Shown: piece by piece, positions 1 through 39,383 of the stretch
Numbering within the stretch: position 1 is the stretch's first letter
Layout of the letters: every line of letters begins with the position of its first letter
From: an uncultured Bacilli bacterium
GTDB taxonomy: Bacteria > Bacillota_I > Bacilli_A > RF39 > UBA660
Assembly: GCA_944372275.1 (NCBI GenBank)
Contig: CALVYO010000001.1
Coordinates: forward strand, 1-39,383
Length of the DNA stretch: 39,383 nucleotides
Reading direction: 5' to 3'
Made by a program: the position numbers and the translations under genes
The notes under the pieces: model-generated
What the model was told of the DNA's origin: nothing
Seen by the model: only the letters and a program-made list of their open reading frames with translations
The model's database searches: none

Positions 1-71
1 TTAAAAGCATTAAACAATCCATCAAAAAAGATAGATATAAATTCGTAAAAAAATCTTAAAAATGTATTCAT
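1..71 (-). CDS. 5' end of a hydrophobic protein gene running off the left edge (partial)
   Basis: Minus-strand ATG at 69-71, 3 nt after the stop (75-77) of the upstream gene. It reads MNTFLRFFYEFISIFFDGLFNAF.. with no stop before the window edge. Only 23 codons are visible. Confidence 0.35.
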   Translation of the reverse strand, partial: MNTFLRFFYEFISIFFDGLFNAF

Positions 72-74
72 AAA

Positions 75-2117
75 CTAATTCCCCCAATAACTTCCTACTT
101 TACTTGCGATATCATCGTAAGCAATTTTATTGTGTAATTCTTCTTTTATTGATGACAAAACATCAATAGATTCAAACATTTTCCCTTTTACTCTTTTATC
201 GATAAAGATGTATTCCATCGCCTCTATAACACCTTGATCTTTTGTATTTACTTTAGAAGCTTTTAAATCAACAGCAAATTTATATCCATCTTTAATTAAT
301 GTTTTAATTACTTTTTTATTTCTAGATAATTCTTCATATTGCGCTAAAACGATGATGTTATTCTTTGCATATTCATCGGCAAATAAGTTAAATATTTTAT
401 CTAATTTATTTGTTTTAGTATATAAACTTTCTGGTAAATAGAATATATATTTTTTATTAAAATCCGCATTCAACACATCTTTAACAATTTGGACTAATAA
501 TAAAGTTAATAATACTTCTATTTTATCTTCGGCAACAATACCATCAGAATAAGTTTTATCAACAATATAATCACTATATACTTTACTAAAATTAATATTA
601 TGGTTTAATTCAACTGCATAAATATTTTTAATTGATAAAGCATTATAATTTAATTCAAACAAAGTTGTTTCTAATTTTTCCAAAACTACTTTAATAGCAG
701 ATTTATAAGTCTTTTGAATTTTTAAAATCTTACTTATCATTTCATTGATTGTTTTTGGATCAACTTCAGTACCGATATATTTAATCATTTTATTTTTATA
801 AGTTTGTTTTTTTATTTTATTGTCATCGATAACTAAATATGTATGTTCTAAATGTATTAATAAAGTAAAGATATTAGTATATTTTTTTACCTTTTCACTA
901 TACTTATTATCAGTTCCTTTATATGATTTTAACATTTTTTCTGCAGATTCTTTTAAAGCAGTTTCAAGTCTTACATTCATATTGCGTCCATTATATTCAA
1001 CATTGATGTCGCCACAATAATTATAGTATTTACCATCGATATAAATCTTTAAAAAATTATCTTTAATAGTTGCTTCATTTGTTTTTAATGGTTCTCCATT
1101 ATTTAAAACATCGATTATCTCTTTTATTTCTTCCTCTTTCATAAACATTACTTTTTCAATAATATTTTTGAATTTTTTCTTTTTATTTTGTAACATTTCA
1201 AGTTTTAATTCAACTTCGTCAACTTTTTCTTCTTCATCTTTTTCCACAACTACTGGTTCTTCTTCAACTTCAATTTTTTTAGCATAAGCATTTTCGATTT
1301 CATCTTTATCTACTTGAATCATTCTAAAGTACATTGTTTTATCTAAATCTTCTGCTTCTAATGGTTTCAAATCGGTAATTGTTTCGTCAATATTTTCATC
1401 TTTAACTTCTTCAACTTTTGTAACTTTTACTTCATTATTTTCTTCTTTAATTTCATTTTTGATAACTTCTTTAGGTTTTAATTCTTCTTTAACATAATTA
1501 TCGTTAACTATTTTCTTATTATCTTTTTTTATTAACTTAATAATATTTTTACTAAATATTTTTAGTTTTTTCATTATATTTGCAACAATAATATCTAACT
1601 TACTCATCTTCTTTTCCTTCTTATTCTTTTTAAATGTTAAATTAACTAAATAAATAGTTATAATAATTGCTATTAAAACAATTGGATTAAAAATAGTTTT
1701 CTTAAATATTCCAAATGCTGGTAATATTTTTACAACTTTACCGACAATTTGTTCTTGTGTAATCGGATCATCTTTAGCATCGTTGGCATCACCTTTAGTA
1801 ACAAAAGTTCCTTGATATGCTTCAATAACACGATGGGTTATAAACTCACCATCTTGTTTAAAAGTAACAATATCATCTATTTTTATATTTCTTGAATATT
1901 TAACTACGATCCAATCTCCAGGTTCTACTGCTTCGCCCATACTACCAGTTTGAACTTCAAATACAGAATAACCAAAGAAACTTGAATAGTCATTACCTAA
2001 TAATTTTACTTGAATGTTGTTATAAATTGAAATCAATAAAACAACACCAAAAATAAAAATCAATATATTTAAGACAACATTAATAATTTTATCTGATATT
2101 TTTCCTTTATTTACCAT
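75..2117 (-). CDS. sipW: SipW-type (ER/archaeal-type) signal peptidase I fused to a ~500-aa cytoplasmic C-terminal extension
   Basis: 680-aa ORF. An N-terminal TM helix is followed by QTGSMGEAVEPGD (Ser box), FITHRV (His box) and TKGDANDAKD (Asp box), as in B. subtilis SipW. A second TM follows (IFNPIVLIAIIITIYLVNLTF). Then come a ~170-aa K/E-rich low-complexity linker and a ~340-aa globular region that ordinary SipW lacks. Confidence 0.85.
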   Translation of the reverse strand: MVNKGKISDKIINVVLNILIFIFGVVLLISIYNNIQVKLLGNDYSSFFGYSVFEVQTGSMGEAVEPGDWIVVKYSRNIKIDDIVTFKQDGEFITHRVIEAYQGTFVTKGDANDAKDDPITQEQIVGKVVKILPAFGIFKKTIFNPIVLIAIIITIYLVNLTFKKNKKEKKMSKLDIIVANIMKKLKIFSKNIIKLIKKDNKKIVNDNYVKEELKPKEVIKNEIKEENNEVKVTKVEEVKDENIDETITDLKPLEAEDLDKTMYFRMIQVDKDEIENAYAKKIEVEEEPVVVEKDEEEKVDEVELKLEMLQNKKKKFKNIIEKVMFMKEEEIKEIIDVLNNGEPLKTNEATIKDNFLKIYIDGKYYNYCGDINVEYNGRNMNVRLETALKESAEKMLKSYKGTDNKYSEKVKKYTNIFTLLIHLEHTYLVIDDNKIKKQTYKNKMIKYIGTEVDPKTINEMISKILKIQKTYKSAIKVVLEKLETTLFELNYNALSIKNIYAVELNHNINFSKVYSDYIVDKTYSDGIVAEDKIEVLLTLLLVQIVKDVLNADFNKKYIFYLPESLYTKTNKLDKIFNLFADEYAKNNIIVLAQYEELSRNKKVIKTLIKDGYKFAVDLKASKVNTKDQGVIEAMEYIFIDKRVKGKMFESIDVLSSIKEELHNKIAYDDIASKVGSYWGN

Positions 2118-2198
2118 ACTATATCAACCCTATCTTCGACTCTTTTCATACTATATATAATTTTACCATATTCGACATTTTTTTACAATACAAAAAAT

Positions 2199-2223
2199 CA
2201 AAAAAAAGAATGTTTATTCATTC
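2199..2223 (-). terminator. weak intrinsic terminator after the 534-aa gene
   Basis: Minus strand reads GAATG-aataaa-CATTC followed by TTTTTTTT. The stem is only 5 bp and the stop codon lies in the loop. Confidence 0.35.
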
Positions 2224-3818
2224 TCTTTAATTTCTTTAGCAATAATTTTTTCAACTTGAACCATAAACCAAATTTTTTCAACAGAAGTTTCACTTTTTTC
2301 AATTTTACTAACTCGTAATATTAACAATATTTTATTAAGTAGAGTTTTTAAACTATCTTCGTTTAAATCATCTTCAGTAATATTAATACTATTTAAACGG
2401 TATTTGTTACTAATTGTCTTAGCAATATTATTTTCTTTAAAAATTGGTACTCCTGTAATAATAATATTGGTTGGATTCATCGCAAACAAATCAAAATTAT
2501 CGCTATATTTAATAATTTCTTCATATTCTGTCATATTATAAATTTTTTGAATAGTTAATTTTTTAAAATAATCAAAACTATAATATAAATGCAAAACATC
2601 AGAAATAGTTAATGTTTCAGTTAATACCATCATTATTTTATCTTTAAAATATTCAATATCGTAAGTTTTATATAACTCATATAATTCATTAGCCTTCATA
2701 ACCGATTGCAGTTTTAATTGTTTTAAACCACTATCTGATCTAAATTCAAACAAACCGGGACGACCACTGAATATTTTTTTATTTAATTTTTCTAATTCAT
2801 TTTCTTTATTTTCAATTTCATCAATAATAGTTTTTAAACCTTTATACTCTTTCTTATCAGTAGCCAATAATTTTTCGTATTCATCTTTAAAATGTTTAAA
2901 AATAGGATAAAATTCTAAATAATTTTGATATTCTATAACATTCAACTTCAATTTTTCTAAAGCAGGTAATACTTTTTCAACATCTTTAACCTCAGGAATT
3001 AAAGATTCAAAAGCAGTTTGTCTTCCTTTACTATCATTTAAATATTGTTCGATATCTAATTCTTTAGTTTTTGCCATAGCAATTATATCACTGATAGTTT
3101 CTTTACTTGCTATATTTAAATCAATATAAGCATCTTGTAATTTTTCTAAACAATGAGCGTAATCCTTAATATTATTTTTATCCATAACTTCTTTTTGAAG
3201 TTCTAAAATATAATGATTTAATTTTCGACCATTCTTTTTAATTAATTTTCTAAAATTTAATTCAATATGGTGGATAAGTTCAGGATTAACCCAATATATT
3301 TGTTCAAAGATTTCTGAAACTTTATCATAACTATCTAATCTTCGATTACGAACTTCTAAAAAAGCAGTCATATATTCGTGAACATAACAAGTATAATTGA
3401 AATCATCACTTTCTAGATGGATACCTGCTTGTTCAAATTTATCTAAGAAACCATTTATAATTTCATTTAAAGATTTAAAATTAAATGTATCATAATTATT
3501 AATTTGATATAATAACTCATCAAAACACATTTTTTCTAAATATGTATTAGTTGGATTTAAAAGAAATTTAACATTTTCTAATTTTTCTAGCCTTTCTGTC
3601 AATTTATCTAAATCAGATGTTTCTTTTATTTCAAAACTTTTCGCTTTAGCAATTAAATAATTTCTTGTATTTGTTTGATATTCTTCATATTTTTTAATAA
3701 TTTCATCGATTGTTTCATTGAATTTTTTCTTATTTGTTTTCGTCTTAGTTGGCATAGTGGAAATCAATGTCTTTTTAGCCTCAATATCTTTATTAATAAA
3801 ATCTAAAAAATTATTCAT
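2214..3818 (-). CDS. hypothetical 534-aa soluble, K/E-rich, probably coiled-coil protein; no signal peptide or TM
   Basis: Long uninterrupted ORF. Its ATG overlaps the stop of the upstream 47-aa ORF (ATGAATAA). No recognisable catalytic motifs. Confidence 0.8.
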   Translation of the reverse strand: MNNFLDFINKDIEAKKTLISTMPTKTKTNKKKFNETIDEIIKKYEEYQTNTRNYLIAKAKSFEIKETSDLDKLTERLEKLENVKFLLNPTNTYLEKMCFDELLYQINNYDTFNFKSLNEIINGFLDKFEQAGIHLESDDFNYTCYVHEYMTAFLEVRNRRLDSYDKVSEIFEQIYWVNPELIHHIELNFRKLIKKNGRKLNHYILELQKEVMDKNNIKDYAHCLEKLQDAYIDLNIASKETISDIIAMAKTKELDIEQYLNDSKGRQTAFESLIPEVKDVEKVLPALEKLKLNVIEYQNYLEFYPIFKHFKDEYEKLLATDKKEYKGLKTIIDEIENKENELEKLNKKIFSGRPGLFEFRSDSGLKQLKLQSVMKANELYELYKTYDIEYFKDKIMMVLTETLTISDVLHLYYSFDYFKKLTIQKIYNMTEYEEIIKYSDNFDLFAMNPTNIIITGVPIFKENNIAKTISNKYRLNSINITEDDLNEDSLKTLLNKILLILRVSKIEKSETSVEKIWFMVQVEKIIAKEIKENE

Positions 3819-3954
3819 CTTCCGTTTCCTCTTCTATTTCTATTTTACTTTCAACTAAAAATTGCGAAAAATCTGTAATATTTTGATAAACTTCAATTAA
3901 TTCTTTTAAAGTCAATGCTGATAAATCGAAATCAACTTTTTCTTCCCTTTTCAT
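3811..3954 (-). CDS. small acidic protein, 47 aa (not in the ORF track)
   Basis: ATG at 3952-3954 preceded by AAAGGTGAG. Reads MKREEKVDFDLSALTLKELIEVYQNITDFSQFLVESKIEIEEETEDE. Its stop overlaps the start of the 534-aa gene, suggesting translational coupling. It fills the gap between D1 and that gene. Confidence 0.45.
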   Translation of the reverse strand: MKREEKVDFDLSALTLKELIEVYQNITDFSQFLVESKIEIEEETEDE

Positions 3955-3971
3955 CTTCTCACCTTTTTCCC

Positions 3972-5018
3972 CTATTCATATCCTTGTGTATCTTTAATAA
4001 AATTCAATGAAATATATATTTCAGCACCATCAGAATCTGTTTCCAAACTATCGATATCTTGTCCTTCAATCCAAACATAAACACGAGTTTTGGTAATACC
4101 GTCTGGAACTGTAAACAATGGTACTTCAAAATCTTCATCAGTCATCGTTTCTTGTAGTTCAAAATAATTTGGATCAAGATTTGGTGAACCTGATACTGTA
4201 TTAGCAACAAATATTGGTCCACCAGCCCTAGTAAATGCATAAGTTGGAAATTCTTGGCCATTTACTAAATTAACGCCATACTTTGTTGCTCTTTCAATTG
4301 ATAAATCTGAATGATCTTTGCTATTTGGCTCAAAAATAATCGAATAACAATTATTATTACAAGATATATTCTGAACTTCAGTAGCAGAAGCATCTTTAGC
4401 AACAGACCCCATTTTAACAATTCCAACTCGTGAAGAATTTAATAAACCGACCATTTCTTCATCAGGATTTTCTTCAATTGTAATTGAAGTTCCATAATCA
4501 AAATACAAATTATCACTAGTTGGTGATCCTGAATCATTTTTAAAAAACAAATCAAATGCTATATAGTTATTGTACTCATTTCTTCCACCTTCATGCATTA
4601 AATTAGTCCGTACATAACCATTTTCTTTATCTTTATTAGGATACCTAACACCGCTACTTGCAAACATATTAAATATTGGACTATCGTGATTAGTTATTCC
4701 ATTTGAAGAAATAGGAACTAAACCTCCACCAGCCCATTGACTAGTATTATTAGGATAAGTATATCTTAATCCTCTAATAAGTTCATCAGCTGATATAACT
4801 ATATCAGTATCAAAATTAATGCCATCTAATGAGATTGATAATCCCGTATTCTTTTTAACTGTCATTGTAAATGTTTTTACTCTAACATTTAAATTGGTTG
4901 AAAACCACGCATATGTTGAAAAAATAAGCAAAATACCTATTATTACCATAATAGTAATCGTTACTTTTTTGTTAGTTTTTTCAATTATTCTTTTTTTTAA
5001 AGTATTTTGTTTTTTCAT
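3972..5018 (-). CDS. secreted TasA/camelysin-like fibre-subunit paralog, class D (D1, 348 aa)
   Basis: Basic N-terminus, TM helix, then FSTYAWFSTN. Shares GLSISLDG, GGLVPISS, YIAFDLFFKNDSG, FEPNS, PTYAF and ITKTRVYVWIEGQDID blocks with the B and C proteins. RBS is GGTGGTGA. Confidence 0.8.
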   Translation of the reverse strand: MKKQNTLKKRIIEKTNKKVTITIMVIIGILLIFSTYAWFSTNLNVRVKTFTMTVKKNTGLSISLDGINFDTDIVISADELIRGLRYTYPNNTSQWAGGGLVPISSNGITNHDSPIFNMFASSGVRYPNKDKENGYVRTNLMHEGGRNEYNNYIAFDLFFKNDSGSPTSDNLYFDYGTSITIEENPDEEMVGLLNSSRVGIVKMGSVAKDASATEVQNISCNNNCYSIIFEPNSKDHSDLSIERATKYGVNLVNGQEFPTYAFTRAGGPIFVANTVSGSPNLDPNYFELQETMTDEDFEVPLFTVPDGITKTRVYVWIEGQDIDSLETDSDGAEIYISLNFIKDTQGYE

Positions 5019-5079
5019 TTTTCACCACCTAATTAATAAAGGAAGAGTAATTAACCAAATTACTCTTCTTTATTATCAA

Positions 5080-6402
5080 TTATTCACCATTTGTTGGAGT
5101 AATATCTGTACTTGGTCCATCATATCCTGGAATATCTGCTTCAGTATATCTTTCTTTAGTGAATCCAAAATTAACTGTAATTTTCTTTCCTAATGATGCA
5201 AAATCATAGTTATCTACATCTTGACCTTCAATCCAAATGTAAACTCTTACTTTTGTAATACTATTTGGCGCTAAAGTCATAAATTGTGGACGATCTTTAC
5301 CAGCTATATTTTTCATTGTATCAGTAAAGTATCCAATTCCAGCATCTTCATCATAAGTCATATCAACTAAATTATAAGTACTTCTATCATCATCATTATA
5401 ATAAGTTGTATAATCGATTGTTGATTTAGTATAACCATTGTATGCTGCGCCATCATAAATATTAATATTATCAGCAATAGCAATTTCATTACTTATTGCA
5501 TATGTTGGATATGCTTGATTTAATTCAACAGTAGCACAATGACTACCTGCATTATATGAAGCAGCATCATTAACATCATCACCATCTGCTTTTCTTGTTA
5601 AACAAGATTTATCATACCAATTAACAGCATTTTGCACATGCACAGAATCATTTGGTTCCCAAATTCTTGCTTCTCTACAAATACCGGTTACTTGAACTTG
5701 TCCATCAGCAGCAGGAACATCAGAACAAGTAATTTTTGTAATGTTACTTACAGATTCAGTATCTGCTTTAACACGACCAATTTGTGCGAATGCAACCCTT
5801 ACAGAATTTTCAATACCTGCTTTTTCTTCGCCATCAGCAGCAACAGTAACTGCAGAATTAGTAGTTAAATAAATTGCTTCTTCGTTTAATGGATTATTTT
5901 GAGTATAATATTCATTACCTGATAAGTTTTTAATGAATAAATCGAATGCAACATAGCCATTACCTTCAACATATTCAGCAGAACCACTACCAACTTGTGT
6001 AGTATGATTATCAACTTGACTAGCTAATAATCTATAACCACCTGTAACAGCAGTCAAACTTCCTTTTTCATATAATTTCATTCTTGAAGAATTTTTATCC
6101 ATATCACCTACAGATGACATTGGAATTAATCCTTCATCTTCGCCATCTAACCATTGGTTAGCATGTCCAGTATAAGCATCAGCATTTCTAGCATCTAAAG
6201 TATATTTCCATTTTTGACCATCCATTGATAGGTATAAGCCTTCAGTTGTTGCTATATTAACGCTAAATTCAGCTACATTAACAGTTTTCATACCTATAAA
6301 CCAAGCATAGGTTGAAACTGATAATAAGATAGCACATAAGCAACACATAGCAACTAAATTTCTAACTTTTTTGCTTTTTTTAGCATTATATTTTTTTGCC
6401 AT
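5080..6402 (-). CDS. secreted TasA/camelysin-like fibre-subunit paralog, class C (C1, 440 aa)
   Basis: N-terminus K-rich, TM, then SVSTYAWFIGMKTVNV. C-terminus reads ITKVRVYIWIEGQDVDNYDFASLGKKITVNFGFTKE. Four conserved Cys. RBS is AGGAGGAA. Closest paralog is C2. Confidence 0.85.
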   Translation of the reverse strand: MAKKYNAKKSKKVRNLVAMCCLCAILLSVSTYAWFIGMKTVNVAEFSVNIATTEGLYLSMDGQKWKYTLDARNADAYTGHANQWLDGEDEGLIPMSSVGDMDKNSSRMKLYEKGSLTAVTGGYRLLASQVDNHTTQVGSGSAEYVEGNGYVAFDLFIKNLSGNEYYTQNNPLNEEAIYLTTNSAVTVAADGEEKAGIENSVRVAFAQIGRVKADTESVSNITKITCSDVPAADGQVQVTGICREARIWEPNDSVHVQNAVNWYDKSCLTRKADGDDVNDAASYNAGSHCATVELNQAYPTYAISNEIAIADNINIYDGAAYNGYTKSTIDYTTYYNDDDRSTYNLVDMTYDEDAGIGYFTDTMKNIAGKDRPQFMTLAPNSITKVRVYIWIEGQDVDNYDFASLGKKITVNFGFTKERYTEADIPGYDGPSTDITPTNGE

Positions 6403-6428
6403 ATTTCCTCCTATATATAATTTTAGTA

Positions 6429-6459
6429 AACTAGAAGATTTTAATTAAATCTCCTAGTT
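6429..6459 (-). promoter_or_regulatory. intercistronic 12-bp hairpin between B1 and C1
   Basis: aactagaagatt (6429-6440) pairs with aatctcctagtt (6448-6459), giving one G-U on the minus-strand RNA. There is no U-tract on the coding (minus) strand. The B2-C2 junction has no equivalent. Confidence 0.45.
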
Positions 6460-6468
6460 ACTTATTTT

Positions 6469-7710
6469 TTATTCACCTGATGTTGGTCTCTTATCAACAT
6501 CTACTGGTAATTGTGGATCACCATCATATTCAATATCTTCACCATATAATTGTTCTTTAGTGAATCCGAATGAAACTGAGATTTGTCCTCCTAATGAAGC
6601 AAAATCATAGTTATCTACATCTTGACCTTCAATCCAAATATAAACTCTTACTTTTGTAATACTATTTGGTGCTAAATAGAATAATTCAGGTCTTTCAGTT
6701 CCTTTTAAATTTTTCATTGAATCTGTGAAAGTAGATACTTTCATTAATTTACCATCTTGTGCAGTAGTACTAACCGAAGTTGTCCAACTATTATATTCAG
6801 CGCCATCATATACATCTACTCCATCTGTATAATTAATTACACCACTTACTGCATATGTTGGAACGAATGTACCATCACTAACAGTACCACAAGTACCATT
6901 AAATGAAGCAGGATCTGTAATAGTTTGAGCAATTCTTTTTACACATGATGTAGTATACCAATTAATAGCATTTTGAACGTGTTTAGTATCGTTTGGTTCC
7001 CAAATTGTAGCATCACGATTAGCACAAATGGCAGATACACCATTACCACCAGTACAATCAATACCTTGAATTTTTGCAGTATTTTCTTCCGTAGCAATTA
7101 CACGACCAATTTGTGCGAAAGCAACTCTTACTGAATTTTCAATACCTGCAGTTTCTTCACCAGCAGCACCAGTTTTAACAGCTGATTGTGGAGTTAAATA
7201 AATTCCTTCTTCATTTAAAATATTAACTTCATCATAATATTCATTACCTGATAAGTTTTTAACAAATAAGTCAAATGCAACATAACCATCTTGTTCAGCA
7301 TCAGTATTTTCAACTTTACTTGCCATTACACGATAACCACCAGGTGAAGCAGTAAAGCTACCTTTTTCATATAAAATCAAATTTGATGAAGTAGTATCGA
7401 TTTTTCCAACTGATGACATTGGAATTAATCCATCACCACCCCAACTATTAGTATTTGTTAAATATGTTCCATCACCAGGAGTGTTATAATTATCTTCGTT
7501 AATTGTCACAGAATCACTGAAAGTCGTACCATCTAATGAAAGTGATAATCCATCGATAGCAGCAATTTTTACATCGAAAGCAGTAACATTAACAGTTTTC
7601 ATACCAATAAACCATGCATAGGTTGAAACTGATAAAATGATAGCACATAAACCAGTTCCAACAAGTAATCTTTTAACACGCTTTTCGTGTCTCTTATTTC
7701 TTTTTTCCAT
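6469..7710 (-). CDS. secreted TasA/camelysin-like fibre-subunit paralog, class B (B1, 413 aa)
   Basis: N-terminus MEKRNKRHEKRVKR, TM, then SVSTYAWFIGMKTVNV. C-terminus reads ITKVRVYIWIEGQDVDNYDFASLGGQISVSFGFTKE. Four conserved Cys. Confidence 0.85.
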   Translation of the reverse strand: MEKRNKRHEKRVKRLLVGTGLCAIILSVSTYAWFIGMKTVNVTAFDVKIAAIDGLSLSLDGTTFSDSVTINEDNYNTPGDGTYLTNTNSWGGDGLIPMSSVGKIDTTSSNLILYEKGSFTASPGGYRVMASKVENTDAEQDGYVAFDLFVKNLSGNEYYDEVNILNEEGIYLTPQSAVKTGAAGEETAGIENSVRVAFAQIGRVIATEENTAKIQGIDCTGGNGVSAICANRDATIWEPNDTKHVQNAINWYTTSCVKRIAQTITDPASFNGTCGTVSDGTFVPTYAVSGVINYTDGVDVYDGAEYNSWTTSVSTTAQDGKLMKVSTFTDSMKNLKGTERPELFYLAPNSITKVRVYIWIEGQDVDNYDFASLGGQISVSFGFTKEQLYGEDIEYDGDPQLPVDVDKRPTSGE

Positions 7711-7730
7711 ATGTACCTCTCTCTTTAAAA

Positions 7731-8429
7731 TTAATAATTTTCAACATACTCTGAATTAAAGTCCATATAAACAGAAAATTCACCACCTAAGATATCGTCT
7801 GTACATTCAGGATCACTACCTTCAACCCAAATGACAATTGTGTATTTATCGATATCTCCTGGTTTAAAATTATCAACCTTATTACGGGCAACTAAACTTT
7901 CTTCTAAAAATGCAGTCGTATCTGGCTCATTGGCTCCATTTTTAGCAGCTTTAGCATAAGTAATTTGGTCTCCATTACGATAAACTCTAATTCTAACAGC
8001 ATCGTCGATTTCTTTGATAACATCTGTGATAAAAAGTTCTCTCCAATAGCTAGTAATCTCATTTCCAATATTCTCAACAAAAAATGTGTAAGCAAGGTAT
8101 TCTGTACCGTTATGTGACCCCCCGTCACTTTCATTTAAATCATTAGGTAACCAATTACCAGATATATTTGTAAATGTCTTAGGTGAAGCGATTGATAATT
8201 CTGCTCGATACACTTTATAGTCTGGATCATCGTAAATGACAATACCTCTACTAAAGTATAAGTTTTTATCAAGTGTTATACTAAAATTACCACTATTATA
8301 AATAATACCTATAACCACATACAAAAGAATAAATAGGAAAAGGATTACTAATAAAGCTATTCGAAAGATTTTTTTGAGTTTTTTTTCAGTTTTGATTTTC
8401 TTTGAATTAAGCTTAATCTTGTTTTCCAT
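7731..8429 (-). CDS. membrane-anchored TasA-like protein, class A (A1, 232 aa), first gene of cassette 1
   Basis: K-rich N-terminus and a long TM (IFRIALLVILFLFILLYVVIGIIY), but no (S/T)-(Y/L)-(A/S) motif. C-terminus YTIVIWVEGSDPECTDDILGGEFSVYMDF resembles the B/C/D C-terminal strand motif. RBS is GAAGGGG. Confidence 0.8.
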   Translation of the reverse strand: MENKIKLNSKKIKTEKKLKKIFRIALLVILFLFILLYVVIGIIYNSGNFSITLDKNLYFSRGIVIYDDPDYKVYRAELSIASPKTFTNISGNWLPNDLNESDGGSHNGTEYLAYTFFVENIGNEITSYWRELFITDVIKEIDDAVRIRVYRNGDQITYAKAAKNGANEPDTTAFLEESLVARNKVDNFKPGDIDKYTIVIWVEGSDPECTDDILGGEFSVYMDFNSEYVENY

Positions 8430-8496
8430 AACTCATACCCCTTCATATTTAACCTATTTGATTAGGCTTCTATGATATTCTTTACAATATAACTAT

Positions 8497-8547
8497 ATTA
8501 TAGCATACTAATTTTTTTTGTCAATATAATATGTCGATAATTGTCGA
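8497..8547 (-). promoter_or_regulatory. near-consensus sigma-A promoter of cassette 1 plus two upstream TGTCGA direct repeats
   Basis: Minus strand reads TTGACA (8519-8524), 16 nt, TATAAT (8497-8502). In plus-strand reading, TGTCGA occurs at 8532-8537 and 8542-8547. These are 10 bp apart and 13 bp from the -35. The geometry is identical upstream of A2. Confidence 0.6.
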
Positions 8548-8639
8548 AATTAATTTTACTAGCTTTTTTATTATTTGACAATATATTTTTACAATGATTG
8601 ACACTATTTTATATAAAAATGTAAATATTTTACAATAAT

Positions 8640-8668
8640 TGACACTTATAAAATACAATTTTACATTT
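8640..8668 (+). promoter_or_regulatory. candidate promoter for the plus-strand 203-aa gene
   Basis: TTGACA (8640-8645), 17 nt, TACATT (8663-8668), about 65 nt upstream of the ATG at 8734. A near-identical copy of the -35 region lies 41-42 bp upstream (8587-8605 versus 8629-8647). Confidence 0.4.
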
Positions 8669-8733
8669 TTATCTTGTTTTTTTACACATATATATGTATA
8701 ATAAAGGTGTAAAAGAAGAAAGAAGGGTTTTAA

Positions 8734-9345
8734 ATGAGAACAAAATTTAAAATTTTGATGGTAATTAGTTCTTTGGCTTTCACACTAAGTCTTATGAGTA
8801 ATACTTACTCAAGATATGTTGCTGATGTTGATGGCGATATTGAATTATTATTCGCAAAATGGCAAATACTTGTTAATGATAGTGATATCACTAATAACAC
8901 TACAACTTCTATTAATATAACTCCAGTTATGGAAGAAAATATTAATGTTGCTGATAATACCATTGCTCCTTCTTCTAAAGGTTATTTTGATATCGAAGTT
9001 GATCCATCTAATGTTGGTGTTTCTTTCAACTATAACATTACTTTAGATGTTGTTAATGAAAATCTACCTGATTTAATAATAAGTAAGTACGCTATATTAG
9101 ATAGTGATTATATCGAAGGTGATCAAATAACTACAACCACTATTTTAAATAATATTATAAATGGAACTGTTGATTATACTGATACCTTAGAACCATTTAA
9201 AATTAGAGTTTACTTTGAATGGTATGAAGGTGCTGATGAAGTTATGGATGATACAACTGATACTAACATTGGTTATGAAGCTACTTTAAATGATACTTCA
9301 TTATTAGTAAATGCAACAATAAGTTTCGAACAAAAAATTAATTAA
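8734..9345 (+). CDS. small secreted TasA/camelysin-like protein (203 aa)
   Basis: Signal peptide ends in MSNTYSRYVAD. Contains IAPSSKGYFDIEV, typical of the first strands of camelysin/TasA-type domains. C-terminus reads IRVYFEWYEGADEVMDDTTDTNIG...NATISFEQ. RBS is AAGAAGGG. Confidence 0.8.
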   Translation: MRTKFKILMVISSLAFTLSLMSNTYSRYVADVDGDIELLFAKWQILVNDSDITNNTTTSINITPVMEENINVADNTIAPSSKGYFDIEVDPSNVGVSFNYNITLDVVNENLPDLIISKYAILDSDYIEGDQITTTTILNNIINGTVDYTDTLEPFKIRVYFEWYEGADEVMDDTTDTNIGYEATLNDTSLLVNATISFEQKIN

Positions 9346-9368
9346 GAGAATTCGCTTCTCTTTTTTAA
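9344..9368. terminator. intrinsic terminator between the 203-aa gene and the convergent restriction gene
   Basis: AAGAGAA-ttcgc-TTCTCTT followed by TTTTT on the plus strand. The hairpin is usable from both directions. Confidence 0.55.
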
Positions 9369-9389
9369 TATATAAAAAAAATAGTATCA

Positions 9390-10226
9390 TTAACTATTCT
9401 TTTCATTAAAATATAAATTTTTAATTCTATCTAAAGCATCTTTAATATATTGACAACTAATCTTATATTGTTCAAAAACAATTTCAAATCCATTTTCATC
9501 ATCACATACAAAATTCCAATAATCTTTACCAATCAATAATTCTTCATCACAAAAAAATTGTTGTACTCTTTCTTGTTTCCAAATTTTATCTTCACCATAT
9601 TTATTGTATGCTGTAGCAAAAAATATATTTATTTTATCGTCTGATTCCAATAATTTATTTTTTAACAAAAAATATTCTTGTAATAATTCACTTTTTTCTG
9701 CCTTAGCCTTTTTATTATCTAAATCACCACCTGATTTTAATTCTATTACATAATGTTCCTTAGTTGAAGGGTTATAAAAATAATTATCTGTTTCGTGAGT
9801 TTTCATATAACTTTCTAAATTTTTAGGTTGGACACAATAAAAGTTGTTATAATCTTCTACACTAGGTTTAACATGTTTATCATATTCAGTAAGCAAATAA
9901 TCAATGTGTTGAGTCTGCTGAGGTAATAAATATGATTCTATTTTTCCCCTTACTTCATAAGATAAATTAGCAATAGAATTTCCTATATTTTCCAACACTT
10001 TACCAAAACTAGAATCAAATGATCTAACAAAGGCTGAATAAAACATAAATTCTTTACCTAATTCAGCAATAAAAACATTATTTTTTTTAGAATTAATAAC
10101 ACCGTCCGGATTATTAACCTCAGAAGCATATCTAAGTTCGAAGCCTTCAGCAAAATTTTTTATTCCTAAATCAACTATCTGTTTTATTGCAGTAATTTTA
10201 TGCTCTTTTAATAATTCTTCGGTCAT
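9390..10226 (-). CDS. candidate type II restriction endonuclease (278 aa)
   Basis: Starts 3 nt after the methyltransferase stop, with RBS AAGGAGG. Contains a PD-(D/E)xK-like arrangement (..THETDNYFY..EHYVIELKSGGD). Specificity unknown. Confidence 0.55.
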   Translation of the reverse strand: MTEELLKEHKITAIKQIVDLGIKNFAEGFELRYASEVNNPDGVINSKKNNVFIAELGKEFMFYSAFVRSFDSSFGKVLENIGNSIANLSYEVRGKIESYLLPQQTQHIDYLLTEYDKHVKPSVEDYNNFYCVQPKNLESYMKTHETDNYFYNPSTKEHYVIELKSGGDLDNKKAKAEKSELLQEYFLLKNKLLESDDKINIFFATAYNKYGEDKIWKQERVQQFFCDEELLIGKDYWNFVCDDENGFEIVFEQYKISCQYIKDALDRIKNLYFNEKNS

Positions 10227-10228
10227 TT

Positions 10229-11362
10229 CTAATCCTCCTTGTAGTTAGTAATTATTAAATGTTCAACATTTTTATTATTTCTATTTTGAAAACTTACCAA
10301 ATATTTTTTGTCAAATGATGATATATAAAATCCAGCATCTTTATATAAATTATAAATAAATTCTGTATTTTTAATTATTAACATAAATTTTGCTTTTGTT
10401 TTTTTTAAATAATTAAACAACCTTATTTGATCATTTTTATTAAAATCATTTTGTGCATAAGTTGAAAATTCAGTATCATAAGGTGGATCTAAAAACATAA
10501 AATCTTCTTTTGTTAAATTTATTTTATTACAAAATTCTTCAAAATCTAAATTGTATATTTCAGTTTTTTTCATATAATTTTTTATTTTTTCAGATGAAAT
10601 ATAATCTATTTTCTTTTTAAAATCTTTCTTATTATAACTTATGCCACCATAAGGAACATTAAATTTTCCTTGTTTATTATACCTAAACATTGATGCATAA
10701 CAATACTCTCTAATAAAATAAAAAATGGCTGATGAAAATTCTTTATCAATATCTAATTCATTTCTATAATTATACAAATATCTAAAGTGCATATAAAATG
10801 CACTTTTTAATGCTGATTCTAAATTATCTAATATATTTTTTTCAGTAAGTTTTCCTTTTTCTTTTTCAATTTTATTCATTCGACAAATTTTAGAATAAAA
10901 ATTTTTTTGGATTTCGTGAATAAAATTGTCAATTCTTATATTAAAACTTTCAGTTAATACACCATTAAATTCACTTGAATGTTGAATAACAAAATCACAA
11001 ATTTTATCATTATATTTAATTTTTTTTATTTTATCGATAGATGTTTCTTTACAAAATTTTTTATATAAGTTTAGTAATTCTTTTGCATTATTATCTATAA
11101 TTTTTTCAAGTAACATCCAATTATGATATAGTTCATTTAATTTATTAATAAATTTTTTATTATTATCTTTTATATATTTATATAAATTTATTAATTCGTC
11201 AGACTTATCATTTATAATTGAATTATTACAATTTAATGCAAAGTATACTGCCCCACCGCCAACAAAAGGTTCAACATATCTTGTAAAATTTTTCGGAATA
11301 TTTTCTAAAATAACAGATAATTCTTTTTCTTTGCCACCAGCCCATTTAATAAATGATTTCAT
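10229..11362 (-). CDS. Dam-class (alpha-group) N6-adenine DNA methyltransferase
   Basis: FIKWAGGKEKE and EPFVGGGAVYF (AdoMet motif I region) lie near the N-terminus, and FLDPPYD (motif IV) near the C-terminus. The start is trimmed to the ATG at 11362 (MKSFIKWAGGK) behind GAGGTG. The ORF-track start at 11404 has no RBS. Confidence 0.85.
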   Translation of the reverse strand: MKSFIKWAGGKEKELSVILENIPKNFTRYVEPFVGGGAVYFALNCNNSIINDKSDELINLYKYIKDNNKKFINKLNELYHNWMLLEKIIDNNAKELLNLYKKFCKETSIDKIKKIKYNDKICDFVIQHSSEFNGVLTESFNIRIDNFIHEIQKNFYSKICRMNKIEKEKGKLTEKNILDNLESALKSAFYMHFRYLYNYRNELDIDKEFSSAIFYFIREYCYASMFRYNKQGKFNVPYGGISYNKKDFKKKIDYISSEKIKNYMKKTEIYNLDFEEFCNKINLTKEDFMFLDPPYDTEFSTYAQNDFNKNDQIRLFNYLKKTKAKFMLIIKNTEFIYNLYKDAGFYISSFDKKYLVSFQNRNNKNVEHLIITNYKED

Positions 11363-11394
11363 TTTAAACACCTCATTTTTTGTGTTACATAAAT

Positions 11395-11423
11395 ATACTA
11401 TCATACAAACATATGTATGTCAA
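11395..11423 (-). promoter_or_regulatory. promoter of the R-M operon
   Basis: Minus strand reads TTGACA (11418-11423), 17 nt, TAGTAT (11395-11400). Confidence 0.5.
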
Positions 11424-11432
11424 TAAAAATTG

Positions 11433-11457
11433 ATAAAAATGTGCATCTAAACACATT
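11433..11457 (-). terminator. intrinsic terminator after the SipW-like pseudo-peptidase gene
   Basis: Minus strand reads AATGTG-8 nt-CACATT followed by TTTTT, directly after the stop at 11458-11460. Confidence 0.5.
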
Positions 11458-11997
11458 TTATTCTTCAACATCAACTTCATCGCCATATTTAATTTCAACG
11501 ATTAATGCATATAATTCATATATAAATATTAAGAAACAAGGTACTAATACGATGAATAAAAATCCCCATTGTGATTCTATTATATTTAATACTGTTCCGA
11601 TATCATTATATACTTTAGTAGGACGACCAATTAAATATTTTAATGAATATGGATCACCATTTTCTAGAGTAATTACTTGATTATCAACATTAACTTCTCC
11701 TACTTTACCAATGTTGATGTCAGCTGTTTTAGACATTTGATCTACTTTATAAACAAACACTGTTTCGCCTACTTGCAAATTTTCTGGTGCCGCTTCTTCA
11801 ACTAATACTAAATCACCCTTTTGAAAATCCTCATGGCTTACTTTATCTTTTAAAATTACTAATGAAGTTTCACCAAATACGGTTACACGATAGTCATTAA
11901 AGTTTAATAATAAAACTGTCATAACTAAAGCGAAAGAAAAATAAATTACTCCAAATGTTACGATTAATACTTTTTTTATTGTTTTTAATGCTTTCAT
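11458..11997 (-). CDS. SipW-family paralog lacking the catalytic Ser and His boxes (pseudo-signal-peptidase, ~179 aa)
   Basis: Same architecture as SipW: N-terminal TM, beta-rich ectodomain, C-terminal TM (FLFIVLVPCFLIFIYELYALIV). Where SipW has SGSMEP this protein has VILKDKVSHED. Where SipW has THR(I/V) it has VFVYKV. The QKGDLVLV and ENGD blocks are retained. I prefer the start at 11997 (GGAGGT RBS); 12015 is the alternative. Confidence 0.65.
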   Translation of the reverse strand: MKALKTIKKVLIVTFGVIYFSFALVMTVLLLNFNDYRVTVFGETSLVILKDKVSHEDFQKGDLVLVEEAAPENLQVGETVFVYKVDQMSKTADINIGKVGEVNVDNQVITLENGDPYSLKYLIGRPTKVYNDIGTVLNIIESQWGFLFIVLVPCFLIFIYELYALIVEIKYGDEVDVEE

Positions 11998-12005
11998 AAT
12001 ACCTC

Positions 12006-12854
12006 CTAATTGCATTCTATTTCTAATAAAGAAAATTCATTTACATCATAAGTTGCTGATTTATCTACTTTATAAAATATGTAACTTAAATTATCTTTAC
12101 TAGGAATTTCTAAAATTATTTCATTAATATAACCATTTTGCATATTATAATTGGTTATATTATCTTTATCGATTCTTAATTTGTTAGCATCCCAATTAAT
12201 TTTTACACATTTTTTATCATCGGATGAATTTGTTATTGTTAGTCTATCATAATTATTAAAACTTTGATAAGTCATATCTGTTTTTTCAACTAATGTTTTA
12301 TCTTTTTTTAAAATAAATGTTCCGGTTAAAGTCTTTTCATATGGCTCAATACTTACTACTTCGATATCTGCAGTTACATTATCAGTTGCTATATCAAAAT
12401 AGATATCAGCAGTAGATTTTTGAATTACCCAATTATATCCCTTTGATTCGCAAGTTGCTTTATCAAAATCTGTCGTATCTACGCCATCATTTTTATTATT
12501 AATACAAGTATTATAACTTGATAATGTCCCATAATAAGTATTAGAATCAGTACCATTTATTTTGCAATCAGTACCATCTGATAATGTACAAGTAACTTTA
12601 TATTTTATGTCATAGTCTGTTATAGCTGCCTCATTTATTGAATTTGTTAAATTGAAATGAACGCTCGTTCCATCCCAAACATTATTGACATTTTTAACAT
12701 TATCACCTAGTTTATCACTACTTAAATAAAATCCTTGAGAATTTAAGTAGTAGTTCCATACTGAATTAGAAATGTACTTTGCTAAAGTTAAACCATTGGT
12801 TATTAATAATACTACAGTTAAAAGAACTACACCTATAATTAAATATTTTCGCAT
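12006..12854 (-). CDS. secreted protein with SipW-type signal (282 aa), Cys-rich
   Basis: Signal MRKYLIIGVVLLTVVLLITNGLTLAKYISN. Its ATG abuts the stop of the upstream gene (TAAATG) behind AGGTGA. Asn/Thr-rich mature part. Confidence 0.75.
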   Translation of the reverse strand: MRKYLIIGVVLLTVVLLITNGLTLAKYISNSVWNYYLNSQGFYLSSDKLGDNVKNVNNVWDGTSVHFNLTNSINEAAITDYDIKYKVTCTLSDGTDCKINGTDSNTYYGTLSSYNTCINNKNDGVDTTDFDKATCESKGYNWVIQKSTADIYFDIATDNVTADIEVVSIEPYEKTLTGTFILKKDKTLVEKTDMTYQSFNNYDRLTITNSSDDKKCVKINWDANKLRIDKDNITNYNMQNGYINEIILEIPSKDNLSYIFYKVDKSATYDVNEFSLLEIECN

Positions 12855-13391
12855 TTAATCACCTAACTTCTGCCAACTATTAATTTCTACATCGATAAAA
12901 TCAGCTAAATTTGTATATTCTAAAGAATTATATTCACTTGGAAATGTCAATTTTATTTTATAATTATCTAATATTTCTGTATTATGACTTAGTGTCTGAA
13001 CACTTGAATTACATACCAATTCATCAAATTCGTTTCGCGAATAAGTTTCATCACAATTCATTATTAATTCTTCTGATTCGCCTTCTTTATATAATTCAAT
13101 AGTTAAAGGCATAAAATGATATGTTTTTATAGTTATTTGATATTCAACTGTTACATTACTTAATTTTTCTTCTTTATTTGTAACAGAAAACATATATTCT
13201 TCGACACTTCCTGGATTTAAATTATTTAAGTTTAATTCTAAATGATCTAATTGTTTACTTTCGAAAACAAATTTAGCTATTTTTTGATCGACATTAATAT
13301 TACTATCGGAATAGAAGATAGAATATGTAACGCCAGTACCTAAAAATATTGCTATTAAAATGAATAGAATTATCAATACTTTATGTTTCAT
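12855..13391 (-). CDS. small secreted TasA/camelysin-like protein (178 aa)
   Basis: Signal ends in GTGVTYSIFYSD. LNPGSVEEYMFSVTN matches the l.PG....f.v.N strand typical of camelysin/TasA domains. Ends in EINSWQ. RBS is AGGAGGAG. Confidence 0.8.
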   Translation of the reverse strand: MKHKVLIILFILIAIFLGTGVTYSIFYSDSNINVDQKIAKFVFESKQLDHLELNLNNLNPGSVEEYMFSVTNKEEKLSNVTVEYQITIKTYHFMPLTIELYKEGESEELIMNCDETYSRNEFDELVCNSSVQTLSHNTEILDNYKIKLTFPSEYNSLEYTNLADFIDVEINSWQKLGD

Positions 13392-13400
13392 TTTCTCCTC

Positions 13401-16400
13401 CTATCTTACGATAAATTTCTTTTCTATTGTTCCTATTTTTGTAGTTCCATCATATAGTTCGAAAACAAATTTATAGCCACCTTGCATATTAATTAAATCT
13501 AATTGTTGTGGCAAAGTGTAATAATTATCAGTAATCTTATTTAATGATGTTGTTGTATAATTACCTAAATCAATCAATGTATAATCTTGATTATAAGCAG
13601 TTAATTGTTGTTTTTTATATAATGATACTCGAATATATGGATCAGTAAATGTTCCTGTTTTAGTTATATCAAAATTAACAATATCATCAGTAATTACATT
13701 ATTAAAATCTACATTAAAACCATAATCAGTAGTAATATTATTAGTAACAATTACTGGGATTGTAATTTCATTACTATATTCATTACCATACATTCCATCA
13801 TATGAGGATATAGCCTTAATTTTAATATAATATGTCCCGGATAATAACTTGCTATTATCAATTGATGTTGTTATTTCGATATTACCAATATCATTAATTC
13901 GAACTATACCATCATTATTTGGTGAATATTCTTTATTATTAACTTTAAAAGTTAGATTTTTTAAATATTCTTTAGCAACTATATTATCATTACTATCGAC
14001 TAATTTAATATTTAAACCAATTATCTTTTCAGCATAAGTTGTATCGATGATATCTTGACCATTAATCATTCCATAATTGATATTATGAGCAATATCGATT
14101 ATATTTGTTGAATCACTGTTATAAATTATTGAATTACTATAATTAGAACTAATCGTAATATTAGTTTCGCTATCGTATATATTAAATAATTTTTCAGTTT
14201 GTTTTAATGTTTTTATTATACCATCTTGATTATTTAACTCCATTGTAATATTTATATCTTCTAATGTTTCAACCGTATTAAATTCGATCATTAATGTGAA
14301 GTTTTCATTAATTTGACCAGTATAATTATTTTCATCAAATAAATTAGTTGAACCAACTTCACTAAATGAAGTTAATGGATAAGTTGTTATTAAAGTATCG
14401 ATGATATAAGTATAAACTTTATTTTTATTATTATCGATTAAAGTTAATTTAGTATTAAGTGGTAAAGCAATATTAGTTATAATACTATGTGTTTTTAAAT
14501 CATTATATTGATAATTAGAATTATAACTTAATTCTAATATCATTTTAGAATTGTTAGTTATATTATTGCTTGTAGTTATTTGATTAATTTGATAGCCTTC
14601 ATATATTATATATTCACTATTAACATAAGTTACATAATCGGCGTTATCGACTACTTTAGCATATAAAATATATGTTCCTTGATTATTTATTGTTACTTTA
14701 TCACTATAAGTATTCCAACTAACATTATTTAATTGTTCTTCAGTTAATACTTCTTGCGCTAAATGATATTCGATACTTTTTATACCAGATAAATTATCAG
14801 TAGCCGTTATCGTTATATCTTTACTTTCATTTATGTAATTTTTAATAATTGGTGTGGTTAAACTTTGCCAAGATTTATCATCCATACTAATAACCACATC
14901 TGAACCAGATAAATCTAAAATAATTAAATCTGTATTTAAATAATAAATATTATCGTTATTATCTACTACTTTAGCATATATAACATATTTTCCCTCATCT
15001 TTAATTTCGACGATATTTTCATAAGGGATCCAAGTTAAATTATTTATCTCAGCATTACTTAAAACTTTATCACTTATGTAATAACTTACTTCTTTAAAAG
15101 GTCTTAAAGCATCAACTTGTTCGATACTAAAAACCGTACTACTATTTAATTTAATTGTGTTTAATTCATAACCTAAATTATCCCAAGTATAAGATCCTAA
15201 ATGAATATTAGCGATTGGACTTGCAATATCATCAATAGCTAAAATCGGATAACTTCCTTCTTCATAAATCCAAATATTATCTTCATTATTAAGTAAATCA
15301 TCGTTATCGATAAATTCATTAAATTGTAAATTAGTTAAAACATAATCTTTAGTTTTTAAATTATTTATATCAGTTAAAATAGGACCAGTAACTAATCCTT
15401 CATTAACGATATTTCCTGAAGTATAATAAACATTTTCGATATTTAAGGTTTCATTTACATTATTAAATAAATATGTCGTATCAGTAGCAAAAGAATTTTT
15501 TAAATTAATTGTTCCATTTATATCATTTATTAAATAATCAGTAGTTCCAACACTATAACTTTTATCGATATTAGATGTACCATTTATACTTGTTACTAAG
15601 CCTGTTGTTGTATCTCCAGTAAGTGTTCCATTATTATAGGCTCTGTTAATATTGATATTATTTGTATAACCTAATAAACCACTACTTATTTTTCCATAAA
15701 TTGAACCTTTATTAATAACATTAGTAATAATCGTATCGTTTGCATTGGCAACAATACCACTAGTTATATTTGGATTATAAGTAACTTCATAAGTTAAATT
15801 AGAAATTAAAGTATTAGTATCAATAGTTATTTTATTTACTTTTCCTAAATCTAAACTAAATTCACCAGTAACTTCACTTTCATTAATTAAAATTGTATCT
15901 GTTATATTACCTTTAACAATTACATTAGTAATATTTCCTGCTATATAAGGAATAGCAATTTCGGTTAAACTACTTACTTCAGGAATGTCATAACTTTCTG
16001 TTTTAGTAGTTAATTCATTATTACTTACTACATAACCGTTATATAAAATATTAGTTAAAGATGCGTTAGTACTATCAGTAGCAATACCAGCAGTAACATT
16101 TCCACCATAAATCATCGCATTTTCAACATATAAATTACTTACATTACCACTTAAATTAGTAAACAAACCTACTTCTTCATTTTGATTAGTAATATATAAT
16201 CCATATATACGATATGAATTACCATTTAAATAACCTTTAAAATTATCTAAAGATTCAAATAGATTAATTGTTTTAATTTTAGTACCTGTATAATCTTTAT
16301 TATCATATACTTCATTAGTATATTCTTTTATGTAAAAAATCGTATTATTTATTTTATATTTAATTCCTTCTTCATCATAACTAAATATACCATCATTTAA

Positions 16401-16691
16401 AACAATATCATTATTTAATTCGAAATATGTATCTTGATAATCTTCAGTTTTAAGCATACTAGCAAAATAAGCAAGTTCATTACCATTTGAAATTATATAT
16501 GGATCAGTACTTGTTCCTGTTCCCTTTCGATAACTAGTAGCCACATTACCATCCCATACTTCAATTTCATTAATTGATGTTCTATTTTGATAGCGGGCCA
16601 AACTAGGTATCATAATTGATAAAATTAATATAAATACTAAAATCAAAATTAAATAATTTTGTTTAGGTATTTTATTTAATATACTCTTCAT
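13401..16691 (-). CDS. 1096-aa secreted beta-helix (GLUG-like) and Ig-like-repeat surface protein with SipW-type signal
   Basis: TM/signal ends in IPSLARYQNR. Then GTGTSTDPYIISNGNELAYFASML and VGLFTNLSGNVSNLYVEN-type repeats follow, suggesting a right-handed beta-helix or GLUG-type region. Two tandem ~90-aa repeats follow (..NNLTWIPYENIVEIKDEGKYVIYAKVVDNNDN.. and ..NNVSWNTYSDKVTINNQGTYILYAKVVDNADY..). No LPXTG or other wall-anchor motif. Confidence 0.8.
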   Translation of the reverse strand: MKSILNKIPKQNYLILILVFILILSIMIPSLARYQNRTSINEIEVWDGNVATSYRKGTGTSTDPYIISNGNELAYFASMLKTEDYQDTYFELNNDIVLNDGIFSYDEEGIKYKINNTIFYIKEYTNEVYDNKDYTGTKIKTINLFESLDNFKGYLNGNSYRIYGLYITNQNEEVGLFTNLSGNVSNLYVENAMIYGGNVTAGIATDSTNASLTNILYNGYVVSNNELTTKTESYDIPEVSSLTEIAIPYIAGNITNVIVKGNITDTILINESEVTGEFSLDLGKVNKITIDTNTLISNLTYEVTYNPNITSGIVANANDTIITNVINKGSIYGKISSGLLGYTNNININRAYNNGTLTGDTTTGLVTSINGTSNIDKSYSVGTTDYLINDINGTINLKNSFATDTTYLFNNVNETLNIENVYYTSGNIVNEGLVTGPILTDINNLKTKDYVLTNLQFNEFIDNDDLLNNEDNIWIYEEGSYPILAIDDIASPIANIHLGSYTWDNLGYELNTIKLNSSTVFSIEQVDALRPFKEVSYYISDKVLSNAEINNLTWIPYENIVEIKDEGKYVIYAKVVDNNDNIYYLNTDLIILDLSGSDVVISMDDKSWQSLTTPIIKNYINESKDITITATDNLSGIKSIEYHLAQEVLTEEQLNNVSWNTYSDKVTINNQGTYILYAKVVDNADYVTYVNSEYIIYEGYQINQITTSNNITNNSKMILELSYNSNYQYNDLKTHSIITNIALPLNTKLTLIDNNKNKVYTYIIDTLITTYPLTSFSEVGSTNLFDENNYTGQINENFTLMIEFNTVETLEDINITMELNNQDGIIKTLKQTEKLFNIYDSETNITISSNYSNSIIYNSDSTNIIDIAHNINYGMINGQDIIDTTYAEKIIGLNIKLVDSNDNIVAKEYLKNLTFKVNNKEYSPNNDGIVRINDIGNIEITTSIDNSKLLSGTYYIKIKAISSYDGMYGNEYSNEITIPVIVTNNITTDYGFNVDFNNVITDDIVNFDITKTGTFTDPYIRVSLYKKQQLTAYNQDYTLIDLGNYTTTSLNKITDNYYTLPQQLDLINMQGGYKFVFELYDGTTKIGTIEKKFIVR

Positions 16692-16742
16692 AAATATCTT
16701 CCTTTACCACTTATTATTCTTTAACTTCTCTACCTTATATCA

Positions 16743-16761
16743 ATTATAACATAAATCGACA
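16743..16761 (-). promoter_or_regulatory. extended -10 promoter of the 1096-aa gene with an ATGTCGA box
   Basis: Minus strand reads ATGTCGATTTATGTTATAAT, which is TGnTATAAT with TGTCGA 7 nt upstream of the -10. RBS AAAGGAAG precedes the ATG at 16691. Confidence 0.45.
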
Positions 16762-16789
16762 TCTTTTGCACTATATTTACTAATTATTT

Positions 16790-16819
16790 AAAAAAAAGAT
16801 TAGAGTTTGCTCTCTAATC
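16790..16819 (-). terminator. intrinsic terminator-like hairpin
   Basis: GATTAGAG (16798-16805) pairs with CTCTAATC (16812-16819). On the minus strand it is followed by T8 (plus-strand A-run 16790-16797). Confidence 0.5.
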
Positions 16820-16821
16820 CT

Positions 16822-16894
16822 CTTTTTAATTTGCCATTTATAGAGCTGGCTTCACTCACTTTTTTAATTGCCATTTAAGGCTGGCTTCACCTGC
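16822..16894. repeat. two tandem ~35-38 bp direct repeats plus a third truncated start
   Basis: TTTTTAATTTGCCATTTATAGAGCTGGCTTCAC(tcac) then TTTTTAAT-TGCCATTTA-AGGCTGGCTTCAC(ctgc). TTTTTTAATGC then restarts at 16895 and runs into the perfect palindrome AATGCTACT-T-AGTAGCATT (16901-16919). Confidence 0.6.
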
Positions 16895-17003
16895 TTTTTT
16901 AATGCTACTTAGTAGCATTATTATTATATGCTAAAAAGCATAATATAATCGCTTACGCAATAATAATATATCACAATAAAAATAAAATGTCTATATTTTA
17001 TCG

Positions 17004-17032
17004 AAAAAAATATCACACAATTTGTGTGATAT
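17004..17032 (-). terminator. strong intrinsic terminator after C2
   Basis: Minus strand reads ATATCACACA-aatt-TGTGTGATAT followed by TTTTTTT, 5 nt after the C2 stop. Confidence 0.8.
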
Positions 17033-17036
17033 TAAA

Positions 17037-18368
17037 TTATTCATTTGTTGTTGGAACATCTGGTCCATCATAATCTGGGAAGTCAGATTGATTATATCTT
17101 TCCTTAGTGAATCCAAAGTTAATTGTAATTTTCTGTCCTAATGATGCGAAATCATAGTTATCGATATCTTGTCCTTCAATCCAAATATATACTCTTAATT
17201 TAGTAATACTGTTTGGAGCTAAAGTCATAAATTGTGGACGATCTTTACCAGCAACATTTTTCATTGTATCAGTAAAGTATCCAGTTCTTGTTGTTGCATC
17301 ATAAGTCATATCGATTAATTTCATATCAGCTTTTCCGCCTACTCCAGCAGAAGCAGCATTATATTCTACTAATGTTTTAGTATTAGCAGCATATTTATTA
17401 TAAGCTAAACCATCATAAACATTTACGTTATCAGCAATAACAATTTCACGACTAATTGCATATGTTGGATATGCAGTAGTTGTATTTAATGTAGCACAAG
17501 ATGTACCTTCTGAATAAGAACCTGCAGCATTAACATCTGCGCCTGTTCTTTCTAAACAAGATTCTTTATACCAATTTAAAGCATTTTGAACGTGTTTAGT
17601 ATCATTTGGTTCCCAAATAGCAGCATTACGGCAAATACCTGTAACGTGTTGTGGATTATTAACATCATCTTCACTATCAGCACAAGTCATACTTGTAACT
17701 AAATCTTGAATATCTTCATCATCAGTATCTAAAGCTGCACTAACGCGTCCTAATTGTACAAATCCAACTCTTACTGAGTTTTCAATACCAGCATTACCTT
17801 CACCATCTAAGGCAACAGTAACTGCTGAATTAGTATTTAAGTAAATTGCTTCTTCGTTTAAAACATTATCTTCTGGATAATATGCTTCACCAGATAAGTT
17901 TTTAACGAATAAGTCGAATGCTATATAACCATTACCTTCTTCGTATTCGATACCACCAGCATTTTGTGTAACGTTATTGTCAACACGACTTGCTAATAAT
18001 CTATAACCACCTGTAACAGCAGTTAAACTTCCTTTTTCATATAATTTCATTCTTGAAGATGCTTCATCCATCTCACCAATTGAAGACATTGGAATTAATC
18101 CTTCATTTGTTCCATCTAACCATTGGTTAGCATGGTTTGTATAAGCTGGTGTATTTTTAGCATCTAGAGTGTAACGCCAATCAGCTCCATCCATTGATAA
18201 ATATAACCCTTCAGTAGTAGCAATATTAATATCAAATTCAGTAACATTAACAGTTTTCATACCTATAAACCAAGCATAGGTTGAAACTGATAATAAAATA
18301 GCACATAAAGCACAAATTGAAACTAGATTTTTAATTTTTTTACTTTTCTTTAATTTTCTATTTTTCAT
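17037..18368 (-). CDS. secreted TasA/camelysin-like fibre-subunit paralog, class C (C2, 443 aa)
   Basis: SVSTYAWFIGMKTVNV, then ITKLRVYIWIEGQDIDNYDFASLGQKITINFGFTKE. Collinear with C1 along its full length. RBS is AGGAGGT. Confidence 0.85.
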   Translation of the reverse strand: MKNRKLKKSKKIKNLVSICALCAILLSVSTYAWFIGMKTVNVTEFDINIATTEGLYLSMDGADWRYTLDAKNTPAYTNHANQWLDGTNEGLIPMSSIGEMDEASSRMKLYEKGSLTAVTGGYRLLASRVDNNVTQNAGGIEYEEGNGYIAFDLFVKNLSGEAYYPEDNVLNEEAIYLNTNSAVTVALDGEGNAGIENSVRVGFVQLGRVSAALDTDDEDIQDLVTSMTCADSEDDVNNPQHVTGICRNAAIWEPNDTKHVQNALNWYKESCLERTGADVNAAGSYSEGTSCATLNTTTAYPTYAISREIVIADNVNVYDGLAYNKYAANTKTLVEYNAASAGVGGKADMKLIDMTYDATTRTGYFTDTMKNVAGKDRPQFMTLAPNSITKLRVYIWIEGQDIDNYDFASLGQKITINFGFTKERYNQSDFPDYDGPDVPTTNE

Positions 18369-18378
18369 CTTTTACCTC

Positions 18379-19776
18379 CTAATTAATTGTCCATATATCA
18401 TCTACTCGCGTAGCTGTTTTTTTAACTCCACCATCTTCGAATGTAAATTTCGTCATCCAATTTGGTAAAGTAAATAATTTATTGTCATTATCATAAGTAA
18501 TTTTTGAATTTGAAATGTTGGTTATTTCACCCGTATTGATATAAGATACTGTTTGGTCTCTTACGACATCATCTGGTAATTCTGGATCACCATCATAATC
18601 AATATCTTCCCCATAGAATCTTTCTTTAGTAAAGCCGAATGATACAGATATTTTTCTGCCTAAAGATGCAAAATCATAATTATCAACATCTTGTCCTTCT
18701 AAGTAAATATAAATTCTTACTTTAGTAATACTATTAGGAGCAAGTGTTATAAATTCTGGTCTATCGACACCTTCATTCATTTTATCGGTATCAGTGAAGT
18801 AATCTACTTTATATAGTTTACCTGCTTTATATGTTGTCGATATCGATTTAGTATAACCATTATATTCTTTTCCATCATACACATCGACATTATCATCATA
18901 ATCGATAACACCACTTACTGCATATGTTGGATAGTAAACACCATCTTTAATGGTATTGCAAGTTCCTTTAAAAGAATTAGGATTGGTTATATCATCACCG
19001 ATTCTTTTACGACATGAAGTAGTATACCAACTAATAGCGTTGGTAACGTGTTTAGTATCGTTTGGTTCCCATATTGTAGCATCACGATCAGCACATATTC
19101 CTGTAACATTGCTATTAGATTTACAAGTAATGCCTGTAATTACACTAATATCATCTTCAACTGCAACTACTCGGCCAATTTGGGCGAATGCTACTCTTAC
19201 AGAATTTTCGATACCTGCTTTTATTTCTCCCCCATCTTCTGCGGCTTTTACCTCGGAAGCAGGATCCAAATAAATAGCTTCCTCATTTTTTTTGTTAAGT
19301 TCTGGATAATAAGCAATTCCAGATTTATTTTTAATAAATAAGTCGAATACTACATATCCATCAACTTCTTTAGCACCGGTGTTTTCTACTCTAGCAGCCA
19401 TTACACGATAACCACCAGGTGATGCTGTAAAACTTCCTTTTTCATACATAATAAGTCTTGATGAGCCAGTATCAATCTTACCAACTGATGAAACAGGAAC
19501 TAATCCTTTGCCACCCCAACTGTTAGTGTTTCCTTTATAACTTGCAGTTTTATAATTGTCTTCATTAATCGTTACGGTCGTTTCCCAATTTTCACCATCT
19601 AACGATAGTAATAAAGTATCAATCGCTGCAATATGAACATCAAAACTAGAAACATTAACAACCTTCATACCAATGAACCAAGCATAAGTAGAAACTATTA
19701 GGATTATCGTACATAAAACAGCAGCAACAAGTAATTTTTTTACTTTTGTTTCATGTTTCTTTTTTCTTCTTTTCAT
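18379..19776 (-). CDS. secreted TasA/camelysin-like fibre-subunit paralog, class B (B2, 465 aa), with extra C-terminal ~50 aa
   Basis: IVSTYAWFIGMKVVNV, then ITKVRIYIYLEGQDVDNYDFASLGRKISVSFGFTKE. A tail follows (..SYINTGEITNISNSKITYDNDNKLFTLPNWMTKFTFEDGGVKKTATRVDDIWTIN) that B1 lacks. Confidence 0.85.
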   Translation of the reverse strand: MKRRKKKHETKVKKLLVAAVLCTIILIVSTYAWFIGMKVVNVSSFDVHIAAIDTLLLSLDGENWETTVTINEDNYKTASYKGNTNSWGGKGLVPVSSVGKIDTGSSRLIMYEKGSFTASPGGYRVMAARVENTGAKEVDGYVVFDLFIKNKSGIAYYPELNKKNEEAIYLDPASEVKAAEDGGEIKAGIENSVRVAFAQIGRVVAVEDDISVITGITCKSNSNVTGICADRDATIWEPNDTKHVTNAISWYTTSCRKRIGDDITNPNSFKGTCNTIKDGVYYPTYAVSGVIDYDDNVDVYDGKEYNGYTKSISTTYKAGKLYKVDYFTDTDKMNEGVDRPEFITLAPNSITKVRIYIYLEGQDVDNYDFASLGRKISVSFGFTKERFYGEDIDYDGDPELPDDVVRDQTVSYINTGEITNISNSKITYDNDNKLFTLPNWMTKFTFEDGGVKKTATRVDDIWTIN

Positions 19777-19791
19777 AATCCCTTCTTTCCC

Positions 19792-20484
19792 TTATTCTGC
19801 TTCGATTGGTTTAAAATTCATACGAACTTTAAATTCTCCACCTAATATATTGTCGGTACAATCAGGATCTTCGCCTTCAATCCATAAAACGATTGTATAC
19901 TTATCCACAGCATTAGGTTCAAAAGAATCAACATCATTACTCATAATTACTTCATCAGTTAAGAAAGGAACTGTATTAGGTTCAGCATTTCCTTCACTTG
20001 ACAATTTAGCATAAGTTTGATATTCTCCGTTCTTATAAATTCTAACTCTGATGGCAGCATCAACATTTTTGATAACATCATCGATTAAAACTTCACTTGT
20101 ATAGCCAGCAACTTCATCTCCTGTATTTTCAATATAAAATGTATATATCAAATAACTATCGCCATTATGTGAACCACCTTCGTAATCTTCGATATCTTCA
20201 GGTAGCCAAATTTCCTTAATGCTATCGAATGTTTTAGGTGCTTTAGCGAGTAGTTCTGTTCGATATACTTTATATTGAAAATCATCATAGATAATTATGC
20301 CATTATTCAAATAAAGATTTTTATCGAGTGTTATGCTAAAATTACCACTATTATAAATAATACCTATTACAAAATATAAAATAAGTAAAAGTAGAAGTAA
20401 TAAGAGCACGGCAAGTTTGAATCTTTTTTTTAGTTTTTTCTCTTTTTTTAATTTATCGGTAGTTTTAGTAAATTTACTTTCCAT
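19792..20484 (-). CDS. membrane-anchored TasA-like protein, class A (A2, 230 aa), first gene of cassette 2
   Basis: Collinear with A1: ..VIGIIYNSGNFSITLDKNLY.., GGSHNG, AIRVRIYKNG, KYTIVLWIEGEDPDCTDNILGGEFKVRMNF. Confidence 0.8.
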   Translation of the reverse strand: MESKFTKTTDKLKKEKKLKKRFKLAVLLLLLLLLILYFVIGIIYNSGNFSITLDKNLYLNNGIIIYDDFQYKVYRTELLAKAPKTFDSIKEIWLPEDIEDYEGGSHNGDSYLIYTFYIENTGDEVAGYTSEVLIDDVIKNVDAAIRVRIYKNGEYQTYAKLSSEGNAEPNTVPFLTDEVIMSNDVDSFEPNAVDKYTIVLWIEGEDPDCTDNILGGEFKVRMNFKPIEAE

Positions 20485-20536
20485 CTTTTACTTACACCCC
20501 TTTTGTATACTCTGATATCCTTTACAATACAATATA

Positions 20537-20587
20537 ATTATAGCATACCACCATTTTTTGTCAATATTAATTGTCGACTATTGTCGA
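20537..20587 (-). promoter_or_regulatory. near-consensus sigma-A promoter of cassette 2 plus two upstream TGTCGA direct repeats
   Basis: Minus strand reads TTGACA (20559-20564), 16 nt, TATAAT (20537-20542). TGTCGA occurs at 20572-20577 and 20582-20587, the same 13/10-bp spacing as upstream of A1. Confidence 0.6.
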
Positions 20588-20649
20588 AAAATGTGATTTT
20601 TTTGTGAAAATGTACTGTCAATTTTGATATAATAAATATGGTGATAGTA

Positions 20650-21228
20650 ATGAAATTTATTTTTGGTTTAGTAATTAGTTTTTTATTTATTGTTAATGTT
20701 AATGCTTCAAAATTAGAGGTTACTTTAGACAAATGTGTCGATGGTGATACGGCTTGGTTTATTTTAGATGGTGAAAGAATAAAAACTAGATTTTTAGCTA
20801 TTGATACACCAGAATCAACTACTAAAAAAGAACCTTATGGTAAAGAAGCCAGTGATTATACTTGTAATATGTTAAGCAATGCTACTAAAATTGAAATAGA
20901 ATATGATCCTAATAGTGATAAATTAGATAAATATGATCGTCATTTAGTTTGGGTATTTGTCGATGATACTTTATTACAAGATTTAATAATTAAAAATGGT
21001 TTAGGTGAAGTAGCCTATTTATATGATGATTACCAATATACTTATATTTTAGAGGCAAGTGAATTGCTTGCTAAAACTAGTAAAATTGGTATTTGGAGCG
21101 AGACAAATGATTATTTATATGTTATACTAGGTATTGTTATTTTTGTTGTAATTTTAATAATCTGCATTTTTAACAAAAAAGTTAGAAAAAAAGTATTTAA
21201 AAAAATATTAAAAAAAGTTAGGAGTTAA
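20650..21228 (+). CDS. nuc: thermonuclease (staphylococcal nuclease fold) with signal peptide and C-terminal TM anchor
   Basis: VDGDTAWF..IKTRFLAIDTPES..PYGKEASDYT..DKYDRHLVWVF..GLGEVAYLY are SNase motifs. C-terminal LYVILGIVIFVVILIICIF followed by a K-rich tail. The start is trimmed to the ATG at 20650 behind GGTGA. Confidence 0.85.
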   Translation: MKFIFGLVISFLFIVNVNASKLEVTLDKCVDGDTAWFILDGERIKTRFLAIDTPESTTKKEPYGKEASDYTCNMLSNATKIEIEYDPNSDKLDKYDRHLVWVFVDDTLLQDLIIKNGLGEVAYLYDDYQYTYILEASELLAKTSKIGIWSETNDYLYVILGIVIFVVILIICIFNKKVRKKVFKKILKKVRS

Positions 21229-21231
21229 TTT

Positions 21232-21623
21232 ATGAAATATTATTTAGTACCGATTGAAGAAGTTAGAACATTTGATAAAAATGTCAATAATTTTTTAAAA
21301 AATATGTATCCTAAAATATATAATTATATAGATAGAATTATACTGTGGATAGTTTTGTTGCTAAGGCTTTAGAAAAAGATAATTTACCTACTCATATTTT
21401 GTTTCAGTCAAAACAAAGATTAAATTCAAAACAAATGAAAGTTGTCGAACCAATTACCGAAATAGAATTAAAATTTCCTTTATTTTATTGTTTAGCTCAC
21501 GAAGTTACAAGACAACGAGCATTATTTTATTTAAGAAATTTAAGTGAACAACAAATTGAAAGTGTTGCTATATCATTTTATAAATTTATTTATGAGAAAA
21601 AAGAAAAATGTAAAATAATCTAG
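21232..21623 (+). pseudogene. possible frameshifted small gene (or two short ORFs)
   Basis: ATG at 21232 behind AGGAG reads MKYYLVPIEEVRTFDKNVNNFLKNMYPKIYNYIDRIIL.. and stops at about 21370. The 92-aa ORF (21345-21623) is in another frame, begins with GTG and has no RBS. The two frames overlap between 21336 and 21370. Confidence 0.3.
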
Positions 21624-21636
21624 TTTCCAATAAAAA

Positions 21637-21657
21637 AGCTTTAGGTTTTCCTAAAGT
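21637..21657. terminator. bidirectional hairpin terminator
   Basis: CTTTAGG-tttt-CCTAAAG flanked by an A-run and T-rich sequence. It lies between convergent genes. Confidence 0.5.
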
Positions 21658-21797
21658 TATTTTAAATTATAAGATATATATTCTTCATTTATATCTTTTG
21701 TTTCTTCTAGTTTGGTACTAGGCGTACTAATAATAGTTATCCCTAACATAATAATAATAAAAGCAATAATAGTTTTATCTTTTAACATTTCTTTCAT
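21657..21797 (-). CDS. 46-aa single-pass membrane peptide (not in the ORF track); candidate SOS-induced effector
   Basis: Its ATG overlaps the TGA of the upstream HTH gene (ATGA). Reads MKEMLKDKTIIAFIIIMLGITIISTPSTKLEETKDINEEYISYNLK. Confidence 0.5.
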   Translation of the reverse strand: MKEMLKDKTIIAFIIIMLGITIISTPSTKLEETKDINEEYISYNLK

Positions 21798-21976
21798 AAT
21801 TCAATCTCCATTCTTTTAATAAAATAAATTTTTTCAATCTTATTTTCAAATATTACTGGTTTGTAATCTTTATATCTTTCTTTAATTTCCTGATTTAATT
21901 TCTTAATCAGCAGATAAACTTTTCTTTTACTATAACCAGTTAATAATTGAATATCTTTAATTGTATAGTATTCCAT
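21794..21976 (-). CDS. 60-aa helix-turn-helix protein, divergent from lexA
   Basis: Preferred start is the ATG at 21976 (MEYYTIKDIQLLTGYSKRKVYLLIKKLNQEIK..) behind AAAGGAAGGG. The longer ORF-track start at 22015 would lie inside the SOS box and promoter. Confidence 0.7.
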   Translation of the reverse strand: MEYYTIKDIQLLTGYSKRKVYLLIKKLNQEIKERYKDYKPVIFENKIEKIYFIKRMEIEL

Positions 21977-21999
21977 AGCACCCTTCCTTTCATGATTTA

Positions 22000-22028
22000 A
22001 TTTTATCACGAACAAATATTCGTGTCAA
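22000..22028 (-). promoter_or_regulatory. promoter of the HTH and 46-aa operon with a LexA (Cheo) box in its spacer
   Basis: Minus strand reads TTGACA (22023-22028), 17 nt, TAAAAT (22000-22005). The spacer contains CGAACAAATATTCG (22009-22022), close to the Bacillus-type consensus CGAAC-N4-GTTCG. Confidence 0.7.
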
Positions 22029-22046
22029 TATATTTTTTGTGAAAAA

Positions 22047-22086
22047 CGAAAATTTGTTTGACAAATGTAAATTTATATGTTAAGAT
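22047..22086 (+). promoter_or_regulatory. lexA promoter with a second, degenerate LexA box over the -35
   Basis: TTGACA (22058-22063), 17 nt, TAAGAT (22081-22086). CGAAAATTTGTTTG (22047-22060) overlaps the -35. Confidence 0.55.
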
Positions 22087-22117
22087 GTTAATAGAAAGTT
22101 AAAAGGAGGTTTTCACT

Positions 22118-22735
22118 TTGGAGAAATTAACTAATCAACAAGAAAAAATGTTAGACATAATAAAAAAATATGTTGTTAAACACGGATATGCACCAACAGT
22201 AAGAGAATTATGTCAAGAGATGAATTTGTCTAGTACAGCAACAGTTCAAGTCCATTTAAATAACTTAGAAAAAAAAGGATATATTAAAAAAGAAGAAAGT
22301 AAAAATAGAACAATAGAAATATTAGTTGATAATGAATATGAAATTAAAAATGAATTAATCATAGAAGTACCATTACTTGGGAAAATTACTGCTGGTAATC
22401 CAATTGAAGCTATTGAAAATCCAGATGAATATTTTAGTTTACCATCATATTTAATTCCTAAAAATAAAGATGTATTTACATTATTAGTAAGTGGTGAAAG
22501 TATGATTAATGCTGGTATTTTAGATGGCGATATCGTTATAGTTGAAAGGAAAAACACCGCTAATAATGGAGAAATAGTCGTAGCAATGACTGATGAAAAT
22601 GAAGTAACTTTAAAAACATTTTATAAAGAAAAAGATCATTTTAGATTGCAACCAGAAAATGATACAATGGCACCATTTATTATGGACAATGTTACAATTT
22701 TAGGTAAAGCTATTGGCTTATATAGAAAAATATAA
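22118..22735 (+). CDS. lexA: LexA repressor
   Basis: N-terminal winged HTH (APTVRELCQEMNLSSTATVQVHLNNLEKKGYI). S24 peptidase C-terminal domain with GESMINAGILDGDIVIV and ..VTLKTFY.. TTG start 8 nt after AAAGGAGG. Confidence 0.95.
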   Translation: MEKLTNQQEKMLDIIKKYVVKHGYAPTVRELCQEMNLSSTATVQVHLNNLEKKGYIKKEESKNRTIEILVDNEYEIKNELIIEVPLLGKITAGNPIEAIENPDEYFSLPSYLIPKNKDVFTLLVSGESMINAGILDGDIVIVERKNTANNGEIVVAMTDENEVTLKTFYKEKDHFRLQPENDTMAPFIMDNVTILGKAIGLYRKI

Positions 22736-22832
22736 AATATTTTCAATTTTATTACATATAATAAATATATAATAATGCATTAGTAAAAGTCATTAACTTG
22801 ACATTTATTAAAAACTATAGTATTATTATATC

Positions 22833-22944
22833 ACCGGAGAGGAATTCTCGTCAGGTCGATAGTTAGGATACGATTTTTTTAATTAAGCGTGCTGTTATTG
22901 TACGTCGCCCTAACTGGGAAAAAGTCACATTTGTGACTTTTTTT
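22833..22944 (+). ncRNA. candidate ~110-nt small RNA of unknown class
   Basis: Consensus promoter TTGACA (22798-22803), 17 nt, TATTAT (22821-22826). Intrinsic terminator AGTCAC-attt-GTGACT plus T6 (22919-22944). No start codon or ORF. Internal pairing AGTTAGG (22861-22867) with CCTAACT (22909-22915). Confidence 0.4.
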
Positions 22945-22949
22945 CTTTA

Positions 22950-23666
22950 TTATGGAAGAATTATTTTAAAATCAACGACCTTTGATAATGATAAATCATT
23001 ATCAATAACCATTCTTCTAATTGTTCCTGCTAACAAATCTGCTGCTTGAACAACATAACTTTTACCAGAATCTTGATAAGTCACTTTAACTTCTAAATCG
23101 GAAAAAACAATAGGATTTATTTTACCAGAATAGTTATAATTACATATTCCATATTTTAATTCCTCAATTAATCCATCACGTAAATTGTAATAACCGTTAC
23201 TTTTCGTACTTTGTTGATCGATATTAACAATTAAACGAATCGGTTTTGTCGCATTAATATTACCGTTTTTTATTAAATCCTTAATTATTTCTTTTATCAT
23301 TCTTCTAATTGAATAATCTAAAAACCTTCCTTTTGCTGCCTTACTTTCTTTAATGTGTTCATATACATCATCATTTTTTATTATTAACGCAACTACATAA
23401 TATTTTTTTATATAGTTCATTATTCTCCTTTTATCTGTTTTTTTTATATTAGTATTCTTAATTTCAGGACAATTATTTTGACATAAATCTTTAAAATTAC
23501 AATAACTACACTTTATGTCATTAATAATGCTTCTATATTGTGTAATAAATTTATCTTTTTCTTTTTTAGACAAGAAAACTAATCCTCCATAAACGCTTAT
23601 ATGTTCCTTTGAAGTTAGTTTTCCTGAATCATCTAAATTAATATATATTTCCTGTATTTCATTCAT
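22950..23666 (-). CDS. DUF3800 family protein
   Basis: N-terminal IYINLDDSGK and C-terminal VVQAADLLAGTIRR are the DUF3800 signature ends. Confidence 0.7.
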   Translation of the reverse strand: MNEIQEIYINLDDSGKLTSKEHISVYGGLVFLSKKEKDKFITQYRSIINDIKCSYCNFKDLCQNNCPEIKNTNIKKTDKRRIMNYIKKYYVVALIIKNDDVYEHIKESKAAKGRFLDYSIRRMIKEIIKDLIKNGNINATKPIRLIVNIDQQSTKSNGYYNLRDGLIEELKYGICNYNYSGKINPIVFSDLEVKVTYQDSGKSYVVQAADLLAGTIRRMVIDNDLSLSKVVDFKIILP

Positions 23667-23744
23667 TTAAAATCCTTCTTTCAAATGTTTTTATTATATC
23701 ATTTATTGTCATAAATTAAAATCAGGAACATTCCCAATTTAGAA

Positions 23745-25952
23745 TTATTCCTGATTTTTTTCTAATTTAACTAATACTTCTCTAGGTTTAGATCCATTAG
23801 AAGGTCCAATAATACCTCTTTCCTCTAATAAATCAATTGCCCTAGCAGCCCTATTATAGCCTAATCTAAATCTTCTTTGTAATAATGATGCACTAGCCTT
23901 ACCTTGCGTTACAACAAATTCTACTATCTCATTATATAGTGGTTCTTCCATTGCATCATCAGTCATCGTTGTAGCACCTTTCACATCTTCAGAAGCAACT
24001 TGCATTGATTCATCATATCTTGCTTTTTGTTGGGATATTGTATAATCAGCAACTGCTTTAATTTCTTCATCAGATATAAATGTTCCTTGAACTCTTATTG
24101 GAATATTTTCACCTTGTGGTAAAAATAACATATCCCCTTTACCTAATAATTTTTCCGCACCTGTCATATCCAATATTGTTCTTGAATCAATACTTGAAGA
24201 AACAGCAAATGAAATACGAGATGGTATATTAGCCTTTACAACACCAGTAATTACATCAGTAGATGGTCTTTGTGTAGCAACAATTAAATGAATACCTGCC
24301 GCTCTTGCCATTTGCGTAATTCGCATAATAGATTCTTCAACTTCTTTAGCGGCAACTAACATTAAATCTGCTAATTCATCGATTATAACTACAATATACG
24401 GTAGTTTTTTTATTTGACCAAATTCATCTTTTGTCTTATTTTTCTTTTCTAAATAAGCATTATATCCAGCAATATTTTTTGTTCCCGATTCTTCAAATAA
24501 ATCATAGCGATGTTCCATTTCCGTAACTATTTTTTTTAATACTATATTAGCCTTTTTAGGATCAGTTACAACAGGTGTTAATAGATGTGGAACACCATTA
24601 TACATTGATAATTCAACCTTTTTAGGATCGACTAAAACTAATTTAACTTCATCTGGTTTAGTACGCATTAATATTGATACTAACATGCTGTTAATACATA
24701 CAGATTTACCAGAACCAGTTGAACCTGCAACTAATAAATGCGGTGTTTTATTTATTTCACAATAAATTGGTTTACCCATTATATCTTTACCTAAAGTAAC
24801 TAATAATTTAGAATCTTCCATTCCTTTAGGAACACTTTCTAATATCTCTCTTACACTAACCATCGTTACAGATTTATTAGGTATTTCCACACCAACAGTT
24901 TTTTTGCCAGGAATTGGCGCTTGTATATGAACACTTTTAGCCGCTAGTGCCAAAGCAAGTTCTTTATCCAAACTTACTATTCTACTTAATTTAGTTCCTG
25001 CTTTAATGTCTAGTTCATATTGTGTTACAGCCGGTCCGATATTAATAGCCACTACTTTGGCTTCTATTCCAAAATCATGAAATACAGTTTGCAATATATC
25101 GATAGTATCTTTAATTGCATCTTGATTTTCTTTGTTATTTTTTTTAGTTGGTTTAGATAACAAACTAATAGGAGGATATTTATAATTAATATTTGTACTA
25201 TCACTTTTTATTTCATCTAATTCAATAGTTTCAATGTCATCTTTTTTAACTTCTTCAGTTTGAATAATTTCATCCATACTAGAAATTACAATTTTATCGT
25301 CTTTTTCATATTCATCTTCAACCTTTTTAATATGTTCTTTATCTTTAGTTTTATGCGCTAAATTAACTGTTCCTTGAACTGTCTTTTTAACTCCATTTTC
25401 TAATGATTTAATAATATCGTAAATTGTAATACCTGTAAATAAAATAAATCCACATATTATTAAAGCAATACTTACAACATTAGCACCTTGTAATGATACT
25501 AATTTTACCATTGTTACACTAAGAACTGCTCCTATCATTCCCCCACCTTGAATATCCATCGAACCATCAATAAAATAGTTTAAGTTATTAAATGTTTCTT
25601 CGATAACAGTTCCATAACCAATAGTATCATCAACAATTAATTGTTTGATATATCCTAAATGAAATAAACATAATATACCTAATATAATTATATATAATCC
25701 AATTAGTTTACTAGTTAATAAATCAGGTTTAGTTCTTTTAACAATCATATAACCACCGATTATACCAACTATTACTAATAAAATAGTCCATAAAACTCCA
25801 ACTAAGAAGCCAGCAAATCCAACTATAATATTAGATAATAATCCAAATCGACAGCAACCGATTATAGCCGCTAAGATTAATAATATACCATATATCTCAA
25901 CTCTTGCATTATTATCTTTCTTTACTTCTTTTCTTACTTTTTTCTTAGTCAT
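23745..25952 (-). CDS. ftsK: DNA translocase FtsK/SpoIIIE
   Basis: N-terminal TM helices. Motor domain with Walker A GSTGSGKS and VVIIDELADL. C-terminal gamma winged-helix LLQRRFRLGYNRAARAIDLLEERGIIG. Confidence 0.95.
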   Translation of the reverse strand: MTKKKVRKEVKKDNNARVEIYGILLILAAIIGCCRFGLLSNIIVGFAGFLVGVLWTILLVIVGIIGGYMIVKRTKPDLLTSKLIGLYIIILGILCLFHLGYIKQLIVDDTIGYGTVIEETFNNLNYFIDGSMDIQGGGMIGAVLSVTMVKLVSLQGANVVSIALIICGFILFTGITIYDIIKSLENGVKKTVQGTVNLAHKTKDKEHIKKVEDEYEKDDKIVISSMDEIIQTEEVKKDDIETIELDEIKSDSTNINYKYPPISLLSKPTKKNNKENQDAIKDTIDILQTVFHDFGIEAKVVAINIGPAVTQYELDIKAGTKLSRIVSLDKELALALAAKSVHIQAPIPGKKTVGVEIPNKSVTMVSVREILESVPKGMEDSKLLVTLGKDIMGKPIYCEINKTPHLLVAGSTGSGKSVCINSMLVSILMRTKPDEVKLVLVDPKKVELSMYNGVPHLLTPVVTDPKKANIVLKKIVTEMEHRYDLFEESGTKNIAGYNAYLEKKNKTKDEFGQIKKLPYIVVIIDELADLMLVAAKEVEESIMRITQMARAAGIHLIVATQRPSTDVITGVVKANIPSRISFAVSSSIDSRTILDMTGAEKLLGKGDMLFLPQGENIPIRVQGTFISDEEIKAVADYTISQQKARYDESMQVASEDVKGATTMTDDAMEEPLYNEIVEFVVTQGKASASLLQRRFRLGYNRAARAIDLLEERGIIGPSNGSKPREVLVKLEKNQE

Positions 25953-25994
25953 TTTAAATCACCTTCTACAATAAAATTATATCATATTTTATAA

Positions 25995-27682
<1,688 letters not shown>

Positions 27683-27692
<10 letters not shown>

Positions 27693-28471
27693 TTTGTATC
27701 CTTTCTTATATATTGTTCAATATTTTTTAAATAATTTATAATATATCTTTTTTTATCTATTGTTATATCTAAAGGCTCTAAAATAGAATTTAATTCATCA
27801 TTTAAAGTATTTAAGTTATTTAATATATCTTCTACATAATCAAAATAATTAGTTAATATGTAATCAATTATTTTAGGTATTTCAAAATATTGATTGCCGA
27901 CGCAACAATAAGGTGTTCCAACTGATTTAAAACTATTAAACGATAGACCATTATCATAAGAAGGAGGTAATCTATATTGTTTAGTCTTTTCATTAAATAT
28001 TAAACCAATATTTTCTAATTTGGAATCAAGATTATCGGTTAAACATTTACCAAATAATATTCTTATATAGTCTTGTTTTAATCGATCAATATCATCAAAA
28101 TCATATAGACTAGTATATTTATTAAATACTTGTTTAAAGCATAAATCCAATTCTTTATCTTCATCCTTATCTCTTATCACCTCGCATTCATAAATATCAT
28201 AAGATACATCGCCTTCGTCTAAAAAACTAGTAACTAAACAACAATTTTTTTTAGAAAAACCATCATACCCCAATTCAACATCGACACAAGGAATATTTAA
28301 TTCTTTTAAAATCAAACAAGTCAAATATTCCATAATGTCTTGATCGTTATTCTCACTTACTTTTACTAATTTTTTAACACCATTATCATCTACCCAAAAT
28401 TTTTCAAATATTGCCTTACCTCGTGGCTCTATTCTTAAAAATTCTAATTTTGTAACATCGATTCGTTGCAT
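27683..28471 (-). CDS. HipA C-terminal-domain-like kinase (short, HipT-like, 262 aa)
   Basis: CLTDNLDSKLENIGLIF....YRLPPSYDNGLSF aligns with the HipA catalytic core (G-N-x-D-x-H-x-K-N ... P-x-Y-D). The Asp, both Asn and the Y-D are kept; the His is Lys and the Lys is Glu. Confidence 0.55.
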
Positions 28472-28475
28472 ATAA

Positions 28476-28769
28476 TCATACTCTTTCTTTTATATGTTTT
28501 AGCATAATTTTATCGGTTATCAATTCACCTGTTTCATTTTCCATAAGTTCGATATCTTTGTATCTATTTTTGAAAGTTAAAAATAATTCCTTACTTTCGT
28601 AAATTTTATTTATATCACTCATATCGGGAAATGGTCTAAATCCTAATTTGATAGTTTCTTCAATATTATTATTATATTTAAAATACCATAAATTATCGTG
28701 AATTAAAAAACCAATTATTCTTTTATGTTTTAAATCATAACTACTCCAATAAACATAAAATAATTTCAT
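28476..28769 (-). CDS. HipA N-terminal-subdomain-like small protein (HipS-like, 97 aa)
   Basis: ..KRIIGFLIHDNLWYFKYNNN....GFRPFPDMS....ELFLTFKNR.. follows the HipA N-subdomain pattern (vG.L......F.Y ... lP ... ff.nLlP). Ends 4 nt before the kinase gene. Confidence 0.4.
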   Translation of the reverse strand: MKLFYVYWSSYDLKHKRIIGFLIHDNLWYFKYNNNIEETIKLGFRPFPDMSDINKIYESKELFLTFKNRYKDIELMENETGELITDKIMLKHIKERV

Positions 28770-28772
28770 AAA

Positions 28773-30101
28773 TCACCTCAAACTTTTTATTACTCTTTTG
28801 AAGTCATCTCCTCTATCTTCAAATTTTTCATATTGATCCCAAGAAGCACAAGCAGGACTTAATAAGATTACATCATCTTCTTTTGAATTATTATAGGCTA
28901 AAATAGTTGCTTCTTCTAAATTGTCTTTTTTATAACAAGTTATATTGTTTTTATTACAAAAATCTAAAATTCTATCTTTAGTTTGACCATAACATACGAC
29001 AAATTTAACATTTTTCATATGACTTAACAATTCATCAAAAGAATGTCCCCTATCTAATCCACCTAATAGTAAAATAGTAGGTTGTTTAAATGAATCTAAA
29101 GCAATAATAGTTGAAGTTACATTAGTTGCTTTGGAATCATTATAAAAACTTCTTTTATTTAATTCTTTAACAAATTCTAATCTATGTTCAACACCAGTAA
29201 AAGTAGTTAACACTTTTTTAATTACTTCATTAGAAACATTAAATTGTTTAGCTACGACAATCGCACACATAATATTTTCATAATTATGGTTACCTTTTAA
29301 TTTAATATCATTTAATTTAATAATTTCTTCATTATAATAAATTGCATTATTTTTAATATATATATCACAATCCTTAGAAGAAGAAAAATAAACTTTTTTA
29401 GATTTAATATCATTAGTTAAATCTATAACATCTTGATTACTACCATTTAAAATAGCTAAATCTAAATTAGTGTGATGATTAAATATTTTTTTCTTACATC
29501 TTTTATAATTTTCATAAGTTTTAAAATGATCTAAATGAACTGGCGTCAAATTAGTTAAAATGCCAATATCCGTTTTAAAATCATCAAAATCGTGTAATTG
29601 TTGAGCGGATAATTCGATTACAATTATTTCATTTTCTTTTAATTTATCTAATAAAGAACACATAGGATACCCAATATTACCACCTAAATGAACAGGTAAA
29701 TTTGCTTCCTTTAATATTTCATAAGTTAAAGTTGTCGTTGTCGTTTTACCATTACTACCAGTAATAGCTATTATTTTAGTATTTTTTGGTAGATAATGAT
29801 AAGCTACTTCTAATTCATTAATAACTGGTATGTTTAATTTACTGGCTTTTAAACATACTTGATGATCTACTTTTATACCAGGATTTTTAACAACATAAGA
29901 AAAACTATCATCTAATAACTCTTCTGGTTTATCAGTTATTATTAAATTGATTCCCAAACTTTTTAATTCTTTTACTTTTTCTTCATCTTGTTCTTTCATA
30001 TCGGTAATTAAAATTTCACAATTATGTTTAACTAAAACTTTAGCAACTTCATAACCAGATCTTGCCATACCTAATATGAACATCTTTTTATTGTCATACA
30101 T
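28773..30101 (-). CDS. murD: UDP-N-acetylmuramoyl-L-alanine--D-glutamate ligase
   Basis: FILGMARSG, AITGSNGKTTTTTL, ..GVEHRLE.. are Mur ligase motifs. The start is trimmed to the ATG at 30101 behind AAGGTGA. Confidence 0.9.
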   Translation of the reverse strand: MYDNKKMFILGMARSGYEVAKVLVKHNCEILITDMKEQDEEKVKELKSLGINLIITDKPEELLDDSFSYVVKNPGIKVDHQVCLKASKLNIPVINELEVAYHYLPKNTKIIAITGSNGKTTTTTLTYEILKEANLPVHLGGNIGYPMCSLLDKLKENEIIVIELSAQQLHDFDDFKTDIGILTNLTPVHLDHFKTYENYKRCKKKIFNHHTNLDLAILNGSNQDVIDLTNDIKSKKVYFSSSKDCDIYIKNNAIYYNEEIIKLNDIKLKGNHNYENIMCAIVVAKQFNVSNEVIKKVLTTFTGVEHRLEFVKELNKRSFYNDSKATNVTSTIIALDSFKQPTILLLGGLDRGHSFDELLSHMKNVKFVVCYGQTKDRILDFCNKNNITCYKKDNLEEATILAYNNSKEDDVILLSPACASWDQYEKFEDRGDDFKRVIKSLR

Positions 30102-30174
30102 TTTTATCACCTTACTAACATTATATCATTTTTTCTTATAAAATATAAAAAAATTGTATTATTTCATACAATTT

Positions 30175-30618
30175 TTACAAATTATTTAGTTTTTCTTTTA
30201 CTAATTTATTAACCAATGACATATCGGCTTTACCTTTAAGTAATGGTGAGATTTTACCCATAATTTTTCCAGTATCTTGAACACTAGTTGGTTTTACTTC
30301 AGCAAATACTTCTTCGATTACTTTATTTATTTCATCTTCACTCATCATAGCAGGCATATATTTTTCTAATATACTTATTTCTTTTTCTGTTTGTTTAATT
30401 AAGTCGGTTCTACCACTTTTTTCTAAATCTGTAATTGTCTCTTTTCTAGTTTTAATTTGTTTTGAAATTACAGCTACTACTTCTTCATCAGTTAATTCTC
30501 TTTTTTTACTAATTTCTTCTAATTGAATAGCACCTTTAACCATTCTTACAACATTAAGTAAATCTTTGTTTTGATTTTTCATCGCATTTTTTAAATCGAT
30601 CATTATTCTTTCTTTCAT
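30175..30618 (-). CDS. yqeY: GatB/YqeY domain protein
   Basis: MKERIMIDLKNAMK..VRMVKGAIQLEE..EISILEKYMP.. The start is trimmed to 30618 behind AAAGGGA. A 5-bp hairpin with a T-run (30637-30655) separates it from rpsU. Confidence 0.85.
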   Translation of the reverse strand: MKERIMIDLKNAMKNQNKDLLNVVRMVKGAIQLEEISKKRELTDEEVVAVISKQIKTRKETITDLEKSGRTDLIKQTEKEISILEKYMPAMMSEDEINKVIEEVFAEVKPTSVQDTGKIMGKISPLLKGKADMSLVNKLVKEKLNNL

Positions 30619-30653
30619 AATCATTCCCTTTCTATTTAAAAAAGCCATAAGGC

Positions 30654-30845
30654 TTAATTATAATTTCTTTCACGACGACGACTATTTTTAATAGCTTCTT
30701 TTTTAGCTTCTCTTCTTCTTTCTCCAGGTTTACTATAGTGTTCTCTTTTTCTTACTTCTTTTAGGAGGCCATCTTTAACATTTTTTTGTTTAAACATTTT
30801 TAATGCACCATCAACATTACCATTTTTGACTACAACTCTTGACAT
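30654..30845 (-). CDS. rpsU: 30S ribosomal protein S21
   Basis: MSRVVVKNGNVDGALKMFKQK...REHYSKPGERRREAKKEA. Confidence 0.9.
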   Translation of the reverse strand: MSRVVVKNGNVDGALKMFKQKNVKDGLLKEVRKREHYSKPGERRREAKKEAIKNSRRRERNYN

Positions 30846-30920
30846 ATGATCCCTCCTTCCACATAACTACTTGAAATTATATCACTTTTTTCTTTTATTT
30901 ACAATAGATTTTTAATAAAA

Positions 30921-30950
30921 ATAAAGAAAAAGAATGATTTTCACCATTCT
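30921..30950 (-). terminator. intrinsic terminator closing the bacteriocin operon
   Basis: Minus strand reads AGAATG-8 nt-CATTCT followed by TTTTCTTTATTTTT. Confidence 0.6.
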
Positions 30951-31106
30951 TTATACAGGACAAGAAGTTAAGCATCTAATAGAAGAACCTACTAAATTGC
31001 CAAATTTAAAGATTATTTCCACACAAATAGGAAACAAAGGTAATAAACAAAGTACTATAACTGCTAATATAATTTGTTTATAATGATTTTTTATTATACT
31101 GGACAC
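30951..31106 (-). CDS. candidate bacteriocin immunity protein (about 51 aa, start uncertain)
   Basis: Open frame reads (GTG)SSIIKNHYKQIILAVIVLCLLPLFPICVEIIFKFGNLVGSSIRCLTSCPV. Hydrophobic core. No ATG and only a weak RBS. Overlaps the 3' end of the preceding peptide gene. Confidence 0.3.
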   Translation of the reverse strand: MSSIIKNHYKQIILAVIVLCLLPLFPICVEIIFKFGNLVGSSIRCLTSCPV

Positions 31107-31255
31107 ATCGAACCTGATATTGCTCTTCTAATCGCACTACCTAAACTTCTTCCGACATCCATTATAGCATTAATACCTTTATAGATTGAAGTTAACAAAC
31201 TACCAGTAATATTAATACCACCTACTACTTGTAATAATTCTTCTTTTTCTAACAT
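31094..31255 (-). CDS. double-glycine-leader bacteriocin prepeptide (53 aa; not in the ORF track)
   Basis: AGGAGG, 6 nt, ATG. Reads MLEKEELLQVVGG / INITGSLLTSIYKGINAIMDVGRSLGSAIRRAISGSMCPV. The leader has E(-8), L(-7), V(-4) and GG(-2,-1). Confidence 0.8.
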   Translation of the reverse strand: MLEKEELLQVVGGINITGSLLTSIYKGINAIMDVGRSLGSAIRRAISGSMCPV

Positions 31256-31265
31256 ATTTCACCTC

Positions 31266-31400
31266 CTAATTACATTTAAGTGGTCTTATATAACCATCGA
31301 TAACACCGATTAAAAATATAATTCCTGCTCCTATTAATAAACCGGTACCTAAACCACCACCAGATATTTTTTGTAATTCATTTTTTTCTAACCTTGCCAT
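31266..31400 (-). CDS. double-glycine-leader bacteriocin prepeptide (44 aa; not in the ORF track)
   Basis: Reads MARLEKNELQKISGG / GLGTGLLIGAGIIFLIGVIDGYIRPLKCN. The leader has L(-12), E(-8), L(-7), I(-4) and GG. The mature part has tandem GxxxG motifs. The ATG overlaps the 3' end of the accessory gene, and the stop overlaps the RBS of the next peptide. Confidence 0.75.
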   Translation of the reverse strand: MARLEKNELQKISGGGLGTGLLIGAGIIFLIGVIDGYIRPLKCN

Positions 31401-31843
31401 TTTTTCAATCCTTTCTTTAATTCTTGATAAATTGTCGTTTTGTTATTTTTTAATACTAAATTAATAATATTATTTTCTATCAAATATTTTTCTTTTAAAT
31501 TAAAATTTAATATTACTTCATAACATAACTCATCATTATTAACAAAATATTCATCACTTATTGAAACAATTTCAAAATCATACTCTAAATCATCAACTAA
31601 CAAAATACTTGTAGATAATTCATTTACTTTATCATTAGGTACATAAATAATCGTATAAAATGAATTATCAATTTTTTTAATGTAGCCAAAATATGAATTA
31701 TAAATATTATACTCATACTTTAACGCTATAATTAAGAATAAGATAAAACTAATACTTAGAAATATGAGCCAAATAATTATTATTTTAGAGGTCTTTTTAT
31801 TTAATATATATGAATGGTTATTATGTATTTTTTGATAAATCAT
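31388..31843 (-). CDS. single-TM accessory protein of the bacteriocin exporter (151 aa)
   Basis: N-terminal TM (IIIIWLIFLSISFILFLIIAL) followed by a beta-rich ectodomain. Overlaps the ABC gene by 23 nt. The role is assigned by position only. Confidence 0.5.
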   Translation of the reverse strand: MIYQKIHNNHSYILNKKTSKIIIIWLIFLSISFILFLIIALKYEYNIYNSYFGYIKKIDNSFYTIIYVPNDKVNELSTSILLVDDLEYDFEIVSISDEYFVNNDELCYEVILNFNLKEKYLIENNIINLVLKNNKTTIYQELKKGLKKWQG

Positions 31844-33854
31844 CGATTATTTTTCCTTTCTCTATTTTTATTACTTTATCAAATAAATCCATATTATCTA
31901 AACGATGGGATATGAAAATTATCGTTTTATCTTGATATTCTTTTAAAATATTTTTCATAATTATGCGTTCCATATTTGTATCAACTTGACTCAATCCTTC
32001 ATCGATTATTAAAATATCAAAAGGATTAGAAATAGCGCGACTTAATATTATTCGTTGTTTCTCACCACCTGATAAATTAAAGCCGTTTTCTTCAATTAAA
32101 GTTTTATACCCTAATTGATTTTTTTTAACTATTTCATCGACTAAACATATTTTAGCTACTCTATAAATATCGTTACCTATATTGTTTTCAATAGTATCAG
32201 AAAATAATATTTCATTTTGTGATACATAAACAATATTATTTAATTTGTAGTCGTTAATATCAATATCACCAATATATACTTTATCTCTTTCAATTTCATA
32301 ATGTTGCTTTAAAATTTTAAATAAAGTACTTTTCCCACTACCACTACTACCTAATACCATAACCTTACTTTTTTGTTTTATCGTTAGATTAATATTTGAT
32401 AAAACATTAGTAACATCATCAAAACTATAACTTAGATTATTAAATACAATATCGCCAATAATAGGTTTAACTTGAACATCGTTTCTCTTATAATATAAAT
32501 ACAATATTTTTTTTATCGATATTTTTGCTTGTTTTAAATTGTTATCTAAATCAATGATATTTCTAATTGGACTTAAAAAGTAGATAAGTAAAGAATTGAA
32601 GGACAATAATGTACCAATCGTTATTTTGTTATCCATTACTAAAATAATTCCTACTAATATAATGACTAAAAAGCCAAGATTATTTATTAATTCTTTTAGT
32701 AAATATTGATAATTATAACATTCATCTAAGTCTTTAATTTTATTAGAATAAGTAGCATATTTATCTTCAAAATTATTAATAATTTTATTTTCTATATTAC
32801 ATCCTTTTAATGTTTCATAACCATTAATCGCTTCAACCATATAAGAAGTTACTAATGATTTATTCAAGATAGTTTCATCGATTGATTCATTAAATTTATT
32901 TCTAAATATAACTATTATTAATAAATAAAATAACATAATAACTAAACTTATAAAAAATAAAGTAGAATTTAAAATATACATAATTATTAAAGATAAAATA
33001 GTGAGCGGTAGATCGATAAATAAACTTAAAGCCACTTTGGCAATCACTTGTCTTACAGCTTCTAAATCATTTATCTTTGATATTATTTCACCAGTTGTAT
33101 TATTTTTATAATAACGATATGGGAGGTTTATTATTTGTTTAAAGGAATTGAAAGTAAGATTGAAATCTATTTTTTGATTAATTAAAATTAATATTTTGTT
33201 TCTTAAAAAATCGGATATTATTTTTAATAAATAAACAAGTAAAAATAACATAAATATTAAGATGATTTTCTGTTTAGAAAAAATATTATCTACCATATAT
33301 TGCATATAAAACGATGTGATAATAGAAAATATTGTAATAAAAATAGATATAATAACAACTTGAACCAATTGATTAGTTGAGGTATGAGTTATTTCTTTTA
33401 TAAATTTTATACACGAGTTATTGGGGGTATTTAGTATTTTTTTAATAGGATATAATATTATTAATACATTATTAAATATATTATCAAATTCTTTATACGA
33501 GCTATATTTACGTTTTCCAATCGGATCATTAATCAATAATCTTTTCTTTTTAAAATCTATTTTTTCAATTACAACATAATGTTTGTAGGAGTTATTTATA
33601 ATTACATGGGCAATACATGGAAGTATTACATTTTCTTTTTTTAAATCATTTAATTTACATTTAATTCCATAACTTTCAAAACCTAATTTTTTACTTGCTT
33701 CGATTAAGTGATACGCAGTCGTTCCTGATTTATCAGTTTTACACATTTCTTTTAAATCATTGATATCAACATTACCTTTATAATATCTAATTATATTAAG
33801 TAAACAACTTGGACCACAATCTTTTAAACCTTCTTGCTTAATTCTTTTAAACAT
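31821..33854 (-). CDS. bacteriocin-processing ABC exporter with N-terminal C39 peptidase domain
   Basis: C39 Cys box QEGLKDCGPSCLLNII. Six-TM domain. Walker A GSSGSGKST, signature LSGGEKQR, Walker B ILIIDE. Confidence 0.9.
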   Translation of the reverse strand: MFKRIKQEGLKDCGPSCLLNIIRYYKGNVDINDLKEMCKTDKSGTTAYHLIEASKKLGFESYGIKCKLNDLKKENVILPCIAHVIINNSYKHYVVIEKIDFKKKRLLINDPIGKRKYSSYKEFDNIFNNVLIILYPIKKILNTPNNSCIKFIKEITHTSTNQLVQVVIISIFITIFSIITSFYMQYMVDNIFSKQKIILIFMLFLLVYLLKIISDFLRNKILILINQKIDFNLTFNSFKQIINLPYRYYKNNTTGEIISKINDLEAVRQVIAKVALSLFIDLPLTILSLIIMYILNSTLFFISLVIMLFYLLIIVIFRNKFNESIDETILNKSLVTSYMVEAINGYETLKGCNIENKIINNFEDKYATYSNKIKDLDECYNYQYLLKELINNLGFLVIILVGIILVMDNKITIGTLLSFNSLLIYFLSPIRNIIDLDNNLKQAKISIKKILYLYYKRNDVQVKPIIGDIVFNNLSYSFDDVTNVLSNINLTIKQKSKVMVLGSSGSGKSTLFKILKQHYEIERDKVYIGDIDINDYKLNNIVYVSQNEILFSDTIENNIGNDIYRVAKICLVDEIVKKNQLGYKTLIEENGFNLSGGEKQRIILSRAISNPFDILIIDEGLSQVDTNMERIIMKNILKEYQDKTIIFISHRLDNMDLFDKVIKIEKGKIIDDLSKNT

Positions 33855-33910
33855 TTTTTACCTCCCTACTAGTTATATTAGCCAAAAGTATAGCGAATTC
33901 CTGCAAGAAT

Positions 33911-33938
33911 TAAAAAAAAATTGCATTTTTTTGCAATT
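33911..33938 (-). terminator. intrinsic terminator of yebC
   Basis: Minus strand reads AATTGCA-loop-TGCAATT followed by T8. Confidence 0.6.
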
Positions 33939-33960
33939 TTTTCTAATTTTACATAATTTT

Positions 33961-34677
33961 TTATATATTTGATACGTTGTGGTAAACATTTGAAACATCT
34001 TCAACATCATCTAACATAGCTAATAATTTGTTAAACAATTCTAAATCTTCACCAGTTAATTCAACTTTATCTTTTGCAAGCATAGTAATTTCATCCATAT
34101 CAAATGTAACATTAGGTAAAATTTTAATAATACTTTCTTTTATTTTAAATAAATCTTGTGGATCACCATAAATAACAATACCATCATCTTCTTCAATATC
34201 TTTAACATCTATATCATTTTCAATTAAGGCATTAATCGTATCATCAATACTTAATCCCTTAAAACTTACAATACATAAATTATCATAATTATAAGAAACA
34301 CTACCAATACTTCCCATTTTAATATGACATTTATTAACAACTGCTCTTAAATCACTTACACTTCTATTAACATTATCAGTTAAACATTCAACTATTAAAG
34401 TAGAACCTGCTGGGCCAAATAATTCATAAGTATTTTTAATATAATTTTCATCTATACCACTATTTACTTTATCGATTGCCCTTTTAATAATATCAGATGG
34501 AACTTGTTCTTTTTTAGCCCTTTCCACTAATCTTTTTAATGATGCATTAGCCTCTAAACTAGTACCACCATTTTTAGCTGCTTGATAAATTTCTTTAGCA
34601 TACATACTATAAATTTTGCCACGTGCTGCTCCTGTTTTTTGAATACTTGCTTTTCTTACTTCATACGCTCTTCCCAT
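33961..34677 (-). CDS. yebC: YebC/PmpR family DNA-binding regulator
   Basis: MGRAYEVRKASIQKTGAARGKIYSMYAKEI..AKKEQVPSDIIKRAI.. Confidence 0.9.
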   Translation of the reverse strand: MGRAYEVRKASIQKTGAARGKIYSMYAKEIYQAAKNGGTSLEANASLKRLVERAKKEQVPSDIIKRAIDKVNSGIDENYIKNTYELFGPAGSTLIVECLTDNVNRSVSDLRAVVNKCHIKMGSIGSVSYNYDNLCIVSFKGLSIDDTINALIENDIDVKDIEEDDGIVIYGDPQDLFKIKESIIKILPNVTFDMDEITMLAKDKVELTGEDLELFNKLLAMLDDVEDVSNVYHNVSNI

Positions 34678-34729
34678 TTCAAATCACCTCCTATATTTTA
34701 CATTTATTTTTTTTATTTATCAATATCTT

Positions 34730-35395
34730 TTAACCATTTTGTGCTTTTTTTAAAGCATCGTGAGCTGCTTGTTGTTCGGCTTCTTTTTTACTATGAGCCA
34801 TTCCTTCACCATAAATAATATTATCTATTTTAACTATTACTTTAAATGTTTTATTATGCGCAGGACCAAACTCATCAACTACAACATATTCTAAAGATCT
34901 TTTATCTGTTTGAACTAATTCTTGTAATATAGATTTATAATCAGTATCAAATTCTATTTCTTTATTTTCAATTAGTATTATAACATTATCATATATAAAT
35001 TTTTTAACATAACTAAATCCTAAATCTAAATACATTGCTCCAATAAACGCTTCAAATATATCCGCAACTATTGCTTTACGATATCTTCCACCATTTTCTT
35101 CTTCTCCATGACCTAACCTTAAATATTTATTTAAATTCAATCTTTTAGCATATTCAAAATTAGCATCTTCACAAACATATTTAGCTCGTAGTTTAGTCAT
35201 AACCCCTTCTTCATAGTCTGTTGTTTGATACAAATATTCACTTATAACTAGTTCTAAAACTGCATCACCTAAATATTCTAGTCTTTCATAACTTTCTTCA
35301 TTATTTTCATTAGCAAATGAAGTATGCGTTAAAGCAGTTATATATAACTTTTCATTTCGATAATCTATTTTTAAATCATTCAACAATTTCATCAA
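34730..35395 (-). CDS. rnc: ribonuclease III
   Basis: Signature ERLEYLGDAVLELVISEYLY. C-terminal dsRBD (..GPAHNKTFKV..GEGMAHSKKEAEQQAAHDAL). Confidence 0.9.
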   Translation of the reverse strand: MMKLLNDLKIDYRNEKLYITALTHTSFANENNEESYERLEYLGDAVLELVISEYLYQTTDYEEGVMTKLRAKYVCEDANFEYAKRLNLNKYLRLGHGEEENGGRYRKAIVADIFEAFIGAMYLDLGFSYVKKFIYDNVIILIENKEIEFDTDYKSILQELVQTDKRSLEYVVVDEFGPAHNKTFKVIVKIDNIIYGEGMAHSKKEAEQQAAHDALKKAQNG

Positions 35396-35472
35396 ATCAC
35401 CACATATATTATACTATAAAATTATCAAAAATAAAATTTACTTTTTATATTTTTTAATGTATAATTATTATT

Positions 35473-35694
35473 ATGAAATATTTTTTATTAGGATTTATTA
35501 AAACATATCAGATGATACCGGGACCTTGGCATAATTGTTGTAGACATACTCCTACTTGTTCAAATTATGGAATCGAAGCAATAATAAAACATGGTTCATT
35601 TAGAGGTAGCATTTTGACTATTAAAAGAATAATTAGGTGTAACCCATTTGGAAGTTGTGGTTATGATCCTGTACCAGAGAGGAGAAAAAAATGA
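35473..35694 (+). CDS. yidD: membrane protein insertion efficiency factor YidD
   Basis: [17 protein letters not shown]...[22 protein letters not shown]. Confidence 0.9.
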
Positions 35695-36584
35695 AAAAAA
35701 TTATTTTATTAATTATTAGTATTTTATGTTTAACAGGATGTTTTAAAAGAGATACGATGGAAGGAATAAATATTTATACAACTATTTATCCAATTACTTA
35801 TATAACCGAAAGATTATATGGTGAATATAGTAATATCGAAAGTATTTATCCAAATGGCGTTAATATTCAATTAGAAAAATGTGAAGAATGTGACAATTTA
35901 CTTTATACATTAACAGATAAACAATTAACAGATTATAGTAAAGCAGATTTATTCATATTTAATTCATTATTGTATGAAGGTGAATATGTTAAACCGATGT
36001 TTGAAAATAATAAAAAATTAAAAATAATTAATGCAACAGATAATTTAACAATGGATGAATTTTATGGTTTAGAAGAGATATGGTTCGATCCATCAAGATT
36101 ATTAACTTTAGCGCGTAGTATTAAAAATGGTTTAAATGAATATATTAGTAACTATTATTTAAAACAAAATATTGAAAATAATTTTAATACTTTAAAAGAA
36201 GAATTGGATAAAATTGGATCTAAATTATCTGATACAACTAAAGAAGCGACAAATAAAATATTAGTTACAAATGATGAAATGTTTGAATTTTTATCACGAG
36301 ATAAATACGGTTTAACAGTTTATGTTTTAGATGAAAATGCGAATAGTAAAACAATAAGTGATGTCAAATCTTTAATTGAAATTGATAAAGTAAATTATAT
36401 ATACATTAAACAATATGACGAACCAAATGAAATAATTAATAATTTAATTGAGGGAACTGATGTTGAAATAATAAAATTACATATGTTAACTAACTTAACA
36501 GAAAATGAAATAAGCAATAAAAAAGATTATTTTACTATAATGAATGAAAATATTGAATTATTAAGAAAAAATTTATATAATTAA
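35691..36584 (+). CDS. ZnuA/TroA-like (cluster-9) solute-binding lipoprotein, possibly degenerate
   Basis: Lipobox [21 protein letters not shown] near the N-terminus. WFDPSRLL stands where metal-binding members have DPH(I/V)W. No cognate permease or ATPase genes are adjacent. Confidence 0.55.
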
Positions 36585-36599
36585 GTAAGGAGGTATTTT

Positions 36600-37337
36600 A
36601 TGTGGATTATTTTAATTATTGTTGTTTTAGTTATTTTATCATCAGTTAAACAAATTGATGAATATGAACGAGGCGTTAAATTTACAACTGGAAAATTCAG
36701 CAAAATGATGGAACCAGGTTGGAGATTAGTTTTACCAATTTTTCAATCATTTAAAAAAGTTGATATTAGAACAAAAGCAGTTGATGTTCCTGAACAAGAG
36801 GCAATTACTAAAGATAATGTTTCAGTTAAAATTAATGCGGTATTATACTACAAAGTATTCGATGCTTCTAAAGCAATATTAGCCGTTGAAAACTTTAGAT
36901 ATGCAGTTAGTCAATTAGCCCAAACAACTATGCGTAATGCTGTTGGAGCTGTATCATTAGATGAGTTATTAGGTGAAAGAGAAAAAATTTCTACTGAAAT
37001 ATGTAAAGTGATTGATGAAGCAACTGATCCTTGGGGAATCAAAGTTGAAAATGTCGAATTAAAAGATATTTCATTACCAGAAGAAATGAAAAGAGTTATT
37101 GCTAAAGCTGCTGAAGCAGAAAGAGAAAAAACTGCTGTAATTACTAAAGCACAAGGTGAAGTTGAAGCATCACAAAATCTAGCCAAAGCTGCTGAAATTA
37201 TGGCTACAACTCCAGGTGCTTTACATCTAAGAACATTATCAACATTGAATGATATTAGTTCTGATCAATCAAATACAATTATATTTGCTGTTCCAATTGA
37301 AGTATTAAGAGCATTTGAAAATAATGATAAAAAATAG
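36600..37337 (+). CDS. SPFH/band-7 (stomatin-like) membrane protein
   Basis: N-terminal TM, then EYERGVKFTTGKF..., ..TKDNVSVKINAVLYYKV.., and an Ala/Glu-rich coiled coil (AKAAEAEREKTAVITKAQGE). Confidence 0.85.
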   Translation: MWIILIIVVLVILSSVKQIDEYERGVKFTTGKFSKMMEPGWRLVLPIFQSFKKVDIRTKAVDVPEQEAITKDNVSVKINAVLYYKVFDASKAILAVENFRYAVSQLAQTTMRNAVGAVSLDELLGEREKISTEICKVIDEATDPWGIKVENVELKDISLPEEMKRVIAKAAEAEREKTAVITKAQGEVEASQNLAKAAEIMATTPGALHLRTLSTLNDISSDQSNTIIFAVPIEVLRAFENNDKK

Positions 37338-37351
37338 ACTTTCGTCTATTT

Positions 37352-38557
37352 TTATTTTATCCAATCTTTACCTTCAACCAATCTTGTAACTAACATTGAA
37401 CTTGATACATCCCCTACTACATTTAAACAAGTGGCTGGTGGATCAATTAACCAACCAATTGTAGCAATAATTGGAAATGCTTCTAAAGGAAATCCATATA
37501 AAGAAACTATTAACATTTCACCTATTAAACCACCGCCAGGAATTCCAGACATAACTACTGCACTTAATACTGCTATTGTTATTGCTATAGCATAAGTATC
37601 AAATCCTACAAACGGCATATTAAATATTCCAAATAAAAATACTATTTTTAAAATTGCTCCCATACTAGAGCCTTCCATATGCATTGTAGCACCGATAGGT
37701 AATGTTACATCTCTTATATCTTTAGGTATATTCATATTACTAGCTGTTTCTAAATTAGTTGGTAAACTTGCTAATGAAGACTGTGTTGCTAAAGATGTGG
37801 CTGCTGCTGAAAATATATTTTTATAAAATAATTTAACTCCTTTTTTCTTACCTGCAATATAAGCATATAAATAATAAAATATTACAAAATAAACTACACA
37901 CATTACATAATATAAAATCATACTTTTAGCATAACTACCAATTAATTGTGGACCAAATTCCCCTATTAAATTAGCAAAATAAGCACATAATCCGATTGGT
38001 GCATAATACATAATAATATTAATTATTTTCATCATTACATTAGATATATTTTCTAATGATTTAGCTAATTTATCATTCTTAGTTAAAGCCACACCAATAC
38101 CAAATAATATCGTAAATATTATTAAAGGTAACATATTGCTTCTAGATAATAAATTAGAAAAATCAGTTACTGTTAATGCTTGAACAATTTGATCACCAAT
38201 ACTTACTTCGGTAGCCTCGCCTTGTTCTAAAACGATATTCGCATTACCAACTGGATCAATTACTTTAGTAACACCTAACATTAAAATTCCGGCTACTGCA
38301 CTAGTTAAGATAAATACTAAAAAAACATATTTTAATATTTTACCTAATCTTTTTAAATTAACCATATTAGCAATACTACTAGATATTGTAAAGAATACTA
38401 AAGGTACTACAATCGTATACATCATATTTAAAAATATTGTTCCAAATGGTTTTAATATAACAGCATCTTCTTCTAAAATTATACCTAAAATACAACCTAT
38501 TATAATAGAAAATAATAATATAATTGGAAATTTATAATTTTTCCAAAACTTTTTCAT
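37352..38557 (-). CDS. dicarboxylate/amino acid:cation symporter (DAACS) family transporter
   Basis: Polytopic protein. ..ATQSSLASLPTNLE.. and ..LNVVGDVSSSMLV.. match the conserved DAACS hairpin motifs. Confidence 0.8.
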   Translation of the reverse strand: MKKFWKNYKFPIILLFSIIIGCILGIILEEDAVILKPFGTIFLNMMYTIVVPLVFFTISSSIANMVNLKRLGKILKYVFLVFILTSAVAGILMLGVTKVIDPVGNANIVLEQGEATEVSIGDQIVQALTVTDFSNLLSRSNMLPLIIFTILFGIGVALTKNDKLAKSLENISNVMMKIINIIMYYAPIGLCAYFANLIGEFGPQLIGSYAKSMILYYVMCVVYFVIFYYLYAYIAGKKKGVKLFYKNIFSAAATSLATQSSLASLPTNLETASNMNIPKDIRDVTLPIGATMHMEGSSMGAILKIVFLFGIFNMPFVGFDTYAIAITIAVLSAVVMSGIPGGGLIGEMLIVSLYGFPLEAFPIIATIGWLIDPPATCLNVVGDVSSSMLVTRLVEGKDWIK

Positions 38558-38632
38558 TTTTCCCTCCTTAATTAATTATATTTTTTTATAAACAAATATT
38601 ACCATATACATATAATAAATTAGGTGATTTAT

Positions 38633-39232
38633 ATGTATATCGGAATTATAGGAAGAAAAAATGAAGATAAAATAACATTTAATCAAGAAATTATAAATGT
38701 TATTTATAAATATAATTGTATACCTATTGGAATAATAGTTAATTTTAATAATGATTCAGATGAAGAATTTAATAAAATTAAAAATTTACTAGATATATGT
38801 AATGGTTTTATTTTACAAGGTGGCTCAGATTATTACGATATAGATATATTAATAACTAAATACTTATATGATAAAAATATACCAACTTTAGGTATTTGTT
38901 TAGGTATGCAGACGATGGGAATGACATTTAACGGAGTTATGGATGATATTGATGATCATAAAAGTTTAGCTAAATATGTTCACTATATTGAAATAAATAA
39001 TAATTCAAAATTACATCAAATAATTAAAAAAAATAAAATATTAGTTAATAGTCGCCATAAATCATACATTTTAAAAACTGATTTAGATGTTGCTGCAACT
39101 AATAAAATAATAGAAGCAATTGAAGATAAAAATAAAAGATTTTTTATTGGAGTCCAATGGCATCCTGAAAGTTTAATGGATGAAAATAGTATTTTATTGT
39201 TTAATTCTTTCTTTAATAGCATAAAATATTAA
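38633..39232 (+). CDS. class I glutamine amidotransferase-like / peptidase C26 (gamma-glutamyl hydrolase) family protein
   Basis: LGICLGMQ (nucleophile elbow) and GVQWHPE (His-Glu box). The start is trimmed to the ATG at 38633 behind AGGTGA. Confidence 0.75.
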   Translation: MYIGIIGRKNEDKITFNQEIINVIYKYNCIPIGIIVNFNNDSDEEFNKIKNLLDICNGFILQGGSDYYDIDILITKYLYDKNIPTLGICLGMQTMGMTFNGVMDDIDDHKSLAKYVHYIEINNNSKLHQIIKKNKILVNSRHKSYILKTDLDVAATNKIIEAIEDKNKRFFIGVQWHPESLMDENSILLFNSFFNSIKY

Positions 39233-39309
39233 AAAAATTATAAAAAATATTAAAAAAGGCTTGCCAAAATAAAAAAAATAATGTATACTTAATATGCGTT
39301 TCAGAAATT

Positions 39310-39383
<74 letters not shown>

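Follow-up and report, generated by a model that had tools for sequence, protein, structure and literature searches.

Among surface-polymer systems of the SipW/TasA type, multi-component loci are known from B. cereus and for C. perfringens Bsa, haloarchaeal tafi and AbpX; they encode major, minor, tip and anchor proteins along with a signal peptidase and an accessory factor of that peptidase (PMC11580942; PMC11821415; bioRxiv 10.64898/2026.01.04.697558). Since such loci are already on record, the contrast that the initial annotation drew with a three-gene, one-subunit paradigm was overstated. The locus considered here occupies positions 75-20484 of the window, that is, the whole 39,383-nucleotide stretch of DNA analysed, and comes from a lineage of uncultured low-GC gut Bacilli. 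It is a so far undescribed variant among these systems, comparable in make-up to the tafi, AbpX and Bsa loci.

The presence of a dedicated SipW and around a dozen secreted proteins, of which one is a TasA relative and five belong to a large unnamed family, makes an undescribed builder of a cell-surface fibre or matrix the most likely interpretation. With middling confidence, the region is regarded as encoding a sortase-independent system, found throughout the lineage, for the export and probable polymerisation of surface proteins into a fibre, a pilus or a matrix scaffold, polymerisation being the step that we infer. This surface-polymer reading draws on the synteny, the SipW catalytic triad and SEC11 match, the family assignment of s178, the TYAWF motif and Phe at P2', the disordered junction in the B1 model, the promoters and hairpins, the acidity of the proteins, the absence of sortase, LPXTG and type IV pilin motifs, and the precedent loci.

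Gene content, synteny and expression signals

The region comprises two A-C-B cassettes, D, three small secreted proteins, L1096, SipWfus and dSipW (Table 1). Every open reading frame listed in the initial annotation was found at its coordinates; recounting gave 16 minus-strand genes instead of 17, one being a conserved 47-aa ORF (3811-3954), and 11 secreted or membrane proteins instead of 12. All-against-all BLASTP delimited a duplicated cassette (A2-C2-B2 at 17037-20484, A1-C1-B1 at 5080-8429) with the paralogue identities given in Table 1, placed B and C at about 50% identity and D at 25-29% identity to B/C (E 1e-26 to 1e-33), and thereby confirmed the paralogy of the five large STYAWF subunits in classes B, C and D. 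The C-terminal extension of C2 also occurs in P0059 and P0112. The gene pair at 9390-11404 was rejected as part of the system: it is an inserted restriction-modification pair (RE_TdeIII, E 1.4e-44; MethyltransfD12, E 1.5e-37), which the initial annotation had missed. In L001, L003, L004 and L015, close relatives of this locus, dSipW and s203 have no such insertion between them.

Table 1. Features of the locus in window coordinates (a slash marks the signal junction)
Feature	Coordinates	Strand	Description	Basis
SipWfus	75-2117	-	active-type ER/archaeal-type signal peptidase fused to cytoplasmic domain	Pfam Peptidase_S24, SEC11 profile
U534	2214-3818	-	conserved cytoplasmic, largely helical 534-aa protein, core cluster member	no TM segment
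s47	3811-3954	-	conserved acidic 47-aa ORF directly upstream of U534	tblastn
D	3972-5018	-	348-aa STYAWF protein, divergent B/C paralogue	BLASTP
Hairpin	5042-5068	-	terminator-like, 12 nt past B1 stop codon	11-bp stem, T-rich tail
B1	5080-6402	-	440-aa STYAWF protein, presumed major secreted subunit	family and AF2 model
C1	6469-7710	-	413-aa STYAWF protein, constant partner of B	51% identical to B1
A1	7731-8429	-	232 aa, long basic tail, very hydrophobic helix	TM-like segment 16-51, KD 3.35
Promoter	8497-8524	-	perfect sigma-70 (TTGACA-16-TATAAT, extended -10 TG), upstream of A1	12/12 match
s203	8734-9345	+	divergently transcribed small secreted protein, NTYS/RY	conserved upstream of A
R-M pair	9390-11404	-	type II; TdeIII-type endonuclease and D12 N6-adenine methyltransferase	Pfam
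dSipW	11458-12015	-	185-aa two-TM protein, SipW-like topology, lacks catalytic residues	TIGR02228, hhalign
s282	12006-12854	-	282-aa secreted Cys-containing protein, LTLA/KY	conserved after s178
s178	12855-13391	-	divergent TasA/camelysin-family jelly-roll protein, GVTYS/IF	PF12389, hhalign, AF2
L1096	13401-16691	-	large secreted 1096-aa protein, GLUG/beta-helix-like N-terminal region, two OmpL47-type Ig-like domains	NCBIfam
Hairpin	17009-17033	-	terminator-like, 4 nt past B2 stop codon	11-bp stem, then TTTTT
B2	17037-18368	-	443-aa B1 paralogue	68% identity to B1
C2	18379-19776	-	465-aa C1 paralogue, ~60-aa C-terminal extension	67% identity to C1
A2	19792-20484	-	230-aa A1 paralogue	57% identity to A1
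Promoter	20537-20564	-	second perfect sigma-70, extended -10, upstream of A2	12/12 match

In 73 related loci taken from species-representative MAGs, the order A-C-B-D-s47-U534-L1096-s178-s282-dSipW-SipWfus recurs, and the gene order of the window, in a point overlooked by the initial annotation, is a rearranged and partly duplicated form of this single operon. C followed by B was counted 63 times, at times as two or three tandem C-B pairs, and D is single-copy in most loci; s203 keeps its place upstream of A, on the other strand, and dSipW comes after s282 in each of the 33 loci long enough to show it. SipW, A, B/C/D and the small secreted proteins s178, s203 and s282 co-cluster, in many cases joined by U534 and L1096, even where A is only 38-46% identical, A being the best-conserved component (44-45% identity in clusters where B/C/D show 27-32%). 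This synteny, spanning the 73 loci and distant metagenomic lineages, bears out that the genes form one multi-protein system for secretion and the cell surface, associated with SipW and independent of sortase. The exceptions to co-occurrence with SipW are the distant contexts L074 and L153/L158, in whose available DNA no SipW gene was found, which counts against the surface-polymer reading. Regarding other export machinery, no sortase, LPXTG motif or type IV pilin cleavage motif was found in the region and no Pfam match there to a prepilin peptidase, secretion ATPase or usher, in agreement with what had been noted before.

Each A-C-B cassette is framed by a promoter that fits the consensus perfectly and by a hairpin of terminator type, both called as consensus matches only, and these signals mark A-C-B as predicted strongly expressed units. 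The promoter of A1 is the sole 12/12 match in 1-20000, and that of A2, with which it shares the element TCGACAAT-N3-TCGACA, was duplicated along with the cassette. Across the related loci, a hairpin with a T-run was present at 28-44% of the junctions after a B/C-type gene versus 0-6% elsewhere.

Signal junctions and relationship to TasA

The N-terminal hallmark pointed out earlier was read in B1, B2, C1, C2 and D as a basic tail followed by a hydrophobic helix and STYAWF, and TYAWF is at least 90% conserved among 67 B/C/D family members at identities of only 25-57%. The secreted proteins have in common a small-x-small junction followed by x-aromatic, with the aromatic residue at P2' (STYA/WF in B/C/D), of which s178, s203 and s282 (Table 1) and L1096 (SLA/RY) carry variants. 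Phe at P2' is reported to make TasA a substrate of SipW and not of LepB (PMC10269814), and the predicted junctions of the locus proteins are of this TasA type. The C-terminal block (V/I)x(V/I)W(I/V)EGxD...G...xFxF was likewise recovered in eight substrates, namely B1, B2, C1, D, A1, A2 and s203 (RVYFEWYEGxD...FEQ), with the variant RIYIYLEGQD in C2. This block, as WxEGxDxxC...GGE, is all that A and B/C/D have in common, and hhalign aligned the two families with 87-92% probability over 50 C-terminal columns.

It was verified that s178 is a genuine though divergent TasA/camelysin-family jelly-roll member. PF12389 was matched by 30 of its 65 family members (best 1e-5) and is carried by the orthologue P0391, named 'TasA family protein' at NCBI; hhalign against the TasA family gave 94% (E 1.2e-7), or 65% after signal peptide removal; and the AF2 model (pLDDT 82) matches jelly-roll beta-sandwiches. 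The claim of three small TasA-like proteins holds for s178 but is not supported for s203 and s282: the hhalign probability between s203 and s178 falls from 85% to less than 1% without the signal peptide and none of 13 s203 members matches PF12389, and s282 has no Pfam match and, with its signal peptide removed, no TasA signal.

B, C, D and A could still be TasA/camelysin-superfamily jelly-rolls with large insertions, the locus then being an expanded TasA system that forms a heteropolymeric donor-strand fibre. In this sense, these proteins have the same signal junction class as TasA and s178, with hhalign pairing GITYSxF with STYAWF; where B/C/D and TasA align best locally, though not significantly, the match falls exactly on the last strand (G-KITVNFGFTKE versus QGNSIKLQFSFEATQ); distant clusters encode 200-237-aa 'NTYAWF' proteins with an LYPGM..N.G motif and a W.YE.G.D C-terminal block, which match TasA, s203 and B/C/D weakly and colinearly; and a genuine TasA-family gene lies in the same operon. 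However, PF12389 matched 0/67 B/C/D and 0/46 A members in the same test that detected s178, and hhalign against the TasA family gave 0.3% (B/C/D) and 0.4% (A). Every bridging comparison fell below 20% after signal peptide removal, when just two profile links remained in hhalign, A with B/C/D (92%) and s178 with TasA (65%). Additionally, these proteins, at 350-465 aa, exceed the 100-350 aa size range that defines a TasA-superfamily dataset, and in Foldseek at E<0.1 the B1 model found no TasA, AbpA, thread or jelly-roll; jelly-rolls are readily found with the model of s178. The description of B/C/D and A as TasA/camelysin-like was therefore not sustained, and an expanded TasA system appears rather doubtful.

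Nature of the large secreted proteins

None of the 2632 matches of the B1 family carries a Pfam domain or a name. B/C/D make up a large family, with 1784 clusters at 50% identity, for which no NCBIfam match was obtained either. The AF2 model of B1 (pLDDT 85, pTM 0.85) is mostly beta, disordered at the junction (residues 30-37, pLDDT <50), with the first core strand from residue 43, and had no Foldseek match at E<=1e-3 in PDB or BFVD. The lack of detectable sequence or Foldseek similarity of B/C/D and A to TasA or any solved filament subunit counts against the surface-polymer reading, as do the four cysteines conserved in closer B/C homologues, which are unusual for TasA-type subunits. The mature proteins are acidic (pI 4.0-4.8, Asp+Glu 13-18%), resembling AbpX-type TasA-superfamily fibrils (bioRxiv 10.64898/2026.01.04.697558).

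Such acidity would also suit an S-layer-like two-dimensional coat, or membrane-tethered envelope proteins, made of B/C/D and A, at least some keeping the N-terminal helix as an anchor, with SipW and s178 forming a separate small TasA-type fibre. This arrangement would be compatible with A-C-B being one unit under a very strong predicted promoter, with the long, very hydrophobic helix of A, devoid of an A-x-A-like junction, and with the position of s178, s282 and dSipW (SipWfus too in the canonical order) as their own sub-block beside L1096; the unusually high conservation of 62-69% over many species also suggests tight packing constraints. It is nevertheless unlikely, considering that SLH, CWB2 and other wall-binding domains were not found, that the invariant TYAWF straight after the helix is more like a processing site than a plain anchor, and that B/C/D are linked to SipW even in the compact clusters L076 and L077, where no gene matches the s178 profile.

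The conserved cysteines, a fold unlike any known filament subunit, and polar residues that are invariant across the family (S59, S96, D154, R202, E249, R386, E392, D395, D397) or near-invariant (EPN..H), which could make an active or metal-binding site, would fit non-polymerising enzymes or ligand-binding proteins that are secreted by a SipW-specific route, for instance degraders of glycans or proteins, or Ca-dependent binding modules. Searches of Pfam, NCBIfam and PDB sequences and comparison in Foldseek matched no enzyme family, and a fixed stoichiometric gene set with tandem C-B, an anchor-like paralogue, a tip-like giant and a TasA-family partner has the traits of an appendage locus and not of an enzyme locus, which renders this alternative very improbable.

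As for the giant itself, the beta-helix character assigned to it agrees with weak GLUG/IgA1-protease-like and Ig-like signals: L1096 has two copies of the NCBIfam OmpL47-type domain (E 4.6e-11), its profile matches 3n6z, a 'putative IgA1 protease' (E 1e-3), and the GLUG motif was present in 1/29 orthologues. L1096 is a candidate tip or adhesin.

SipW proteins, proposed mechanism and cytoplasmic partners

SipWfus, reported earlier as a fused SipW, scores above the cut-off of Pfam Peptidase_S24 (E 1.3e-5, 25.3 bits; cut-off 23.3), and its profile matches SEC11C (E 5e-6) and SEC11A (E 2e-5) in PDB. Its peptidase part (residues ~1-165) has two TM helices (segments 7-40 and 134-164), and Ser59 (GSM), His95 (THR) and Asp110 (GDAN) are invariant in nine orthologues, so that the enzyme is predicted to be catalytically intact. 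The cytoplasmic part of roughly 510 aa consists of an acidic linker leading to a conserved ~340-aa domain with no Pfam or PDB sequence match. The presumed dead SipW is plausible as an inactive paralogue: dSipW has SipW topology, matches TIGR02228 at E 1.4e-4, under its cut-off, and aligns colinearly with SipWfus across 129 columns (hhalign E 6e-4, 29% probability), and no conserved Ser or His was found among 26 orthologues. It is probably a pseudo-peptidase or an accessory subunit.

In the proposed surface-polymer mechanism, SipW would cleave off the signal peptides, possibly with dSipW as accessory subunit, and B and C, which are invariably neighbours and at times form two or three tandem pairs, would be abundant co-subunits. 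Their new N-terminus (WFIGMKTVN), very conserved and disordered in the model, may act as a donor strand joining subunits, as in TasA, AbpX and BsaA. A could serve as initiator, or as an acceptor or anchor close to the membrane, with D, s178, s203 and s282 as putative minor or adaptor subunits and L1096, GLUG/Ig-like, as the possible tip or adhesin. U534, the s47 product and the C-terminal domain of SipWfus would together constitute a regulatory or targeting module in the cytoplasm; passive secretion followed by self-assembly would leave these large conserved partners without explanation, which counts against the surface-polymer reading.

U534 and s47 are two conserved cytoplasmic components that the initial annotation overlooked. 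U534, which has no Pfam, NCBIfam or PDB match, follows D in 53 loci, and a U534-like gene adjoins SipW in distant clusters. The s47 product (pI 4.1, no signal peptide) follows the pattern MK.EEKVDFDLS.LSL.ELIEVY..I..F..FL and was detected by tblastn in 58 related loci, lying directly 5' of U534 in those inspected, rearranged ones included.

Gene content, conservation and expression signals

The region at 75-20484, which the initial annotation had described as a super-locus for a multi-subunit, SipW-dependent fibre of the TasA/camelysin type, was confirmed as a locus with small corrections to the counts, given that 16 genes were found on the minus strand instead of seventeen, together with one on the plus strand. 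The GC content of the window is about 25%, and its right side carries ordinary chromosomal genes, including ftsK, eno, murD, lexA and rnc. The locus contains two paralogous cassettes, A1-C1-B1 and A2-C2-B2, with identities of 68% for B1/B2, 67% for C1/C2, 57% for A1/A2 and about 50% for B versus C; B, C and the divergent D are STYAWF proteins of one family (B/C/D), to which A is related. Both sequence hallmarks that had been noticed at the two ends of these proteins proved to be real, since in 67 B/C/D members only 25-57% identical to B1 the motif TYAWF, which immediately follows the N-terminal helix, is conserved to at least 90%, and the C-terminal E-G-Q-D-x-D block accounts for three of the nine invariant residues of the family. 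This acidic block may be a Ca2+ site, and four cysteines of B and C, kept in homologues at least 62% identical, may form disulfides.

Features of the window and of related loci, with coordinates
Feature	Coordinates	Strand	Remarks
SipWfus	75-2117	-	680-aa fused SipW
s47	3811-3954	-	47-aa acidic ORF, unannotated; overlaps the U534 start by 8 nt
D	3972-5018	-	distant B/C paralogue, 25-29% identical, E down to 1e-33 (BLASTP)
Hairpin after B1	5068-5042	-	terminator-like; stem and T-rich tail
Cassette A1-C1-B1	8429-5080	-	all-against-all BLASTP paralogy
B genes	5080-6402; 17037-18368	-	C226, C242, C267, C289 (B1 numbering)
C genes	6469-7710; 18379-19776	-	same four cysteines
Promoters of A1 and A2	8524-8497; 20564-20537		sigma-70, extended -10
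Element upstream of -35	8525-8550; 20565-20590	-	TCGACAAT-N3-TCGACA
18-nt direct repeat	8587-8604; 8628-8645	-	GTGTCAAT(C/T)ATTGTAAAA
Type II R-M pair	9390-11404	-	TdeIII-type endonuclease and D12 N6-adenine methyltransferase; between dSipW and s203
Hairpin after B2	17033-17009	-	terminator-like; stem and T-run
Cassette A2-C2-B2	19792-17037	-	all-against-all BLASTP paralogy
Staphylococcal-nuclease homologue	20638-21228	+	N-terminal signal peptide, C-terminal TM anchor
ABC exporter	31388-33854	-	N-terminal C39-type peptidase motif
Second SipW-like gene	L003:18995-19549; L015:19005-19568		beyond the window's left edge
Small NTYAWF-type proteins	L076:2405-3121; L120:1308-2003; L125:6974-7687; L131:634-1242		among others
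B/C/D context on a sporulation-gene contig	L074:9650-19021		SpoVG, SipL, YunB on the contig

The contigs closest to the window come from MAGs of gut samples (human, primate, chicken, rabbit and ruminant) that carry the labels uncultured Bacilli, Mollicutes or Tenericutes. Across 73 loci of species-representative genomes, the whole set is arranged as one operon read in a single direction, A-C-B(-C-B...)-D-s47-U534-L1096-s178-s282-dSipW-SipWfus, with s203 divergent upstream of A, where U534 and s47 are cytoplasmic proteins, s178, s203 and s282 are small secreted proteins named by their length, L1096 is a 1096-aa GLUG/Ig-like protein, and dSipW is a 185-aa SipW-like protein. Among the related loci, the adjacencies C then B (63), A then C (58), D then U534 (53), B then D (47), L1096 then s178 (38), s178 then s282 (34) and s282 then dSipW (33) recur. 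In the window's lineage and in five further loci (L001, L003, L004, L008 and L015), the order is rearranged, with the L1096-to-dSipW block and a duplicate of A-C-B placed upstream of s203. The restriction-modification pair is a strain-variable insertion, being present in L002 and not seen in L001, L003, L004 and L015, which are otherwise about 80-90% identical and in which s203 directly follows dSipW. Additionally, a tblastn search with B1 against phage and plasmid collections returned no match and thus gave no sign of a mobile-element origin.

Only two 12/12 matches to the sigma-70 consensus with an extended -10 were found, directly upstream of A1 and A2, and both share the TCGACAAT-N3-TCGACA element just upstream of the -35 box. 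The A-cassette regulatory region was duplicated along with the cassette itself, and the shared element may bind a regulator. Terminator-like hairpins follow both B genes, and in the related loci a hairpin with a T-run is found at 28-44% of the junctions after a B/C-type gene versus 0-6% of the others. These signals, which are consensus matches only, fit an arrangement in which A, C and B would be the abundant products and the downstream genes lower-level accessories. Within the window, an 18-nt direct repeat is confined to the intergenic region between the divergent A1 and s203 genes, its two copies being spaced by 41 nt, and it may act as an operator or belong to the s203 promoter region. Regarding composition, the GC content of A-C-B is higher (30-33% versus 22-25%), and horizontal transfer was considered and rejected as its cause because GC3 is uniformly low (0.10-0.17), which points to amino-acid composition instead of a foreign origin.

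Beyond these relatives, B/C/D comprises 1784 clusters at 50% identity, of which 306 reach E<=1e-30. In the scan it occurred almost only in MAGs labelled uncultured Bacilli, Mollicutes and Tenericutes from human and animal guts and the rumen. Distant members (27-32% identical) sit in compact clusters in the order U534-like, SipW, second SipW, small 'NTYAWF' protein, A-like (44-45% identical), B/C/D-like and small 'TTFAWF' protein, several other distant members lying on contigs too short to be informative. In a metagenome scan with the A profile, lineages with A 38-46% identical combine one to three SipW genes with s178, s282, s203, A and B/C/D, often with U534 and L1096 as well. Therefore, the survey of co-occurrence bore out the proposed linkage of the cassette with SipW in related and distant loci generally, the possible exceptions being two contexts, L074 and L153/L158, with no SipW gene in the available DNA. 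Downstream of a B/C/D gene in L074 lie the genes of a 307-aa cytoplasmic protein and of a giant surface protein (more than 2299 aa), within which the contig ends, and the 9.6 kb upstream contain no SipW gene.

Two further observations concern the surroundings of the locus. The staphylococcal-nuclease homologue divergent from A2, which has the same position in L008, is an extracellular nuclease beside a putative matrix locus. The ABC exporter, of the bacteriocin/peptide exporter type and followed by a small membrane protein, is unrelated to the 75-20484 system.

Signal peptidases, cytoplasmic partners and signal junctions

The N-terminus of SipWfus is a genuine ER/archaeal-type signal peptidase, as had been claimed. 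It scored 25.3 bits against Pfam S24 (cut-off 23.3), its profile matched human SEC11C (E 5e-6) and SEC11A (E 2e-5) in the PDB, Ser59, His95 and Asp110 are invariant among orthologues, and TM helices 7-40 and 134-164 flank the catalytic domain, so that by profile, Ser/His/Asp set and topology it can be classed as S26B/TIGR02228-type. An acidic low-complexity linker leads to a conserved C-domain of about 340 aa, which must be cytoplasmic given the topology and for which no match was found in Pfam or PDB sequences. A degenerate EAL-like domain at the SipWfus C-terminus (GYKFAVD...IFIDK) was entertained and dropped, since the C-domains of nine orthologues, scanned against Pfam at E<=5, returned no EAL match; likewise, U534 was rejected as a paralogue of the cytoplasmic domain (hhalign 0.5%). 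Several related loci have a second SipW-like gene some 2.7 kb downstream of SipWfus, of ordinary length and 27-35% identical to its peptidase domain, and the distant clusters have two or three SipW genes.

For dSipW, the description as a dead SipW stood in part. Its two-TM topology is that of SipW, with weak colinear similarity, and no conserved Ser or His occurs at the catalytic positions in 26 orthologues; however, the similarity itself is weak, with TIGR02228 (E 1.4e-4, 21.8 bits) under the 51.85 cut-off and hhalign to SipWfus at 29% (E 6e-4). The protein resembles SipW without being an active family member, and the label is reasonable but not proven. U534, which lacks TM segments and matches no family, and s47, which is kept at the protein level in 58 related loci (tblastn) and stands directly upstream of U534 in the loci inspected, are conserved cytoplasmic components that had been overlooked.

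The secreted proteins share junctions of the small-x-small, then x-aromatic type (STYA↓WF, TYS↓IF, TYS↓RY, LA↓KY, LA↓RY and possibly SG↓NF in A). It was reported that Phe at P2' makes TasA a SipW substrate and a poor LepB substrate (PMC10269814). These proteins combine signal peptides classed by sequence as SipW-type with genomic linkage to SipW, and their cleavage is predicted; NCBIfam TIGR04088 gave no match to window proteins at E<=0.1. Pfam and motif scans also agreed with the earlier statement that other assembly machinery is missing, as no protein of the region has a Sortase Pfam match or an LPXTG-like motif, the class III signal peptide (G↓F/M-T-L-I-E) is absent from the first 45 residues of any protein, and no Pfam family of prepilin peptidases or assembly ATPases is matched in the region. 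By these features the locus belongs neither with sortase-assembled Gram-positive pili nor with type IV or Tad pili.

Relation of the secreted proteins to TasA

A TasA-family profile was built from 42 PF12389 proteins, and the same tests were applied to every component. The assignment of the locus to TasA/camelysin held for s178 and failed for the other secreted proteins tested. In the s178 family, 30 of 65 members matched PF12389 at E<=1 (best 1e-5), the orthologue P0391 has a PF12389 domain and is called 'TasA family protein' by NCBI, and hhalign against the 42 sequences reached 94% (E 1.2e-7), or 65% without signal peptides. The window copy alone had no PF12389 match at E 0.1; its AF2 model (pLDDT 82) matches jelly-roll sandwiches in Foldseek, with TasA itself absent from the top 50 matches. 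Taken together, these profile results place s178 in the TasA family.

In contrast, PF12389 matched none of 67 diverse B/C/D members and none of 46 A, 13 s203 and 27 s282 proteins. The hhalign probability to the TasA family was 0.26% for B/C/D, 0.4% for A, 13% for s203 (signal peptide only) and 8% for s282, the last three being at most 1% on mature parts. The similarity that hhalign seems to show between families lies in large part in the signal peptides, as in s203 versus s178, where 85% dropped to less than 1% after their removal; only two links survived, that of s178 with TasA and that of A with B/C/D, which is confined to the last ~50 residues (87%, and 92% on mature parts). On these comparisons, B/C/D and A were not filed under the TasA family.

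The stronger claim of the initial annotation, by which B/C/D and A would be TasA jelly-rolls carrying insertions, failed each test run, and a PDB sequence-profile search with B/C/D did not recover TasA. Some hints of a very remote common origin exist, none of them significant: the best local match of B/C/D to TasA is exactly the last strand, and small secreted proteins of the distant clusters (200-237 aa), which carry an N(T/S)(Y/F)AW(F/W) junction, an LYPGM..N.G motif and a W.YE.G.D C-terminal block, have weak, colinear and insignificant matches to TasA, s203 and B/C/D. These small proteins may be evolutionary intermediates between TasA-like proteins and B/C/D. Bridging the two through s203 or the 'NTYAWF' proteins was attempted and rejected, the alignments being colinear but insignificant and below 10% without signal peptides. 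The jelly-roll reading is accordingly possible but rather unlikely.

Other comparisons were equally without matches. Pfam and NCBIfam scans of all window proteins returned nothing for A, B, C, D, U534, s203 and s282, and the B/C/D family as a whole has no match in either; PDB sequence-profile searches with B/C/D, A, U534 and SipWfus alignments recovered only SEC11, for the peptidase domain; and the B1 model (pLDDT 85, pTM 0.85) gave nothing in Foldseek better than E 0.47 in the PDB and 0.06 in BFVD. That B/C/D are secreted enzymes or binding proteins seems very improbable. SLH and CWB2, the wall-anchoring domains of S-layer proteins in Bacillota, had no Pfam match in window proteins and were not among the 25 commonest Pfam families of the 67 B/C/D members; a surface coat or set of tethered envelope proteins, with s178 building a separate small TasA fibre, would be an improbable arrangement, if less so than enzymes.

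Proposed assembly model and known systems

The locus has a conserved gene set with an intact SipW, a TasA-family member in the operon and a common junction with an aromatic residue at P2'. In the assembly that we propose, SipW would cleave the secreted proteins of the locus, the new N-terminus of B and C, WFIGMKTVN, would serve as donor strand, and B and C would co-polymerise. The evidence for a donor strand is indirect: this segment is the same in B and C, it is strongly conserved, and the model shows it as disordered up to the first core strand, which starts at residue 43. A, the most conserved member, would be a membrane-retained acceptor or an initiator, D, s178, s203 and s282 would be minor or adaptor subunits, and L1096, which has OmpL47-type Ig-like domains and a weak GLUG/IgA1-protease-like signal, would be the tip or adhesin. 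The accessory or regulatory module would consist of dSipW, the SipW cytoplasmic domain, U534 and s47. A bolder reading, to which we give less than an even chance, is that SipW processes in A and B/C/D a polymer subunit of a new structural class, with either no kinship to TasA or only a very distant one. These proteins would then build a previously unseen surface appendage of uncultured gut Bacilli, its assembly governed by a new signal-peptidase complex of active SipW with its cytoplasmic domain, the dead paralogue, U534 and s47. Overall, the initial interpretation is partly supported, and we rate the locus as a SipW/TasA-type surface system of an uncultured gut lineage, with a large, unannotated, structurally unmatched family as its main products and with extra cytoplasmic components.

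Little is known about the cell surfaces of the organisms that carry B/C/D, and its ties to a dedicated SipW, a true TasA homologue and fixed partners provide a testable functional context for about a dozen 'hypothetical' genes per genome. Should a fibre or matrix be made, this uncultured group of gut bacteria would have in it a candidate organelle of adhesion or aggregation, and the SipW/TasA principle would then cover far larger subunits with sequences unlike that of TasA. A literature search joining RF39 with SipW or TasA found no paper.

As in B. subtilis tapA-sipW-tasA and B. cereus sipW-tasA-capP(bc1280)-calY, a dedicated ER/archaeal-type signal peptidase is encoded beside its substrates (predicted ones in the present locus), with an aromatic at P2', no sortase and a TasA/camelysin-family protein with a jelly-roll model (here s178); in B. 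cereus, too, several subunits and an accessory factor are present. However, the predicted strongly expressed proteins B, C and A are not detectably TasA-like and measure 230-465 aa, about 13 genes are present instead of three to five, SipW is fused to a large cytoplasmic domain with a dead paralogue beside it, U534 and s47 are present, and no TapA, SinR or SinI homologue was detected. The contrast that had been drawn with a three-gene paradigm was nevertheless overstated, because the logic of major, minor, tip and anchor subunits with peptidase and accessory is already known in the TasA superfamily, as in AbpX, the tafi (PMC11821415), C. perfringens Bsa (PMC11580942) and B. cereus TasA/CalY/CapP.

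Besides major and minor subunits, the AbpX, AbpA and haloarchaeal tafi (TafA/C/E) loci encode a signal peptidase I, a membrane anchor, a protein predicted to be the tip or adhesin, and an accessory of the peptidase, in some cases as a fusion with it (bioRxiv 10.64898/2026.01.04.697558; PMC11821415). This locus logic matches that of the window, as do the acidic subunits with a mature N-terminus disordered in monomer models. On the other hand, the AbpX/tafi accessory is DUF5305 or a ten-TM peptidase, whereas dSipW and the SipWfus C-domain match no Pfam family, DUF5305 included; the major-subunit candidates lie outside the recognised TasA superfamily by all tests run, and the host is an uncultured gut Bacilli lineage. 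The C. perfringens bsa operon (sipW-bsaA-bsaB-bsaC) is likewise SipW-linked, with several secreted proteins including a large one. Its polymers are membrane-anchored and sortase-independent, with donor-strand exchange proposed, BsaA and BsaB being remote TasA homologues locked by isopeptide bonds and BsaC a vWA protein whose secretion needs type IV pilus genes (PMC11580942), whereas the window has neither a vWA domain nor such genes.

The fused and dead peptidase pair with its cytoplasmic partners may show how prokaryotic ER-type signal peptidases gain accessory subunits. Besides the SEC11A and SEC11C matches of the catalytic domain, the eukaryotic signal peptidase complex likewise combines an active peptidase, a non-catalytic two-TM partner with an extracytoplasmic beta domain and a cytoplasmic module, the resemblance being architectural only. 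The same analogy was drawn for DUF5305 fusions in the AbpX study (bioRxiv 10.64898/2026.01.04.697558).

Follow-up and report, generated by a model that had tools for sequence, protein, structure and literature searches.

A SipW-type signal peptidase with a conserved cytoplasmic extension and a predicted EAL-like fold, encoded next to an AAA+ gene

The locus and its signal peptidase

The window, which is the whole stretch of 39,383 nucleotides that was analysed, carries near its left edge a long ORF on the minus strand (75..2117; ATG start, TAG stop). Its 680 aa comprise a SipW-type signal peptidase, a linker, a helical domain and an EAL-like domain, and all genes and protein segments described below lie on the same strand. 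Kyte-Doolittle hydropathy (19-residue window, >1.6) displays a TM1 or signal anchor at residues ~11-33 (2019..2087) and a TM2 at residues ~143-162 (1632..1691), the latter followed by the basic sequence KKNKKEKK, with no strong TM segment downstream. Between the two lies an S26B-type catalytic domain (residues ~45-135, 1713..1985), predicted to be extracytoplasmic and assigned from TIGR02228, invariant residues and alignment to SEC11C. By topology logic, the basic N-terminus, the two TMs and KKNKKEKK past TM2 would place the rest of the protein in the cytoplasm, in agreement with a sequence-only reading of this DNA that had described a long cytoplasmic extension after two TM segments.

The peptidase looks catalytically intact. 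The boxes that the sequence-only reading had called intact are present as GSM (Ser59, codon 1941-1943), THRV (His95, 1833-1835) and KGDAN (Asp110, 1788-1790), with D116 after the last box. All four residues are invariant in an alignment of 29 homologues reaching down to 49% identity, and the boxes align with SGSM, VHRV and KGDNN of human SEC11C (7P2Q). The N-terminal 167 aa score 72.2 bits with TIGR02228 (sigpep_I_arch), above its cut-off of 51.85 (E 4e-20). The full-length protein gives no TIGR02228 match, probably because of its biased linker, and reaches only Pfam Peptidase_S24 (E 1.3e-5). The N-terminal 165 aa share a fold family with B. subtilis SipW, MEROPS S26B, TIGR02228 and eukaryotic SEC11, and both the Ser/His/Asp boxes and the two-TM topology are common to this protein and the ER/archaeal-type signal peptidases. 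The enzyme presumably acts on the signal peptides of cognate secreted proteins.

B. subtilis SipW is described as bifunctional, with a short C-terminal tail that affects biofilm formation (Terra et al. 2012, as cited in PMC4551309). The sequence-only reading saw the extension as a greatly expanded version of that tail, a likeness that is only an analogy. The protein is no Bacillus SipW equivalog, scoring 49.7 bits with NF046067, whose cut-off is 190. Rather than an enlarged SipW tail, the extension is a structured module: SipW has ~190 aa, whereas the present protein has a 515-aa cytoplasmic extension with two folded domains. The same reading gave the gene its own promoter behind a weak terminator, which amounts to chance level in DNA of 22-25% GC. 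The promoter-like TTGTAA-17-TAAAAT with a TG extension (2188..2160, minus strand) is a consensus match only, and the region contains 35 such sites versus 35.4 expected from shuffles, so the site is not evidence of a promoter. The 5-bp hairpin GAATG/CATTC (2200-2223; 2 GC pairs and a T8 run) overlaps the upstream gene's stop codon and falls below the terminator-scan threshold. Nor is the gene a separate unit, as the ATG of the next gene, which encodes a TM-anchored McrB-like AAA+ protein and whose 5' end occupies 1..71, lies 3 nt past its stop (TAGtttATG).

Linker, helical domain and EAL-like domain

The sequence-only reading had divided the extension into a Lys/Glu-rich stretch and a region of ordinary composition, and composition bears this out: K+E+D account for 48% of residues 166-335 and 28-33% of the remaining tail. 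The Lys/Glu/Asp-rich linker (residues 163-305, 1203..1631) is delimited by composition, Ka/Ks, a gappy alignment and pLDDT. Its length varies among homologues, and its modelled part (residues 250-305) is predicted to be disordered, with pLDDT of 35-53. The homologue alignment reveals a conserved island within it (residues 255-275, EDLDKTMYFRMIQVDKDEI, 1293..1355), in which T261, R265 and V269 are invariant. The island is absent from stand-alone versions of the module and is possibly a short docking motif.

Beyond the linker lies a conserved region of roughly 375 aa. It opens with a helical domain (residues 306-480, 678..1202), defined by an AF2 model with pLDDT mostly of 84-94 and marked by a near-invariant NE..I...Y..KYYNYCG. 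This domain has no Pfam, NCBIfam or PDB sequence match and falls in no known family. Family searches with the tail in Pfam, NCBIfam and PADLOC returned nothing, and a PDB sequence search with the tail profile gave 0 matches at E<=10. MOV-10 and SecA_PP_bind appeared as tail matches at E 0.1-0.2 and were rejected as noise.

The last 200 aa (residues 481-680, 78..677) form an alpha/beta domain of ~7 strands that, judged from predicted structures, adopts an EAL fold. Two independent AF2 models have pLDDT of 77.5 and 90.3, the latter being a domain-only model with a pTM of 0.87. When the domain-only model is compared with the PDB by Foldseek, the best 49 matches are EAL domains without exception (TMq 0.42-0.64, E down to 3.7e-5, probability 1.0 nearly throughout), including those of FimX, LapD, Bd1971, MucR, YkuI and YdiV. 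The first AF2 model likewise gives an EAL picture. Identity in these structural matches is 10-16% at a TM of about 0.5-0.6. The structure check that the sequence-only reading had proposed for the C-terminal residues yielded a predicted EAL fold. At the sequence level, Pfam EAL (PF00563) does not match the domain at E<=10, and one stand-alone homologue reaches it at E 0.13, below threshold. Comparison by hhalign of a 232-sequence family profile with a 4-sequence EAL alignment, built from a hand-written consensus and validated against MorA, MucR and PA0575, returned a probability of 0.1; the EAL assignment is therefore structural only.

The fold comes without EAL motifs. Positions equivalent to those of EAL domains, taken by strand register, read VELNH, LPES, LAQYEE, AVDLK, FIDK and AYDD. 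At the strand ends, the positions that carry E, N, E..E, DD, K and E in EAL domains vary from one family member to another, and in the deep family the only invariant residues are E530, Y557 and G611. In this approximate register, the EAL catalytic and metal-binding set (E of EAL, R, N, ExxE, DD, K, E and Q) is absent, a call made from secondary-structure register together with column variability. The EAL-like domain accordingly appears degenerate as a catalyst, to the precision of that register.

LapD, FimX and YdiV, which are among the best structural matches, likewise keep the EAL fold but lack the catalytic set. In LapD, an EAL domain in the cytoplasm governs a protease on the other side of the membrane whose target is an adhesin; FimX controls a pilus ATPase by way of PilZ; and YdiV is an EAL protein that works purely by binding other proteins. 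The present domain has no detectable sequence homology to these three, is shorter than theirs (~200 aa, ~7 strands), has no GGDEF, HAMP or REC partner domain and, unlike them, is joined to the protease itself by a disordered tether.

Conservation of the fusion and of the gene cluster

The fusion is real and conserved. The identical 680-aa protein occurs on 4 contigs, its 90% cluster has 9 members drawn from ENA, Logan and NCBI, and full-length homologues number in the hundreds, down to 36% identity. Relatives are found in 96 species-representative genomes, and 80 loci from such genomes were examined. The carriers, all MAGs labelled mostly as Bacilli, Tenericutes or Mollicutes, belong to a large and so far uncultured bacterial group of gut and rumen. 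A search for the same fusion in relatives, as the sequence-only reading had suggested, finds a near-full-length fused ORF (603-814 aa; complete ones 644-814 aa) in 74 of the 80 loci. The other six are cut by contig ends, except L047, where the gene is in two pieces of 107 and 592 aa. Among the matches listed, the fused architecture is present in 66 of 150 cluster representatives at 50% identity. Ka/Ks relative to an 83%-identical orthologue is 0.055 for the peptidase, 0.27 for the linker, 0.10 for the helical domain and 0.09 for the EAL-like domain, values that indicate purifying selection on each segment; together with the invariant catalytic residues, the first value argues that the peptidase itself is selected. 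The split gene of L047 is what one would expect if an error in assembly or sequencing had fused two adjacent genes or if a pseudogene were read through, an explanation that we reject as having almost no chance of being right, given the recurrence on several contigs and in three archives, the full-length homologues and the selection on every segment.

The helical and EAL-like domains also occur as a stand-alone gene (L084, L086) and on a non-peptidase TM anchor (L087, P0210). The sequence-only reading would have been refuted by homologues whose C-terminal part is always a separate, unrelated gene; instead, this part is separate in a minority of lineages, and there still lies within the same operon. 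In the loci examined, an AAA+ gene and then a DUF2357 gene directly follow the module without exception, in all three architectures (fused, stand-alone in L084 and anchored in L087); the L086 contig stops within its AAA+ gene. Synteny with the AAA+ gene is constant and the intergenic spacing is near zero: in 72 of the 74 loci with the fused gene, the distance from its stop to the start of the AAA+ ORF is between -8 and +17 nt. The TM-anchored AAA+ protein, which has 508 aa in relatives, carries invariant Walker A and Walker B motifs and a McrB-like GTINNDDS motif (NxxD-like). Its core matches E. coli McrB weakly (E 7e-4) and the PADLOC candidate defence protein PDC-M26A at E 1e-36. The gene after it matches Pfam DUF2357 (4e-11).

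Upstream of the peptidase gene, the cluster continues with a conserved gene for a 534-aa protein (2214..3818) that has no family match and, by eye, no N-terminal signal-peptide-like segment. Four genes follow (3972..8429), encoding 348, 440, 413 and 232 aa. The N-termini of the first three are TasA-like (basic, then hydrophobic, with STYAWF), and these three proteins are presumed to be peptidase substrates. The second half of the cluster (11458..16691) encodes a catalytically dead SipW paralogue of 185 aa and proteins of 282, 178 and 1096 aa whose N-termini carry similar signal sequences; most relatives have these genes immediately upstream of the gene for the long SipW. TasA-like N-termini are encoded by at least nine of the neighbouring genes. 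PDB sequence searches with the 440-aa and 178-aa proteins gave no matches, which confines the evidence for a TasA likeness of these putative subunits to their N-termini. Like B. subtilis SipW, the long SipW is clustered with genes for products bearing TasA-like signal peptides. The present cluster has three SipW paralogues, the dead one included, and an AAA+ NTPase, whereas tapA-sipW-tasA has no AAA+ NTPase. The EAL fold, the unfused module, the AAA+/DUF2357 partner and the two other SipW paralogues are all new relative to the sequence-only reading.

Possible roles of the tethered module

Given this domain architecture and the conserved fusion, our leading proposal, held at a little short of even confidence, is that the peptidase serves as a tether or scaffold tying subunit processing to a membrane NTPase through an EAL-fold adaptor. 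An active ER/archaeal-type peptidase, with its catalytic domain facing outward, would trim the TasA-like signal peptides (...STYAWF...) of the fibre or adhesin subunits that surrounding genes encode. Past TM2, the flexible charged tether would hold the helical domain and the dead EAL-fold domain in the cytoplasm. There the module, instead of hydrolyzing c-di-GMP, may act as the adaptor subunit within an NTPase complex at the membrane, composed of the TM-anchored McrB-like AAA+ protein and the DUF2357 (McrC-N-like) protein encoded by the next two genes. By keeping processing beside the motor, the fusion would link it to a step that requires energy, whether in secretion, assembly or control of the fibre. 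Peptidase activity and its substrates, contact of the module with the AAA+/DUF2357 pair and the role of the NTPase are inferred. The disordered linker of ~140 aa speaks against tight mechanical coupling and equally fits mere co-localisation. To our knowledge, the known TasA/SipW systems need no NTPase, and the proposed coupling is without precedent. The regulatory or scaffolding role suggested by the sequence-only reading is partly supported, in that scaffolding or coupling would account for the data better than an enzymatic role of any kind.

A second strategy would be inside-out signalling of the LapD or FimX type, in which the degenerate EAL domain binds c-di-GMP or another nucleotide and, acting across the membrane, switches the outward-facing peptidase or else the AAA+ protein on or off, so that fibres follow a second messenger. 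The best Foldseek matches are indeed enriched for degenerate c-di-GMP receptors, namely FimX, with its pilus ATPase reached via PilZ, and LapD, with its periplasmic protease, and a few polar residues (E530, K568 and K571) stay invariant. However, conservation is missing at the EAL signature positions, the EXLXR region among them, there is no sequence-level EAL signal, and a long, length-variable disordered linker would be a poor transmitter of conformational change. Moreover, the module works unfused in other lineages, and scanning 1.37 Mb of related loci with an EAL HMM found no canonical EAL protein, although this sample, being biased to the cluster, is uninformative on the point. We consider such signalling unlikely.

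The neighbouring genes raise the further question of whether the module acts together with the AAA+ and DUF2357 proteins as an anti-phage or stress system, derived from McrBC, that merely sits in a surface-protein locus, with the SipW part merely a membrane anchor. The AAA+ protein does resemble both McrB, in its core, Walker motifs and NxxD-like motif, and a candidate defence protein, the DUF2357 protein after it mirrors McrC after McrB, and the module of P0210 sits on an anchor that is no peptidase. Unlike McrBC, however, the pair lies within a secreted-protein cluster: SipW paralogues and TasA-like secreted proteins flank the triad on both sides in ~80 species as well as in deeper lineages. 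Where McrB has its DNA-binding domain, the AAA+ protein has an N-terminal TM helix and a coiled coil, the C-terminal half of the DUF2357 protein has no conserved nuclease motif among 70 aligned orthologues, and neither this protein nor the module matches a PADLOC model. The invariant residues and low Ka/Ks of the peptidase also speak against a mere anchor. We regard a defence or stress role of this kind as improbable.

The usual view is of SipW-type peptidases as small processing enzymes that work on their own, and of TasA-type fibres as assembling themselves extracellularly with no energy source. The literature searched on SipW together with EAL domains, DUF2357 or McrB, and on TasA, camelysin, signal peptidases, AAA+ proteins and pili, contained no description of the present architecture. 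In the present cluster, three features point to a multi-protein fibre apparatus coupled to energy: the conserved fusion, which serves as a "Rosetta stone" link, a set of three peptidase paralogues that includes a dead one, and a membrane AAA+ protein that is always adjacent. The conserved cluster and its AAA+ gene suggest an undescribed surface-fibre assembly machine. Its fullest form, possible though on the doubtful side, would be an NTP-driven machine with which wall-bearing gut Bacilli of reduced genome assemble surface fibres or adhesins, a repurposed EAL-fold adaptor physically wiring a SipW-type peptidase to a membrane-anchored, nuclease-less motor derived from McrBC. The finding adds a branch of the EAL fold that is undetectable by sequence, and hints at a non-defence use of a McrBC-like motor. 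If the full model were true, this apparatus would constitute a class of its own, new alongside sortase pili, type IV pili and passive TasA fibres, and its motor would be the first McrB-family AAA+ protein co-opted for envelope biogenesis.

A signal peptidase with intact catalytic boxes and a long tail

The long SipW gene is one uninterrupted 680-aa ORF (75..2117, minus strand) in a window of 21-34 % GC that also carries FtsK, enolase, MurD, RNase III and LexA genes, recognised by eye, which we take to be chromosomal housekeeping. The whole protein matches only Peptidase_S24 in Pfam, and weakly, whereas residues 1-167 alone score 72.2 bits against TIGR02228 ("signal peptidase I, archaeal type"; cut-off 51.85). 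The N-terminus belongs to the S26B/TIGR02228 family without being an equivalog of Bacillus SipW. A sequence-only reading had described intact Ser, His and Asp boxes, and this description holds: GSM, THRV and KGDAN are present, S59, H95, D110 and D116 are invariant in 29 homologues (identity down to 49 %), and the boxes align with their equivalents in human SEC11C (7P2Q). Hydropathy places two membrane segments at ~11-33 and ~143-162 and finds none as strong C-terminal to residue 162. The long extension with a low-complexity stretch is likewise borne out, as Lys, Glu and Asp make up 48 % of residues 166-335 and composition is ordinary elsewhere. B. subtilis SipW is reported to be bifunctional (Terra et al. 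2012, as related in PMC4551309); for the tail described here this is only an analogy.

The fusion is a true gene. Four contigs carry the exact protein, and clustering at 90 % groups it with others from ENA, Logan and NCBI assemblies, nine members in all. A database search returned 856 relatives, the best 120 of which are nearly all 650-715 aa with full-length coverage, and relatives turned up in 96 genomes when each species was sampled by a single genome. The 80 loci retrieved all derive from MAGs or uncultured isolates, labelled mostly Bacilli, Tenericutes or Mollicutes; one is Candidatus Coprovivens. Peptidase and tail share a single near-full-length ORF in 74 of the 80 (603-814 aa; complete ORFs 644-814 aa), and in the other six the gene is interrupted by contig ends, except for one split gene (L047). 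That the fused ORF is an artefact is, with such recurrence, hardly conceivable. Measured with an orthologue of 83 % identity, Ka/Ks comes to 0.055 in the peptidase, 0.27 in the linker, and 0.10 and 0.09 in the helical and C-terminal domains, respectively. The proposal that the gene has its own promoter behind a weak terminator carries no meaning: the consensus matches at 35 sites, the TG-extended -10 site (2188..2160, minus strand) among them, against 35.4 expected by chance, and the "terminator" is a 5-bp hairpin with 2 GC pairs and a T-run, overlapping the stop codon of the upstream gene.

A predicted EAL fold without EAL motifs

By sequence, the tail has no match in Pfam, NCBIfam, PADLOC or a PDB profile search. 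Residues 250-680 as modelled by AlphaFold2 (pLDDT 77.5) begin with a disordered stretch, followed by a helical domain (~300-482) and an alpha/beta domain (~487-680), and Foldseek matches this model in the PDB nearly exclusively to EAL domains. A second model, of the last 200 residues only and from a deeper, more diverse alignment including unfused relatives, reached pLDDT 90.3 and pTM 0.87. Every one of its best 49 matches in the PDB is an EAL domain, FimX, LapD, Bd1971, MucR, PA3825, RocR, YkuI and YdiV included, with probability 1.0 for nearly all and query-normalised TM-scores of 0.42-0.64; the first non-EAL match, a transaldolase, ranks 50th (probability 0.69). Profile-profile comparison of the tail family with a small EAL alignment gave no signal. 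The EAL assignment, purely structure-based, is robust for a prediction.

The EAL metal-binding and catalytic places, read by strand register as VELNH, LPES, LAQYEE, AVDLK, FIDK and AYDD, vary among homologues, and phosphodiesterase activity is therefore very unlikely. Only E530, Y557 and G611 are invariant in the deep family; E530 belongs to an "AEDK" motif reminiscent of the "AE" of EAL domains, which is non-catalytic. The C-terminus shares the EAL fold but fails family membership on sequence and catalytic residues, and may resemble in function the degenerate EAL adaptors LapD, FimX and YdiV. A LapD/FimX-like nucleotide receptor, which the structural neighbours make attractive, is unlikely given the motif loss and the linker.

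The helical domain has an invariant KYYNYCG motif and no known match. The linker is poorly conserved and, where modelled, predicted to be disordered around a conserved 20-residue island, EDLDKTMYFRMIQVDKDEI (1293-1355, minus strand), in which T261, R265 and V269 are invariant. The island occurs in membrane-tethered versions, including one on a non-SipW anchor (DFDKT...), and is missing from stand-alone modules of helical and EAL-like domains.

Linkage to an AAA+ gene and a secreted-protein cluster

The window extends 74 nt beyond the stop codon of the long SipW gene and holds the first 71 nt (1-71, minus strand) of a 508-aa gene whose ATG lies 3 nt downstream of that stop. In the 508-aa protein a TM helix and a coiled coil accompany a McrB-type AAA+ core (E 7e-4 to E. 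coli McrB), and the Walker A (GISGTGKTS) and Walker B (ILDEMNLAR) motifs and a GTINNDDS motif are invariant. A 374-aa protein carries DUF2357 (E 4e-11), with no conserved nuclease motif among 70 orthologues. The pair, which spans L001:12047-14715 in one relative, adjoins the long SipW gene and appears translationally coupled to it.

Among 1.84 billion cluster representatives, a profile search picked out 365 clusters with the module. Of the 150 listed, 66 are SipW-fused, ~36 stand-alone (320-335 aa, the two domains only) and 6 on a different TM anchor. In all three classes (one member's locus each) the AAA+ gene directly follows the module gene, and a DUF2357 gene, third peptidase and secreted protein lie downstream as far as the contig reaches (in L086 it ends within the AAA+ gene). 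Of 74 fused loci, 72 have the start of the AAA+ ORF between -8 and +17 nt relative to the stop codon, and L084 encodes a separate 169-aa SipW with intact GSM box two genes upstream of an unfused module. The module's constant companion is the AAA+ gene, not the peptidase, and the pattern is a classical Rosetta-stone linking peptidase, module and NTPase. A McrBC-derived defence module with SipW as anchor only is distinctly improbable, given the strong selection on peptidase residues, the position of the triad amid genes for secreted proteins in every lineage and the lack of an evident nuclease motif; in the AAA+/DUF2357 pair a McrBC-type motor may serve a purpose other than restriction.

The conserved cluster in related loci comprises 348- and 534-aa genes, 1096-, 178- and 282-aa secreted proteins, a short SipW paralogue, the long SipW, 508-, 374- and 184-aa genes, a 402-aa secreted protein and, on the opposite strand, a 203-aa gene. 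In the window's lineage it is rearranged and split in halves by a type II restriction-modification pair (9390-11404, minus strand; TdeIII endonuclease, Pfam E 1e-44; D12 N6-adenine methyltransferase, E 1e-37) found only there and in L008. The short paralogue (185 aa; 11458-12015, minus strand; TIGR02228 21.8 bits) no longer has the Ser, His and Asp of the active site and is an apparent pseudo-peptidase; 45 of 74 related loci keep it immediately upstream of the long SipW. The 184-aa protein after the DUF2357 gene in relatives scores 81 bits as an archaeal-type signal peptidase, a third paralogue that is apparently active.

At least nine neighbouring proteins have TasA-type N-termini, in which a basic and then a hydrophobic region precede [ST]-Y-A-W-F or similar. 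A three-gene cassette is duplicated (17037-20484, 443/465/230 aa; 5080-8429, 440/413/232 aa; both minus strand), the two larger pairs being 67-68 % identical and the GC of both copies, 0.30-0.34, clearly higher than the 0.21-0.26 around them. Cassette proteins with STYAWF signal peptides are putative major subunits. The 1096-aa protein at the cluster head (13401-16691, minus strand; OmpL47-type beta-barrel/Ig-like repeats, NCBIfam E 5e-11), conserved in most relatives, could be a tip adhesin. By eye, 31821-33854 (minus strand) presumably encodes a 677-aa bacteriocin-type ABC exporter with a C39 peptidase-like N-terminus, and 20638-21228 (plus strand) what we take to be a 196-aa membrane-anchored protein with a staphylococcal-nuclease-like motif (GDT...DTPE).

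Proposed role

Full-text literature searches turned up no account of SipW in association with EAL or McrB, and source annotation was absent from all 16 cluster members looked up, nine of them in the protein's own cluster. The best reading, held tentatively, is a peptidase, a tether and an adaptor of an AAA+/DUF2357 complex. The protein would be an active signal peptidase dedicated to the fibre or adhesin subunits of the cluster, and its tail would be a flexible tether with an adaptor of helical and dead-EAL domains at its end. Tethering is favoured over allosteric inside-out control because the linker is long and length-variable and its modelled portion is predicted to be disordered. The adaptor would belong to a membrane AAA+/DUF2357 complex, and processing would therefore be co-localised with an energy-dependent step. 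It is a real, if minor, possibility that the whole cluster represents an NTP-driven fibre assembly system of a new class.

Follow-up and report, generated by a model that had tools for sequence, protein, structure and literature searches.

A SipW-type junction in two flavours marks the putative secreted proteins of a gene cluster in an uncultured gut Bacilli bacterium

A gene cluster of an uncultured Bacilli bacterium encodes nine proteins whose only hydrophobic helix ends in a similar short motif, present in two flavours and in the neighbourhood of SipW-family peptidase genes. Is this motif a signal-peptide cleavage site, which peptidase would cut it, and what would two flavours be for? Known cases of SipW-dependent secretion come from a handful of model operons, in which one peptidase is paired with two or three TasA-like substrates, and the same cleavage logic appears here to serve a far larger, wholly unannotated system.

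The gene cluster and its junction motif

The stretch of DNA that was analysed (the window) is 39,383 nucleotides long, and the end of another contig of the same genome, C65, overlaps its start. The genes considered here are listed below by window position, with an arrow at the predicted cut.

3..71, minus strand: membrane-anchored McrB-like ATPase, first 23 codons only, the rest on contig C65
75..2117, minus strand: SipW680, with an N-terminal ER/archaeal-type signal peptidase domain (TIGR02228; Ser and His present)
3972..5018, minus strand: D1, 348 aa, putative flavour-1 substrate; junction STYA↓WF at 4902-4919, predicted cut after residue 37
5080..6402, minus strand: C1, 440 aa, putative flavour-1 substrate; junction at 6298-6315, predicted cut after residue 33
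6469..7710, minus strand: B1, 413 aa, putative flavour-1 substrate; junction at 7609-7626, predicted cut after residue 32
7731..8429, minus strand: A1, 232 aa, class A; no junction motif, 30-residue uncharged span
8734..9345, plus strand: 203-aa putative flavour-2 substrate; junction NTYS↓RY at 8800-8817
11458..12015, minus strand: 185-aa SipW-like putative pseudo-peptidase (TIGR02228, 21.8 bits; Ser replaced)
12006..12854, minus strand: 282-aa putative flavour-2 substrate; junction LTLA↓KY at 12774-12791
12855..13391, minus strand: 178-aa putative flavour-2 substrate; junction VTYS↓IF at 13314-13331
13401..16691, minus strand: 1096-aa putative flavour-2 substrate; junction PSLA↓RY at 16590-16607
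17037..18368, minus strand: C2, 443 aa, putative flavour-1 substrate; junction at 18267-18284
18379..19776, minus strand: B2, 465 aa, putative flavour-1 substrate; junction at 19675-19692
19792..20484, minus strand: A2, 230 aa, second class-A protein; no junction motif

On contig C65 the operon continues with the ATPase (509 aa), a DUF2357 protein (374 aa), an intact SipW-family peptidase (SipW182) and a 403-aa protein with the junction TLA↓WF, which is a putative tenth substrate, so that the nine are really ten. In relatives the genes canonically run A-B-C-D-534-1096-178-282-pseudoSipW-SipW680-McrB-like-DUF2357-SipW184-403, and the pseudo-peptidase gene always comes after the 1096-178-282 genes. 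Class A, as seen in A1, has only a C-terminal ..IWxEGxDxxxxD..GG.. module in common with the B, C and D proteins; A1 probably stays in the membrane as an uncleaved anchor, because it lacks the junction motif and has the longer uncharged span. The 1096-aa protein is a candidate tip or adhesin protein. The putative surface-fibre gene cluster of this uncultured gut bacterium is unannotated.

Every junction string quoted in the initial annotation was found in the sequence as given: for flavour 1, ..LLIFSTYAWFSTN in D1, ..LLSVSTYAWFIGM in both C1 and C2, ..ILSVSTYAWFIGM in B1 and ..ILIVSTYAWFIGM in B2; for flavour 2, LMSNTYSRYVAD in the 203-aa protein, NGLTLAKYISN in the 282-aa, IPSLARYQNR in the 1096-aa and GVTYSIFYSD in the 178-aa protein. 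Each of the nine N-termini consists of an n-region, 18-22 uncharged residues and then the motif, which, as had been described, sits at the C-terminal end of the sole hydrophobic helix, itself N-terminal (9/9). The small residues noted at -1 and -3 recur as a small P3 and P1 in both flavours, together with a bulky P2, and the aromatic residue, which had been placed one to three positions past the cut, turns out to occupy precisely P2' in every one of the nine.

The motif is concentrated in this operon. A six-frame translation of the whole 1.23-Mb assembly contains five occurrences of [ST]TYAWF, all within the window. The pattern [ST][YFLW][AS]x[FYW] stands at the helix end in 11 of the 173 ORFs in the whole genome that are at least 120 aa long and have a hydrophobic stretch at the N-terminus only; eight of these 11 are in the window and one is the operon continuation on C65. 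The 203-aa protein was dropped from this screen solely by the hydrophobicity cut-off, and the operon holds 9-10 of the genome's 11-12 single-helix proteins bearing the motif. Because the five proteins with flavour 1 are paralogous to one another (33-70% identity), they count as one family rather than five independent events, which puts the motif in about five independent families.

Homologue logos, proposed at the outset as a check, showed both flavours to be strongly conserved across 73 other loci. Flavour 1 follows the rule T-Y-A↓W-F: among 207 N-termini of B, C and D proteins from the 73 loci, P3 is T in 189, P2 is Y in 200, P1 is A in 205, P1' is W in all 207 and P2' is F in 199. Flavour 2 follows the broader rule [ST]-[YLF]-[AS]↓[KR/x]-[YF], with T-Y-S↓R/K-Y in 13/13 homologues of the 203-aa protein, T-Y-S↓x-F/Y in 37/38 of the 178-aa family, Y at P2' in 33/34 homologues of the 282-aa protein, and P-[ST]-[LF]-[AS]↓[RK]-[YF], again with an aromatic P2', in 37/44 homologues of the 1096-aa protein. 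The flavours also differ ahead of the helix, where the n-region is long with a charge of about +7 in flavour 1 and short with about +3 in flavour 2, a gap that is kept in homologues (median +7 vs +3 to +4). Three Clostridia-type clusters (L082, L084 and L086) keep both flavours, with STYA↓WF, AYA↓WF and SFA↓WF as examples of the first and TYA↓KY, TFS↓KY, TYS↓RY and IMA↓RY of the second, along with the same three peptidase orthogroups.

SipW-family peptidases and the case for cleavage

The substrates were said to lie beside two SipW-family genes, one of them dead. The family assignment stands, and the dead gene is the one encoding the 185-aa protein, but the count is three, since an intact SipW182 lies on C65. 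The N-domain of SipW680 (peptidase orthogroup 1), which is fused to a cytoplasmic extension of roughly 500 aa, scores 72.3 bits on TIGR02228 (cut-off 51.85), and SipW182 (182 aa), which aligns to SEC11A/C, scores 88.1 bits; in both, Ser and His are conserved in homologues. The 185-aa paralogue scores 21.8 bits, below the cut-off; its family has I, V, F, L, T or M at the catalytic Ser position and Asn in place of the last Asp, each in 35/35 homologues, and judged by these substitutions it is a conserved pseudo-peptidase.

We propose, at odds of roughly two to one, that the motif comprises the c-region of a SipW-dependent signal peptide of the TasA/camelysin class together with the early mature region. 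Sec would insert the preproteins, and the operon's own ER/archaeal-type signal peptidases would cut after [ST]-[Y/F/L]-[A/S], that is, at STYA↓WF, TYS↓RY, TLA↓KY, SLA↓RY and TYS↓IF. The exact position is a prediction: in B and C a second small-residue pair three residues upstream, S-V-S↓T-Y, likewise gives an aromatic P2' and could be an alternative cut site. Once released, the proteins would belong to a single extracellular fibre or surface structure in uncultured gut Bacilli and Clostridia, with flavour 1 (A↓WF, n-region about +7) marking one class of parts, the large B, C and D subunits and the 403-aa protein, and flavour 2 ([A/S]↓[K/R]-Y/F, n-region about +3) marking another, the TasA-like 203-, 178- and 282-aa proteins and the adhesin-like 1096-aa protein.

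The closest precedent is the Bacillus subtilis tapA-sipW-tasA operon (PDB 5OF1/5OF2, 8AUR), which likewise encodes an ER/archaeal-type peptidase with its major and minor substrates. TasA requires SipW (PMC10269814). It is cut after T-aromatic-A (T-W-A↓A-F, F at P2'), and the features of such a site (small residues at P3 and P1, a bulky or aromatic one at P2 and an aromatic at P2') are found in all nine window proteins and in the homologue logos, although P1' is Ala in TasA and an invariant Trp or Lys/Arg here. The camelysin/CalY proteins (PF12389, TIGR04088) have the same junction logic, G-[ST]-[FY]-A↓Y-F-[ST], but the poly-Gly that precedes their motif and the SD that follows it are mostly missing in the window proteins. 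As for other export routes, neither the class III (prepilin) signal, G↓F-x-x-x-E before the helix, nor the lipobox L-x-x-C occurs in the N-termini, and no prepilin peptidase was seen among the ORFs either of this operon or of its relatives.

Membrane anchors often have Trp, Tyr or Phe at their helix ends and Lys or Arg immediately beyond, and such aromatic ends are typical of interface belts. The helices might then be uncleaved type II signal anchors, the motifs such aromatic and basic belts, and the SipW genes for other substrates. In the AF2 model of C1, helix H3-38 does continue straight through STYAWFIGM, as it would in an uncleaved anchor, and TIGR04088 (cognate_SipW) matches nothing in the whole genome at E<=10 (seven candidates scored), nor any of the 60-aa N-termini, although this HMM (34 positions, threshold 19 bits) is insensitive, giving just 9.4 bits to a bona fide PF12389 protein of L084. 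Against anchors, the uncharged span is 18-22 residues long, compared with 30 in the motif-less class A, and its last part is a polar c-region with small residues (S-V-S-T-Y-A, G-T-G-V-T-Y-S or I-P-S-L-A); small residues are kept exactly at P3 and P1 across five unrelated families; conservation in the operon extends to three dedicated SipW-family genes; and PF12389 proteins with the canonical GSYA↓YF occur in the same cluster type, in L084. We therefore regard uncleaved anchors as unlikely.

The genome also encodes two housekeeping P-type peptidases (SPase I, on contigs C100 and C4), and the small P3 and P1 fit their classical rule too, so that these enzymes might do the cutting at a classical site and leave SipW a subset of the proteins or none. 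The aromatic P2' in 9/9 proteins and nearly all homologues speaks against this, as none of 143 verified LepB substrates has an aromatic P2', and such a residue impairs cleavage by LepB (PMC10269814); the bulky P2 recalls the Trp of TasA, which has likewise been implicated (PMC10269814). P-type cleavage is thus very improbable, and under SipW-dependent cleavage the invariant aromatic P2' and the bulky P2 would keep the substrates from both housekeeping enzymes.

Families and folds of the putative substrates

Among the nine proteins none matches PF12389 (Peptidase_M73) at E<=0.1 (gathering cut-off 22.5 bits; L084 proteins, as a positive control, score 36-39 bits), and none matches the TasA models. 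The small proteins of flavour 2 do seem remotely similar to TasA and camelysin. The 178-aa profile aligns with the camelysin-like protein of L084 (hhalign 76%, E 2e-5) and weakly matches the TasA chains 5OF1 and 8AUR, and the 282-aa and 178-aa families are homologous (hhalign probability 96.7%). The AF2 model of the 178-aa protein is a beta-sandwich (pLDDT 80; residues 26-35 disordered) with generic fold matches. Queried with its signal helix included, it aligns over its full length with 7UEG, weakly and not significantly (TMq 0.41, E 0.013).

The major subunits are another matter. The C1 model is confident (pLDDT 90.6) and, queried with the signal helix included, has no fold match in PDB or BFVD (best PDB E 0.21, TM 0.14). 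Since it shows no resemblance to TasA or any PDB chain, the B, C and D proteins are not demonstrably TasA-like; they fall outside every Pfam and NCBIfam family and are named in no source. The family is large, with 1750 clusters at 50% identity found by the B/C/D profile in a representative library, 1939 proteins found in a word-based search with a distant 329-aa member, and members in 41/150 good genomes of the order.

Several features set the cluster apart from known SipW systems. The tapA-sipW-tasA operon has one peptidase; here there are three paralogues, two active and one dead, ten substrates in two signal flavours, major B, C and D proteins without a sequence or fold match to TasA, and additional membrane-anchored McrB-like ATPase, DUF2357 and EAL-like components. 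The Clostridium perfringens sipW-bsaA-bsaB-bsaC operon (TIGR04090) is likewise SipW-dependent, with several substrates and a large accessory protein, but BsaA is TasA-like and isopeptide-locked, and its operon has one SipW. No window protein matches the BsaA family, and the camelysin-like protein of L084 does so weakly (27.7 bits against a cut-off of 60). The archaeal bundling pili AbpA/AbpB (PDB 7UEG) have a jelly-roll subunit with an N-terminal donor strand after signal-peptide removal; unlike the window proteins, AbpA has an AMA↓TL site for a generic signal peptidase.

Two flavours and the new N-terminus

The two flavours together with three dedicated peptidase genes suggest a built-in sorting step for the parts of the fibre. 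A tentative form of this idea is that the two active SipW orthogroups handle one flavour each and that the conserved new N-terminus joins the subunits like the donor strand of TasA. Judging from gene adjacency alone, A↓WF substrates would go to the SipW182 type and [KR]Y substrates to the SipW680 type, and the pseudo-peptidase would be a partner without catalytic activity: the SipW182-type gene lies directly before the A↓WF 403-like gene in L082, L084 and L086, and the SipW680-type gene lies among flavour-2 genes in L082 and L086. That the peptidase trio and both flavours recur in these distant Clostridia versions makes sorting more plausible.

The donor-strand role is only an analogy. Mature TasA begins at residue 28, its first residues (28-38) are the donor strand, and donor-strand assembly has been proposed for the BsaA matrix polymer. 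Model confidence is lower just after the cut in both the 178-aa and C1 AF2 models, and conservation over the first 12 mature residues exceeds that of the body in the B, C and D proteins (0.76 vs 0.63) and the 282-aa family (0.73 vs 0.51), but falls below it in the 178-aa family (0.46 vs 0.62).

The same N-terminal conservation in B/C/D and the 282-aa family would also fit a single active SipW, or both acting redundantly, cutting all of the substrates, with the flavours acting after cleavage through the new N-terminus, in joining order or register or in major and minor identity; regulation or scaffolding would then fall to the pseudo-peptidase and the second active SipW. In B. subtilis one SipW cuts both TasA and TapA, the two flavours have P3, P1 and P2' in common, and the large cytoplasmic domain of SipW680 is suggestive of regulation. 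On the other hand, two active orthogroups have been retained from Bacilli to Clostridia, each with a conserved adjacency to one flavour, and the contrast between the flavours extends to the cytoplasmic n-region, a difference that cannot act in the mature protein because this region is removed with the signal peptide. We consider one general SipW activity possible but doubtful.

Returning to sorting, a further elaboration, for which our confidence is low, is a conserved three-member SipW module, with two intact orthogroups and an obligatory pseudo-peptidase, that reads two signal codes (A↓W-F after an n-region of +7, [A/S]↓[K/R]-Y after one of +3) for ordered release into an ATPase-associated surface fibre, in which novel-fold major and TasA-like minor subunits would join via their conserved new N-termini.

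Whether bacteria sort substrates between dedicated signal peptidases becomes directly testable in a system with two conserved flavours, two active peptidases and a dead one. The major subunits have a confidently predicted fold without a match in PDB. In its refined form, the motif ([ST]-Φ-[AS]↓x-[FY], P1' being W or K/R) is usable for substrate annotation and predicts neo-N-terminal peptides, such as WFIGMK, that are searchable in gut metaproteomes. If the three-member module proves true, a previously undescribed fibre would be present in roughly a quarter of the species of this gut order and in many Clostridia.

A conserved junction in two flavours

All nine junction strings quoted in the initial annotation are present as given, and in 9/9 proteins the motif closes the only hydrophobic stretch, which is N-terminal. 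The layout is shared: a basic n-region is followed by 18-22 uncharged residues with a small/polar c-region end, and then by the motif. With the predicted cut marked by an arrow, flavour 1 (T-Y-A↓W-F) is carried by the five large subunits B1, B2, C1, C2 and D1, and flavour 2 ([ST]-[YLF]-[AS]↓[KR/x]-[YF]) by the 203-, 178-, 282- and 1096-aa proteins. When the whole assembly is translated in six frames, [ST]TYAWF turns up five times, always within the window. The looser pattern [ST][YFLW][AS]x[FYW] closes the sole N-terminal helix in 11 of 173 such ORFs genome-wide, with 8 in the window and 1 in its continuation; the 203-aa protein is absent from the 11 solely owing to the hydrophobicity threshold. 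As the five flavour-1 proteins are paralogues (33-70% identity), they count as one family and not as five independent cases. The motif is present in ~5 separate families: B/C/D, the 403-aa protein of the continuation, the 203-aa protein, the related 178/282 pair, and the 1096-aa protein.

Far from the operon, on contig C9 of the same assembly (12565-13458) and beside genes for small hydrophobic proteins, lie tandem small paralogues of 149 and 142 aa whose sole N-terminal helix ends in GTLS-YYKAF and GSLA-YSKGF, a superficial fit to the junction rule. These could be unrelated pilin-like proteins or additional SipW substrates.

Homologues are abundant. A word-based search with the C1 protein returned 2632 proteins, and a five-paralogue profile returned 1750 clusters (50% identity, E<=0.001) from a representative library; neither set of matches contained a Pfam domain or a source name, and queries with D1 and a distant 329-aa member matched only unnamed or 'hypothetical' proteins. 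Within the same order, 41 of 150 sampled high-quality genomes carry the family, and these span 31/86 genera; [S/A/G/E]-T-Y-A-W-F is seen in nearly all full-length representatives.

Junction logos from 73 translated loci of species-representative genomes
B/C/D; 207 distinct N-termini; P3 T 189, P2 Y 200, P1 A 205, P1' W 207, P2' F 199
203-aa family; 13 distinct N-termini; T-Y-S↓R/K-Y in 13/13
178-aa family; 38 distinct N-termini; T-Y-S↓x-F/Y in 37/38
282-aa family; 34 distinct N-termini; [ST]-[YLF]-A↓K/R-Y, P2' Y in 33/34
1096-aa family; 44 distinct N-termini; P-[ST]-[LF]-[AS]↓[RK]-[YF], aromatic P2' in 37/44

These logos, a check that the initial annotation had proposed, bear out its two flavours across the 73 loci, and their patterns show that both are real; conservation of the motif in each of the four flavour-2 families rules out chance as its source. 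Both flavours follow one rule: P3 and P1 are small, P2 is bulky and the aromatic lies exactly at P2', so that the aromatic expected 1-3 positions after the cut stands, with its position now fixed. P1' sets the flavours apart, with an invariant Trp in flavour 1 and, save for the variable 178-aa family, Lys/Arg in flavour 2. A second difference, absent from the initial annotation, is the median n-region net charge, +7 in B, C and D versus +3 to +4 in the four flavour-2 families.

Likeness to the TasA signal

Cleavage of TasA falls between A27 and A28 in GGGTWA↓AFND, and its mature residues 28-38 form the fibre donor strand (PMC9674648). The nine window proteins match its junction rule at every position. 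Were their sole helices instead uncleaved anchors, the conserved aromatics would form a belt at the membrane, a reading that we consider improbable. In the B and C proteins the cut could alternatively fall three residues upstream (S-V-S↓T-Y); T-Y-A↓W-F is preferred because it aligns exactly with TasA. An aromatic P2' is found in 0/143 verified LepB substrates and impairs LepB cleavage; the P2 Trp and P2' Phe of TasA, which is processed by the ER-type SipW, have been blamed for its incompatibility with LepB (PMC10269814). Two ordinary P-type signal peptidases are encoded elsewhere in the genome (contigs C100 and C4) and would in principle be available for the cleavage; given the P2' aromatic, it is very unlikely that they perform it.

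Prepilin-type (class III), lipoprotein and C-terminal sorting signals were ruled out, as their patterns are all absent. TIGR04088, the curated HMM for this class of signal, matched nothing genome-wide, nor in isolated 60-aa N-termini; the model is weak, giving a PF12389-positive protein only 9.4 bits, and we therefore take the proteins as falling outside the HMM but as following the functional rule. Searches of Pfam and NCBIfam covered every cluster protein as well as the 60-aa N-termini taken alone, and found no family for the A-D, 203-, 282- and 178-aa proteins; a PDB-sequence profile search with B/C/D gave a chance hit only (Bacillolysin, E 0.04), and no paper on the family emerged from literature searches on the motif and on SipW together with pili. 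We regard the finding as a variant of the known SipW-dependent signals and of operons for TasA-type fibres.

The operon and its peptidases

The window corresponds to contig C1 of a metagenome-assembled genome (1.23 Mb, ~24% G+C, 73% complete), and related contigs are labelled, for example, as uncultured Bacilli, Mollicutes or Tenericutes of human, chicken, rabbit and ruminant guts. Its minus strand is a single long gene array, in the order A2, B2, C2; 1096-, 178- and 282-aa; the 185-aa SipW-like gene; a restriction-modification (R-M) pair; 203-aa, on the strand opposite to the rest; A1, B1, C1, D1; 534-aa, encoding a cytoplasmic protein; and SipW680, a fused peptidase. The window reaches 74 bases past SipW680, into the start of the next gene, and tblastn together with end-to-end sequence overlap identified contig C65 as the operon continuation.

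Genes of the continuation
C65 6021-7550; membrane-anchored McrB-like ATPase, 509 aa, its first 23 codons being window 71-3
C65 4881-6005; DUF2357 protein, 374 aa (PF09823, 44.6 bits)
C65; SipW182, intact, 182 aa (88 bits on TIGR02228), aligning to human SEC11A/C
C65; 403-aa protein with a signal ending SITLA↓WF, a tenth candidate substrate, of flavour-1 type

The usual order in relatives is A-B-C-D-534-1096-178-282-pseudoSipW-SipW680-ATPase-DUF2357-SipW184-403, and the 203-aa gene lies upstream of A in divergent orientation; relative to this, the window has an extra A-B-C cassette, a rearranged order and the inserted R-M pair. Lying between the pseudo-SipW and 203-aa genes, this type II pair (window 9390-11404, minus strand) encodes an N6-adenine methyltransferase of the D12 class (PF02086, 130 bits) and an endonuclease of the TdeIII family (PF09520, 153 bits); it looks like a recent insertion because its two neighbours are adjacent in the closest relatives (L001, L003, L004 and L015). 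A divergent gene immediately upstream of the A2-B2-C2 cassette (20638-21228, plus strand) encodes a homologue of staphylococcal nuclease (PF00565, 196 aa) that has a signal at its N-terminus and a hydrophobic tail at its C-terminus.

Against the TIGR02228 model for archaeal/ER-type signal peptidase I (cut-off 51.85), SipW680 reaches 72 bits with its N-terminal domain, and the 185-aa paralogue 21.8 bits. Among 35 distinct homologues of the latter, the catalytic Ser is replaced by I, V, F, L, T or M, most have lost the His and one conserved Asp is always Asn, with the other blocks retained; the 185-aa protein is a conserved pseudo-peptidase and not a decaying gene. The initial annotation had described two SipW-family genes, one of them dead: the dead one is upheld, while the count becomes three, two of them intact, since SipW182 is intact on C65.

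A distant ~330-aa subfamily (STYAWFTAN...; 1939 proteins by word-based search) led to the Clostridia-type clusters L082, L084, L085 and L086. Their parts include a pseudo-SipW, an unfused SipW680-type peptidase (169-284 aa), ATPase, DUF2357 protein, SipW182-type peptidase, class A protein and B/C/D-like protein; L082 also has a 534-like, a giant and a separate EAL-like protein. Both flavours recur, as STYA↓WF, AYA↓WF and SFA↓WF, and as TYA↓KY, IYA↓KY, TFS↓KY, TLS↓KY, TYS↓RY, IMA↓RY and VFG↓RY. In L084, a canonical GSYA↓YF junction is present in two proteins of PF12389 (camelysin/TasA), which ties this cluster type directly to TasA; the gene for the longer stands where the 534-like gene would be.

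Features of the Clostridia-type clusters
L084 6935-7276; PF12389 gene, 113 aa
L084 11190-12680; PF12389 gene, 496 aa, first 110 residues nearly identical to those of the 113-aa protein
L082 1560-2069 and 3586-4572; short SipW680-type peptidase and later gene (328 aa)
L086 1139-1990 and 3552-4532; short SipW680-type peptidase and later gene (327 aa)

The 328-aa protein of L082 bears, as judged by eye, the conserved block of the SipW680 tail, and the 327-aa protein of L086 is in the equivalent position. From these clusters, the fusion in the window appears lineage-specific.

Pairs of an McrB-like ATPase and a DUF2357 protein typify McrBC-like modules for restriction or defence, and here the pair is kept between two signal-peptidase genes in both the Bacilli and the Clostridia versions. 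The ATPase matches the PADLOC candidate PDC-M26A (E 2.5e-36), with no PDC-M26A match in the other five operon proteins scanned; this lone match and the secreted-protein content argue against a defence function for the cluster as a whole.

Proposed processing, sorting and assembly

In the reading that we favour, with a probability of roughly 65%, the preproteins would be inserted by Sec and cleaved after [ST]-Φ-[AS] by the operon's ER-type peptidases, the aromatic P2' and bulky P2 would fend off the two housekeeping peptidases, and the released proteins would form one surface fibre or coat.

A division of labour between the peptidases is a tentative extension. The three peptidase orthogroups are distinct across both lineages, with pairwise scores of 108-126, 129-217 and 86-90 bits within and 15-60 bits between groups. 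Sorting is suggested jointly by the two flavours, the two active orthogroups beside a conserved pseudo-peptidase, and the n-region difference, the last because the n-region cannot matter after cleavage. In L082 and L086 the SipW680-type gene has flavour-2 genes as its neighbours, and the SipW182-type gene directly precedes the A↓WF 403-like gene in L082, L084 and L086; such adjacency is the sole evidence as to which peptidase might serve which flavour. It is equally tentative that a single peptidase serves all substrates and that the flavours act only after cleavage, which would oppose sorting but not the core reading of ER-type processing.

Whether the candidate substrates resemble TasA varies by family. 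The predicted 178-aa model is a beta-sandwich (pLDDT 80.4), disordered at residues 26-35, right after the predicted cut. Its fold search gave generic matches (archaeal bundling pilin 7UEG, TMq 0.41), and its profile matched TasA chains weakly (E 0.5) and the L084 camelysin-like protein with 76% probability over the signal and an L..L.PGD...F.V.N strand. By profile comparison, the 178-aa and 282-aa families are homologous (96.7% probability), and the 203-aa family may be related to the 178-aa family as well (58%). For the C1 protein model (pLDDT 90.6, pTM 0.88; confidence lower at residues 31-50), Foldseek found no match in PDB (best E 0.21, TM 0.14) or BFVD (best E 0.13-0.21 overall), so that B/C/D is not demonstrably TasA-like; from this model it may be an undescribed fold, in a family of >1700 sequence clusters. 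Class A shares with B/C/D only a C-terminal ..IWxEGxDxxxxD..GG.. module, and its 30-residue uncharged span and missing junction are consistent with a permanent membrane anchor.

A role for the new N-terminus in assembly is proposed by analogy with TasA and from the invariant Trp and how well the mature protein is conserved over its first 12 residues. Relative to the rest of the protein, this conservation is 0.76 vs 0.63 in B/C/D and 0.73 vs 0.51 in the 282-aa family, 0.69 vs 0.68 in the 203-aa family and 0.46 vs 0.62 in the 178-aa family, an unevenness that makes the support mixed. Cleavage at the predicted junction would yield, as candidate neo-N-terminal semi-tryptic peptides, WFIGMK and (K)YISNSVWNYYLNSQGFYLSSDK.

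Follow-up and report, generated by a model that had tools for sequence, protein, structure and literature searches.

What keeps a gene for a signal peptidase-like protein in place beside secreted proteins once the residues that would cut signal peptides appear to have gone? The question is raised by a minus-strand gene (11458..11997; 179 amino acids plus stop) in a 39,383-nucleotide stretch of DNA from an uncultured Bacilli bacterium, hereafter the window. An earlier note on this DNA had interpreted the gene product, here called pseudo-SipW, as a SipW paralog that kept the fold and both transmembrane (TM) helices and lost both catalytic boxes. We asked whether this interpretation was consistent with profile comparisons, structural models, conservation across homologs and genomic context, and what role the protein might have.

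A large unannotated family with two transmembrane helices

The open reading frame, read from the minus strand, runs from an ATG at 11997 to a TAA stop at 11458..11460. Orthologs begin at the same MKxL, which makes use of another ATG farther upstream, at 12015, unlikely. We collected 564 pseudo-SipW homologs of about 175 residues each; at E <= 1e-3 the family comprises 896 representative clusters (clustered at 50% identity). It is thus a large, unannotated family of the SipW/Sec11 branch. Its host group consists of uncultured gut Bacilli, in which the gene is kept beside working SipW copies and TasA-like secreted proteins.

The predicted topology is N-in, with a TM helix, an extracytoplasmic β domain of the S24/S26 fold, a second TM helix and a cytoplasmic C-terminus. 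The N-terminal TM helix (about residues 10–31; 11905..11970, minus strand) was delineated from conservation and a model helix spanning residues 2–31, and is closed by a conserved juxtamembrane motif, LLLNxNxYGVTxFG. The β domain (about residues 32–132; 11602..11904, minus strand) follows from model strands between residues 39 and 130 and from structure comparison with Foldseek. The C-terminal TM helix (about residues 144–169, WGFLFIVLVPCFLIFIYELYALIVEI; 11491..11568, minus strand) was assigned from conservation and lies within a model helix spanning residues 133–176. The hydrophobic C-terminal anchor is therefore retained, as are the GD-containing strands that the earlier note had also listed as kept: G61-D62, G77-(D/E)78 and N113-G114 show little or no variation.

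Homology to SipW/Sec11-type signal peptidases

Searches with sequence alone were of little use for pseudo-SipW. A Pfam scan gave no match. NCBIfam TIGR02228 (sigpep_I_arch) scored below threshold (21.9 bits against a cutoff of 51.85; E 1.3e-4), the SipW equivalog NF046067 scored 13.9 against a cutoff of 190, and phmmer and profile searches of PDB sequences returned noise only, with SEC11A at E 0.82. The homology is visible only by profile–profile and fold comparison.

The comparator for profile–profile alignment was the only active SipW-like domain in the window, the N-terminus of an open reading frame of the same gene cluster (75..2117, minus strand). Pfam S24, the sequence and a structural model identify its product as a SipW/Sec11-type peptidase domain fused to a cytoplasmic domain. 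The peptidase domain (residues 1–170; 1608..2117, minus strand) carries the boxes TGSM, ITHRV and KGDAN, and the closest active relatives of pseudo-SipW likewise have the Ser/His/Asp motifs (TGSM, THR, GDAN). A profile of the active family also matches SEC11C/A (E 2e-8), and the Ser, His and Asp positions coincide in that alignment. The SipW strings that the earlier note had quoted do not occur in the window; its comparator did not come from this DNA. The cytoplasmic domain of the SipW fusion, about 500 residues long, belongs to no known family. By eye, a degenerate EAL domain (GYKFAVDL...YIFIDK) had been considered for it, but neither a PDB profile search nor Pfam analysis of 12 orthologs supported this assignment.

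Two independent hhalign runs aligned pseudo-SipW with the active SipW-like family at 95% probability (E 4e-8 and 3e-8). An AlphaFold (AF2) model of pseudo-SipW (pLDDT 84) has human SEC11A/C (7p2p_A, 7p2q_A) as its best PDB matches in Foldseek, at probability 1.0. These outrank both SpsB and Streptococcus pyogenes SipA, the latter matching at probability 0.98. As a control, the model of the active paralog was searched in the same way and matched the same structural families; its strand order is also that of the pseudo-SipW model. Pseudo-SipW is therefore homologous to the active SipW-like domain of its own cluster and has the S24/S26 β fold of SEC11/SipW.

Loss of the catalytic residues

Both hhalign runs place the nucleophile Ser of T-G-S-M in the active family on K52 of pseudo-SipW. 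The remnant of the Ser box, K50-D51-K52-V53, is encoded at 11839..11850 (minus strand), which bears out the claim that KDKV stands in its place. Throughout the family, column 52 is occupied by K, E, D or N, and among the 271 members used for column statistics just one has G[ST]M within its first 120 residues.

The catalytic His of ITHRV in the active enzyme aligns with D93 of pseudo-SipW (11719..11721, minus strand), within KTADINIG (hhalign). This column is variable overall: of 121 close homologs, 41 have His there and the others S, T, D, K or N. The earlier note was thus right that the His is lost from this protein, but its register was off by about 10 residues: it had placed the site at ETVFVYKVD, and in the hhalign alignment GETVFVYKVD pairs with DDIVTFKQD, the active enzyme's box C (GDxVxF), which precedes the His box. 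By the same method, the Asp column of the GD(A/N)N box holds Q107 in place of a conserved Asp; here close homologs have D or E in 73 of 121 cases and distant members are variable. Across the 271 members there is no conserved Ser/His pair, and a chance combination of Ser and His near the two columns occurs in two.

Other residues of pseudo-SipW were considered as substitutes. The Ser of GETSL (S45), which the earlier note had singled out as a possible rescue, lies seven columns upstream of the nucleophile column. The pair S54-H55 (VSHED) was rejected as well: two indels would be needed to bring S54 into the nucleophile column, 44 of the 121 close homologs have Ala in its place, and H55, the sole His of the protein, is not conserved. 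In the close family, S45 is S or T in 120 of 121 sequences, K60 is present in 112 and S118 in 107. Among 150 distant members, the corresponding counts are 101, 76 and 71, and across the whole family there is no invariant Ser/Lys or Ser/His pair.

Selection and conservation

The gene is under purifying selection, with a dN/dS of about 0.15 (0.14–0.16). An unbroken open reading frame is present in 83 loci, which come from different species, and 31 columns of the protein are invariant. The distribution of constraint is shifted relative to the active paralog. In pseudo-SipW, the mean top-residue frequency is 0.86 in the C-terminal TM helix, which is nearly invariant, versus 0.58 in the ectodomain; the active paralog shows the reverse pattern, with 0.65 in the TM helix and 0.71 in the ectodomain. 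Thus, the C-terminal TM helix has taken over from the ectodomain and former active site as the most strongly constrained part. Two acidic residues near the cytoplasmic end of this helix, E161 and E168, are conserved as well.

Four independent results, namely the profile–profile homology, the model and its Foldseek matches, the lack of a conserved Ser/His pair and the purifying selection, support the view that pseudo-SipW is a putatively catalytically dead paralog of SipW/Sec11-type (MEROPS S26B-like) signal peptidases. In this respect the overall claim of the earlier note, a retained fold with both TM helices and a lost Ser/His dyad, is upheld by the alignment (95%, E 3e-8), the structural matches to SEC11A/C and the selection data.

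Operon and genomic neighborhood

Upstream of pseudo-SipW on the minus strand lie three genes for proteins with predicted signal peptides. The first gene of the operon encodes a secreted or anchored protein of 1096 residues (13401..16691; signal ending in IPSLA before RYKNR), in which an OmpL47-type β-barrel domain was detected at 43 bits against a cutoff of 40. It is followed by a secreted 178-residue protein (12855..13391; GITYS before IF), a distant TasA/camelysin relative. Pfam Peptidase_M73 (TasA/camelysin family) matches 7 of 19 orthologs of this protein, weakly and with a best E of 9e-5, and a profile of the family had no match in PDB. Next comes a secreted protein of 282 residues (12006..12854) with a SipW-type signal (GFTLA before KYVSNSVWNYYL), encoded directly upstream of pseudo-SipW. 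Its TAG stop (12006..12008) is only 8 nt from the pseudo-SipW start and is overlapped by a Shine-Dalgarno sequence, AGGAGG, at 12002..12007 (minus strand), read from the sequence. A promoter-like site with a TG element (TAGACA-17-TATATT; 16965..16993, minus strand) precedes the 1096-residue gene, and a terminator-like hairpin (17009..17033) lies just upstream of this site, both assigned by consensus match only.

A secreted protein of 203 residues (8734..9345, plus strand; MSNTYS before RYVA) has the signal flavor of the operon proteins. The small-x-small motif at positions -3 and -1, typical of cleaved signals, is present in the 1096-, 178-, 282- and 203-residue pre-proteins, and the mature N-termini of the operon proteins are highly conserved. 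A different signal flavor (STYA before WFIGMKTVNV) marks three paralogous secreted proteins of 348, 440 and 413 residues (3972..7710, minus strand), and further copies of this type are found at 17037..19776. No sortase or pilin family was found in any open reading frame of the window. By synteny, a cytoplasmic protein of 534 residues (2214..3818, minus strand) belongs to the conserved cluster; it matches neither Pfam nor NCBIfam and represents no known family. A P-loop protein with a TM anchor and a DUF2357 protein are also encoded in the cluster, which has roughly 15 genes. The presence of these last two proteins complicates the reading of pseudo-SipW as a helper subunit.

How typical is this arrangement? 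In all 78 related loci pseudo-SipW follows the 1096-178-282 genes, with the 282-residue gene immediately upstream. Secreted proteins with SipW-type signals and active SipW paralogs are always encoded in its neighborhood. In 41 of 52 related loci the SipW-fusion gene then follows, 60–253 nt downstream. The earlier note had described pseudo-SipW as the last gene of the operon, tightly coupled to the 282-residue gene; the coupling is real and the position holds in this window, but in most relatives the SipW-fusion gene comes next. Here about 9 kb separates pseudo-SipW from the SipW fusion, following a rearrangement and an R-M insertion. In the window and its closest relatives (L004-L006), pseudo-SipW is parted from the SipW-fusion gene and still accompanies the 1096-178-282 genes, an arrangement that fits a substrate chaperone equally well and in that sense speaks against a helper subunit of the active enzyme. 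In a distant lineage (L085/L086) the gene order is pseudo-SipW, 203-like gene, active SipW; the contexts of two distant homologs were limited to contigs of 2–3 kb.

Gene fusions in other lineages provide a further link. In four proteins (P0151, P0153, P0196 and P0205) and at locus L084, the dead N-terminal domain is fused to the W680-type C-terminal domain, that is, the cytoplasmic domain of the SipW fusion. Among distance matrices, that of the W680 C-domain best tracks the pseudo-SipW matrix (r 0.79, partial r 0.35), a weak mirror-tree signal. The correlation with the operon mates is lower than with the W680 C-domain and the 534-residue protein, a difference that is also weak.

A proposed role for pseudo-SipW

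We think it probable that pseudo-SipW is a non-catalytic, signal peptide- or partner-binding subunit that works alongside active SipW paralogs on TasA/camelysin-like proteins. Such a partner or receptor role beside the active enzyme is favored because of the synteny, the domain fusions and the shifted conservation. Pseudo-SipW would then sit in the membrane as an accessory subunit that serves the SipW machinery without cutting. Through its conserved TM helices and retained β-strand groove it may bind signal peptides, or N-terminal segments, from the 1096-, 178-, 282- and 203-residue pre-proteins; the active SipW-fusion protein may be a further binding partner. Pseudo-SipW could thereby present or select substrates, or set the timing, both for cleavage and for assembly into TasA-like surface fibers. 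A more specific proposal, which we put forward only tentatively, is that a heteromeric signal peptidase complex exists in which pseudo-SipW is the substrate receptor or a regulatory subunit, alongside the SipW fusion and a third, stand-alone SipW. With this complex at its core, a previously undescribed machine encoded by about 15 genes would build a TasA-like fiber in uncultured gut Bacilli with small genomes, and cleavage at the membrane would be coupled to cytoplasmic control via the shared C-terminal domain.

Several other explanations have to be weighed against an accessory subunit of the SipW machinery. Pseudo-SipW might instead be a stand-alone chaperone or assembly platform resembling SipA, acting independently of active SipW: it would hold a donor-strand-like N-terminal segment of the secreted 178-, 282- or 1096-residue proteins and nucleate or anchor fiber assembly at the membrane. 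The unbroken coupling to the 282-residue gene (78/78 loci), with the Shine-Dalgarno sequence over its stop codon, would suit such a platform, as would the persistence of the association with the 1096-178-282 unit on cluster rearrangement, the conserved mature N-termini of the operon proteins and the retained β strands beside the former active site. There is also a precedent, since pilus polymerization needs SipA, in which the peptide cleft is kept (PMC4049620). However, the ectodomain is the least conserved part of pseudo-SipW and the TM helix the most conserved; the gene fusions connect the dead domain with the cytoplasmic part of the SipW-fusion protein; and the distance matrices, if weakly, point away from the operon mates. 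We therefore regard an independent platform as possible but doubtful. A decoy or negative regulator, which would bind SipW-type signal peptides without cutting them and so delay processing or shield, for example, the 1096-residue protein, leaving it membrane-anchored, appears unlikely. All four pre-proteins keep their small-x-small cleavage motif, and the conserved order of the gene with two active SipW genes is no less compatible with cooperation, even though a protein with its fold and TM helices kept and its catalytic residues gone could act as a decoy. E161 and E168 could conceivably meet the basic n-regions of signal peptides, and protein antagonists of signal peptidase cleavage are known, such as SafA in Actinomyces (PMC9282373).

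That pseudo-SipW is still an enzyme, using different chemistry or other residues such as S45 or S118 with K60, seems very improbable. These three residues are well conserved in the close family, but their conservation drops in distant members, S45 lies seven columns upstream of the nucleophile column, S54, the Ser nearest to that column, is often Ala, and no invariant pair runs through the family. Least credible of all is a decaying duplicate without function. The loss of catalytic residues and the presence of an adjoining active paralog in most genomes might suggest decay, yet this is contradicted by the low dN/dS, the intact reading frames, the invariant columns with a nearly invariant second TM helix, and the 896 clusters of the family.

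Relation to known signal peptidase systems

The dead signal peptidase paralogs described so far, SipA and SpsA, both belong to the bacterial S26A branch, and their mechanism is unclear; literature searches of limited scope yielded no account of such a paralog of SipW type or of the present gene cluster. SipA of S. pyogenes (LepA, Spy0127; PDB 4N31) has the signal peptidase I fold without the catalytic dyad, and its gene sits in the cluster of the surface-fiber proteins that it serves and whose assembly requires it (PMC4049620). Peptide binding or scaffolding was proposed as its mode of action, but peptide binding could not be shown in vitro (PMC4049620), which weighs against a binding role for pseudo-SipW. 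SipA and pseudo-SipW share the fold and the replacement of both catalytic residues, and pseudo-SipW is kept under selection. SipA belongs to the P-type branch (S26A, Ser/Lys), has a single TM helix and is linked to sortase and LPXTG pilins. Pseudo-SipW, by contrast, is of the ER/SipW type, with SEC11 as top structural match, and carries an additional TM helix at its C-terminus that is extremely conserved; its neighbors are TasA/camelysin-like proteins and active SipW paralogs, with no sortase in the window.

The second example, SpsA of Staphylococcus aureus, is an inactive paralog without either catalytic residue, and its gene adjoins spsB, which encodes the active enzyme (PMC12414704). This adjacency is mirrored by the pseudo-SipW/SipW-fusion tandem in 41 of 52 related loci. 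Unlike pseudo-SipW, which is of S26B type and located inside a conserved cluster of roughly 15 genes, SpsA is of S26A type, is unlinked to a dedicated substrate operon and has an unclear role. Against this background the pseudo-SipW family offers a tractable case for the function of a non-cutting signal peptidase. Its informative features are the shift of selection to a TM helix, the Rosetta-stone fusions with the cytoplasmic domain and the constant position between the genes of dedicated substrates and those of active paralogs. The family also draws attention to a surface-fiber or secretion cluster, so far unexplored, in a widespread group of uncultured gut bacteria.

In the eukaryotic signal peptidase complex (7P2P, 7P2Q), the S26B catalytic subunit SEC11A/C is accompanied by non-catalytic SPC12, SPC25 and SPC22/23. 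These accessory subunits are not SEC11 paralogs, and a heteromer involving pseudo-SipW is only inferred. Closer to the window, SipW of Bacillus subtilis has N- and C-terminal TM helices, as does pseudo-SipW, and reportedly a second role besides its peptidase activity (Terra et al. 2012, cited in PMC4551309). It is an active Ser/His enzyme, whereas pseudo-SipW lacks both residues and scores below the TIGR02228 cutoff. [quoted passage not shown] Pseudo-SipW thus shares with B. subtilis SipW both the peptidase subfamily and the genomic logic of a dedicated SipW placed by TasA-family proteins.

Fold and homology of the 179-residue protein

The protein encoded at 11458..11997 (minus strand), here called pseudo-SipW, has no match in Pfam. 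Among NCBIfam models, residues 17-103 gave a sub-threshold match to TIGR02228, the archaeal/SipW-type signal peptidase I (21.9 bits, where the model's cutoff is 51.85; E 1.3e-4), and the C-terminal transmembrane (TM) helix faintly matched the SipW equivalog. We next compared profiles using hhalign. An alignment of the pseudo-SipW family (A1, 36 sequences) matched that of the active family (A2, homologs of the active SipW-like domain of ORF 75..2117) along 135-139 columns, at a probability of 95% and E 3e-8 to 4e-8. The AlphaFold model derived from A1 (mean pLDDT 84.2) consists of a helix (2-31), eight strands within residues 39-130 and a second helix (133-176). Its top PDB match is SEC11A (7p2p_A; E 1.4e-3, probability 1.0, 147 columns), with SEC11C also among the best, followed by the inactive S. 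pyogenes SipA (probability 0.98) and, lower, SpsB. As a control, we modeled the active paralog (pLDDT 85.6); the order of secondary structures is identical, and the model matches SipA, LexA, SEC11C/A and SpsB at E 1e-5 to 1e-3. Since pseudo-SipW models and matches like this control, the fold and both TM helices are retained, as had been proposed from the sequence alone. By fold and homology, the protein thus falls within S26B, the SipW/Sec11 branch.

Loss of the catalytic residues

It does not, on the other hand, belong to the active S26B enzymes, because it departs from them at the Ser, His and Asp columns and in the curated score. Both hhalign alignments place Lys 52 of K50-D51-K52-V53 opposite the nucleophile Ser of TGSM, just as the earlier note had it. 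That note was also right that the His is lost, but it had the wrong register: the catalytic His of ITHRV aligns with Asp 93 (K-T-A-D-I-N), whereas the stretch taken for the His box, ETVFVYKVD, lies opposite DDIVTFKQD, the box before that one (the GDxVxF strand). The Asp of GDAN is aligned with Gln 107. Across 121 close and 150 distant homologs, column 52 is occupied by Lys, Glu, Asp or Asn; column 93 is His in 41 of the 121 close homologs, apparently a relic, and is variable elsewhere in the set.

Could another pair of residues have taken over catalysis? A G[ST]M motif occurs anywhere within the first 120 residues in just one of 271 family sequences, and only two happen to combine a Ser close to column 52 with a His close to column 93. 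Ser 45 of GETSL, named in advance as the residue that might overturn the assignment, lies seven columns upstream of the nucleophile column and is Ser or Thr in only 101 of 150 distant homologs. Ser 54 was rejected as a nucleophile (Ala in 44/121 close homologs), and so was His 55 as the catalytic His, being unconserved. Judged by these conservation data, an alternative dyad in the family seems unlikely. The pseudo-peptidase interpretation is therefore supported, with the His-box register corrected.

Gene integrity, family and selection

The reading frame is intact (179 codons, MKALKTIKK...DEVDVEE, TAA stop). A Shine-Dalgarno sequence, AGGAGG at 12002..12007 (minus strand), lies 4 nt 5' of the start codon (ATG at 11997) and shares bases with the stop codon of the 282-aa gene upstream (TAG, 12006..12008). 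An ATG at 12015 would give a longer ORF; homologs start at MKxL. We also noted a low-complexity 87-aa ORF antisense to the gene (11417..11680, plus strand), apparently a consequence of the AT-rich sequence and not a real gene.

The family comprises 564 matches in a 90%-clustered database and 896 representative clusters (E <= 1e-3) in a 50%-clustered library, all unannotated and most about 175 aa long. Against the three closest genomic orthologs dN/dS is 0.14-0.16, and the gene is under purifying selection. The strongest constraint sits in the membrane: among 84 orthologs, the mean top-residue frequency is 0.86 for the C-terminal TM helix (residues 144-169, WGFLFIVLVPCFLIFIYExYALIVEI, then KYG) and 0.58 for the ectodomain. 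In the active paralog from matched genomes the ectodomain (0.71) exceeds the TM helix (0.65). Constraint has thus shifted toward the C-terminal TM helix. Judging by family size, dN/dS and this pattern, the gene is not decaying.

A conserved gene cluster

Surveying one genome per species, we found 80 loci, every one of them in a metagenome-assembled genome. The labels are mostly uncultured Bacilli, Tenericutes or Mollicutes, with one Candidatus Coprovivens label and a minority of other bin labels such as Muribaculaceae or Clostridium; we take these genomes to represent the RF39-type gut lineage. With proteins named by length in residues, the conserved order is [232]-[440/465 paralogs]-348-534-1096-178-282-pseudo-SipW-680 (SipW fusion)-...-203, the last on the opposite strand. 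At 78 of 78 loci, the 282-aa gene is the immediate upstream neighbour of pseudo-SipW. On the downstream side, 41 of 52 loci have the SipW-fusion gene at a distance of 60-253 nt; in the remaining 11, 1-7 kb of DNA is inserted, so this junction looks like an insertion hotspot.

In the window and its closest relatives (loci L004-L006), pseudo-SipW stays with 1096-178-282, followed by a block 203-232-413-440-348-534-680. The 1096-aa gene (13401..16691, minus strand) is the first of the operon and is followed by the 178-aa gene (12855..13391, minus strand); a site resembling a promoter (16965..16993, minus strand) and a hairpin resembling a terminator (17009..17033) lie upstream of it, each no more than a consensus match. 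In the window, directly downstream of pseudo-SipW, where most relatives carry the SipW-fusion gene, an additional insertion is a type II restriction-modification pair (9390..11404, minus strand), a 278-aa TdeIII-family endonuclease and a D12-class N6-adenine methyltransferase, with its own promoter-like site at 11395..11423.

In one related locus, L001, the cluster extends downstream of the SipW-fusion ortholog, beyond the span of the window, by four genes (L001 12663..17266). The first encodes 512 aa, including a TM segment and the Walker A/B-like motifs GISGTGKTS and IILDEMNLA, and has no Pfam match. The second encodes a DUF2357 protein of 378 aa, whose 29 bits exceed the gathering score. 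The others encode a third SipW, active and stand-alone (225 aa), and a protein of 399 aa whose signal reads SITLAWFAYSG. The first two, a P-loop/DUF2357 pair, resemble McrBC-like modules.

Active SipW copies and a shared cytoplasmic domain

In the SipW fusion (ORF 75..2117, minus strand, 680 aa), the N-terminal 170 residues form an active SipW-like domain with the motifs FFGYSVFEVQTGSM, FITHRV and KGDAN. The A2 profile matches human SEC11C (E 2e-8) and SEC11A (E 3.5e-8) with Ser, His and GDxN boxes aligned. A Lys/Glu-rich linker connects this domain with a cytoplasmic one of some 330 aa, which is conserved and matched nothing in Pfam or PDB sequences; its by-eye resemblance to a degenerate EAL domain was unsupported by searches.

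Four distant members of the dead family (P0151, P0153, P0196 and P0205; 616-741 aa) have an added C-terminal domain homologous to this cytoplasmic domain (26-29% identity, E 1e-15 to 1e-23). Thus, the cytoplasmic domain that accompanies the active domain in one lineage accompanies the dead domain in another. At locus L084, such a dead-domain fusion closes the gene series 1073-181-284-212. At L085/L086 the order is dead SipW, a 203-like protein with an overlapping start, then active SipW. Relatives also encode a third, stand-alone SipW (~190 aa, SGSM and ITHxV) about 5 kb downstream, past the window's edge.

Mirror-tree analysis, the correlation of distance matrices over 32 genomes, gave Pearson r 0.79 (partial r +0.35) for pseudo-SipW and the SipW-fusion C-domain, 0.73 (+0.30) for the 534-aa protein and 0.66-0.67 (-0.15 to -0.26) for the 282-, 178- and 1096-aa proteins. 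As all the compared proteins share a phylogeny, these correlations are suggestive only.

Proposed role of pseudo-SipW

Pseudo-SipW is a two-TM S24/S26-fold paralog without the Ser/His dyad, and its gene has a fixed place in a cluster that also encodes TasA-like pre-proteins and active SipW paralogs. We propose that it most likely serves in the membrane as an accessory subunit that does not cleave. Its ligands would be the SipW-fusion protein and, among the operon's proteins, signal peptides or N-terminal segments; its effect would be to select substrates, present them or set their timing for cleavage and fibre assembly.

The strongest alternative is a chaperone or platform like SipA that needs no peptidase for its work. 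That the gene is constantly coupled to the 282-aa gene favours it; the poorly conserved ectodomain speaks against it, as does the fusion of dead domains to the cytoplasmic domain of the SipW fusion. Less likely than this is a decoy that shields signals from cleavage, and less likely again a residual enzyme. A dead gene, for which the lost catalytic residues might be taken to speak, ranks below even that, given the low dN/dS.

The concept of a catalytically dead signal-peptidase homolog already has precedents. S. pyogenes SipA has the SPase-I fold with Ser and Lys replaced by Asp and Gly; the protein is essential for pilus polymerisation and has a conserved peptide cleft (PMC4049620). S. aureus SpsA, whose gene adjoins spsB, is without both catalytic residues and shows no activity as a peptidase (PMC12414704). 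These two are members of the P-type S26A branch. Pseudo-SipW is instead a member of the SipW/Sec11 branch, with an additional TM helix that hardly varies, and its setting is a TasA-type system, not a sortase-type one; family searches found no sortase in the window. In the literature searched, neither a dead SipW-type paralog nor this cluster is described. Unusually clear evidence points to a non-catalytic role at the level of the membrane. The family is large and unannotated, and the cluster around it may be a new fibre-assembly system.

Secreted neighbours and the rest of the window

Cluster neighbours carry SipW/TasA-like signal peptides of two flavours: ..STYA|WFIGMKTVNV in the 348-, 413-, 440-, 443- and 465-aa paralogs, and ..[ST][LY][AS]|[RKI][YF] in the 1096-, 178-, 282- and 203-aa proteins. 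Seven of 19 orthologs of the 178-aa protein weakly matched Pfam Peptidase_M73, the TasA/camelysin family (best E 9e-5). The five paralogs of the first flavour (3972..7710 and 17037..19776, minus strand) share a near-invariant N-terminus, ..STYAWFIGMKTVNVxxFD, and have no Pfam or NCBIfam match; they are probably the major subunits of the structure built by the cluster. Each run of them is headed by one of two further paralogs (232 aa, 7731..8429; 230 aa, 19792..20484; minus strand), which have one TM segment followed by a conserved YNSGNFSITLDKNLY and matched no known family. The 1096-aa protein has two OmpL47-type beta-barrel domain matches (43 bits, cutoff 40), outside which no family was assigned, and its N-terminus, ..IPSLARYKNR..VWDG, is kept across species.

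Otherwise the window holds ordinary chromosomal DNA, from an organism with 25% G+C (LexA, FtsK, enolase, Mur ligase, RNase III). At 31388..33854 (minus strand) lies a 677-aa ABC transporter that carries a C39 peptidase domain at its N-terminus; its gene overlaps the beginning of a 151-aa ORF without family match. The transporter belongs to the bacteriocin/peptide-exporter type and bears no relation to the SipW cluster. LexA, the window's only other S24/S26-fold protein, has an intact domain (Pfam S24, E 4e-33), and lexA adjoins a gene for a DUF3800 protein (22950..23666, minus strand, and 22118..22735, plus strand, for the pair).

Follow-up and report, generated by a model that had tools for sequence, protein, structure and literature searches.

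The window, a 39,383-nt stretch of contig CALVYO010000001.1 from an uncultured Bacilli bacterium, carries two paralogous cassettes of the genes A, B and C, each headed by its own promoter and leader (Table 1). The A, B and C genes had been placed correctly by a first-pass annotation, with every open reading frame (ORF) recovered on the minus strand at its coordinates, but the term tandem does not apply, as the cassettes form direct repeats separated by 12 kb rather than adjacent copies. Cassette 1 runs on into D1, a 47-aa ORF and a 534-aa gene (F534), as had been described. Cassette 2 had been said to end at a strong terminator; the terminator is present, and is conserved in loci L001 and L002, but the genes G, H, I and J of the same system come after it.

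Intercistronic hairpins are, as annotated, a feature of cassette 1 only, with stems between B1 and C1 and between C1 and D1, while the cassette 2 spacers span just 15 and 10 nt. Of 55 intergenic regions that precede D in relatives (between C and D or, for some distant loci, between B and D), 39 contain the core GAGTAA...TTACTC, and the C1-D1 hairpin is a family-wide stem-loop located after the last of the major-subunit genes. The extra C-terminal tail reported for B2 was also recovered, with 80 aa beyond FGFTKE compared to 27 in B1, and represents an ancestral optional module that was lost from B1. A 206-nt insert behind C2 was considered as a repeated mobile element and rejected, being single copy in the genome, and a larger duplication that took in K203 and an SNase gene, which neighbour A1 and A2 in divergent orientation, was rejected because the two genes are unrelated.

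Table 1. Features of the two cassettes and their accessory genes, in positions of the window.
Feature	Position	Strand	Description
A2	19792..20484	-	230 aa; uncleaved N-terminal membrane helix, then beta-sandwich ectodomain (AlphaFold); putative membrane-anchored base or initiator
B2	18379..19776	-	465 aa; SipW-type signal (STYAWF); extra C-terminal module of ~55 aa; putative major subunit
C2	17037..18368	-	443 aa; SipW-type signal; mosaic with C1; putative major subunit
Intrinsic terminator 3' of C2	17009..17033	-	11-bp stem, then T7 run
G1096, H178, I282, J185	11458..16691	-	accessory genes behind cassette 2 (synteny)
A1	7731..8429	-	232 aa; A2 paralog
B1	6469..7710	-	413 aa; B2 paralog; C-terminal module lost
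B1-C1 intercistronic hairpin	6425..6462 (approx.)	-	-15.9 kcal/mol
C1	5080..6402	-	440 aa; C2 paralog
Hairpin GAAGAGTAAT...ATTACTCTTC between C1 and D1	5042..5068	-	putative attenuator or 3' stabiliser
D1	3972..5018	-	348 aa; distant B/C paralog (34%); putative minor subunit
47-aa ORF, F534 and 680-aa SipW-type signal peptidase fusion	75..3954	-	accessory genes retained by cassette 1
Cassette 2 promoter and leader	20513..20589	-	80% identical to cassette 1 counterpart
Cassette 1 promoter and leader	8473..8549	-	12/12 consensus match with TG

Paralogy and gene conversion

Global amino acid identity is 55.7% between A1 and A2 (over 230 aa), 68.5% between B1 and B2 (410 aa) and 69.5% between C1 and C2 (433 aa), the last being the closest pair, as had been noted by eye, with the shared identical run SSRMKLYEKGSLTAVTGGYRLLAS. 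Each pair is similar over its whole length in sliding windows and by repeat families (labelled D1-D14), and the cassettes are therefore true duplicates; when examined by alignment, the similarity was not confined to the signal peptide and C-terminal motif. B and C were also correctly recognized as paralogs of one another, with 54–58% identity, but their ends, described as nearly identical, measured 75–82%. D aligns to B and C at ~34% identity. Identity of A to B, C and D is close to chance, and a 45-aa C-terminal motif (hhalign, 65%) is the sole detectable match. B and C are older paralogs, and D is a distant one.

The cassettes have diverged mainly in two variable regions of the B and C proteins, with the N-terminal strand and C-terminal core conserved; in both proteins conservation is highest in the first mature strand and the last strands. 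The copies differ by 23–35% in DNA, and pN/pS between paralogs is ~0.9–1.0 in the variable regions of C. In this genome of 24% GC pS is near saturation, which makes dS values unreliable. The GC1/GC2 composition of the cassettes is enriched. Compared with its orthologs, every gene of the window shows purifying selection, with a dN/dS of 0.07–0.29. Amino acid identity to orthologs falls from FtsK (98%) through B2 (91%), B1 (85%), C1 (84%) and C2 (81%) to G (68%), with B, C and G evolving 5–15 times faster than housekeeping genes and D conserved at 92% between species.

Quartet sites with orthologous, concerted and exchanged patterns numbered 106, 34 and 16 for C, 180, 13 and 10 for B, and 136, 1 and 5 for A. 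C1 and C2 of the window have in common a derived 8-aa insertion that otherwise, among the orthologs and outgroups aligned, occurs only in C1 of L051, and C residues ~133–150 are reciprocally swapped between C1 and C2. In the recombination and gene-conversion test that had been proposed, conversion was seen only in the C genes, as this insertion and swapped segment. Gene conversion of short segments has occurred between C1 and C2, and is part of the reason for their higher similarity.

Protein families and structure models

None of the seven proteins (A1, A2, B1, B2, C1, C2 and D1) matched PF12389 by hmmscan at E up to 0.1, and the family was absent from the window genome, 73% complete, when searched at E up to 1. 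Nothing usable was found in Pfam or NCBIfam, with B, C and D matching no model, and sequence and profile searches of the PDB gave no match. B, C and D each carry an STYAWF junction, which A1 and A2 lack; PF12389 proteins of the same class have the junctions GTTYAWFSE, TVYAWFSE and GGTYALFSD. The SipW-cognate signal and (G/S/T)T(Y/F/W)A(W/Y/F/L)F junction that mark TasA and camelysin proteins are thus found in B, C and D. Alignment of B, C and D to PF12389 proteins by hhalign reached 93.5% probability over residues 7–47 only, and among the strong matches listed in the profile search none joined the two families. B, C and D have only the SipW-type signal peptide and first strand in common with TasA/camelysin proteins.

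A further mark of TasA/camelysin proteins, linkage to a SipW (S26B) signal peptidase, is provided by a predicted peptidase: the 680-aa protein (75-2117) matches Peptidase_S24 at residues 52–129 and, in relatives, comes after the cluster. The seven proteins lack an LPXTG-like motif in their last 60 residues, and the window genes that were scanned gave no sortase domain, unlike a sortase-assembled pilus. Some K, N, D and E positions of B and C are invariant. Longer family members carry C-terminal Ig-like, InlB-B-repeat, DUF6273 or Gly-rich modules.

The AlphaFold model of C2 (pLDDT 92, pTM 0.89) gave no Foldseek match with E < 0.1 in the PDB or BFVD, the noise including several weak viral jelly-roll capsids, and the model thus does not suggest a TasA-like jelly-roll for the mature domain. 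A continuous helix (residues 2–36) covers the signal segment, which may be an uncleaved signal anchor. The A2 model (pLDDT 85.6) consists of a helix (residues 2–45) followed by strands, and returned weak generic beta-sandwich matches with AbpA (7UEG) sixth (E 1.4e-3, TM < 0.3).

Promoters and operons in relatives

The promoter and 5'UTR are duplicated together with the genes, as had been proposed, with positions 8470-8549 and 20510-20589 sharing 80% identity over 80 nt compared to 65% for the adjoining A coding DNA. In both cassettes TTCGACA-N3-(A/G)TCGACA lies directly upstream of the -35. Cassette 2 has boxes at 20582-20588 (TTCGACA) and 20572-20577 (TCGACA), a -35 TTGACA (20559-20564), a 16-nt spacer, a -10 TATAAT (20537-20542) and the conserved leader ATTGTATTGTAAAGGATATCA (20513-20533); in cassette 1 the corresponding positions are 8542-8548, 8532-8537, 8519-8524 and 8497-8502, with the leader TATATTGTAAAGAATATCA. 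The spacer is 16 nt in all orthologs. Runs of A6-A8 are contained within the promoter spacers. TTCGACA occurs seven times in the window compared to 2.3 expected, while upstream of A in relatives TCGACA was found in 42 of 68 (background 2.5%) and the leader motif in 44 of 68 (background 1.9%). Only the window clade has the double TCGACA-TCGACA-TTGACA promoter, which occurs in both cassettes.

The 0A boxes of B. subtilis read TGTCGAA, the complement of which is TTCGACA. The genome encodes a Spo0A ortholog of 252 aa with a receiver and a Spo0A_C domain (E 9.7e-41), whose recognition helix is conserved (SRVERSIRHAVEV), and 0A-like boxes at the promoter in a genome with a Spo0A gene would be consistent with a direct target. 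Since both copies carry the same two Spo0A-box-like repeats and Spo0A is encoded, co-regulation is likelier than alternation, and the cassettes are probably switched on together, putatively by Spo0A, rather than alternately.

Most relatives, metagenome-assembled genomes (MAGs) of uncultured gut Bacilli, have one operon, A-B-C-D-(E)-F-G-H-I-J-SipW fusion, in which G, H, I and J come after F534. This ABCDFG(HIJ-SipW) layout, present in at least 32 loci, contrasts with the split layout of the window clade (L001-L005, L051), where G-H-I-J stands behind cassette 2 and D-E-F-SipW behind cassette 1. G-H-I-J has its own TG-extended -10 (TGTTATAAT) with TGTCGA ahead of it. The two cassettes split one ancestral operon, with the accessory genes shared out between them. 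In at least five related species both cassettes remain intact and evolve under purifying selection, and the window genome has five B/C/D members and two A and no others, every one of them within the window. Duplication of the module is seen in at least three or four lineages and has recurred independently outside that of the window, and extra copies elsewhere arise as B-C units (ABCBC, ABCBCBC).

A putative SipW-processed surface structure

The favoured reading, to which a probability of about 0.55 is given, is that the cassettes are diverged, co-expressed copies of the 5' major-subunit module of a SipW-processed fibre or coat cluster. The module, comprising the promoter, A, B and C, is the 5' part of a conserved cluster of ~11 genes in uncultured small-genome gut Bacilli that probably builds a sortase-independent surface fibre or coat. 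A would act as the uncleaved membrane-anchored base, while B and C would be exported via the SipW-type signal, cut between A and W of STYAWF, and polymerise via the conserved N-terminal strand and C-terminal core by the logic of TasA, CalY and BsaA. Extra copies that arise as B-C units suggest that B and C probably work as partners; D, G, H and I may be minor or tip components, and the C-terminal modules of longer members point to a surface location. Cassette 1 would drive D-E-F and the SipW fusion, and cassette 2 would drive, or stand ahead of, G-H-I-J, although given the terminator after C2 such driving may hold only via the separate promoter of G. The products would have common assembly interfaces and differ in variable, presumably exposed, regions, resulting in two fibre variants or one mixed fibre. 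The earlier suggestion of two fibre types or functional diversification is plausible in this respect, B and C having diverged in two variable regions between conserved ends.

In B. cereus (sipW-tasA ... calY), TasA and CalY form heterofilaments with CapP (PMC13082335). That system likewise is sortase-independent with a dedicated SipW-type peptidase, has the (S/G)T(Y/F/W)A(W/F/Y)F junction type of B, C and D, and co-assembles two paralogous structural subunits, for which the putative subunits B and C, known from genes, would be the counterpart; its separate assembly-controlling accessory protein is likened to the accessory proteins here. In contrast, the subunits here are ~440 rather than ~200 aa, do not match PF12389 and, for the C2 model, have no PDB match; genes are added (A, D, F534, G1096, H, I, a putative dead SipW and a SipW-EAL-like fusion) and the subunit pair and anchor are duplicated along with the promoter. 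The B. subtilis tapA-sipW-tasA operon also ties a SipW peptidase to secreted beta-rich proteins, with TasA fibres formed by donor-strand exchange (PMC9674648, PMC10151520) and strand complementation by TapA (PMC10151520). By analogy, the conserved N-terminal strand here is a candidate donor strand and A the putative anchoring or initiating partner, although A is a predicted permanent membrane protein whereas TapA is secreted, and no fold similarity was found for the C2 model. Spo0A stands upstream of matrix-gene control in B. subtilis too, but indirectly, via SinI/SinR and AbrB, whereas here 0A-like boxes abut the -35. The C. perfringens sipW-bsaA-bsaB-bsaC operon (PMC7395162, PMC11580942) similarly combines SipW with paralogous TasA-like subunits that lack LPXTG, and BsaA oligomers are membrane-anchored (PMC11580942), but BsaA subunits are locked by an Asn-Lys isopeptide bond and differ from B and C in size and fold. 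Archaeal bundling pili AbpA/AbpB (PDB 7UEG, PMC9245690) are membrane-anchored beta-rich partners in an operon; the weak A2 match to them, however, is one of many generic beta-sandwich matches, and the C2 model does not match 7UEG.

Rather than a fibre, A, B, C and D may form a membrane-anchored or wall-associated coat (S-layer or surface lattice) that the duplication doubles or diversifies. The resemblance to TasA that ends at the signal region, the continuous N-terminal helix of the C2 model, subunits twice the size of TasA, and a very strong promoter with GC1/GC2 enrichment, as for an abundant structural protein, would fit a coat, but the dedicated SipW-type peptidases of the cluster and the SipW-cognate junctions of B, C and D, the strand conservation expected of a polymerisation interface, and a separate anchored A and large G in keeping with a base-and-tip layout make it unlikely. 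It is also unlikely that a donor in another genus of the family supplied one cassette, through horizontal transfer or recombination, instead of its having arisen by duplication in situ. The A1-A2 distance equals that to A proteins of other genera, careful trees do not place A1 and A2 as sisters and leave B1 and B2 in a polytomy, and the system is patchy, A being recovered from 30 of the 121 sampled genera and not seen in a genome of the same genus whose contig stops directly after ftsK. Monophyly of A1 and A2 was not rejected by the AU test (p 0.31), however, a quick tree joined B1/B2 (93) and C1/C2 (94), though C1/C2 sisterhood may be a by-product of gene conversion, and both cassettes have the clade-unique double promoter and the same codon-position GC.

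The first-pass annotation had also raised antigenic alternation, with one cassette expressed at a time and switching altering the cell surface. The pN/pS in the C variable regions, the exchanged C1/C2 segments, the rapid evolution of B, C and G, and the A-runs in the promoter spacers are compatible with this, and gene conversion recalls the surface variation of multi-copy pilin and adhesin families in that C1 and C2 exchange short tracts within variable regions. Unlike in those families, both copies are promoter-bearing expressed-type loci with no silent-cassette archive, and the events are seen only on evolutionary time. Both cassettes, moreover, have near-identical, near-consensus promoters, boxes and leaders, their spacer length is constant, and both are maintained by purifying selection; no inverted repeats flank either promoter, and neither a recombinase nor a silent or promoterless copy was found among the window genes scanned. 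With the accessory genes divided, silencing one cassette would remove D-E-F-SipW or fall upstream of G-J, and alternation is considered quite improbable. A decaying redundant duplicate or an assembly or binning artefact is hardly credible, even for a contig from an incomplete MAG, given that copies this different in DNA cannot come from collapsed or duplicated assembly, that the same layout occurs in independent MAGs of different studies (L001-L004, L051), and that all ORFs are intact with a dN/dS of 0.1–0.25.

The cluster exemplifies how an operon can split into two transcription units through duplication of its promoter-proximal module. A wider proposal, held tentatively and as less likely than not, is that B, C and D constitute a new structural class of SipW-processed self-polymerising fibre subunits, with more than 2,300 clusters (at 50% identity) only in uncultured small-genome gut and rumen Bacilli, directly activated by Spo0A, whose module is repeatedly duplicated and whose exposed loops diversify as expressed copies undergo gene conversion with one another. 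These uncultured small-genome Bacilli are common in the guts of humans and animals, and their surface biology is essentially undescribed; the cluster is among their largest conserved unannotated loci, its main proteins having no Pfam family or solved relative. Recurrent duplication of the module, functional copies that trade patches, and Spo0A-type boxes offer concrete experimental handles, namely proteins to express, a promoter to test and loops to map. If the wider proposal is true, a new fibre class with converting copies would represent a host-facing variation system in a lineage without a cultured member.

Two paralogous promoter-A-B-C cassettes

The window (GC about 24%), from a metagenome-assembled genome (MAG) of an uncultured gut Bacilli bacterium (assembly 1.23 Mb, 73% complete), carries two intact, conserved and co-oriented promoter-A-B-C copies. 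Cassette 1 (A1-B1-C1, continuing into D1) and cassette 2 (A2-B2-C2) lie where the first-pass annotation had placed them, with every gene on the minus strand, and together contain all of the A (two) and B/C/D (five) genes of the genome. In global alignments, amino acid identity is 55.7% for A1/A2, 68.5% for B1/B2 and 69.5% for C1/C2, and each pair is similar from end to end rather than only in the signal peptide and C-terminal motif. This full-length paralogy confirms the two cassettes as real duplicates of a surface-structure module. Between gene types, identity is 54–58% for B against C, about 34% for D against B or C and at chance level for A against B, C or D; profile comparison of A with B/C/D recovered a common 45-residue C-terminal motif (..TK.R.YIWIEGxD...D...LG......F, 65%) and nothing beyond it. 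The promoter was duplicated as well, as had been proposed: over 80 nt, from the promoter into the beginning of the leader, the cassettes are 80% identical, compared with 65% for the neighbouring A coding DNA.

Features of the two cassettes and their surroundings (positions in the window unless a locus is named)
Feature	Position	Strand	Remark
Cassette 1 (A1-B1-C1-D1)	3972-8429	-	
C-D stem-loop	5042-5068		
K203	8734-9345	+	small, TasA-like secreted protein by appearance; junction MSNTYSRYVAD, end ..ATISFEQ
Restriction-modification pair	9390-11404		type II; TdeIII-like endonuclease and D12 N6-adenine methyltransferase
G1096	13401-16691		fastest-evolving gene of the locus; dN/dS 0.29
Insert of ~220 nt	16790-16995		between C2 terminator and G1096 promoter
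Cassette 2 (A2-B2-C2)	17037-20484	-	
DUF3800-I RNA (Rfam)	22826-22952	+	57.5 bits
DUF3800 gene	22950-23666		adjoins the DUF3800-I RNA
Spo0A ortholog, full	L084:1471-2229	-	same genome, contig C33; gut MAG of about 1.2 Mb
C-D stem-loop of a relative	L011:8262-8337 region		

Both cassettes are maintained under purifying selection, with dN/dS of 0.07–0.29 for every gene when the window is compared with orthologs in three related loci (L002, L004 and L051). B1, C1, C2 and above all the accessory gene G1096 (accessory genes are named by a letter and protein length) evolve much faster than housekeeping genes, with amino acid identities to orthologs of 85%, 84%, 81% and 68% respectively; FtsK and LexA stand at 98%. 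In both B and C, conservation covers the signal and the N- and C-terminal cores, and two central regions are variable. The pN/pS of the variable regions is 0.9–1.0 between paralogs and about 0.5 between orthologs, and that of the core is 0.1–0.25.

The duplication is older than the split of the species in the window's clade (the window, L001-L005 and L051; FtsK 96–98% identical). A quick tree of 178 sequences placed C1 and C2 (SH-aLRT 94) and B1 and B2 (93) as sisters; in careful trees B1 and B2 fell in a polytomy and A1 and A2 were not joined, with A1+A2 monophyly compatible with the AU test (p = 0.31, no rejection). Synonymous sites are near saturation, with GC3 of about 0.11–0.17. Horizontal acquisition of one cassette is an unlikely origin, for which the patchiness of the system nevertheless leaves room. 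Among 121 genera of the GTDB family, each represented by one genome, an A homolog occurred in 30, always as one copy except for the two of the window's genome, and no A, B, C or D homolog was detected in a 95%-complete genome of the window's own genus, whose contig stops right after ftsK and in which the locus may be either absent or unassembled. Duplication of the module is recurrent. Locus L018 has the layout B-C-D-F / A-B-C / G with its own paralogs as sisters, L008 and L011-L014 have A-(B-C)x2-3-D, and in the clade L006/L021/L043/L073 versus L016/L026/L027/L074 two cassettes occur in at least two MAGs. Additional copies almost always appear as B-C units, which suggests that B and C function as a pair. 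In L006, L021 and L043 the genes after the second A-B-C cassette encode one protein of ~200 aa and one or two of ~1,200 aa, none with BLAST similarity to G1096; additional cassettes may bring their own large partner proteins.

The check for gene conversion called for in the first-pass annotation found tracts in C. Informative sites in quartets of the window and L002 paralogs were scored for C as orthology 106, concerted 34 and exchange 16, for B as 180, 13 and 10, and for A as 136, 1 and 5. Two tracts in the protein alignment of C are unambiguous. One is a derived insertion of 8 residues (..DMTYDxxxxxGYFTD), which C1 and C2 of the window share with C1 of L051 only and which all outgroups lack. 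Residues about 133–150 are reciprocally swapped, such that C1 of the window has 'QVG.S..EYVEG', the type of C2 in other species, and C2 has 'NAGG.EYEEG', the type of their C1. Gene conversion therefore occurs in C, and C1/C2, rightly described as the most similar pair, owe part of that similarity secondarily to these tracts.

Division of a single operon between the cassettes

Classification of the ORFs of 75 related loci against the proteins of the window gave as the commonest layout one operon, [K203, divergent] A-B-C-D-(E47)-F534-G1096-H178-I282-J185-SipW680, the last gene encoding a SipW-type fusion. The split layout A2-B2-C2 / G-H-I-J / K203(-) / A1-B1-C1-D1-E-F-SipW680 is limited to the window's clade, and the accessory genes are all single-copy. 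The two cassettes therefore divide between them the accessory genes of one system. The restriction-modification pair sits within the fibre locus at the J185/K203 junction in the window and L005 only, and is missing in L001-L004 and L051. The divergent position of K203 upstream of A is kept in many relatives; K203 is unrelated to the SNase gene in the equivalent place upstream of A2.

A hairpin does follow C1, but is not the peculiarity of cassette 1 that it had been taken for. Across the family, a stem-loop (..AAGAGTAAT-loop-ATTACTCTT..) comes after the final major-subunit gene; 39 of 55 relatives have it, and the conserved sequence AAAGAGTAAT-loop-ATTACTCTTTATTT recurs in C-D intergenic regions of L001-L071. 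Because sequence is kept as well as structure, this element may serve for protein binding or processing and not simply as a terminator. In cassette 2 a canonical terminator replaces it, followed by a TG-extended -10 before G, an arrangement kept in L001 and L002. Several hairpins lie in the ~220-nt insert downstream of this terminator, along with a motif that is duplicated (GTGAAGCCAGC..AAATGGCAA). The insert has no Rfam match, is single-copy in the genome and is missing in L001 and L002, which have a 125-nt spacer.

The extra C-terminal tail of B2 is likewise real but no novelty, being an optional module of ~55 aa found in many B/C homologs (40 of 70 long tails match it). The nearest relative of B1 carries the module, and so B1 has lost it. 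Longer family members have Ig-like, InlB-B-repeat, DUF6273 or glycine-rich modules at the same position, which argues for a C-terminus exposed on the cell surface.

A common promoter with 0A-like boxes

Both cassettes are preceded by TTCGACA-N3-(A/G)TCGACA-N7-TTGACA-16 nt-TATAAT and then a leader, (T)ATTGTAAAG(G/A)ATATCA. Read on the other strand, the first box is TGTCGAA, the 0A box of Bacillus. The window has 7 copies of TTCGACA, where 2.3 would be expected. In 42 of 68 relatives TCGACA stands no more than 170 nt upstream of A (compared with 2.5% of random windows), and the leader motif was found in 44 of 68 (compared with 1.9%); the two-box composite is confined to the window's clade, where both cassettes have it. 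A protein of 252 aa from the window's genome combines a receiver domain with Spo0A_C (E 9.7e-41) and has the conserved recognition helix ..SRVERSIRHAVEV.., and the simplest reading of these motifs is that Spo0A would jointly activate both cassettes. Antigenic or functional alternation, put forward earlier, found no support: the promoter architecture is common to both cassettes, no inverted repeats flank either promoter, and no recombinase was found among the window genes scanned.

Relation to SipW-dependent fibres

No cassette protein has a sequence match in Pfam, NCBIfam or the PDB, and the family is large and unnamed (more than 2,000 matches in 90% clusters; 2,337 representatives at 50% identity). 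In B, C and D the N-terminus is Lys-rich, and all three have a hydrophobic segment and a STYAWF junction, which is also that of genuine PF12389 (TasA/camelysin) proteins of the same class (GTTYAWFSE). Profile-profile comparison with the latter gave 93.5% probability, with the likeness to the TasA family limited to residues 7–47, the signal and first strand. The AlphaFold2 model of C2 (131-sequence alignment) is beta-rich and confident (pLDDT 92.1, pTM 0.89), with no significant Foldseek match in the PDB or BFVD. The A2 model (pLDDT 85.6) shows a long membrane helix (2–45) and then a beta-sandwich, with weak, generic matches that include AbpA, an archaeal pilin related to TasA (7UEG, E 1.4e-3, TM below 0.3). 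No LPXTG motif was found in the cassette proteins, nor a sortase among the window genes scanned; a SipW-type peptidase fusion is encoded in the cluster, which shares its working logic with sipW-tasA.

In the proposed assembly, A would remain in the membrane as the base, and SipW would cut B and C, which could then polymerise via the conserved N-terminal strand and C-terminal core. TasA and CalY of B. cereus are alternating or paired subunits (PMC13082335), and on that model B and C probably pair or alternate. The hairpin or terminator after C may hold the major subunits in excess of the minor ones. Subunits of the two cassettes would have the same interfaces and different exposed loops, with B2 adding an extra display module, and the outcome would be either mixed fibres or two variants of the fibre, each with its own partners (D versus G/H/I). 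The cluster represents a new variation on SipW-dependent fibres and belongs to a large family that is still unannotated.

Follow-up and report, generated by a model that had tools for sequence, protein, structure and literature searches.

A class IIb-like two-peptide operon with a putative sigma-H-type promoter is conserved across an order of uncultured gut Bacilli

Bacteriocins are generally treated as accessory, fast-turnover traits, and their loci are usually strain-variable. The accessory protein of class IIb (two-peptide) loci is a HlyD-type protein of roughly 450 amino acids, and the receptor of the class IIb member lactococcin G is UppP/BacA. Gallocin is encoded by a variable, quorum-sensing-regulated locus, and to our knowledge the pneumococcal cib operon has no exporter of its own. 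The sigma-H consensus consists of a -35 box RNAGGAWWW and a -10 box RNNGAAT with a spacing of 11-12 nt. The cibABC genes of Streptococcus pneumoniae belong to the core genome, encode a competence-induced two-peptide bacteriocin active in fratricide together with a small immunity protein, and are transcribed by an alternative sigma factor that also drives DNA-uptake genes (PMC5295010). Gallocin A (gllA1-gllA2-gip) from Streptococcus gallolyticus is a two-peptide bacteriocin of gut Bacilli whose cysteines matter for activity; each of its peptides has two Cys and folds into a hairpin held by an intramolecular disulfide, and the gallocin immunity peptide GIP has been modelled as toxin-like, suggesting immunity by competition (PMC10100652). 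Sigma-H-dependent competence promoters have been described in Listeria, Staphylococcus and Lactobacillus sakei (PMC4754846, PMC3486894, PMC3364868), and the comEA promoter of Listeria has been defined experimentally, with a -35 box AAAGGAATT, a -10 box GGCGAAT and an 11-nt spacer (PMC4754846).

Here we analyze an operon in a 39,383-nt stretch of DNA from an uncultured Bacilli bacterium (CALVYO010000001.1:1-39383), hereafter the window. The operon is on the minus strand and encodes, in order, a C39-peptidase ABC exporter, an accessory protein, two small double-glycine peptides (pep1 and pep2) and a third small product (ORF3). The initial annotation, made from the sequence alone, had read the two peptide genes correctly, with both sequences matching ours letter for letter and every ORF it described recovered at the coordinates given, and had correctly placed the locus between rpsU and yebC; as it also stated, no kinase or regulator is present among the ORFs listed around the operon. 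An intrinsic terminator (positions 30914-30952, minus strand) with a 10-bp stem, a GAAA loop and a U-rich tail starts at the ORF3 stop codon, and the computed hairpin at 30929-30952 (-9.2 kcal/mol, z = -2.2) with its U-tract agrees with the terminator previously assigned to 30921-30950. On the promoter side, a hairpin read from the sequence after yebC (ATTGCA-N7-TGCAAT plus T-run, 33911-33938, minus strand) probably terminates yebC and insulates the operon.

The pep1 precursor (44 aa; 31266-31400, minus strand) comprises the leader MARLEKNELQKISGG and the mature peptide GLGTGLLIGAGIIFLIGVIDGYIRPLKCN of 29 residues (2957.6 Da average, GRAVY 1.22). The tandem GxxxG motifs noticed by the initial annotation were confirmed as runs in the mature peptide, namely G1-x3-G5-x3-G9 and G17-x3-G21. 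The pep2 precursor (53 aa; 31094-31255, minus strand) comprises the leader MLEKEELLQVVGG and a 40-aa mature peptide of 4136.9 Da average mass, which is cationic and amphipathic as had been proposed, with a net charge of ∼+3 and a hydrophobic moment of 0.5 to 0.7 (maximum 0.71). Both leaders follow the double-glycine pattern, in which positions -4, -7 and -12 are hydrophobic and -8 is Glu, and a match to the TIGR01847 leader domain was obtained (E 0.019); no convincing double-glycine leader ORFs besides pep1 and pep2 were found in the 1.23-Mb genome. Comparison of pep1 orthologs with NCBIfam TIGR03949 (class IIb, lactobin A/cerein 7B) gave matches at E <= 0.1 for 20 of 21 (best 4.2e-8), the window's own pep1 scoring 18.1 bits (E 0.0017), below the curated cut-off of 21.5 bits; the pep1 family as a whole straddles this cut-off. 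Pep2 matched no described family or solved structure; for annotation, it defines a family of 483 clusters at 50% identity that has no name yet. The profiles of pep1 and pep2, run against PDB sequences, returned chance-level matches only. Mature pep2 has the conserved core GRSLGSAIRR, an invariant G35-x3-G39 motif and a C-terminal Cys, and the AF2 model predicts a single long helix spanning residues 15-47. Each mature peptide carries a single C-terminal Cys in 175 of 176 loci, and the one Cys-less lineage lost both together.

The exporter (677 aa; 31821-33854, minus strand) has Pfam matches to Peptidase_C39 (1.8e-30), ABC_membrane (2.6e-33) and ABC_tran (4.8e-22) and intact catalytic motifs (DCGP, HYVVI, DP, Walker A GSSGSGKST and signature LSGGEKQR). 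Its score against NCBIfam TIGR01193 (405.7 bits, full-length alignment 11-674) is below the 523.85 cut-off; this shortfall notwithstanding, the domain architecture and catalytic motifs are canonical. It carries the sole C39 domain of the genome. The accessory protein (151 aa; 31388-31843, minus strand), whose gene shares 23 nt with the end of the ABC gene and 13 nt with the beginning of pep1, has no Pfam or NCBIfam match. Its AF2 model (pLDDT 85.4) shows an N-terminal TM helix, one β-barrel domain and a C-terminal helix, with no α-hairpin or lipoyl domain seen. Foldseek returned MacA, MexA, BesA, EmrA, CusB and Spr0693 as the top PDB matches; these are weak (E 0.03-0.3), and the alignments to the β-barrel domains of membrane-fusion proteins span ∼82 columns. 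The accessory protein looks like a minimal membrane-fusion-protein adaptor. The homologs of pep2 and of the accessory protein that were retrieved are unnamed and lack Pfam domains.

ORF3 (51 aa, GTG start; 30951-31106, minus strand) shares its first 13 nt with the end of pep2, to which it is translationally coupled; the product starts with a Lys-rich segment and has a single TM helix and a pep2-like C-terminus. The initial annotation had remarked that the C-terminal end of ORF3 echoes that of the second peptide, and this proved to be real homology: the two C-terminal halves align in hhalign with a probability of 90% and E 1.6e-6, ORF3 has the G-x3-G-[ST]-x-I-R core of pep2, and the pep2 and ORF3 profiles cross-match each other's genes in relatives. 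When homologs were examined for conservation, pep1, pep2 and ORF3 were all found to be kept in relatives, with median dN/dS values of 0.23, 0.26 and 0.38, respectively. All three are under purifying selection, and they are not chance frames, because they are conserved in relatives with low dN/dS.

The operon is a core feature of its order, a group of uncultured gut Bacilli with tiny genomes (∼1 Mb). A C39 domain is found in 193 and pep2 in 192 of the 200 high-quality genomes, the latter covering 97 of the 98 genera and usually adjoining rpsU; 28 further families of the class yielded no pep2. Both peptides are kept in 176 loci, and of the 158 loci with enough sequence, 157 have the ABC gene upstream in the same orientation. 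Thus, while the initial description of a class IIb-like locus is supported by the gene layout, the double-glycine leaders and the TIGR03949 orthologs, the word "island" does not hold, since synteny of the operon extends over the genus and family and the operon is core to the order. The GC content of the locus is 22%, compared with 26% for the window, and a foreign origin was ruled out by composition and synteny. Median identity to the window is 45 to 50% for the mature peptides versus 37% for the ABC protein. For bacteriocins, vertical conservation throughout an order, combined with purifying selection on the mature products, is unusual. Five genomes lack both C39 and pep2; ComEC is kept in three of these and was not detected in two, but as the genomes are 91 to 95% complete, this co-loss test is uninformative.

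Apart from the exporter and the two peptides, no member of the operon is universal. An ORF of at least 90 aa occupies the accessory position in 102 of 157 loci (about two thirds), and ORF3 is absent from 86 of the 174 loci that keep pep1 and pep2 intact; 44 genera lack ORF3 entirely, with at least 19 gains or losses. Raw co-occurrence counts, which ignore kinship, are 64 loci with both ORF3 and the accessory gene, 42 with neither, 13 with ORF3 only and 38 with the accessory gene only. Because it is present in only about half of the loci, ORF3 is not an indispensable immunity gene, and its loss from loci with intact peptides implies either that immunity is provided elsewhere or that the peptides are harmless to the producer. 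We describe ORF3 as a lineage-variable candidate immunity or decoy protein. The idea that it captures pep1 through a disulfide is weakened by the presence of a C-terminal Cys in only 59 of 87 ORF3 copies. A further proposal, that the presence of ORF3 tracks UppP/BacA, was rejected, as BacA occurs in five of five genomes with ORF3 and in five of five without.

Upstream of the exporter gene we identified a putative sigma-H-type promoter, a feature missed by the initial annotation. Its -35 box GCAGGAATT (33896-33904, minus strand) matches the Listeria sigma-H box and fits the sigma-H consensus fully; 12 nt further on, the -10 box GGCTAAT (33877-33883, minus strand) has one mismatch to the consensus (G to T) and is one base off the Listeria comEA box GGCGAAT. 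A ribosome-binding site for the ABC gene, GGGAGG, was read at 33861-33866 (minus strand). Within the genus of the window, the G or the first A of GAAT is replaced, giving TAAT (GGCTAAT) or GTAT (GTCGTAT), whereas more distant families keep GAAT at the operon's -10 position. An exact genus-specific pattern finds few or no sites in other species because the motif diverges, and the promoter was instead counted across the order by anchored position: in 88 loci, an AGG box occupies positions -50 to -46 relative to the ABC start, and an A is found at +23 from AGGA in 76% of loci.

The same promoter module precedes comEA-comEC in the source genome (G000), where it reads GCAGGATTT-N12-GTCGTAT and where ComEA domains were confirmed for the comEA gene, and in a sister species (G013). 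A diverged module precedes comEA in three of four readable more distant genomes (G031, G036 and G042; not clear in G033), a count that excludes a fifth, G037, with an unreadable comEA upstream region. The module also stands before the gene directly upstream of the spoIIAA-sigF-spoVA genes. A hairpin and T-run comparable to that after yebC lies ahead of most other genomic copies of the module. Among competence genes, comEA-comEC are the only ones seen to have the operon's putative promoter; the gene for the PilB-like ATPase instead carries a promoter of sigma-A type, and DprA was not found in the source MAG (73% complete). The genome encodes a SigH ortholog, a 200-aa sigma factor with Sigma70 r2 and r4_2 domains located downstream of mrnC-rlmB, as in B. 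subtilis; its match to TIGR02859 is full-length at 100.7 bits, below the 294.8 cut-off. Together these features suggest that transcription of the operon is sigma-H dependent, and a sigma-H-type promoter would stand in for the absent quorum-sensing pair.

We suggest, with about even confidence, that the operon encodes a two-peptide toxin of the unmodified class IIb type, which acts on membranes and is turned on along with competence or in stationary phase. Pep1 and pep2 would be synthesized with double-glycine leaders, cleaved after the GG and exported by the single dedicated C39-peptidase ABC transporter, with the 151-aa membrane-fusion-like adaptor probably assisting export in the genus of the window. 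Outside the cell, the hydrophobic, GxxxG-rich pep1 would pair, within the membrane of a target, with the long cationic and amphipathic helix of pep2 and make that membrane permeable. ORF3 looks like the C-terminal half of pep2 copied and tethered to the membrane; where present, it could compete with pep2 for its partner pep1, or for a receptor, and so protect the producer. Transcription would start from the sigma-H-type promoter that also appears to drive comEA-comEC and a few other genes, and from this common promoter we infer that the peptides are made at the transition to stationary phase or competence. They could then be a built-in tool that lyses neighbors and frees DNA and nutrients, in parallel to pneumococcal CibAB-CibC. 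A more far-reaching version, which we consider unlikely as a whole, holds that the exporter and peptides are a lineage-defining inherited weapon of the order that lyses neighbors and imports DNA and nutrients under a sigma-H-type switch; it includes a Cys-linked pep1-pep2 heterodimer, an idea that stems from the near-universal C-terminal cysteines and their joint loss in one lineage, and ORF3 as a decoy of pep2.

Another hypothesis is that the peptide pair is not a weapon and instead serves the producer, in programmed self-lysis or membrane remodeling within a sigma-H developmental programme. Its roles could include DNA release, lysis of the mother cell or siblings, or envelope signaling; ORF3 would be a lineage-specific modulator and the class IIb appearance would reflect ancestry only. 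The near-universal vertical conservation, the purifying selection on mature peptides that are more conserved than their exporter, the lack of an immunity candidate in about half of the lineages and the promoter common to comEA-comEC and the gene directly upstream of spoIIAA-sigF-spoVA would all be consistent with such a role. However, a toxin whose receptor is missing from the producer and present in the other taxa it targets would equally need no immunity, and housekeeping two-peptide systems with double-glycine leaders are without known precedent. Given also that the pep1 profile is that of a bacteriocin family and that the mimicry of pep2 by ORF3, where present, suits a toxin/immunity logic, we regard a self-directed function as somewhat unlikely.

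The machinery of double-glycine leaders and a C39-ABC exporter is also that of ComC and ComAB, and one or both peptides could be ComC/BlpC-like pheromones that undergo ComAB-like processing and feed back on competence or sigma-H. Co-regulation with DNA-uptake genes would fit, as would a weak ComC match in one pep1 ortholog and a weak BlpC match in one, although these matches are leader-driven. We consider this very improbable: the surroundings of the operon contain neither a histidine kinase nor a response regulator, both mature peptides are long, the transmembrane-like character of pep1 would make it a poor diffusible signal, and pheromones normally split into diverging pherotypes, yet GRSLGSAIRR and IGVIDGYxRPLKC are nearly invariant across genera. 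For ORF3 itself, we also considered that it may be a third, leaderless component inserted by Sec/YidC, which might, for instance, help pep1 to assemble or anchor it at the surface of the producer, or might act in export as a chaperone or retention factor. Its dispensability in half of the genera, its tendency to accompany the accessory gene (kinship ignored) and the core it has in common with pep2 are compatible with this; however, a small single-TM protein coupled to the last structural gene occupies the usual position of class II immunity, and GIP is a precedent for a toxin-like immunity peptide (PMC10100652), making a third component quite improbable.

In this order of abundant uncultured gut bacteria, a class IIb-like system occurs as broadly as housekeeping genes do and appears to be wired to a sigma-H regulon that holds DNA-uptake genes. 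If the peptides are a toxin, as we favor, a conserved pair of predicted mass 2957.6 and 4136.9 Da would tie killing to the acquisition of DNA and nutrients in neighbor-dependent organisms, and an order-wide weapon would make a bacteriocin an obligate part of the lifestyle of metabolically dependent Bacilli and not an accessory trait. If they are not, the operon would reveal that cells put double-glycine peptide export to a use that is new.

The locus resembles class IIb operons such as those of lactococcin G and lactobin A/cerein 7B in its pair of adjacent genes with double-glycine leaders, in the GxxxG motifs of their products, in having its own C39-ABC exporter and accessory gene, in the small membrane ORF that follows the structural genes and in the lack of modification enzymes. 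It differs in that pep2 has no known family, the accessory protein has only 151 aa, a single C-terminal Cys is conserved in each mature peptide, the locus belongs to the vertically inherited core of the whole order instead of varying between strains, and a putative sigma-H-type promoter takes the place of a three-component quorum-sensing system. The resemblance of ORF3 to pep2 in sequence recalls gallocin A, but membership of the gallocin-A-type hairpin subclass is excluded by the one conserved Cys per peptide and the prediction of pep2 as a single long helix. The operon also extends what is described for the sigma-H regulons of Listeria, Staphylococcus and L. sakei, in which no exporter-peptide operon has been reported. 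Like cibABC, the operon is a core-genome two-peptide system with a small candidate immunity protein, and it has a promoter type in common with comEA-comEC, competence being putative in these organisms; unlike cibABC, the operon has a dedicated exporter as its first gene, and its likely sigma factor is a SigH ortholog and not ComX.

The operon occupies the minus strand, and the first of its five closely spaced genes encodes a 677-amino acid ABC exporter (31821-33854) with Peptidase_C39, ABC_membrane and ABC_tran domains. The catalytic motifs DCGP, HYVVI and DP are intact, as are the ATPase motifs, and the protein scores 405.7 bits against NCBIfam TIGR01193, under the curated cut-off of 523.85. 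A gene for a 151-amino acid accessory protein (31388-31843) overlaps the end of the exporter gene, stop codon included, by 23 nt, and is in turn overlapped by 13 nt by the start of pep1 (44 amino acids, 31266-31400). pep2 (53 amino acids, 31094-31255) follows, with the ribosome-binding site GGAGGTG ahead of it, and ORF3 (51 amino acids, 30951-31106) opens with a GTG within the final codons of pep2. The operon ends in a hairpin (30929-30952, minus strand) with a U-run behind it (-9.2 kcal/mol, z = -2.2). The window's own metagenome-assembled genome (MAG; 1.23 Mb, 24.7% GC, 73% complete) contains a single C39 domain, and its only convincing ORFs with double-glycine (GG) leaders are pep1 and pep2; the exporter therefore appears to be dedicated to these two peptides. 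In 14 of 149 related loci the exporter frame opens with ATT or ATA, in place of ATG, GTG or TTG, at the proper distance from a strong ribosome-binding site (for example, loci L035, L093, L095, L097, L109 and L129). Rpn-like paralogs on three contigs of the window's genome (C84, C102 and C121) likewise start with ATT or ATA (GGAGGTGATTTAAATAAAGAAG...), which suggests that these start codons are in frequent use in this clade.

The accessory protein had no family match. Its AF2 model comprises a transmembrane helix (residues 18-42), a β-barrel and a C-terminal helix (pLDDT 85.4, pTM 0.64), and the best PDB fold matches are β-barrel domains of membrane fusion proteins, namely MacA, MexA, BesA, EmrA, CusB and pneumococcal Spr0693, all of them weak (E 0.03-0.3 over ∼82 columns). 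We tentatively consider it a minimal adaptor resembling membrane fusion proteins.

The initial annotation had given both peptide sequences exactly right. Mature pep1, GLGTGLLIGAGIIFLIGVIDGYIRPLKCN, has a predicted mass of 2957.6 Da, and its conserved pattern is a GxxxG-rich transmembrane segment followed by IGVIDG(Y/F)xRPLKC(N/R). The class IIb lactobin A/cerein 7B model is matched by 20 of 21 pep1 orthologs (best E 4e-8), and the window's pep1 reaches 18.1 bits where the cut-off is 21.5. Mature pep2 (INITG...SMCPV, predicted 4136.9 Da) has a charge of about +3 and hydrophobic moments of 0.5-0.7, and the family conserves the GG, (I/L)xI(S/T)G(S/T)L, an almost invariant GRSLG(S/T)AIRR and a Cys near the C-terminus. 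Searches of curated families gave no match to pep2 beyond the leader, and those of solved structures gave none. The AF2 model of pep2 shows a leader helix and one long helix (residues 15-47; pLDDT 74), with the Cys on a free tail. In 175 of 176 loci, both mature peptides carry exactly one conserved Cys, close to the C-terminal end, and in the sole exception the Cys is gone from pep1 and pep2 together; this joint loss, a single event and no proof, hints at a disulfide between the two peptides, which would give a heterodimer of 7092.4 Da. Three proteins of ∼100 amino acids in the representative library (P0095, P0139 and P0221) contain two pep2-like stretches, and three genomes (G068, G083 and G089) give two to three pep2-profile matches each, which could reflect tandem duplication, gene fusion or miscalled ORFs.

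The small ORFs are genuine genes under constraint. Of the 29 genomes of the genus, 27 carry pep1, pep2 and ORF3, which also occur in other genera, with identical gene order and overlaps; in pairwise comparisons inside the genus, the median dN/dS is 0.23 for pep1, 0.26 for pep2 and 0.38 for ORF3. The locus had been described as an island, a view that we do not retain: GC content is 22% in the operon and 26% in the window, throughout the genus the five genes stay in synteny, flanked by yebC or rnc on one side and rpsU on the other, and pep2 is present in 192 of 200 high-quality genomes and 97 of 98 genera of the order, a group of uncultured gut Bacilli with tiny genomes. A C39 domain occurs in 193 of the same 200 genomes, and six lack both. 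Within a 400-genome sample of the class, all 51 members of the window's family carry pep2, which also occurs in one further family with small genomes, and the remaining 28 families yielded one match only, confined to the leader. A search of 1.84 billion proteins with the pep2 profile returned 483 clusters at 50% identity, the best 150 of which are mostly 50-57 amino acids long; none of the retrieved homologs of pep2 or of the accessory protein carries a source name or a Pfam domain.

We fetched 176 related loci. Of the 158 with enough sequence, 157 have the exporter gene upstream in the same orientation, and rpsU lies downstream in 109 of 166. Over the order as a whole, conservation is higher for the peptides than for their exporter: median identity to the window is 45% for pep2 and 50% for pep1, against 37% for the ABC protein (62% for rpsU, for comparison). 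An ORF in the accessory position, scored as present when 90 amino acids or more are encoded between the exporter gene and pep1, occurs in 102 of 157 loci. Given that this gene and ORF3 are absent from many loci, the conserved core consists of the exporter, pep1 and pep2, and in the window's genus the set of five genes is complete. A limited literature search on RF39, bacteriocins and reduced genomes found no published description of this system.

We scored as ORF3 any small transmembrane ORF that carries a GxxxG[ST] motif and whose start falls 4-26 nt ahead of the pep2 end. By this definition, 88 of 174 loci have it; the others contain no ORF3-like gene within 3.4 kb, and in several loci that lack it a terminator lies directly 3′ of pep2. 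By genus, 34 have ORF3 throughout, 44 lack it throughout and four are mixed, and its presence and absence require at least 19 changes on the ABC tree. Because ORF3 is absent from half of the genera, it is not required for the survival of producers in general. The protein consists of a Lys-rich N-terminus, a single transmembrane helix and, toward its C-terminal end, a segment reading G-x3-G-(S/T)-x-I-R; 59 of 87 copies retain a C-terminal Cys. The suggestion that its end echoes that of pep2 was borne out by profile-profile alignment of the C-terminal halves (pep2 24-53 with ORF3 25-51; probability 90%, E 1.6e-6), and in genome searches the pep2 profile also matches ORF3 genes, and vice versa. 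It follows that ORF3 is a paralog of the C-terminal half of pep2 that lacks a leader and is anchored in the membrane. This likeness fits the "immunity by competition" proposed from structural models for the gallocin protein GIP (PMC10100652).

Upstream of the exporter gene, a hairpin and T-run that end yebC (33911-33938, minus strand) are followed on the same strand by the promoter elements GCAGGAATT (33896-33904) and, 12 nt on, GGCTAAT (33877-33883), and then by the ribosome-binding site GGGAGG. The experimentally defined sigma-H promoter of Listeria comEA reads AAAGGAATT / GGCGAAT (PMC4754846), and two reports describe SigH-like factors driving competence genes in Staphylococcus aureus and Lactobacillus sakei (PMC3486894, PMC3364868). 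Other copies of the promoter in the window's genome precede comEA-comEC (the ComEA having SLBB and HHH_3 domains), a 67-amino acid ORF upstream of what reads as a recG-like helicase gene, a gene for a 537-amino acid secreted protein directly upstream of spoIIAA, sigF and spoVA (read from sequences), a gene for a 249-amino acid protein that has a spoVS-like gene downstream of it, and numerous PDDEXK_2 (Rpn-like) paralogs; a sister species has an identical set of promoter-bearing genes. By contrast, the promoter of the PilB-like ATPase gene is of the sigma-A type, and a search of this incomplete MAG for DprA found none. The exporter promoter of more distant families has a canonical GAAT -10 box, as in genome G042 (AGAGGAATT-N12-AGGAATAAA). 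Of five such genomes examined, the region upstream of comEA could be read in four, and a matching variant stands there in G031, G036 and G042 (G033 is ambiguous; the fifth genome is G037). In 88 loci of the order, an AGG box occupies positions -50 to -46 relative to the start codon, and 76% of loci have an A at +23 from AGGA. The window's genome also encodes a SigH ortholog of 200 amino acids (contig C19, 14375-14956; L067) directly after mini-RNase III (mrnC) and rlmB, a neighborhood that matches that of sigH in Bacillus subtilis. From these sequences, we infer that the operon is sigma-H dependent, and its promoter suggests that the peptides would be made together with the DNA-uptake genes.

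The promoter forms part of a ∼100-nt module with at least 17 copies in this 1.2-Mb genome, composed of a hairpin terminator, a T-run, (G/A)(C/A)AGGAWWT, N12-13, G(G/T)C(T/G)(A/T)AT-ATAAC and TA(G/A)TAGGAGGTGA. The window's copy lies at 33861-33938, and others lie on contigs C3, C20, C24, C29, C46, C84, C96, C102, C108, C117, C121 and C128; together they resemble a compact regulon of the sigma-H type in which one nuclease-like gene family predominates. As read from translations, C24 encodes, ∼1.7-4.5 kb downstream of its module, a spoIIAA-like anti-sigma antagonist, a sigF-like factor and SpoVAC/SpoVAD/SpoVAE-like proteins, and C46 a SpoVS-like protein, so sporulation-like genes occur in a genome of ∼1.2 Mb. 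On C3, downstream of duplicated Rpn-like genes and 1.9 kb past a module copy, lies a gene for a 237-amino acid membrane protein with the motif EELMFRG. By eye it resembles the Abi/CPBP intramembrane proteases, among which are immunity proteins of class II bacteriocins.

Based on its architecture and the pep1 family, we place the operon with the class IIb two-peptide bacteriocins, and to this extent the class IIb reading of the initial annotation stands. Speaking against a conventional bacteriocin are the vertical inheritance across the order, the purifying selection on the mature peptides, their closer conservation than that of the exporter, and the lack of an immunity candidate in half of the lineages. 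These features leave room for a role directed at the producer itself or in development, a minor but real possibility, and we regard the chances that pep1 and pep2 together act as a toxin as evenly balanced. A role as pheromones is unlikely, since the peptides are membrane-like and invariant and no receptor is encoded nearby. A link of the peptides to DNA uptake through fratricide or predation seems about half as likely as toxin activity itself, and the closest functional analogue of the operon is the pneumococcal cibABC (PMC5295010).
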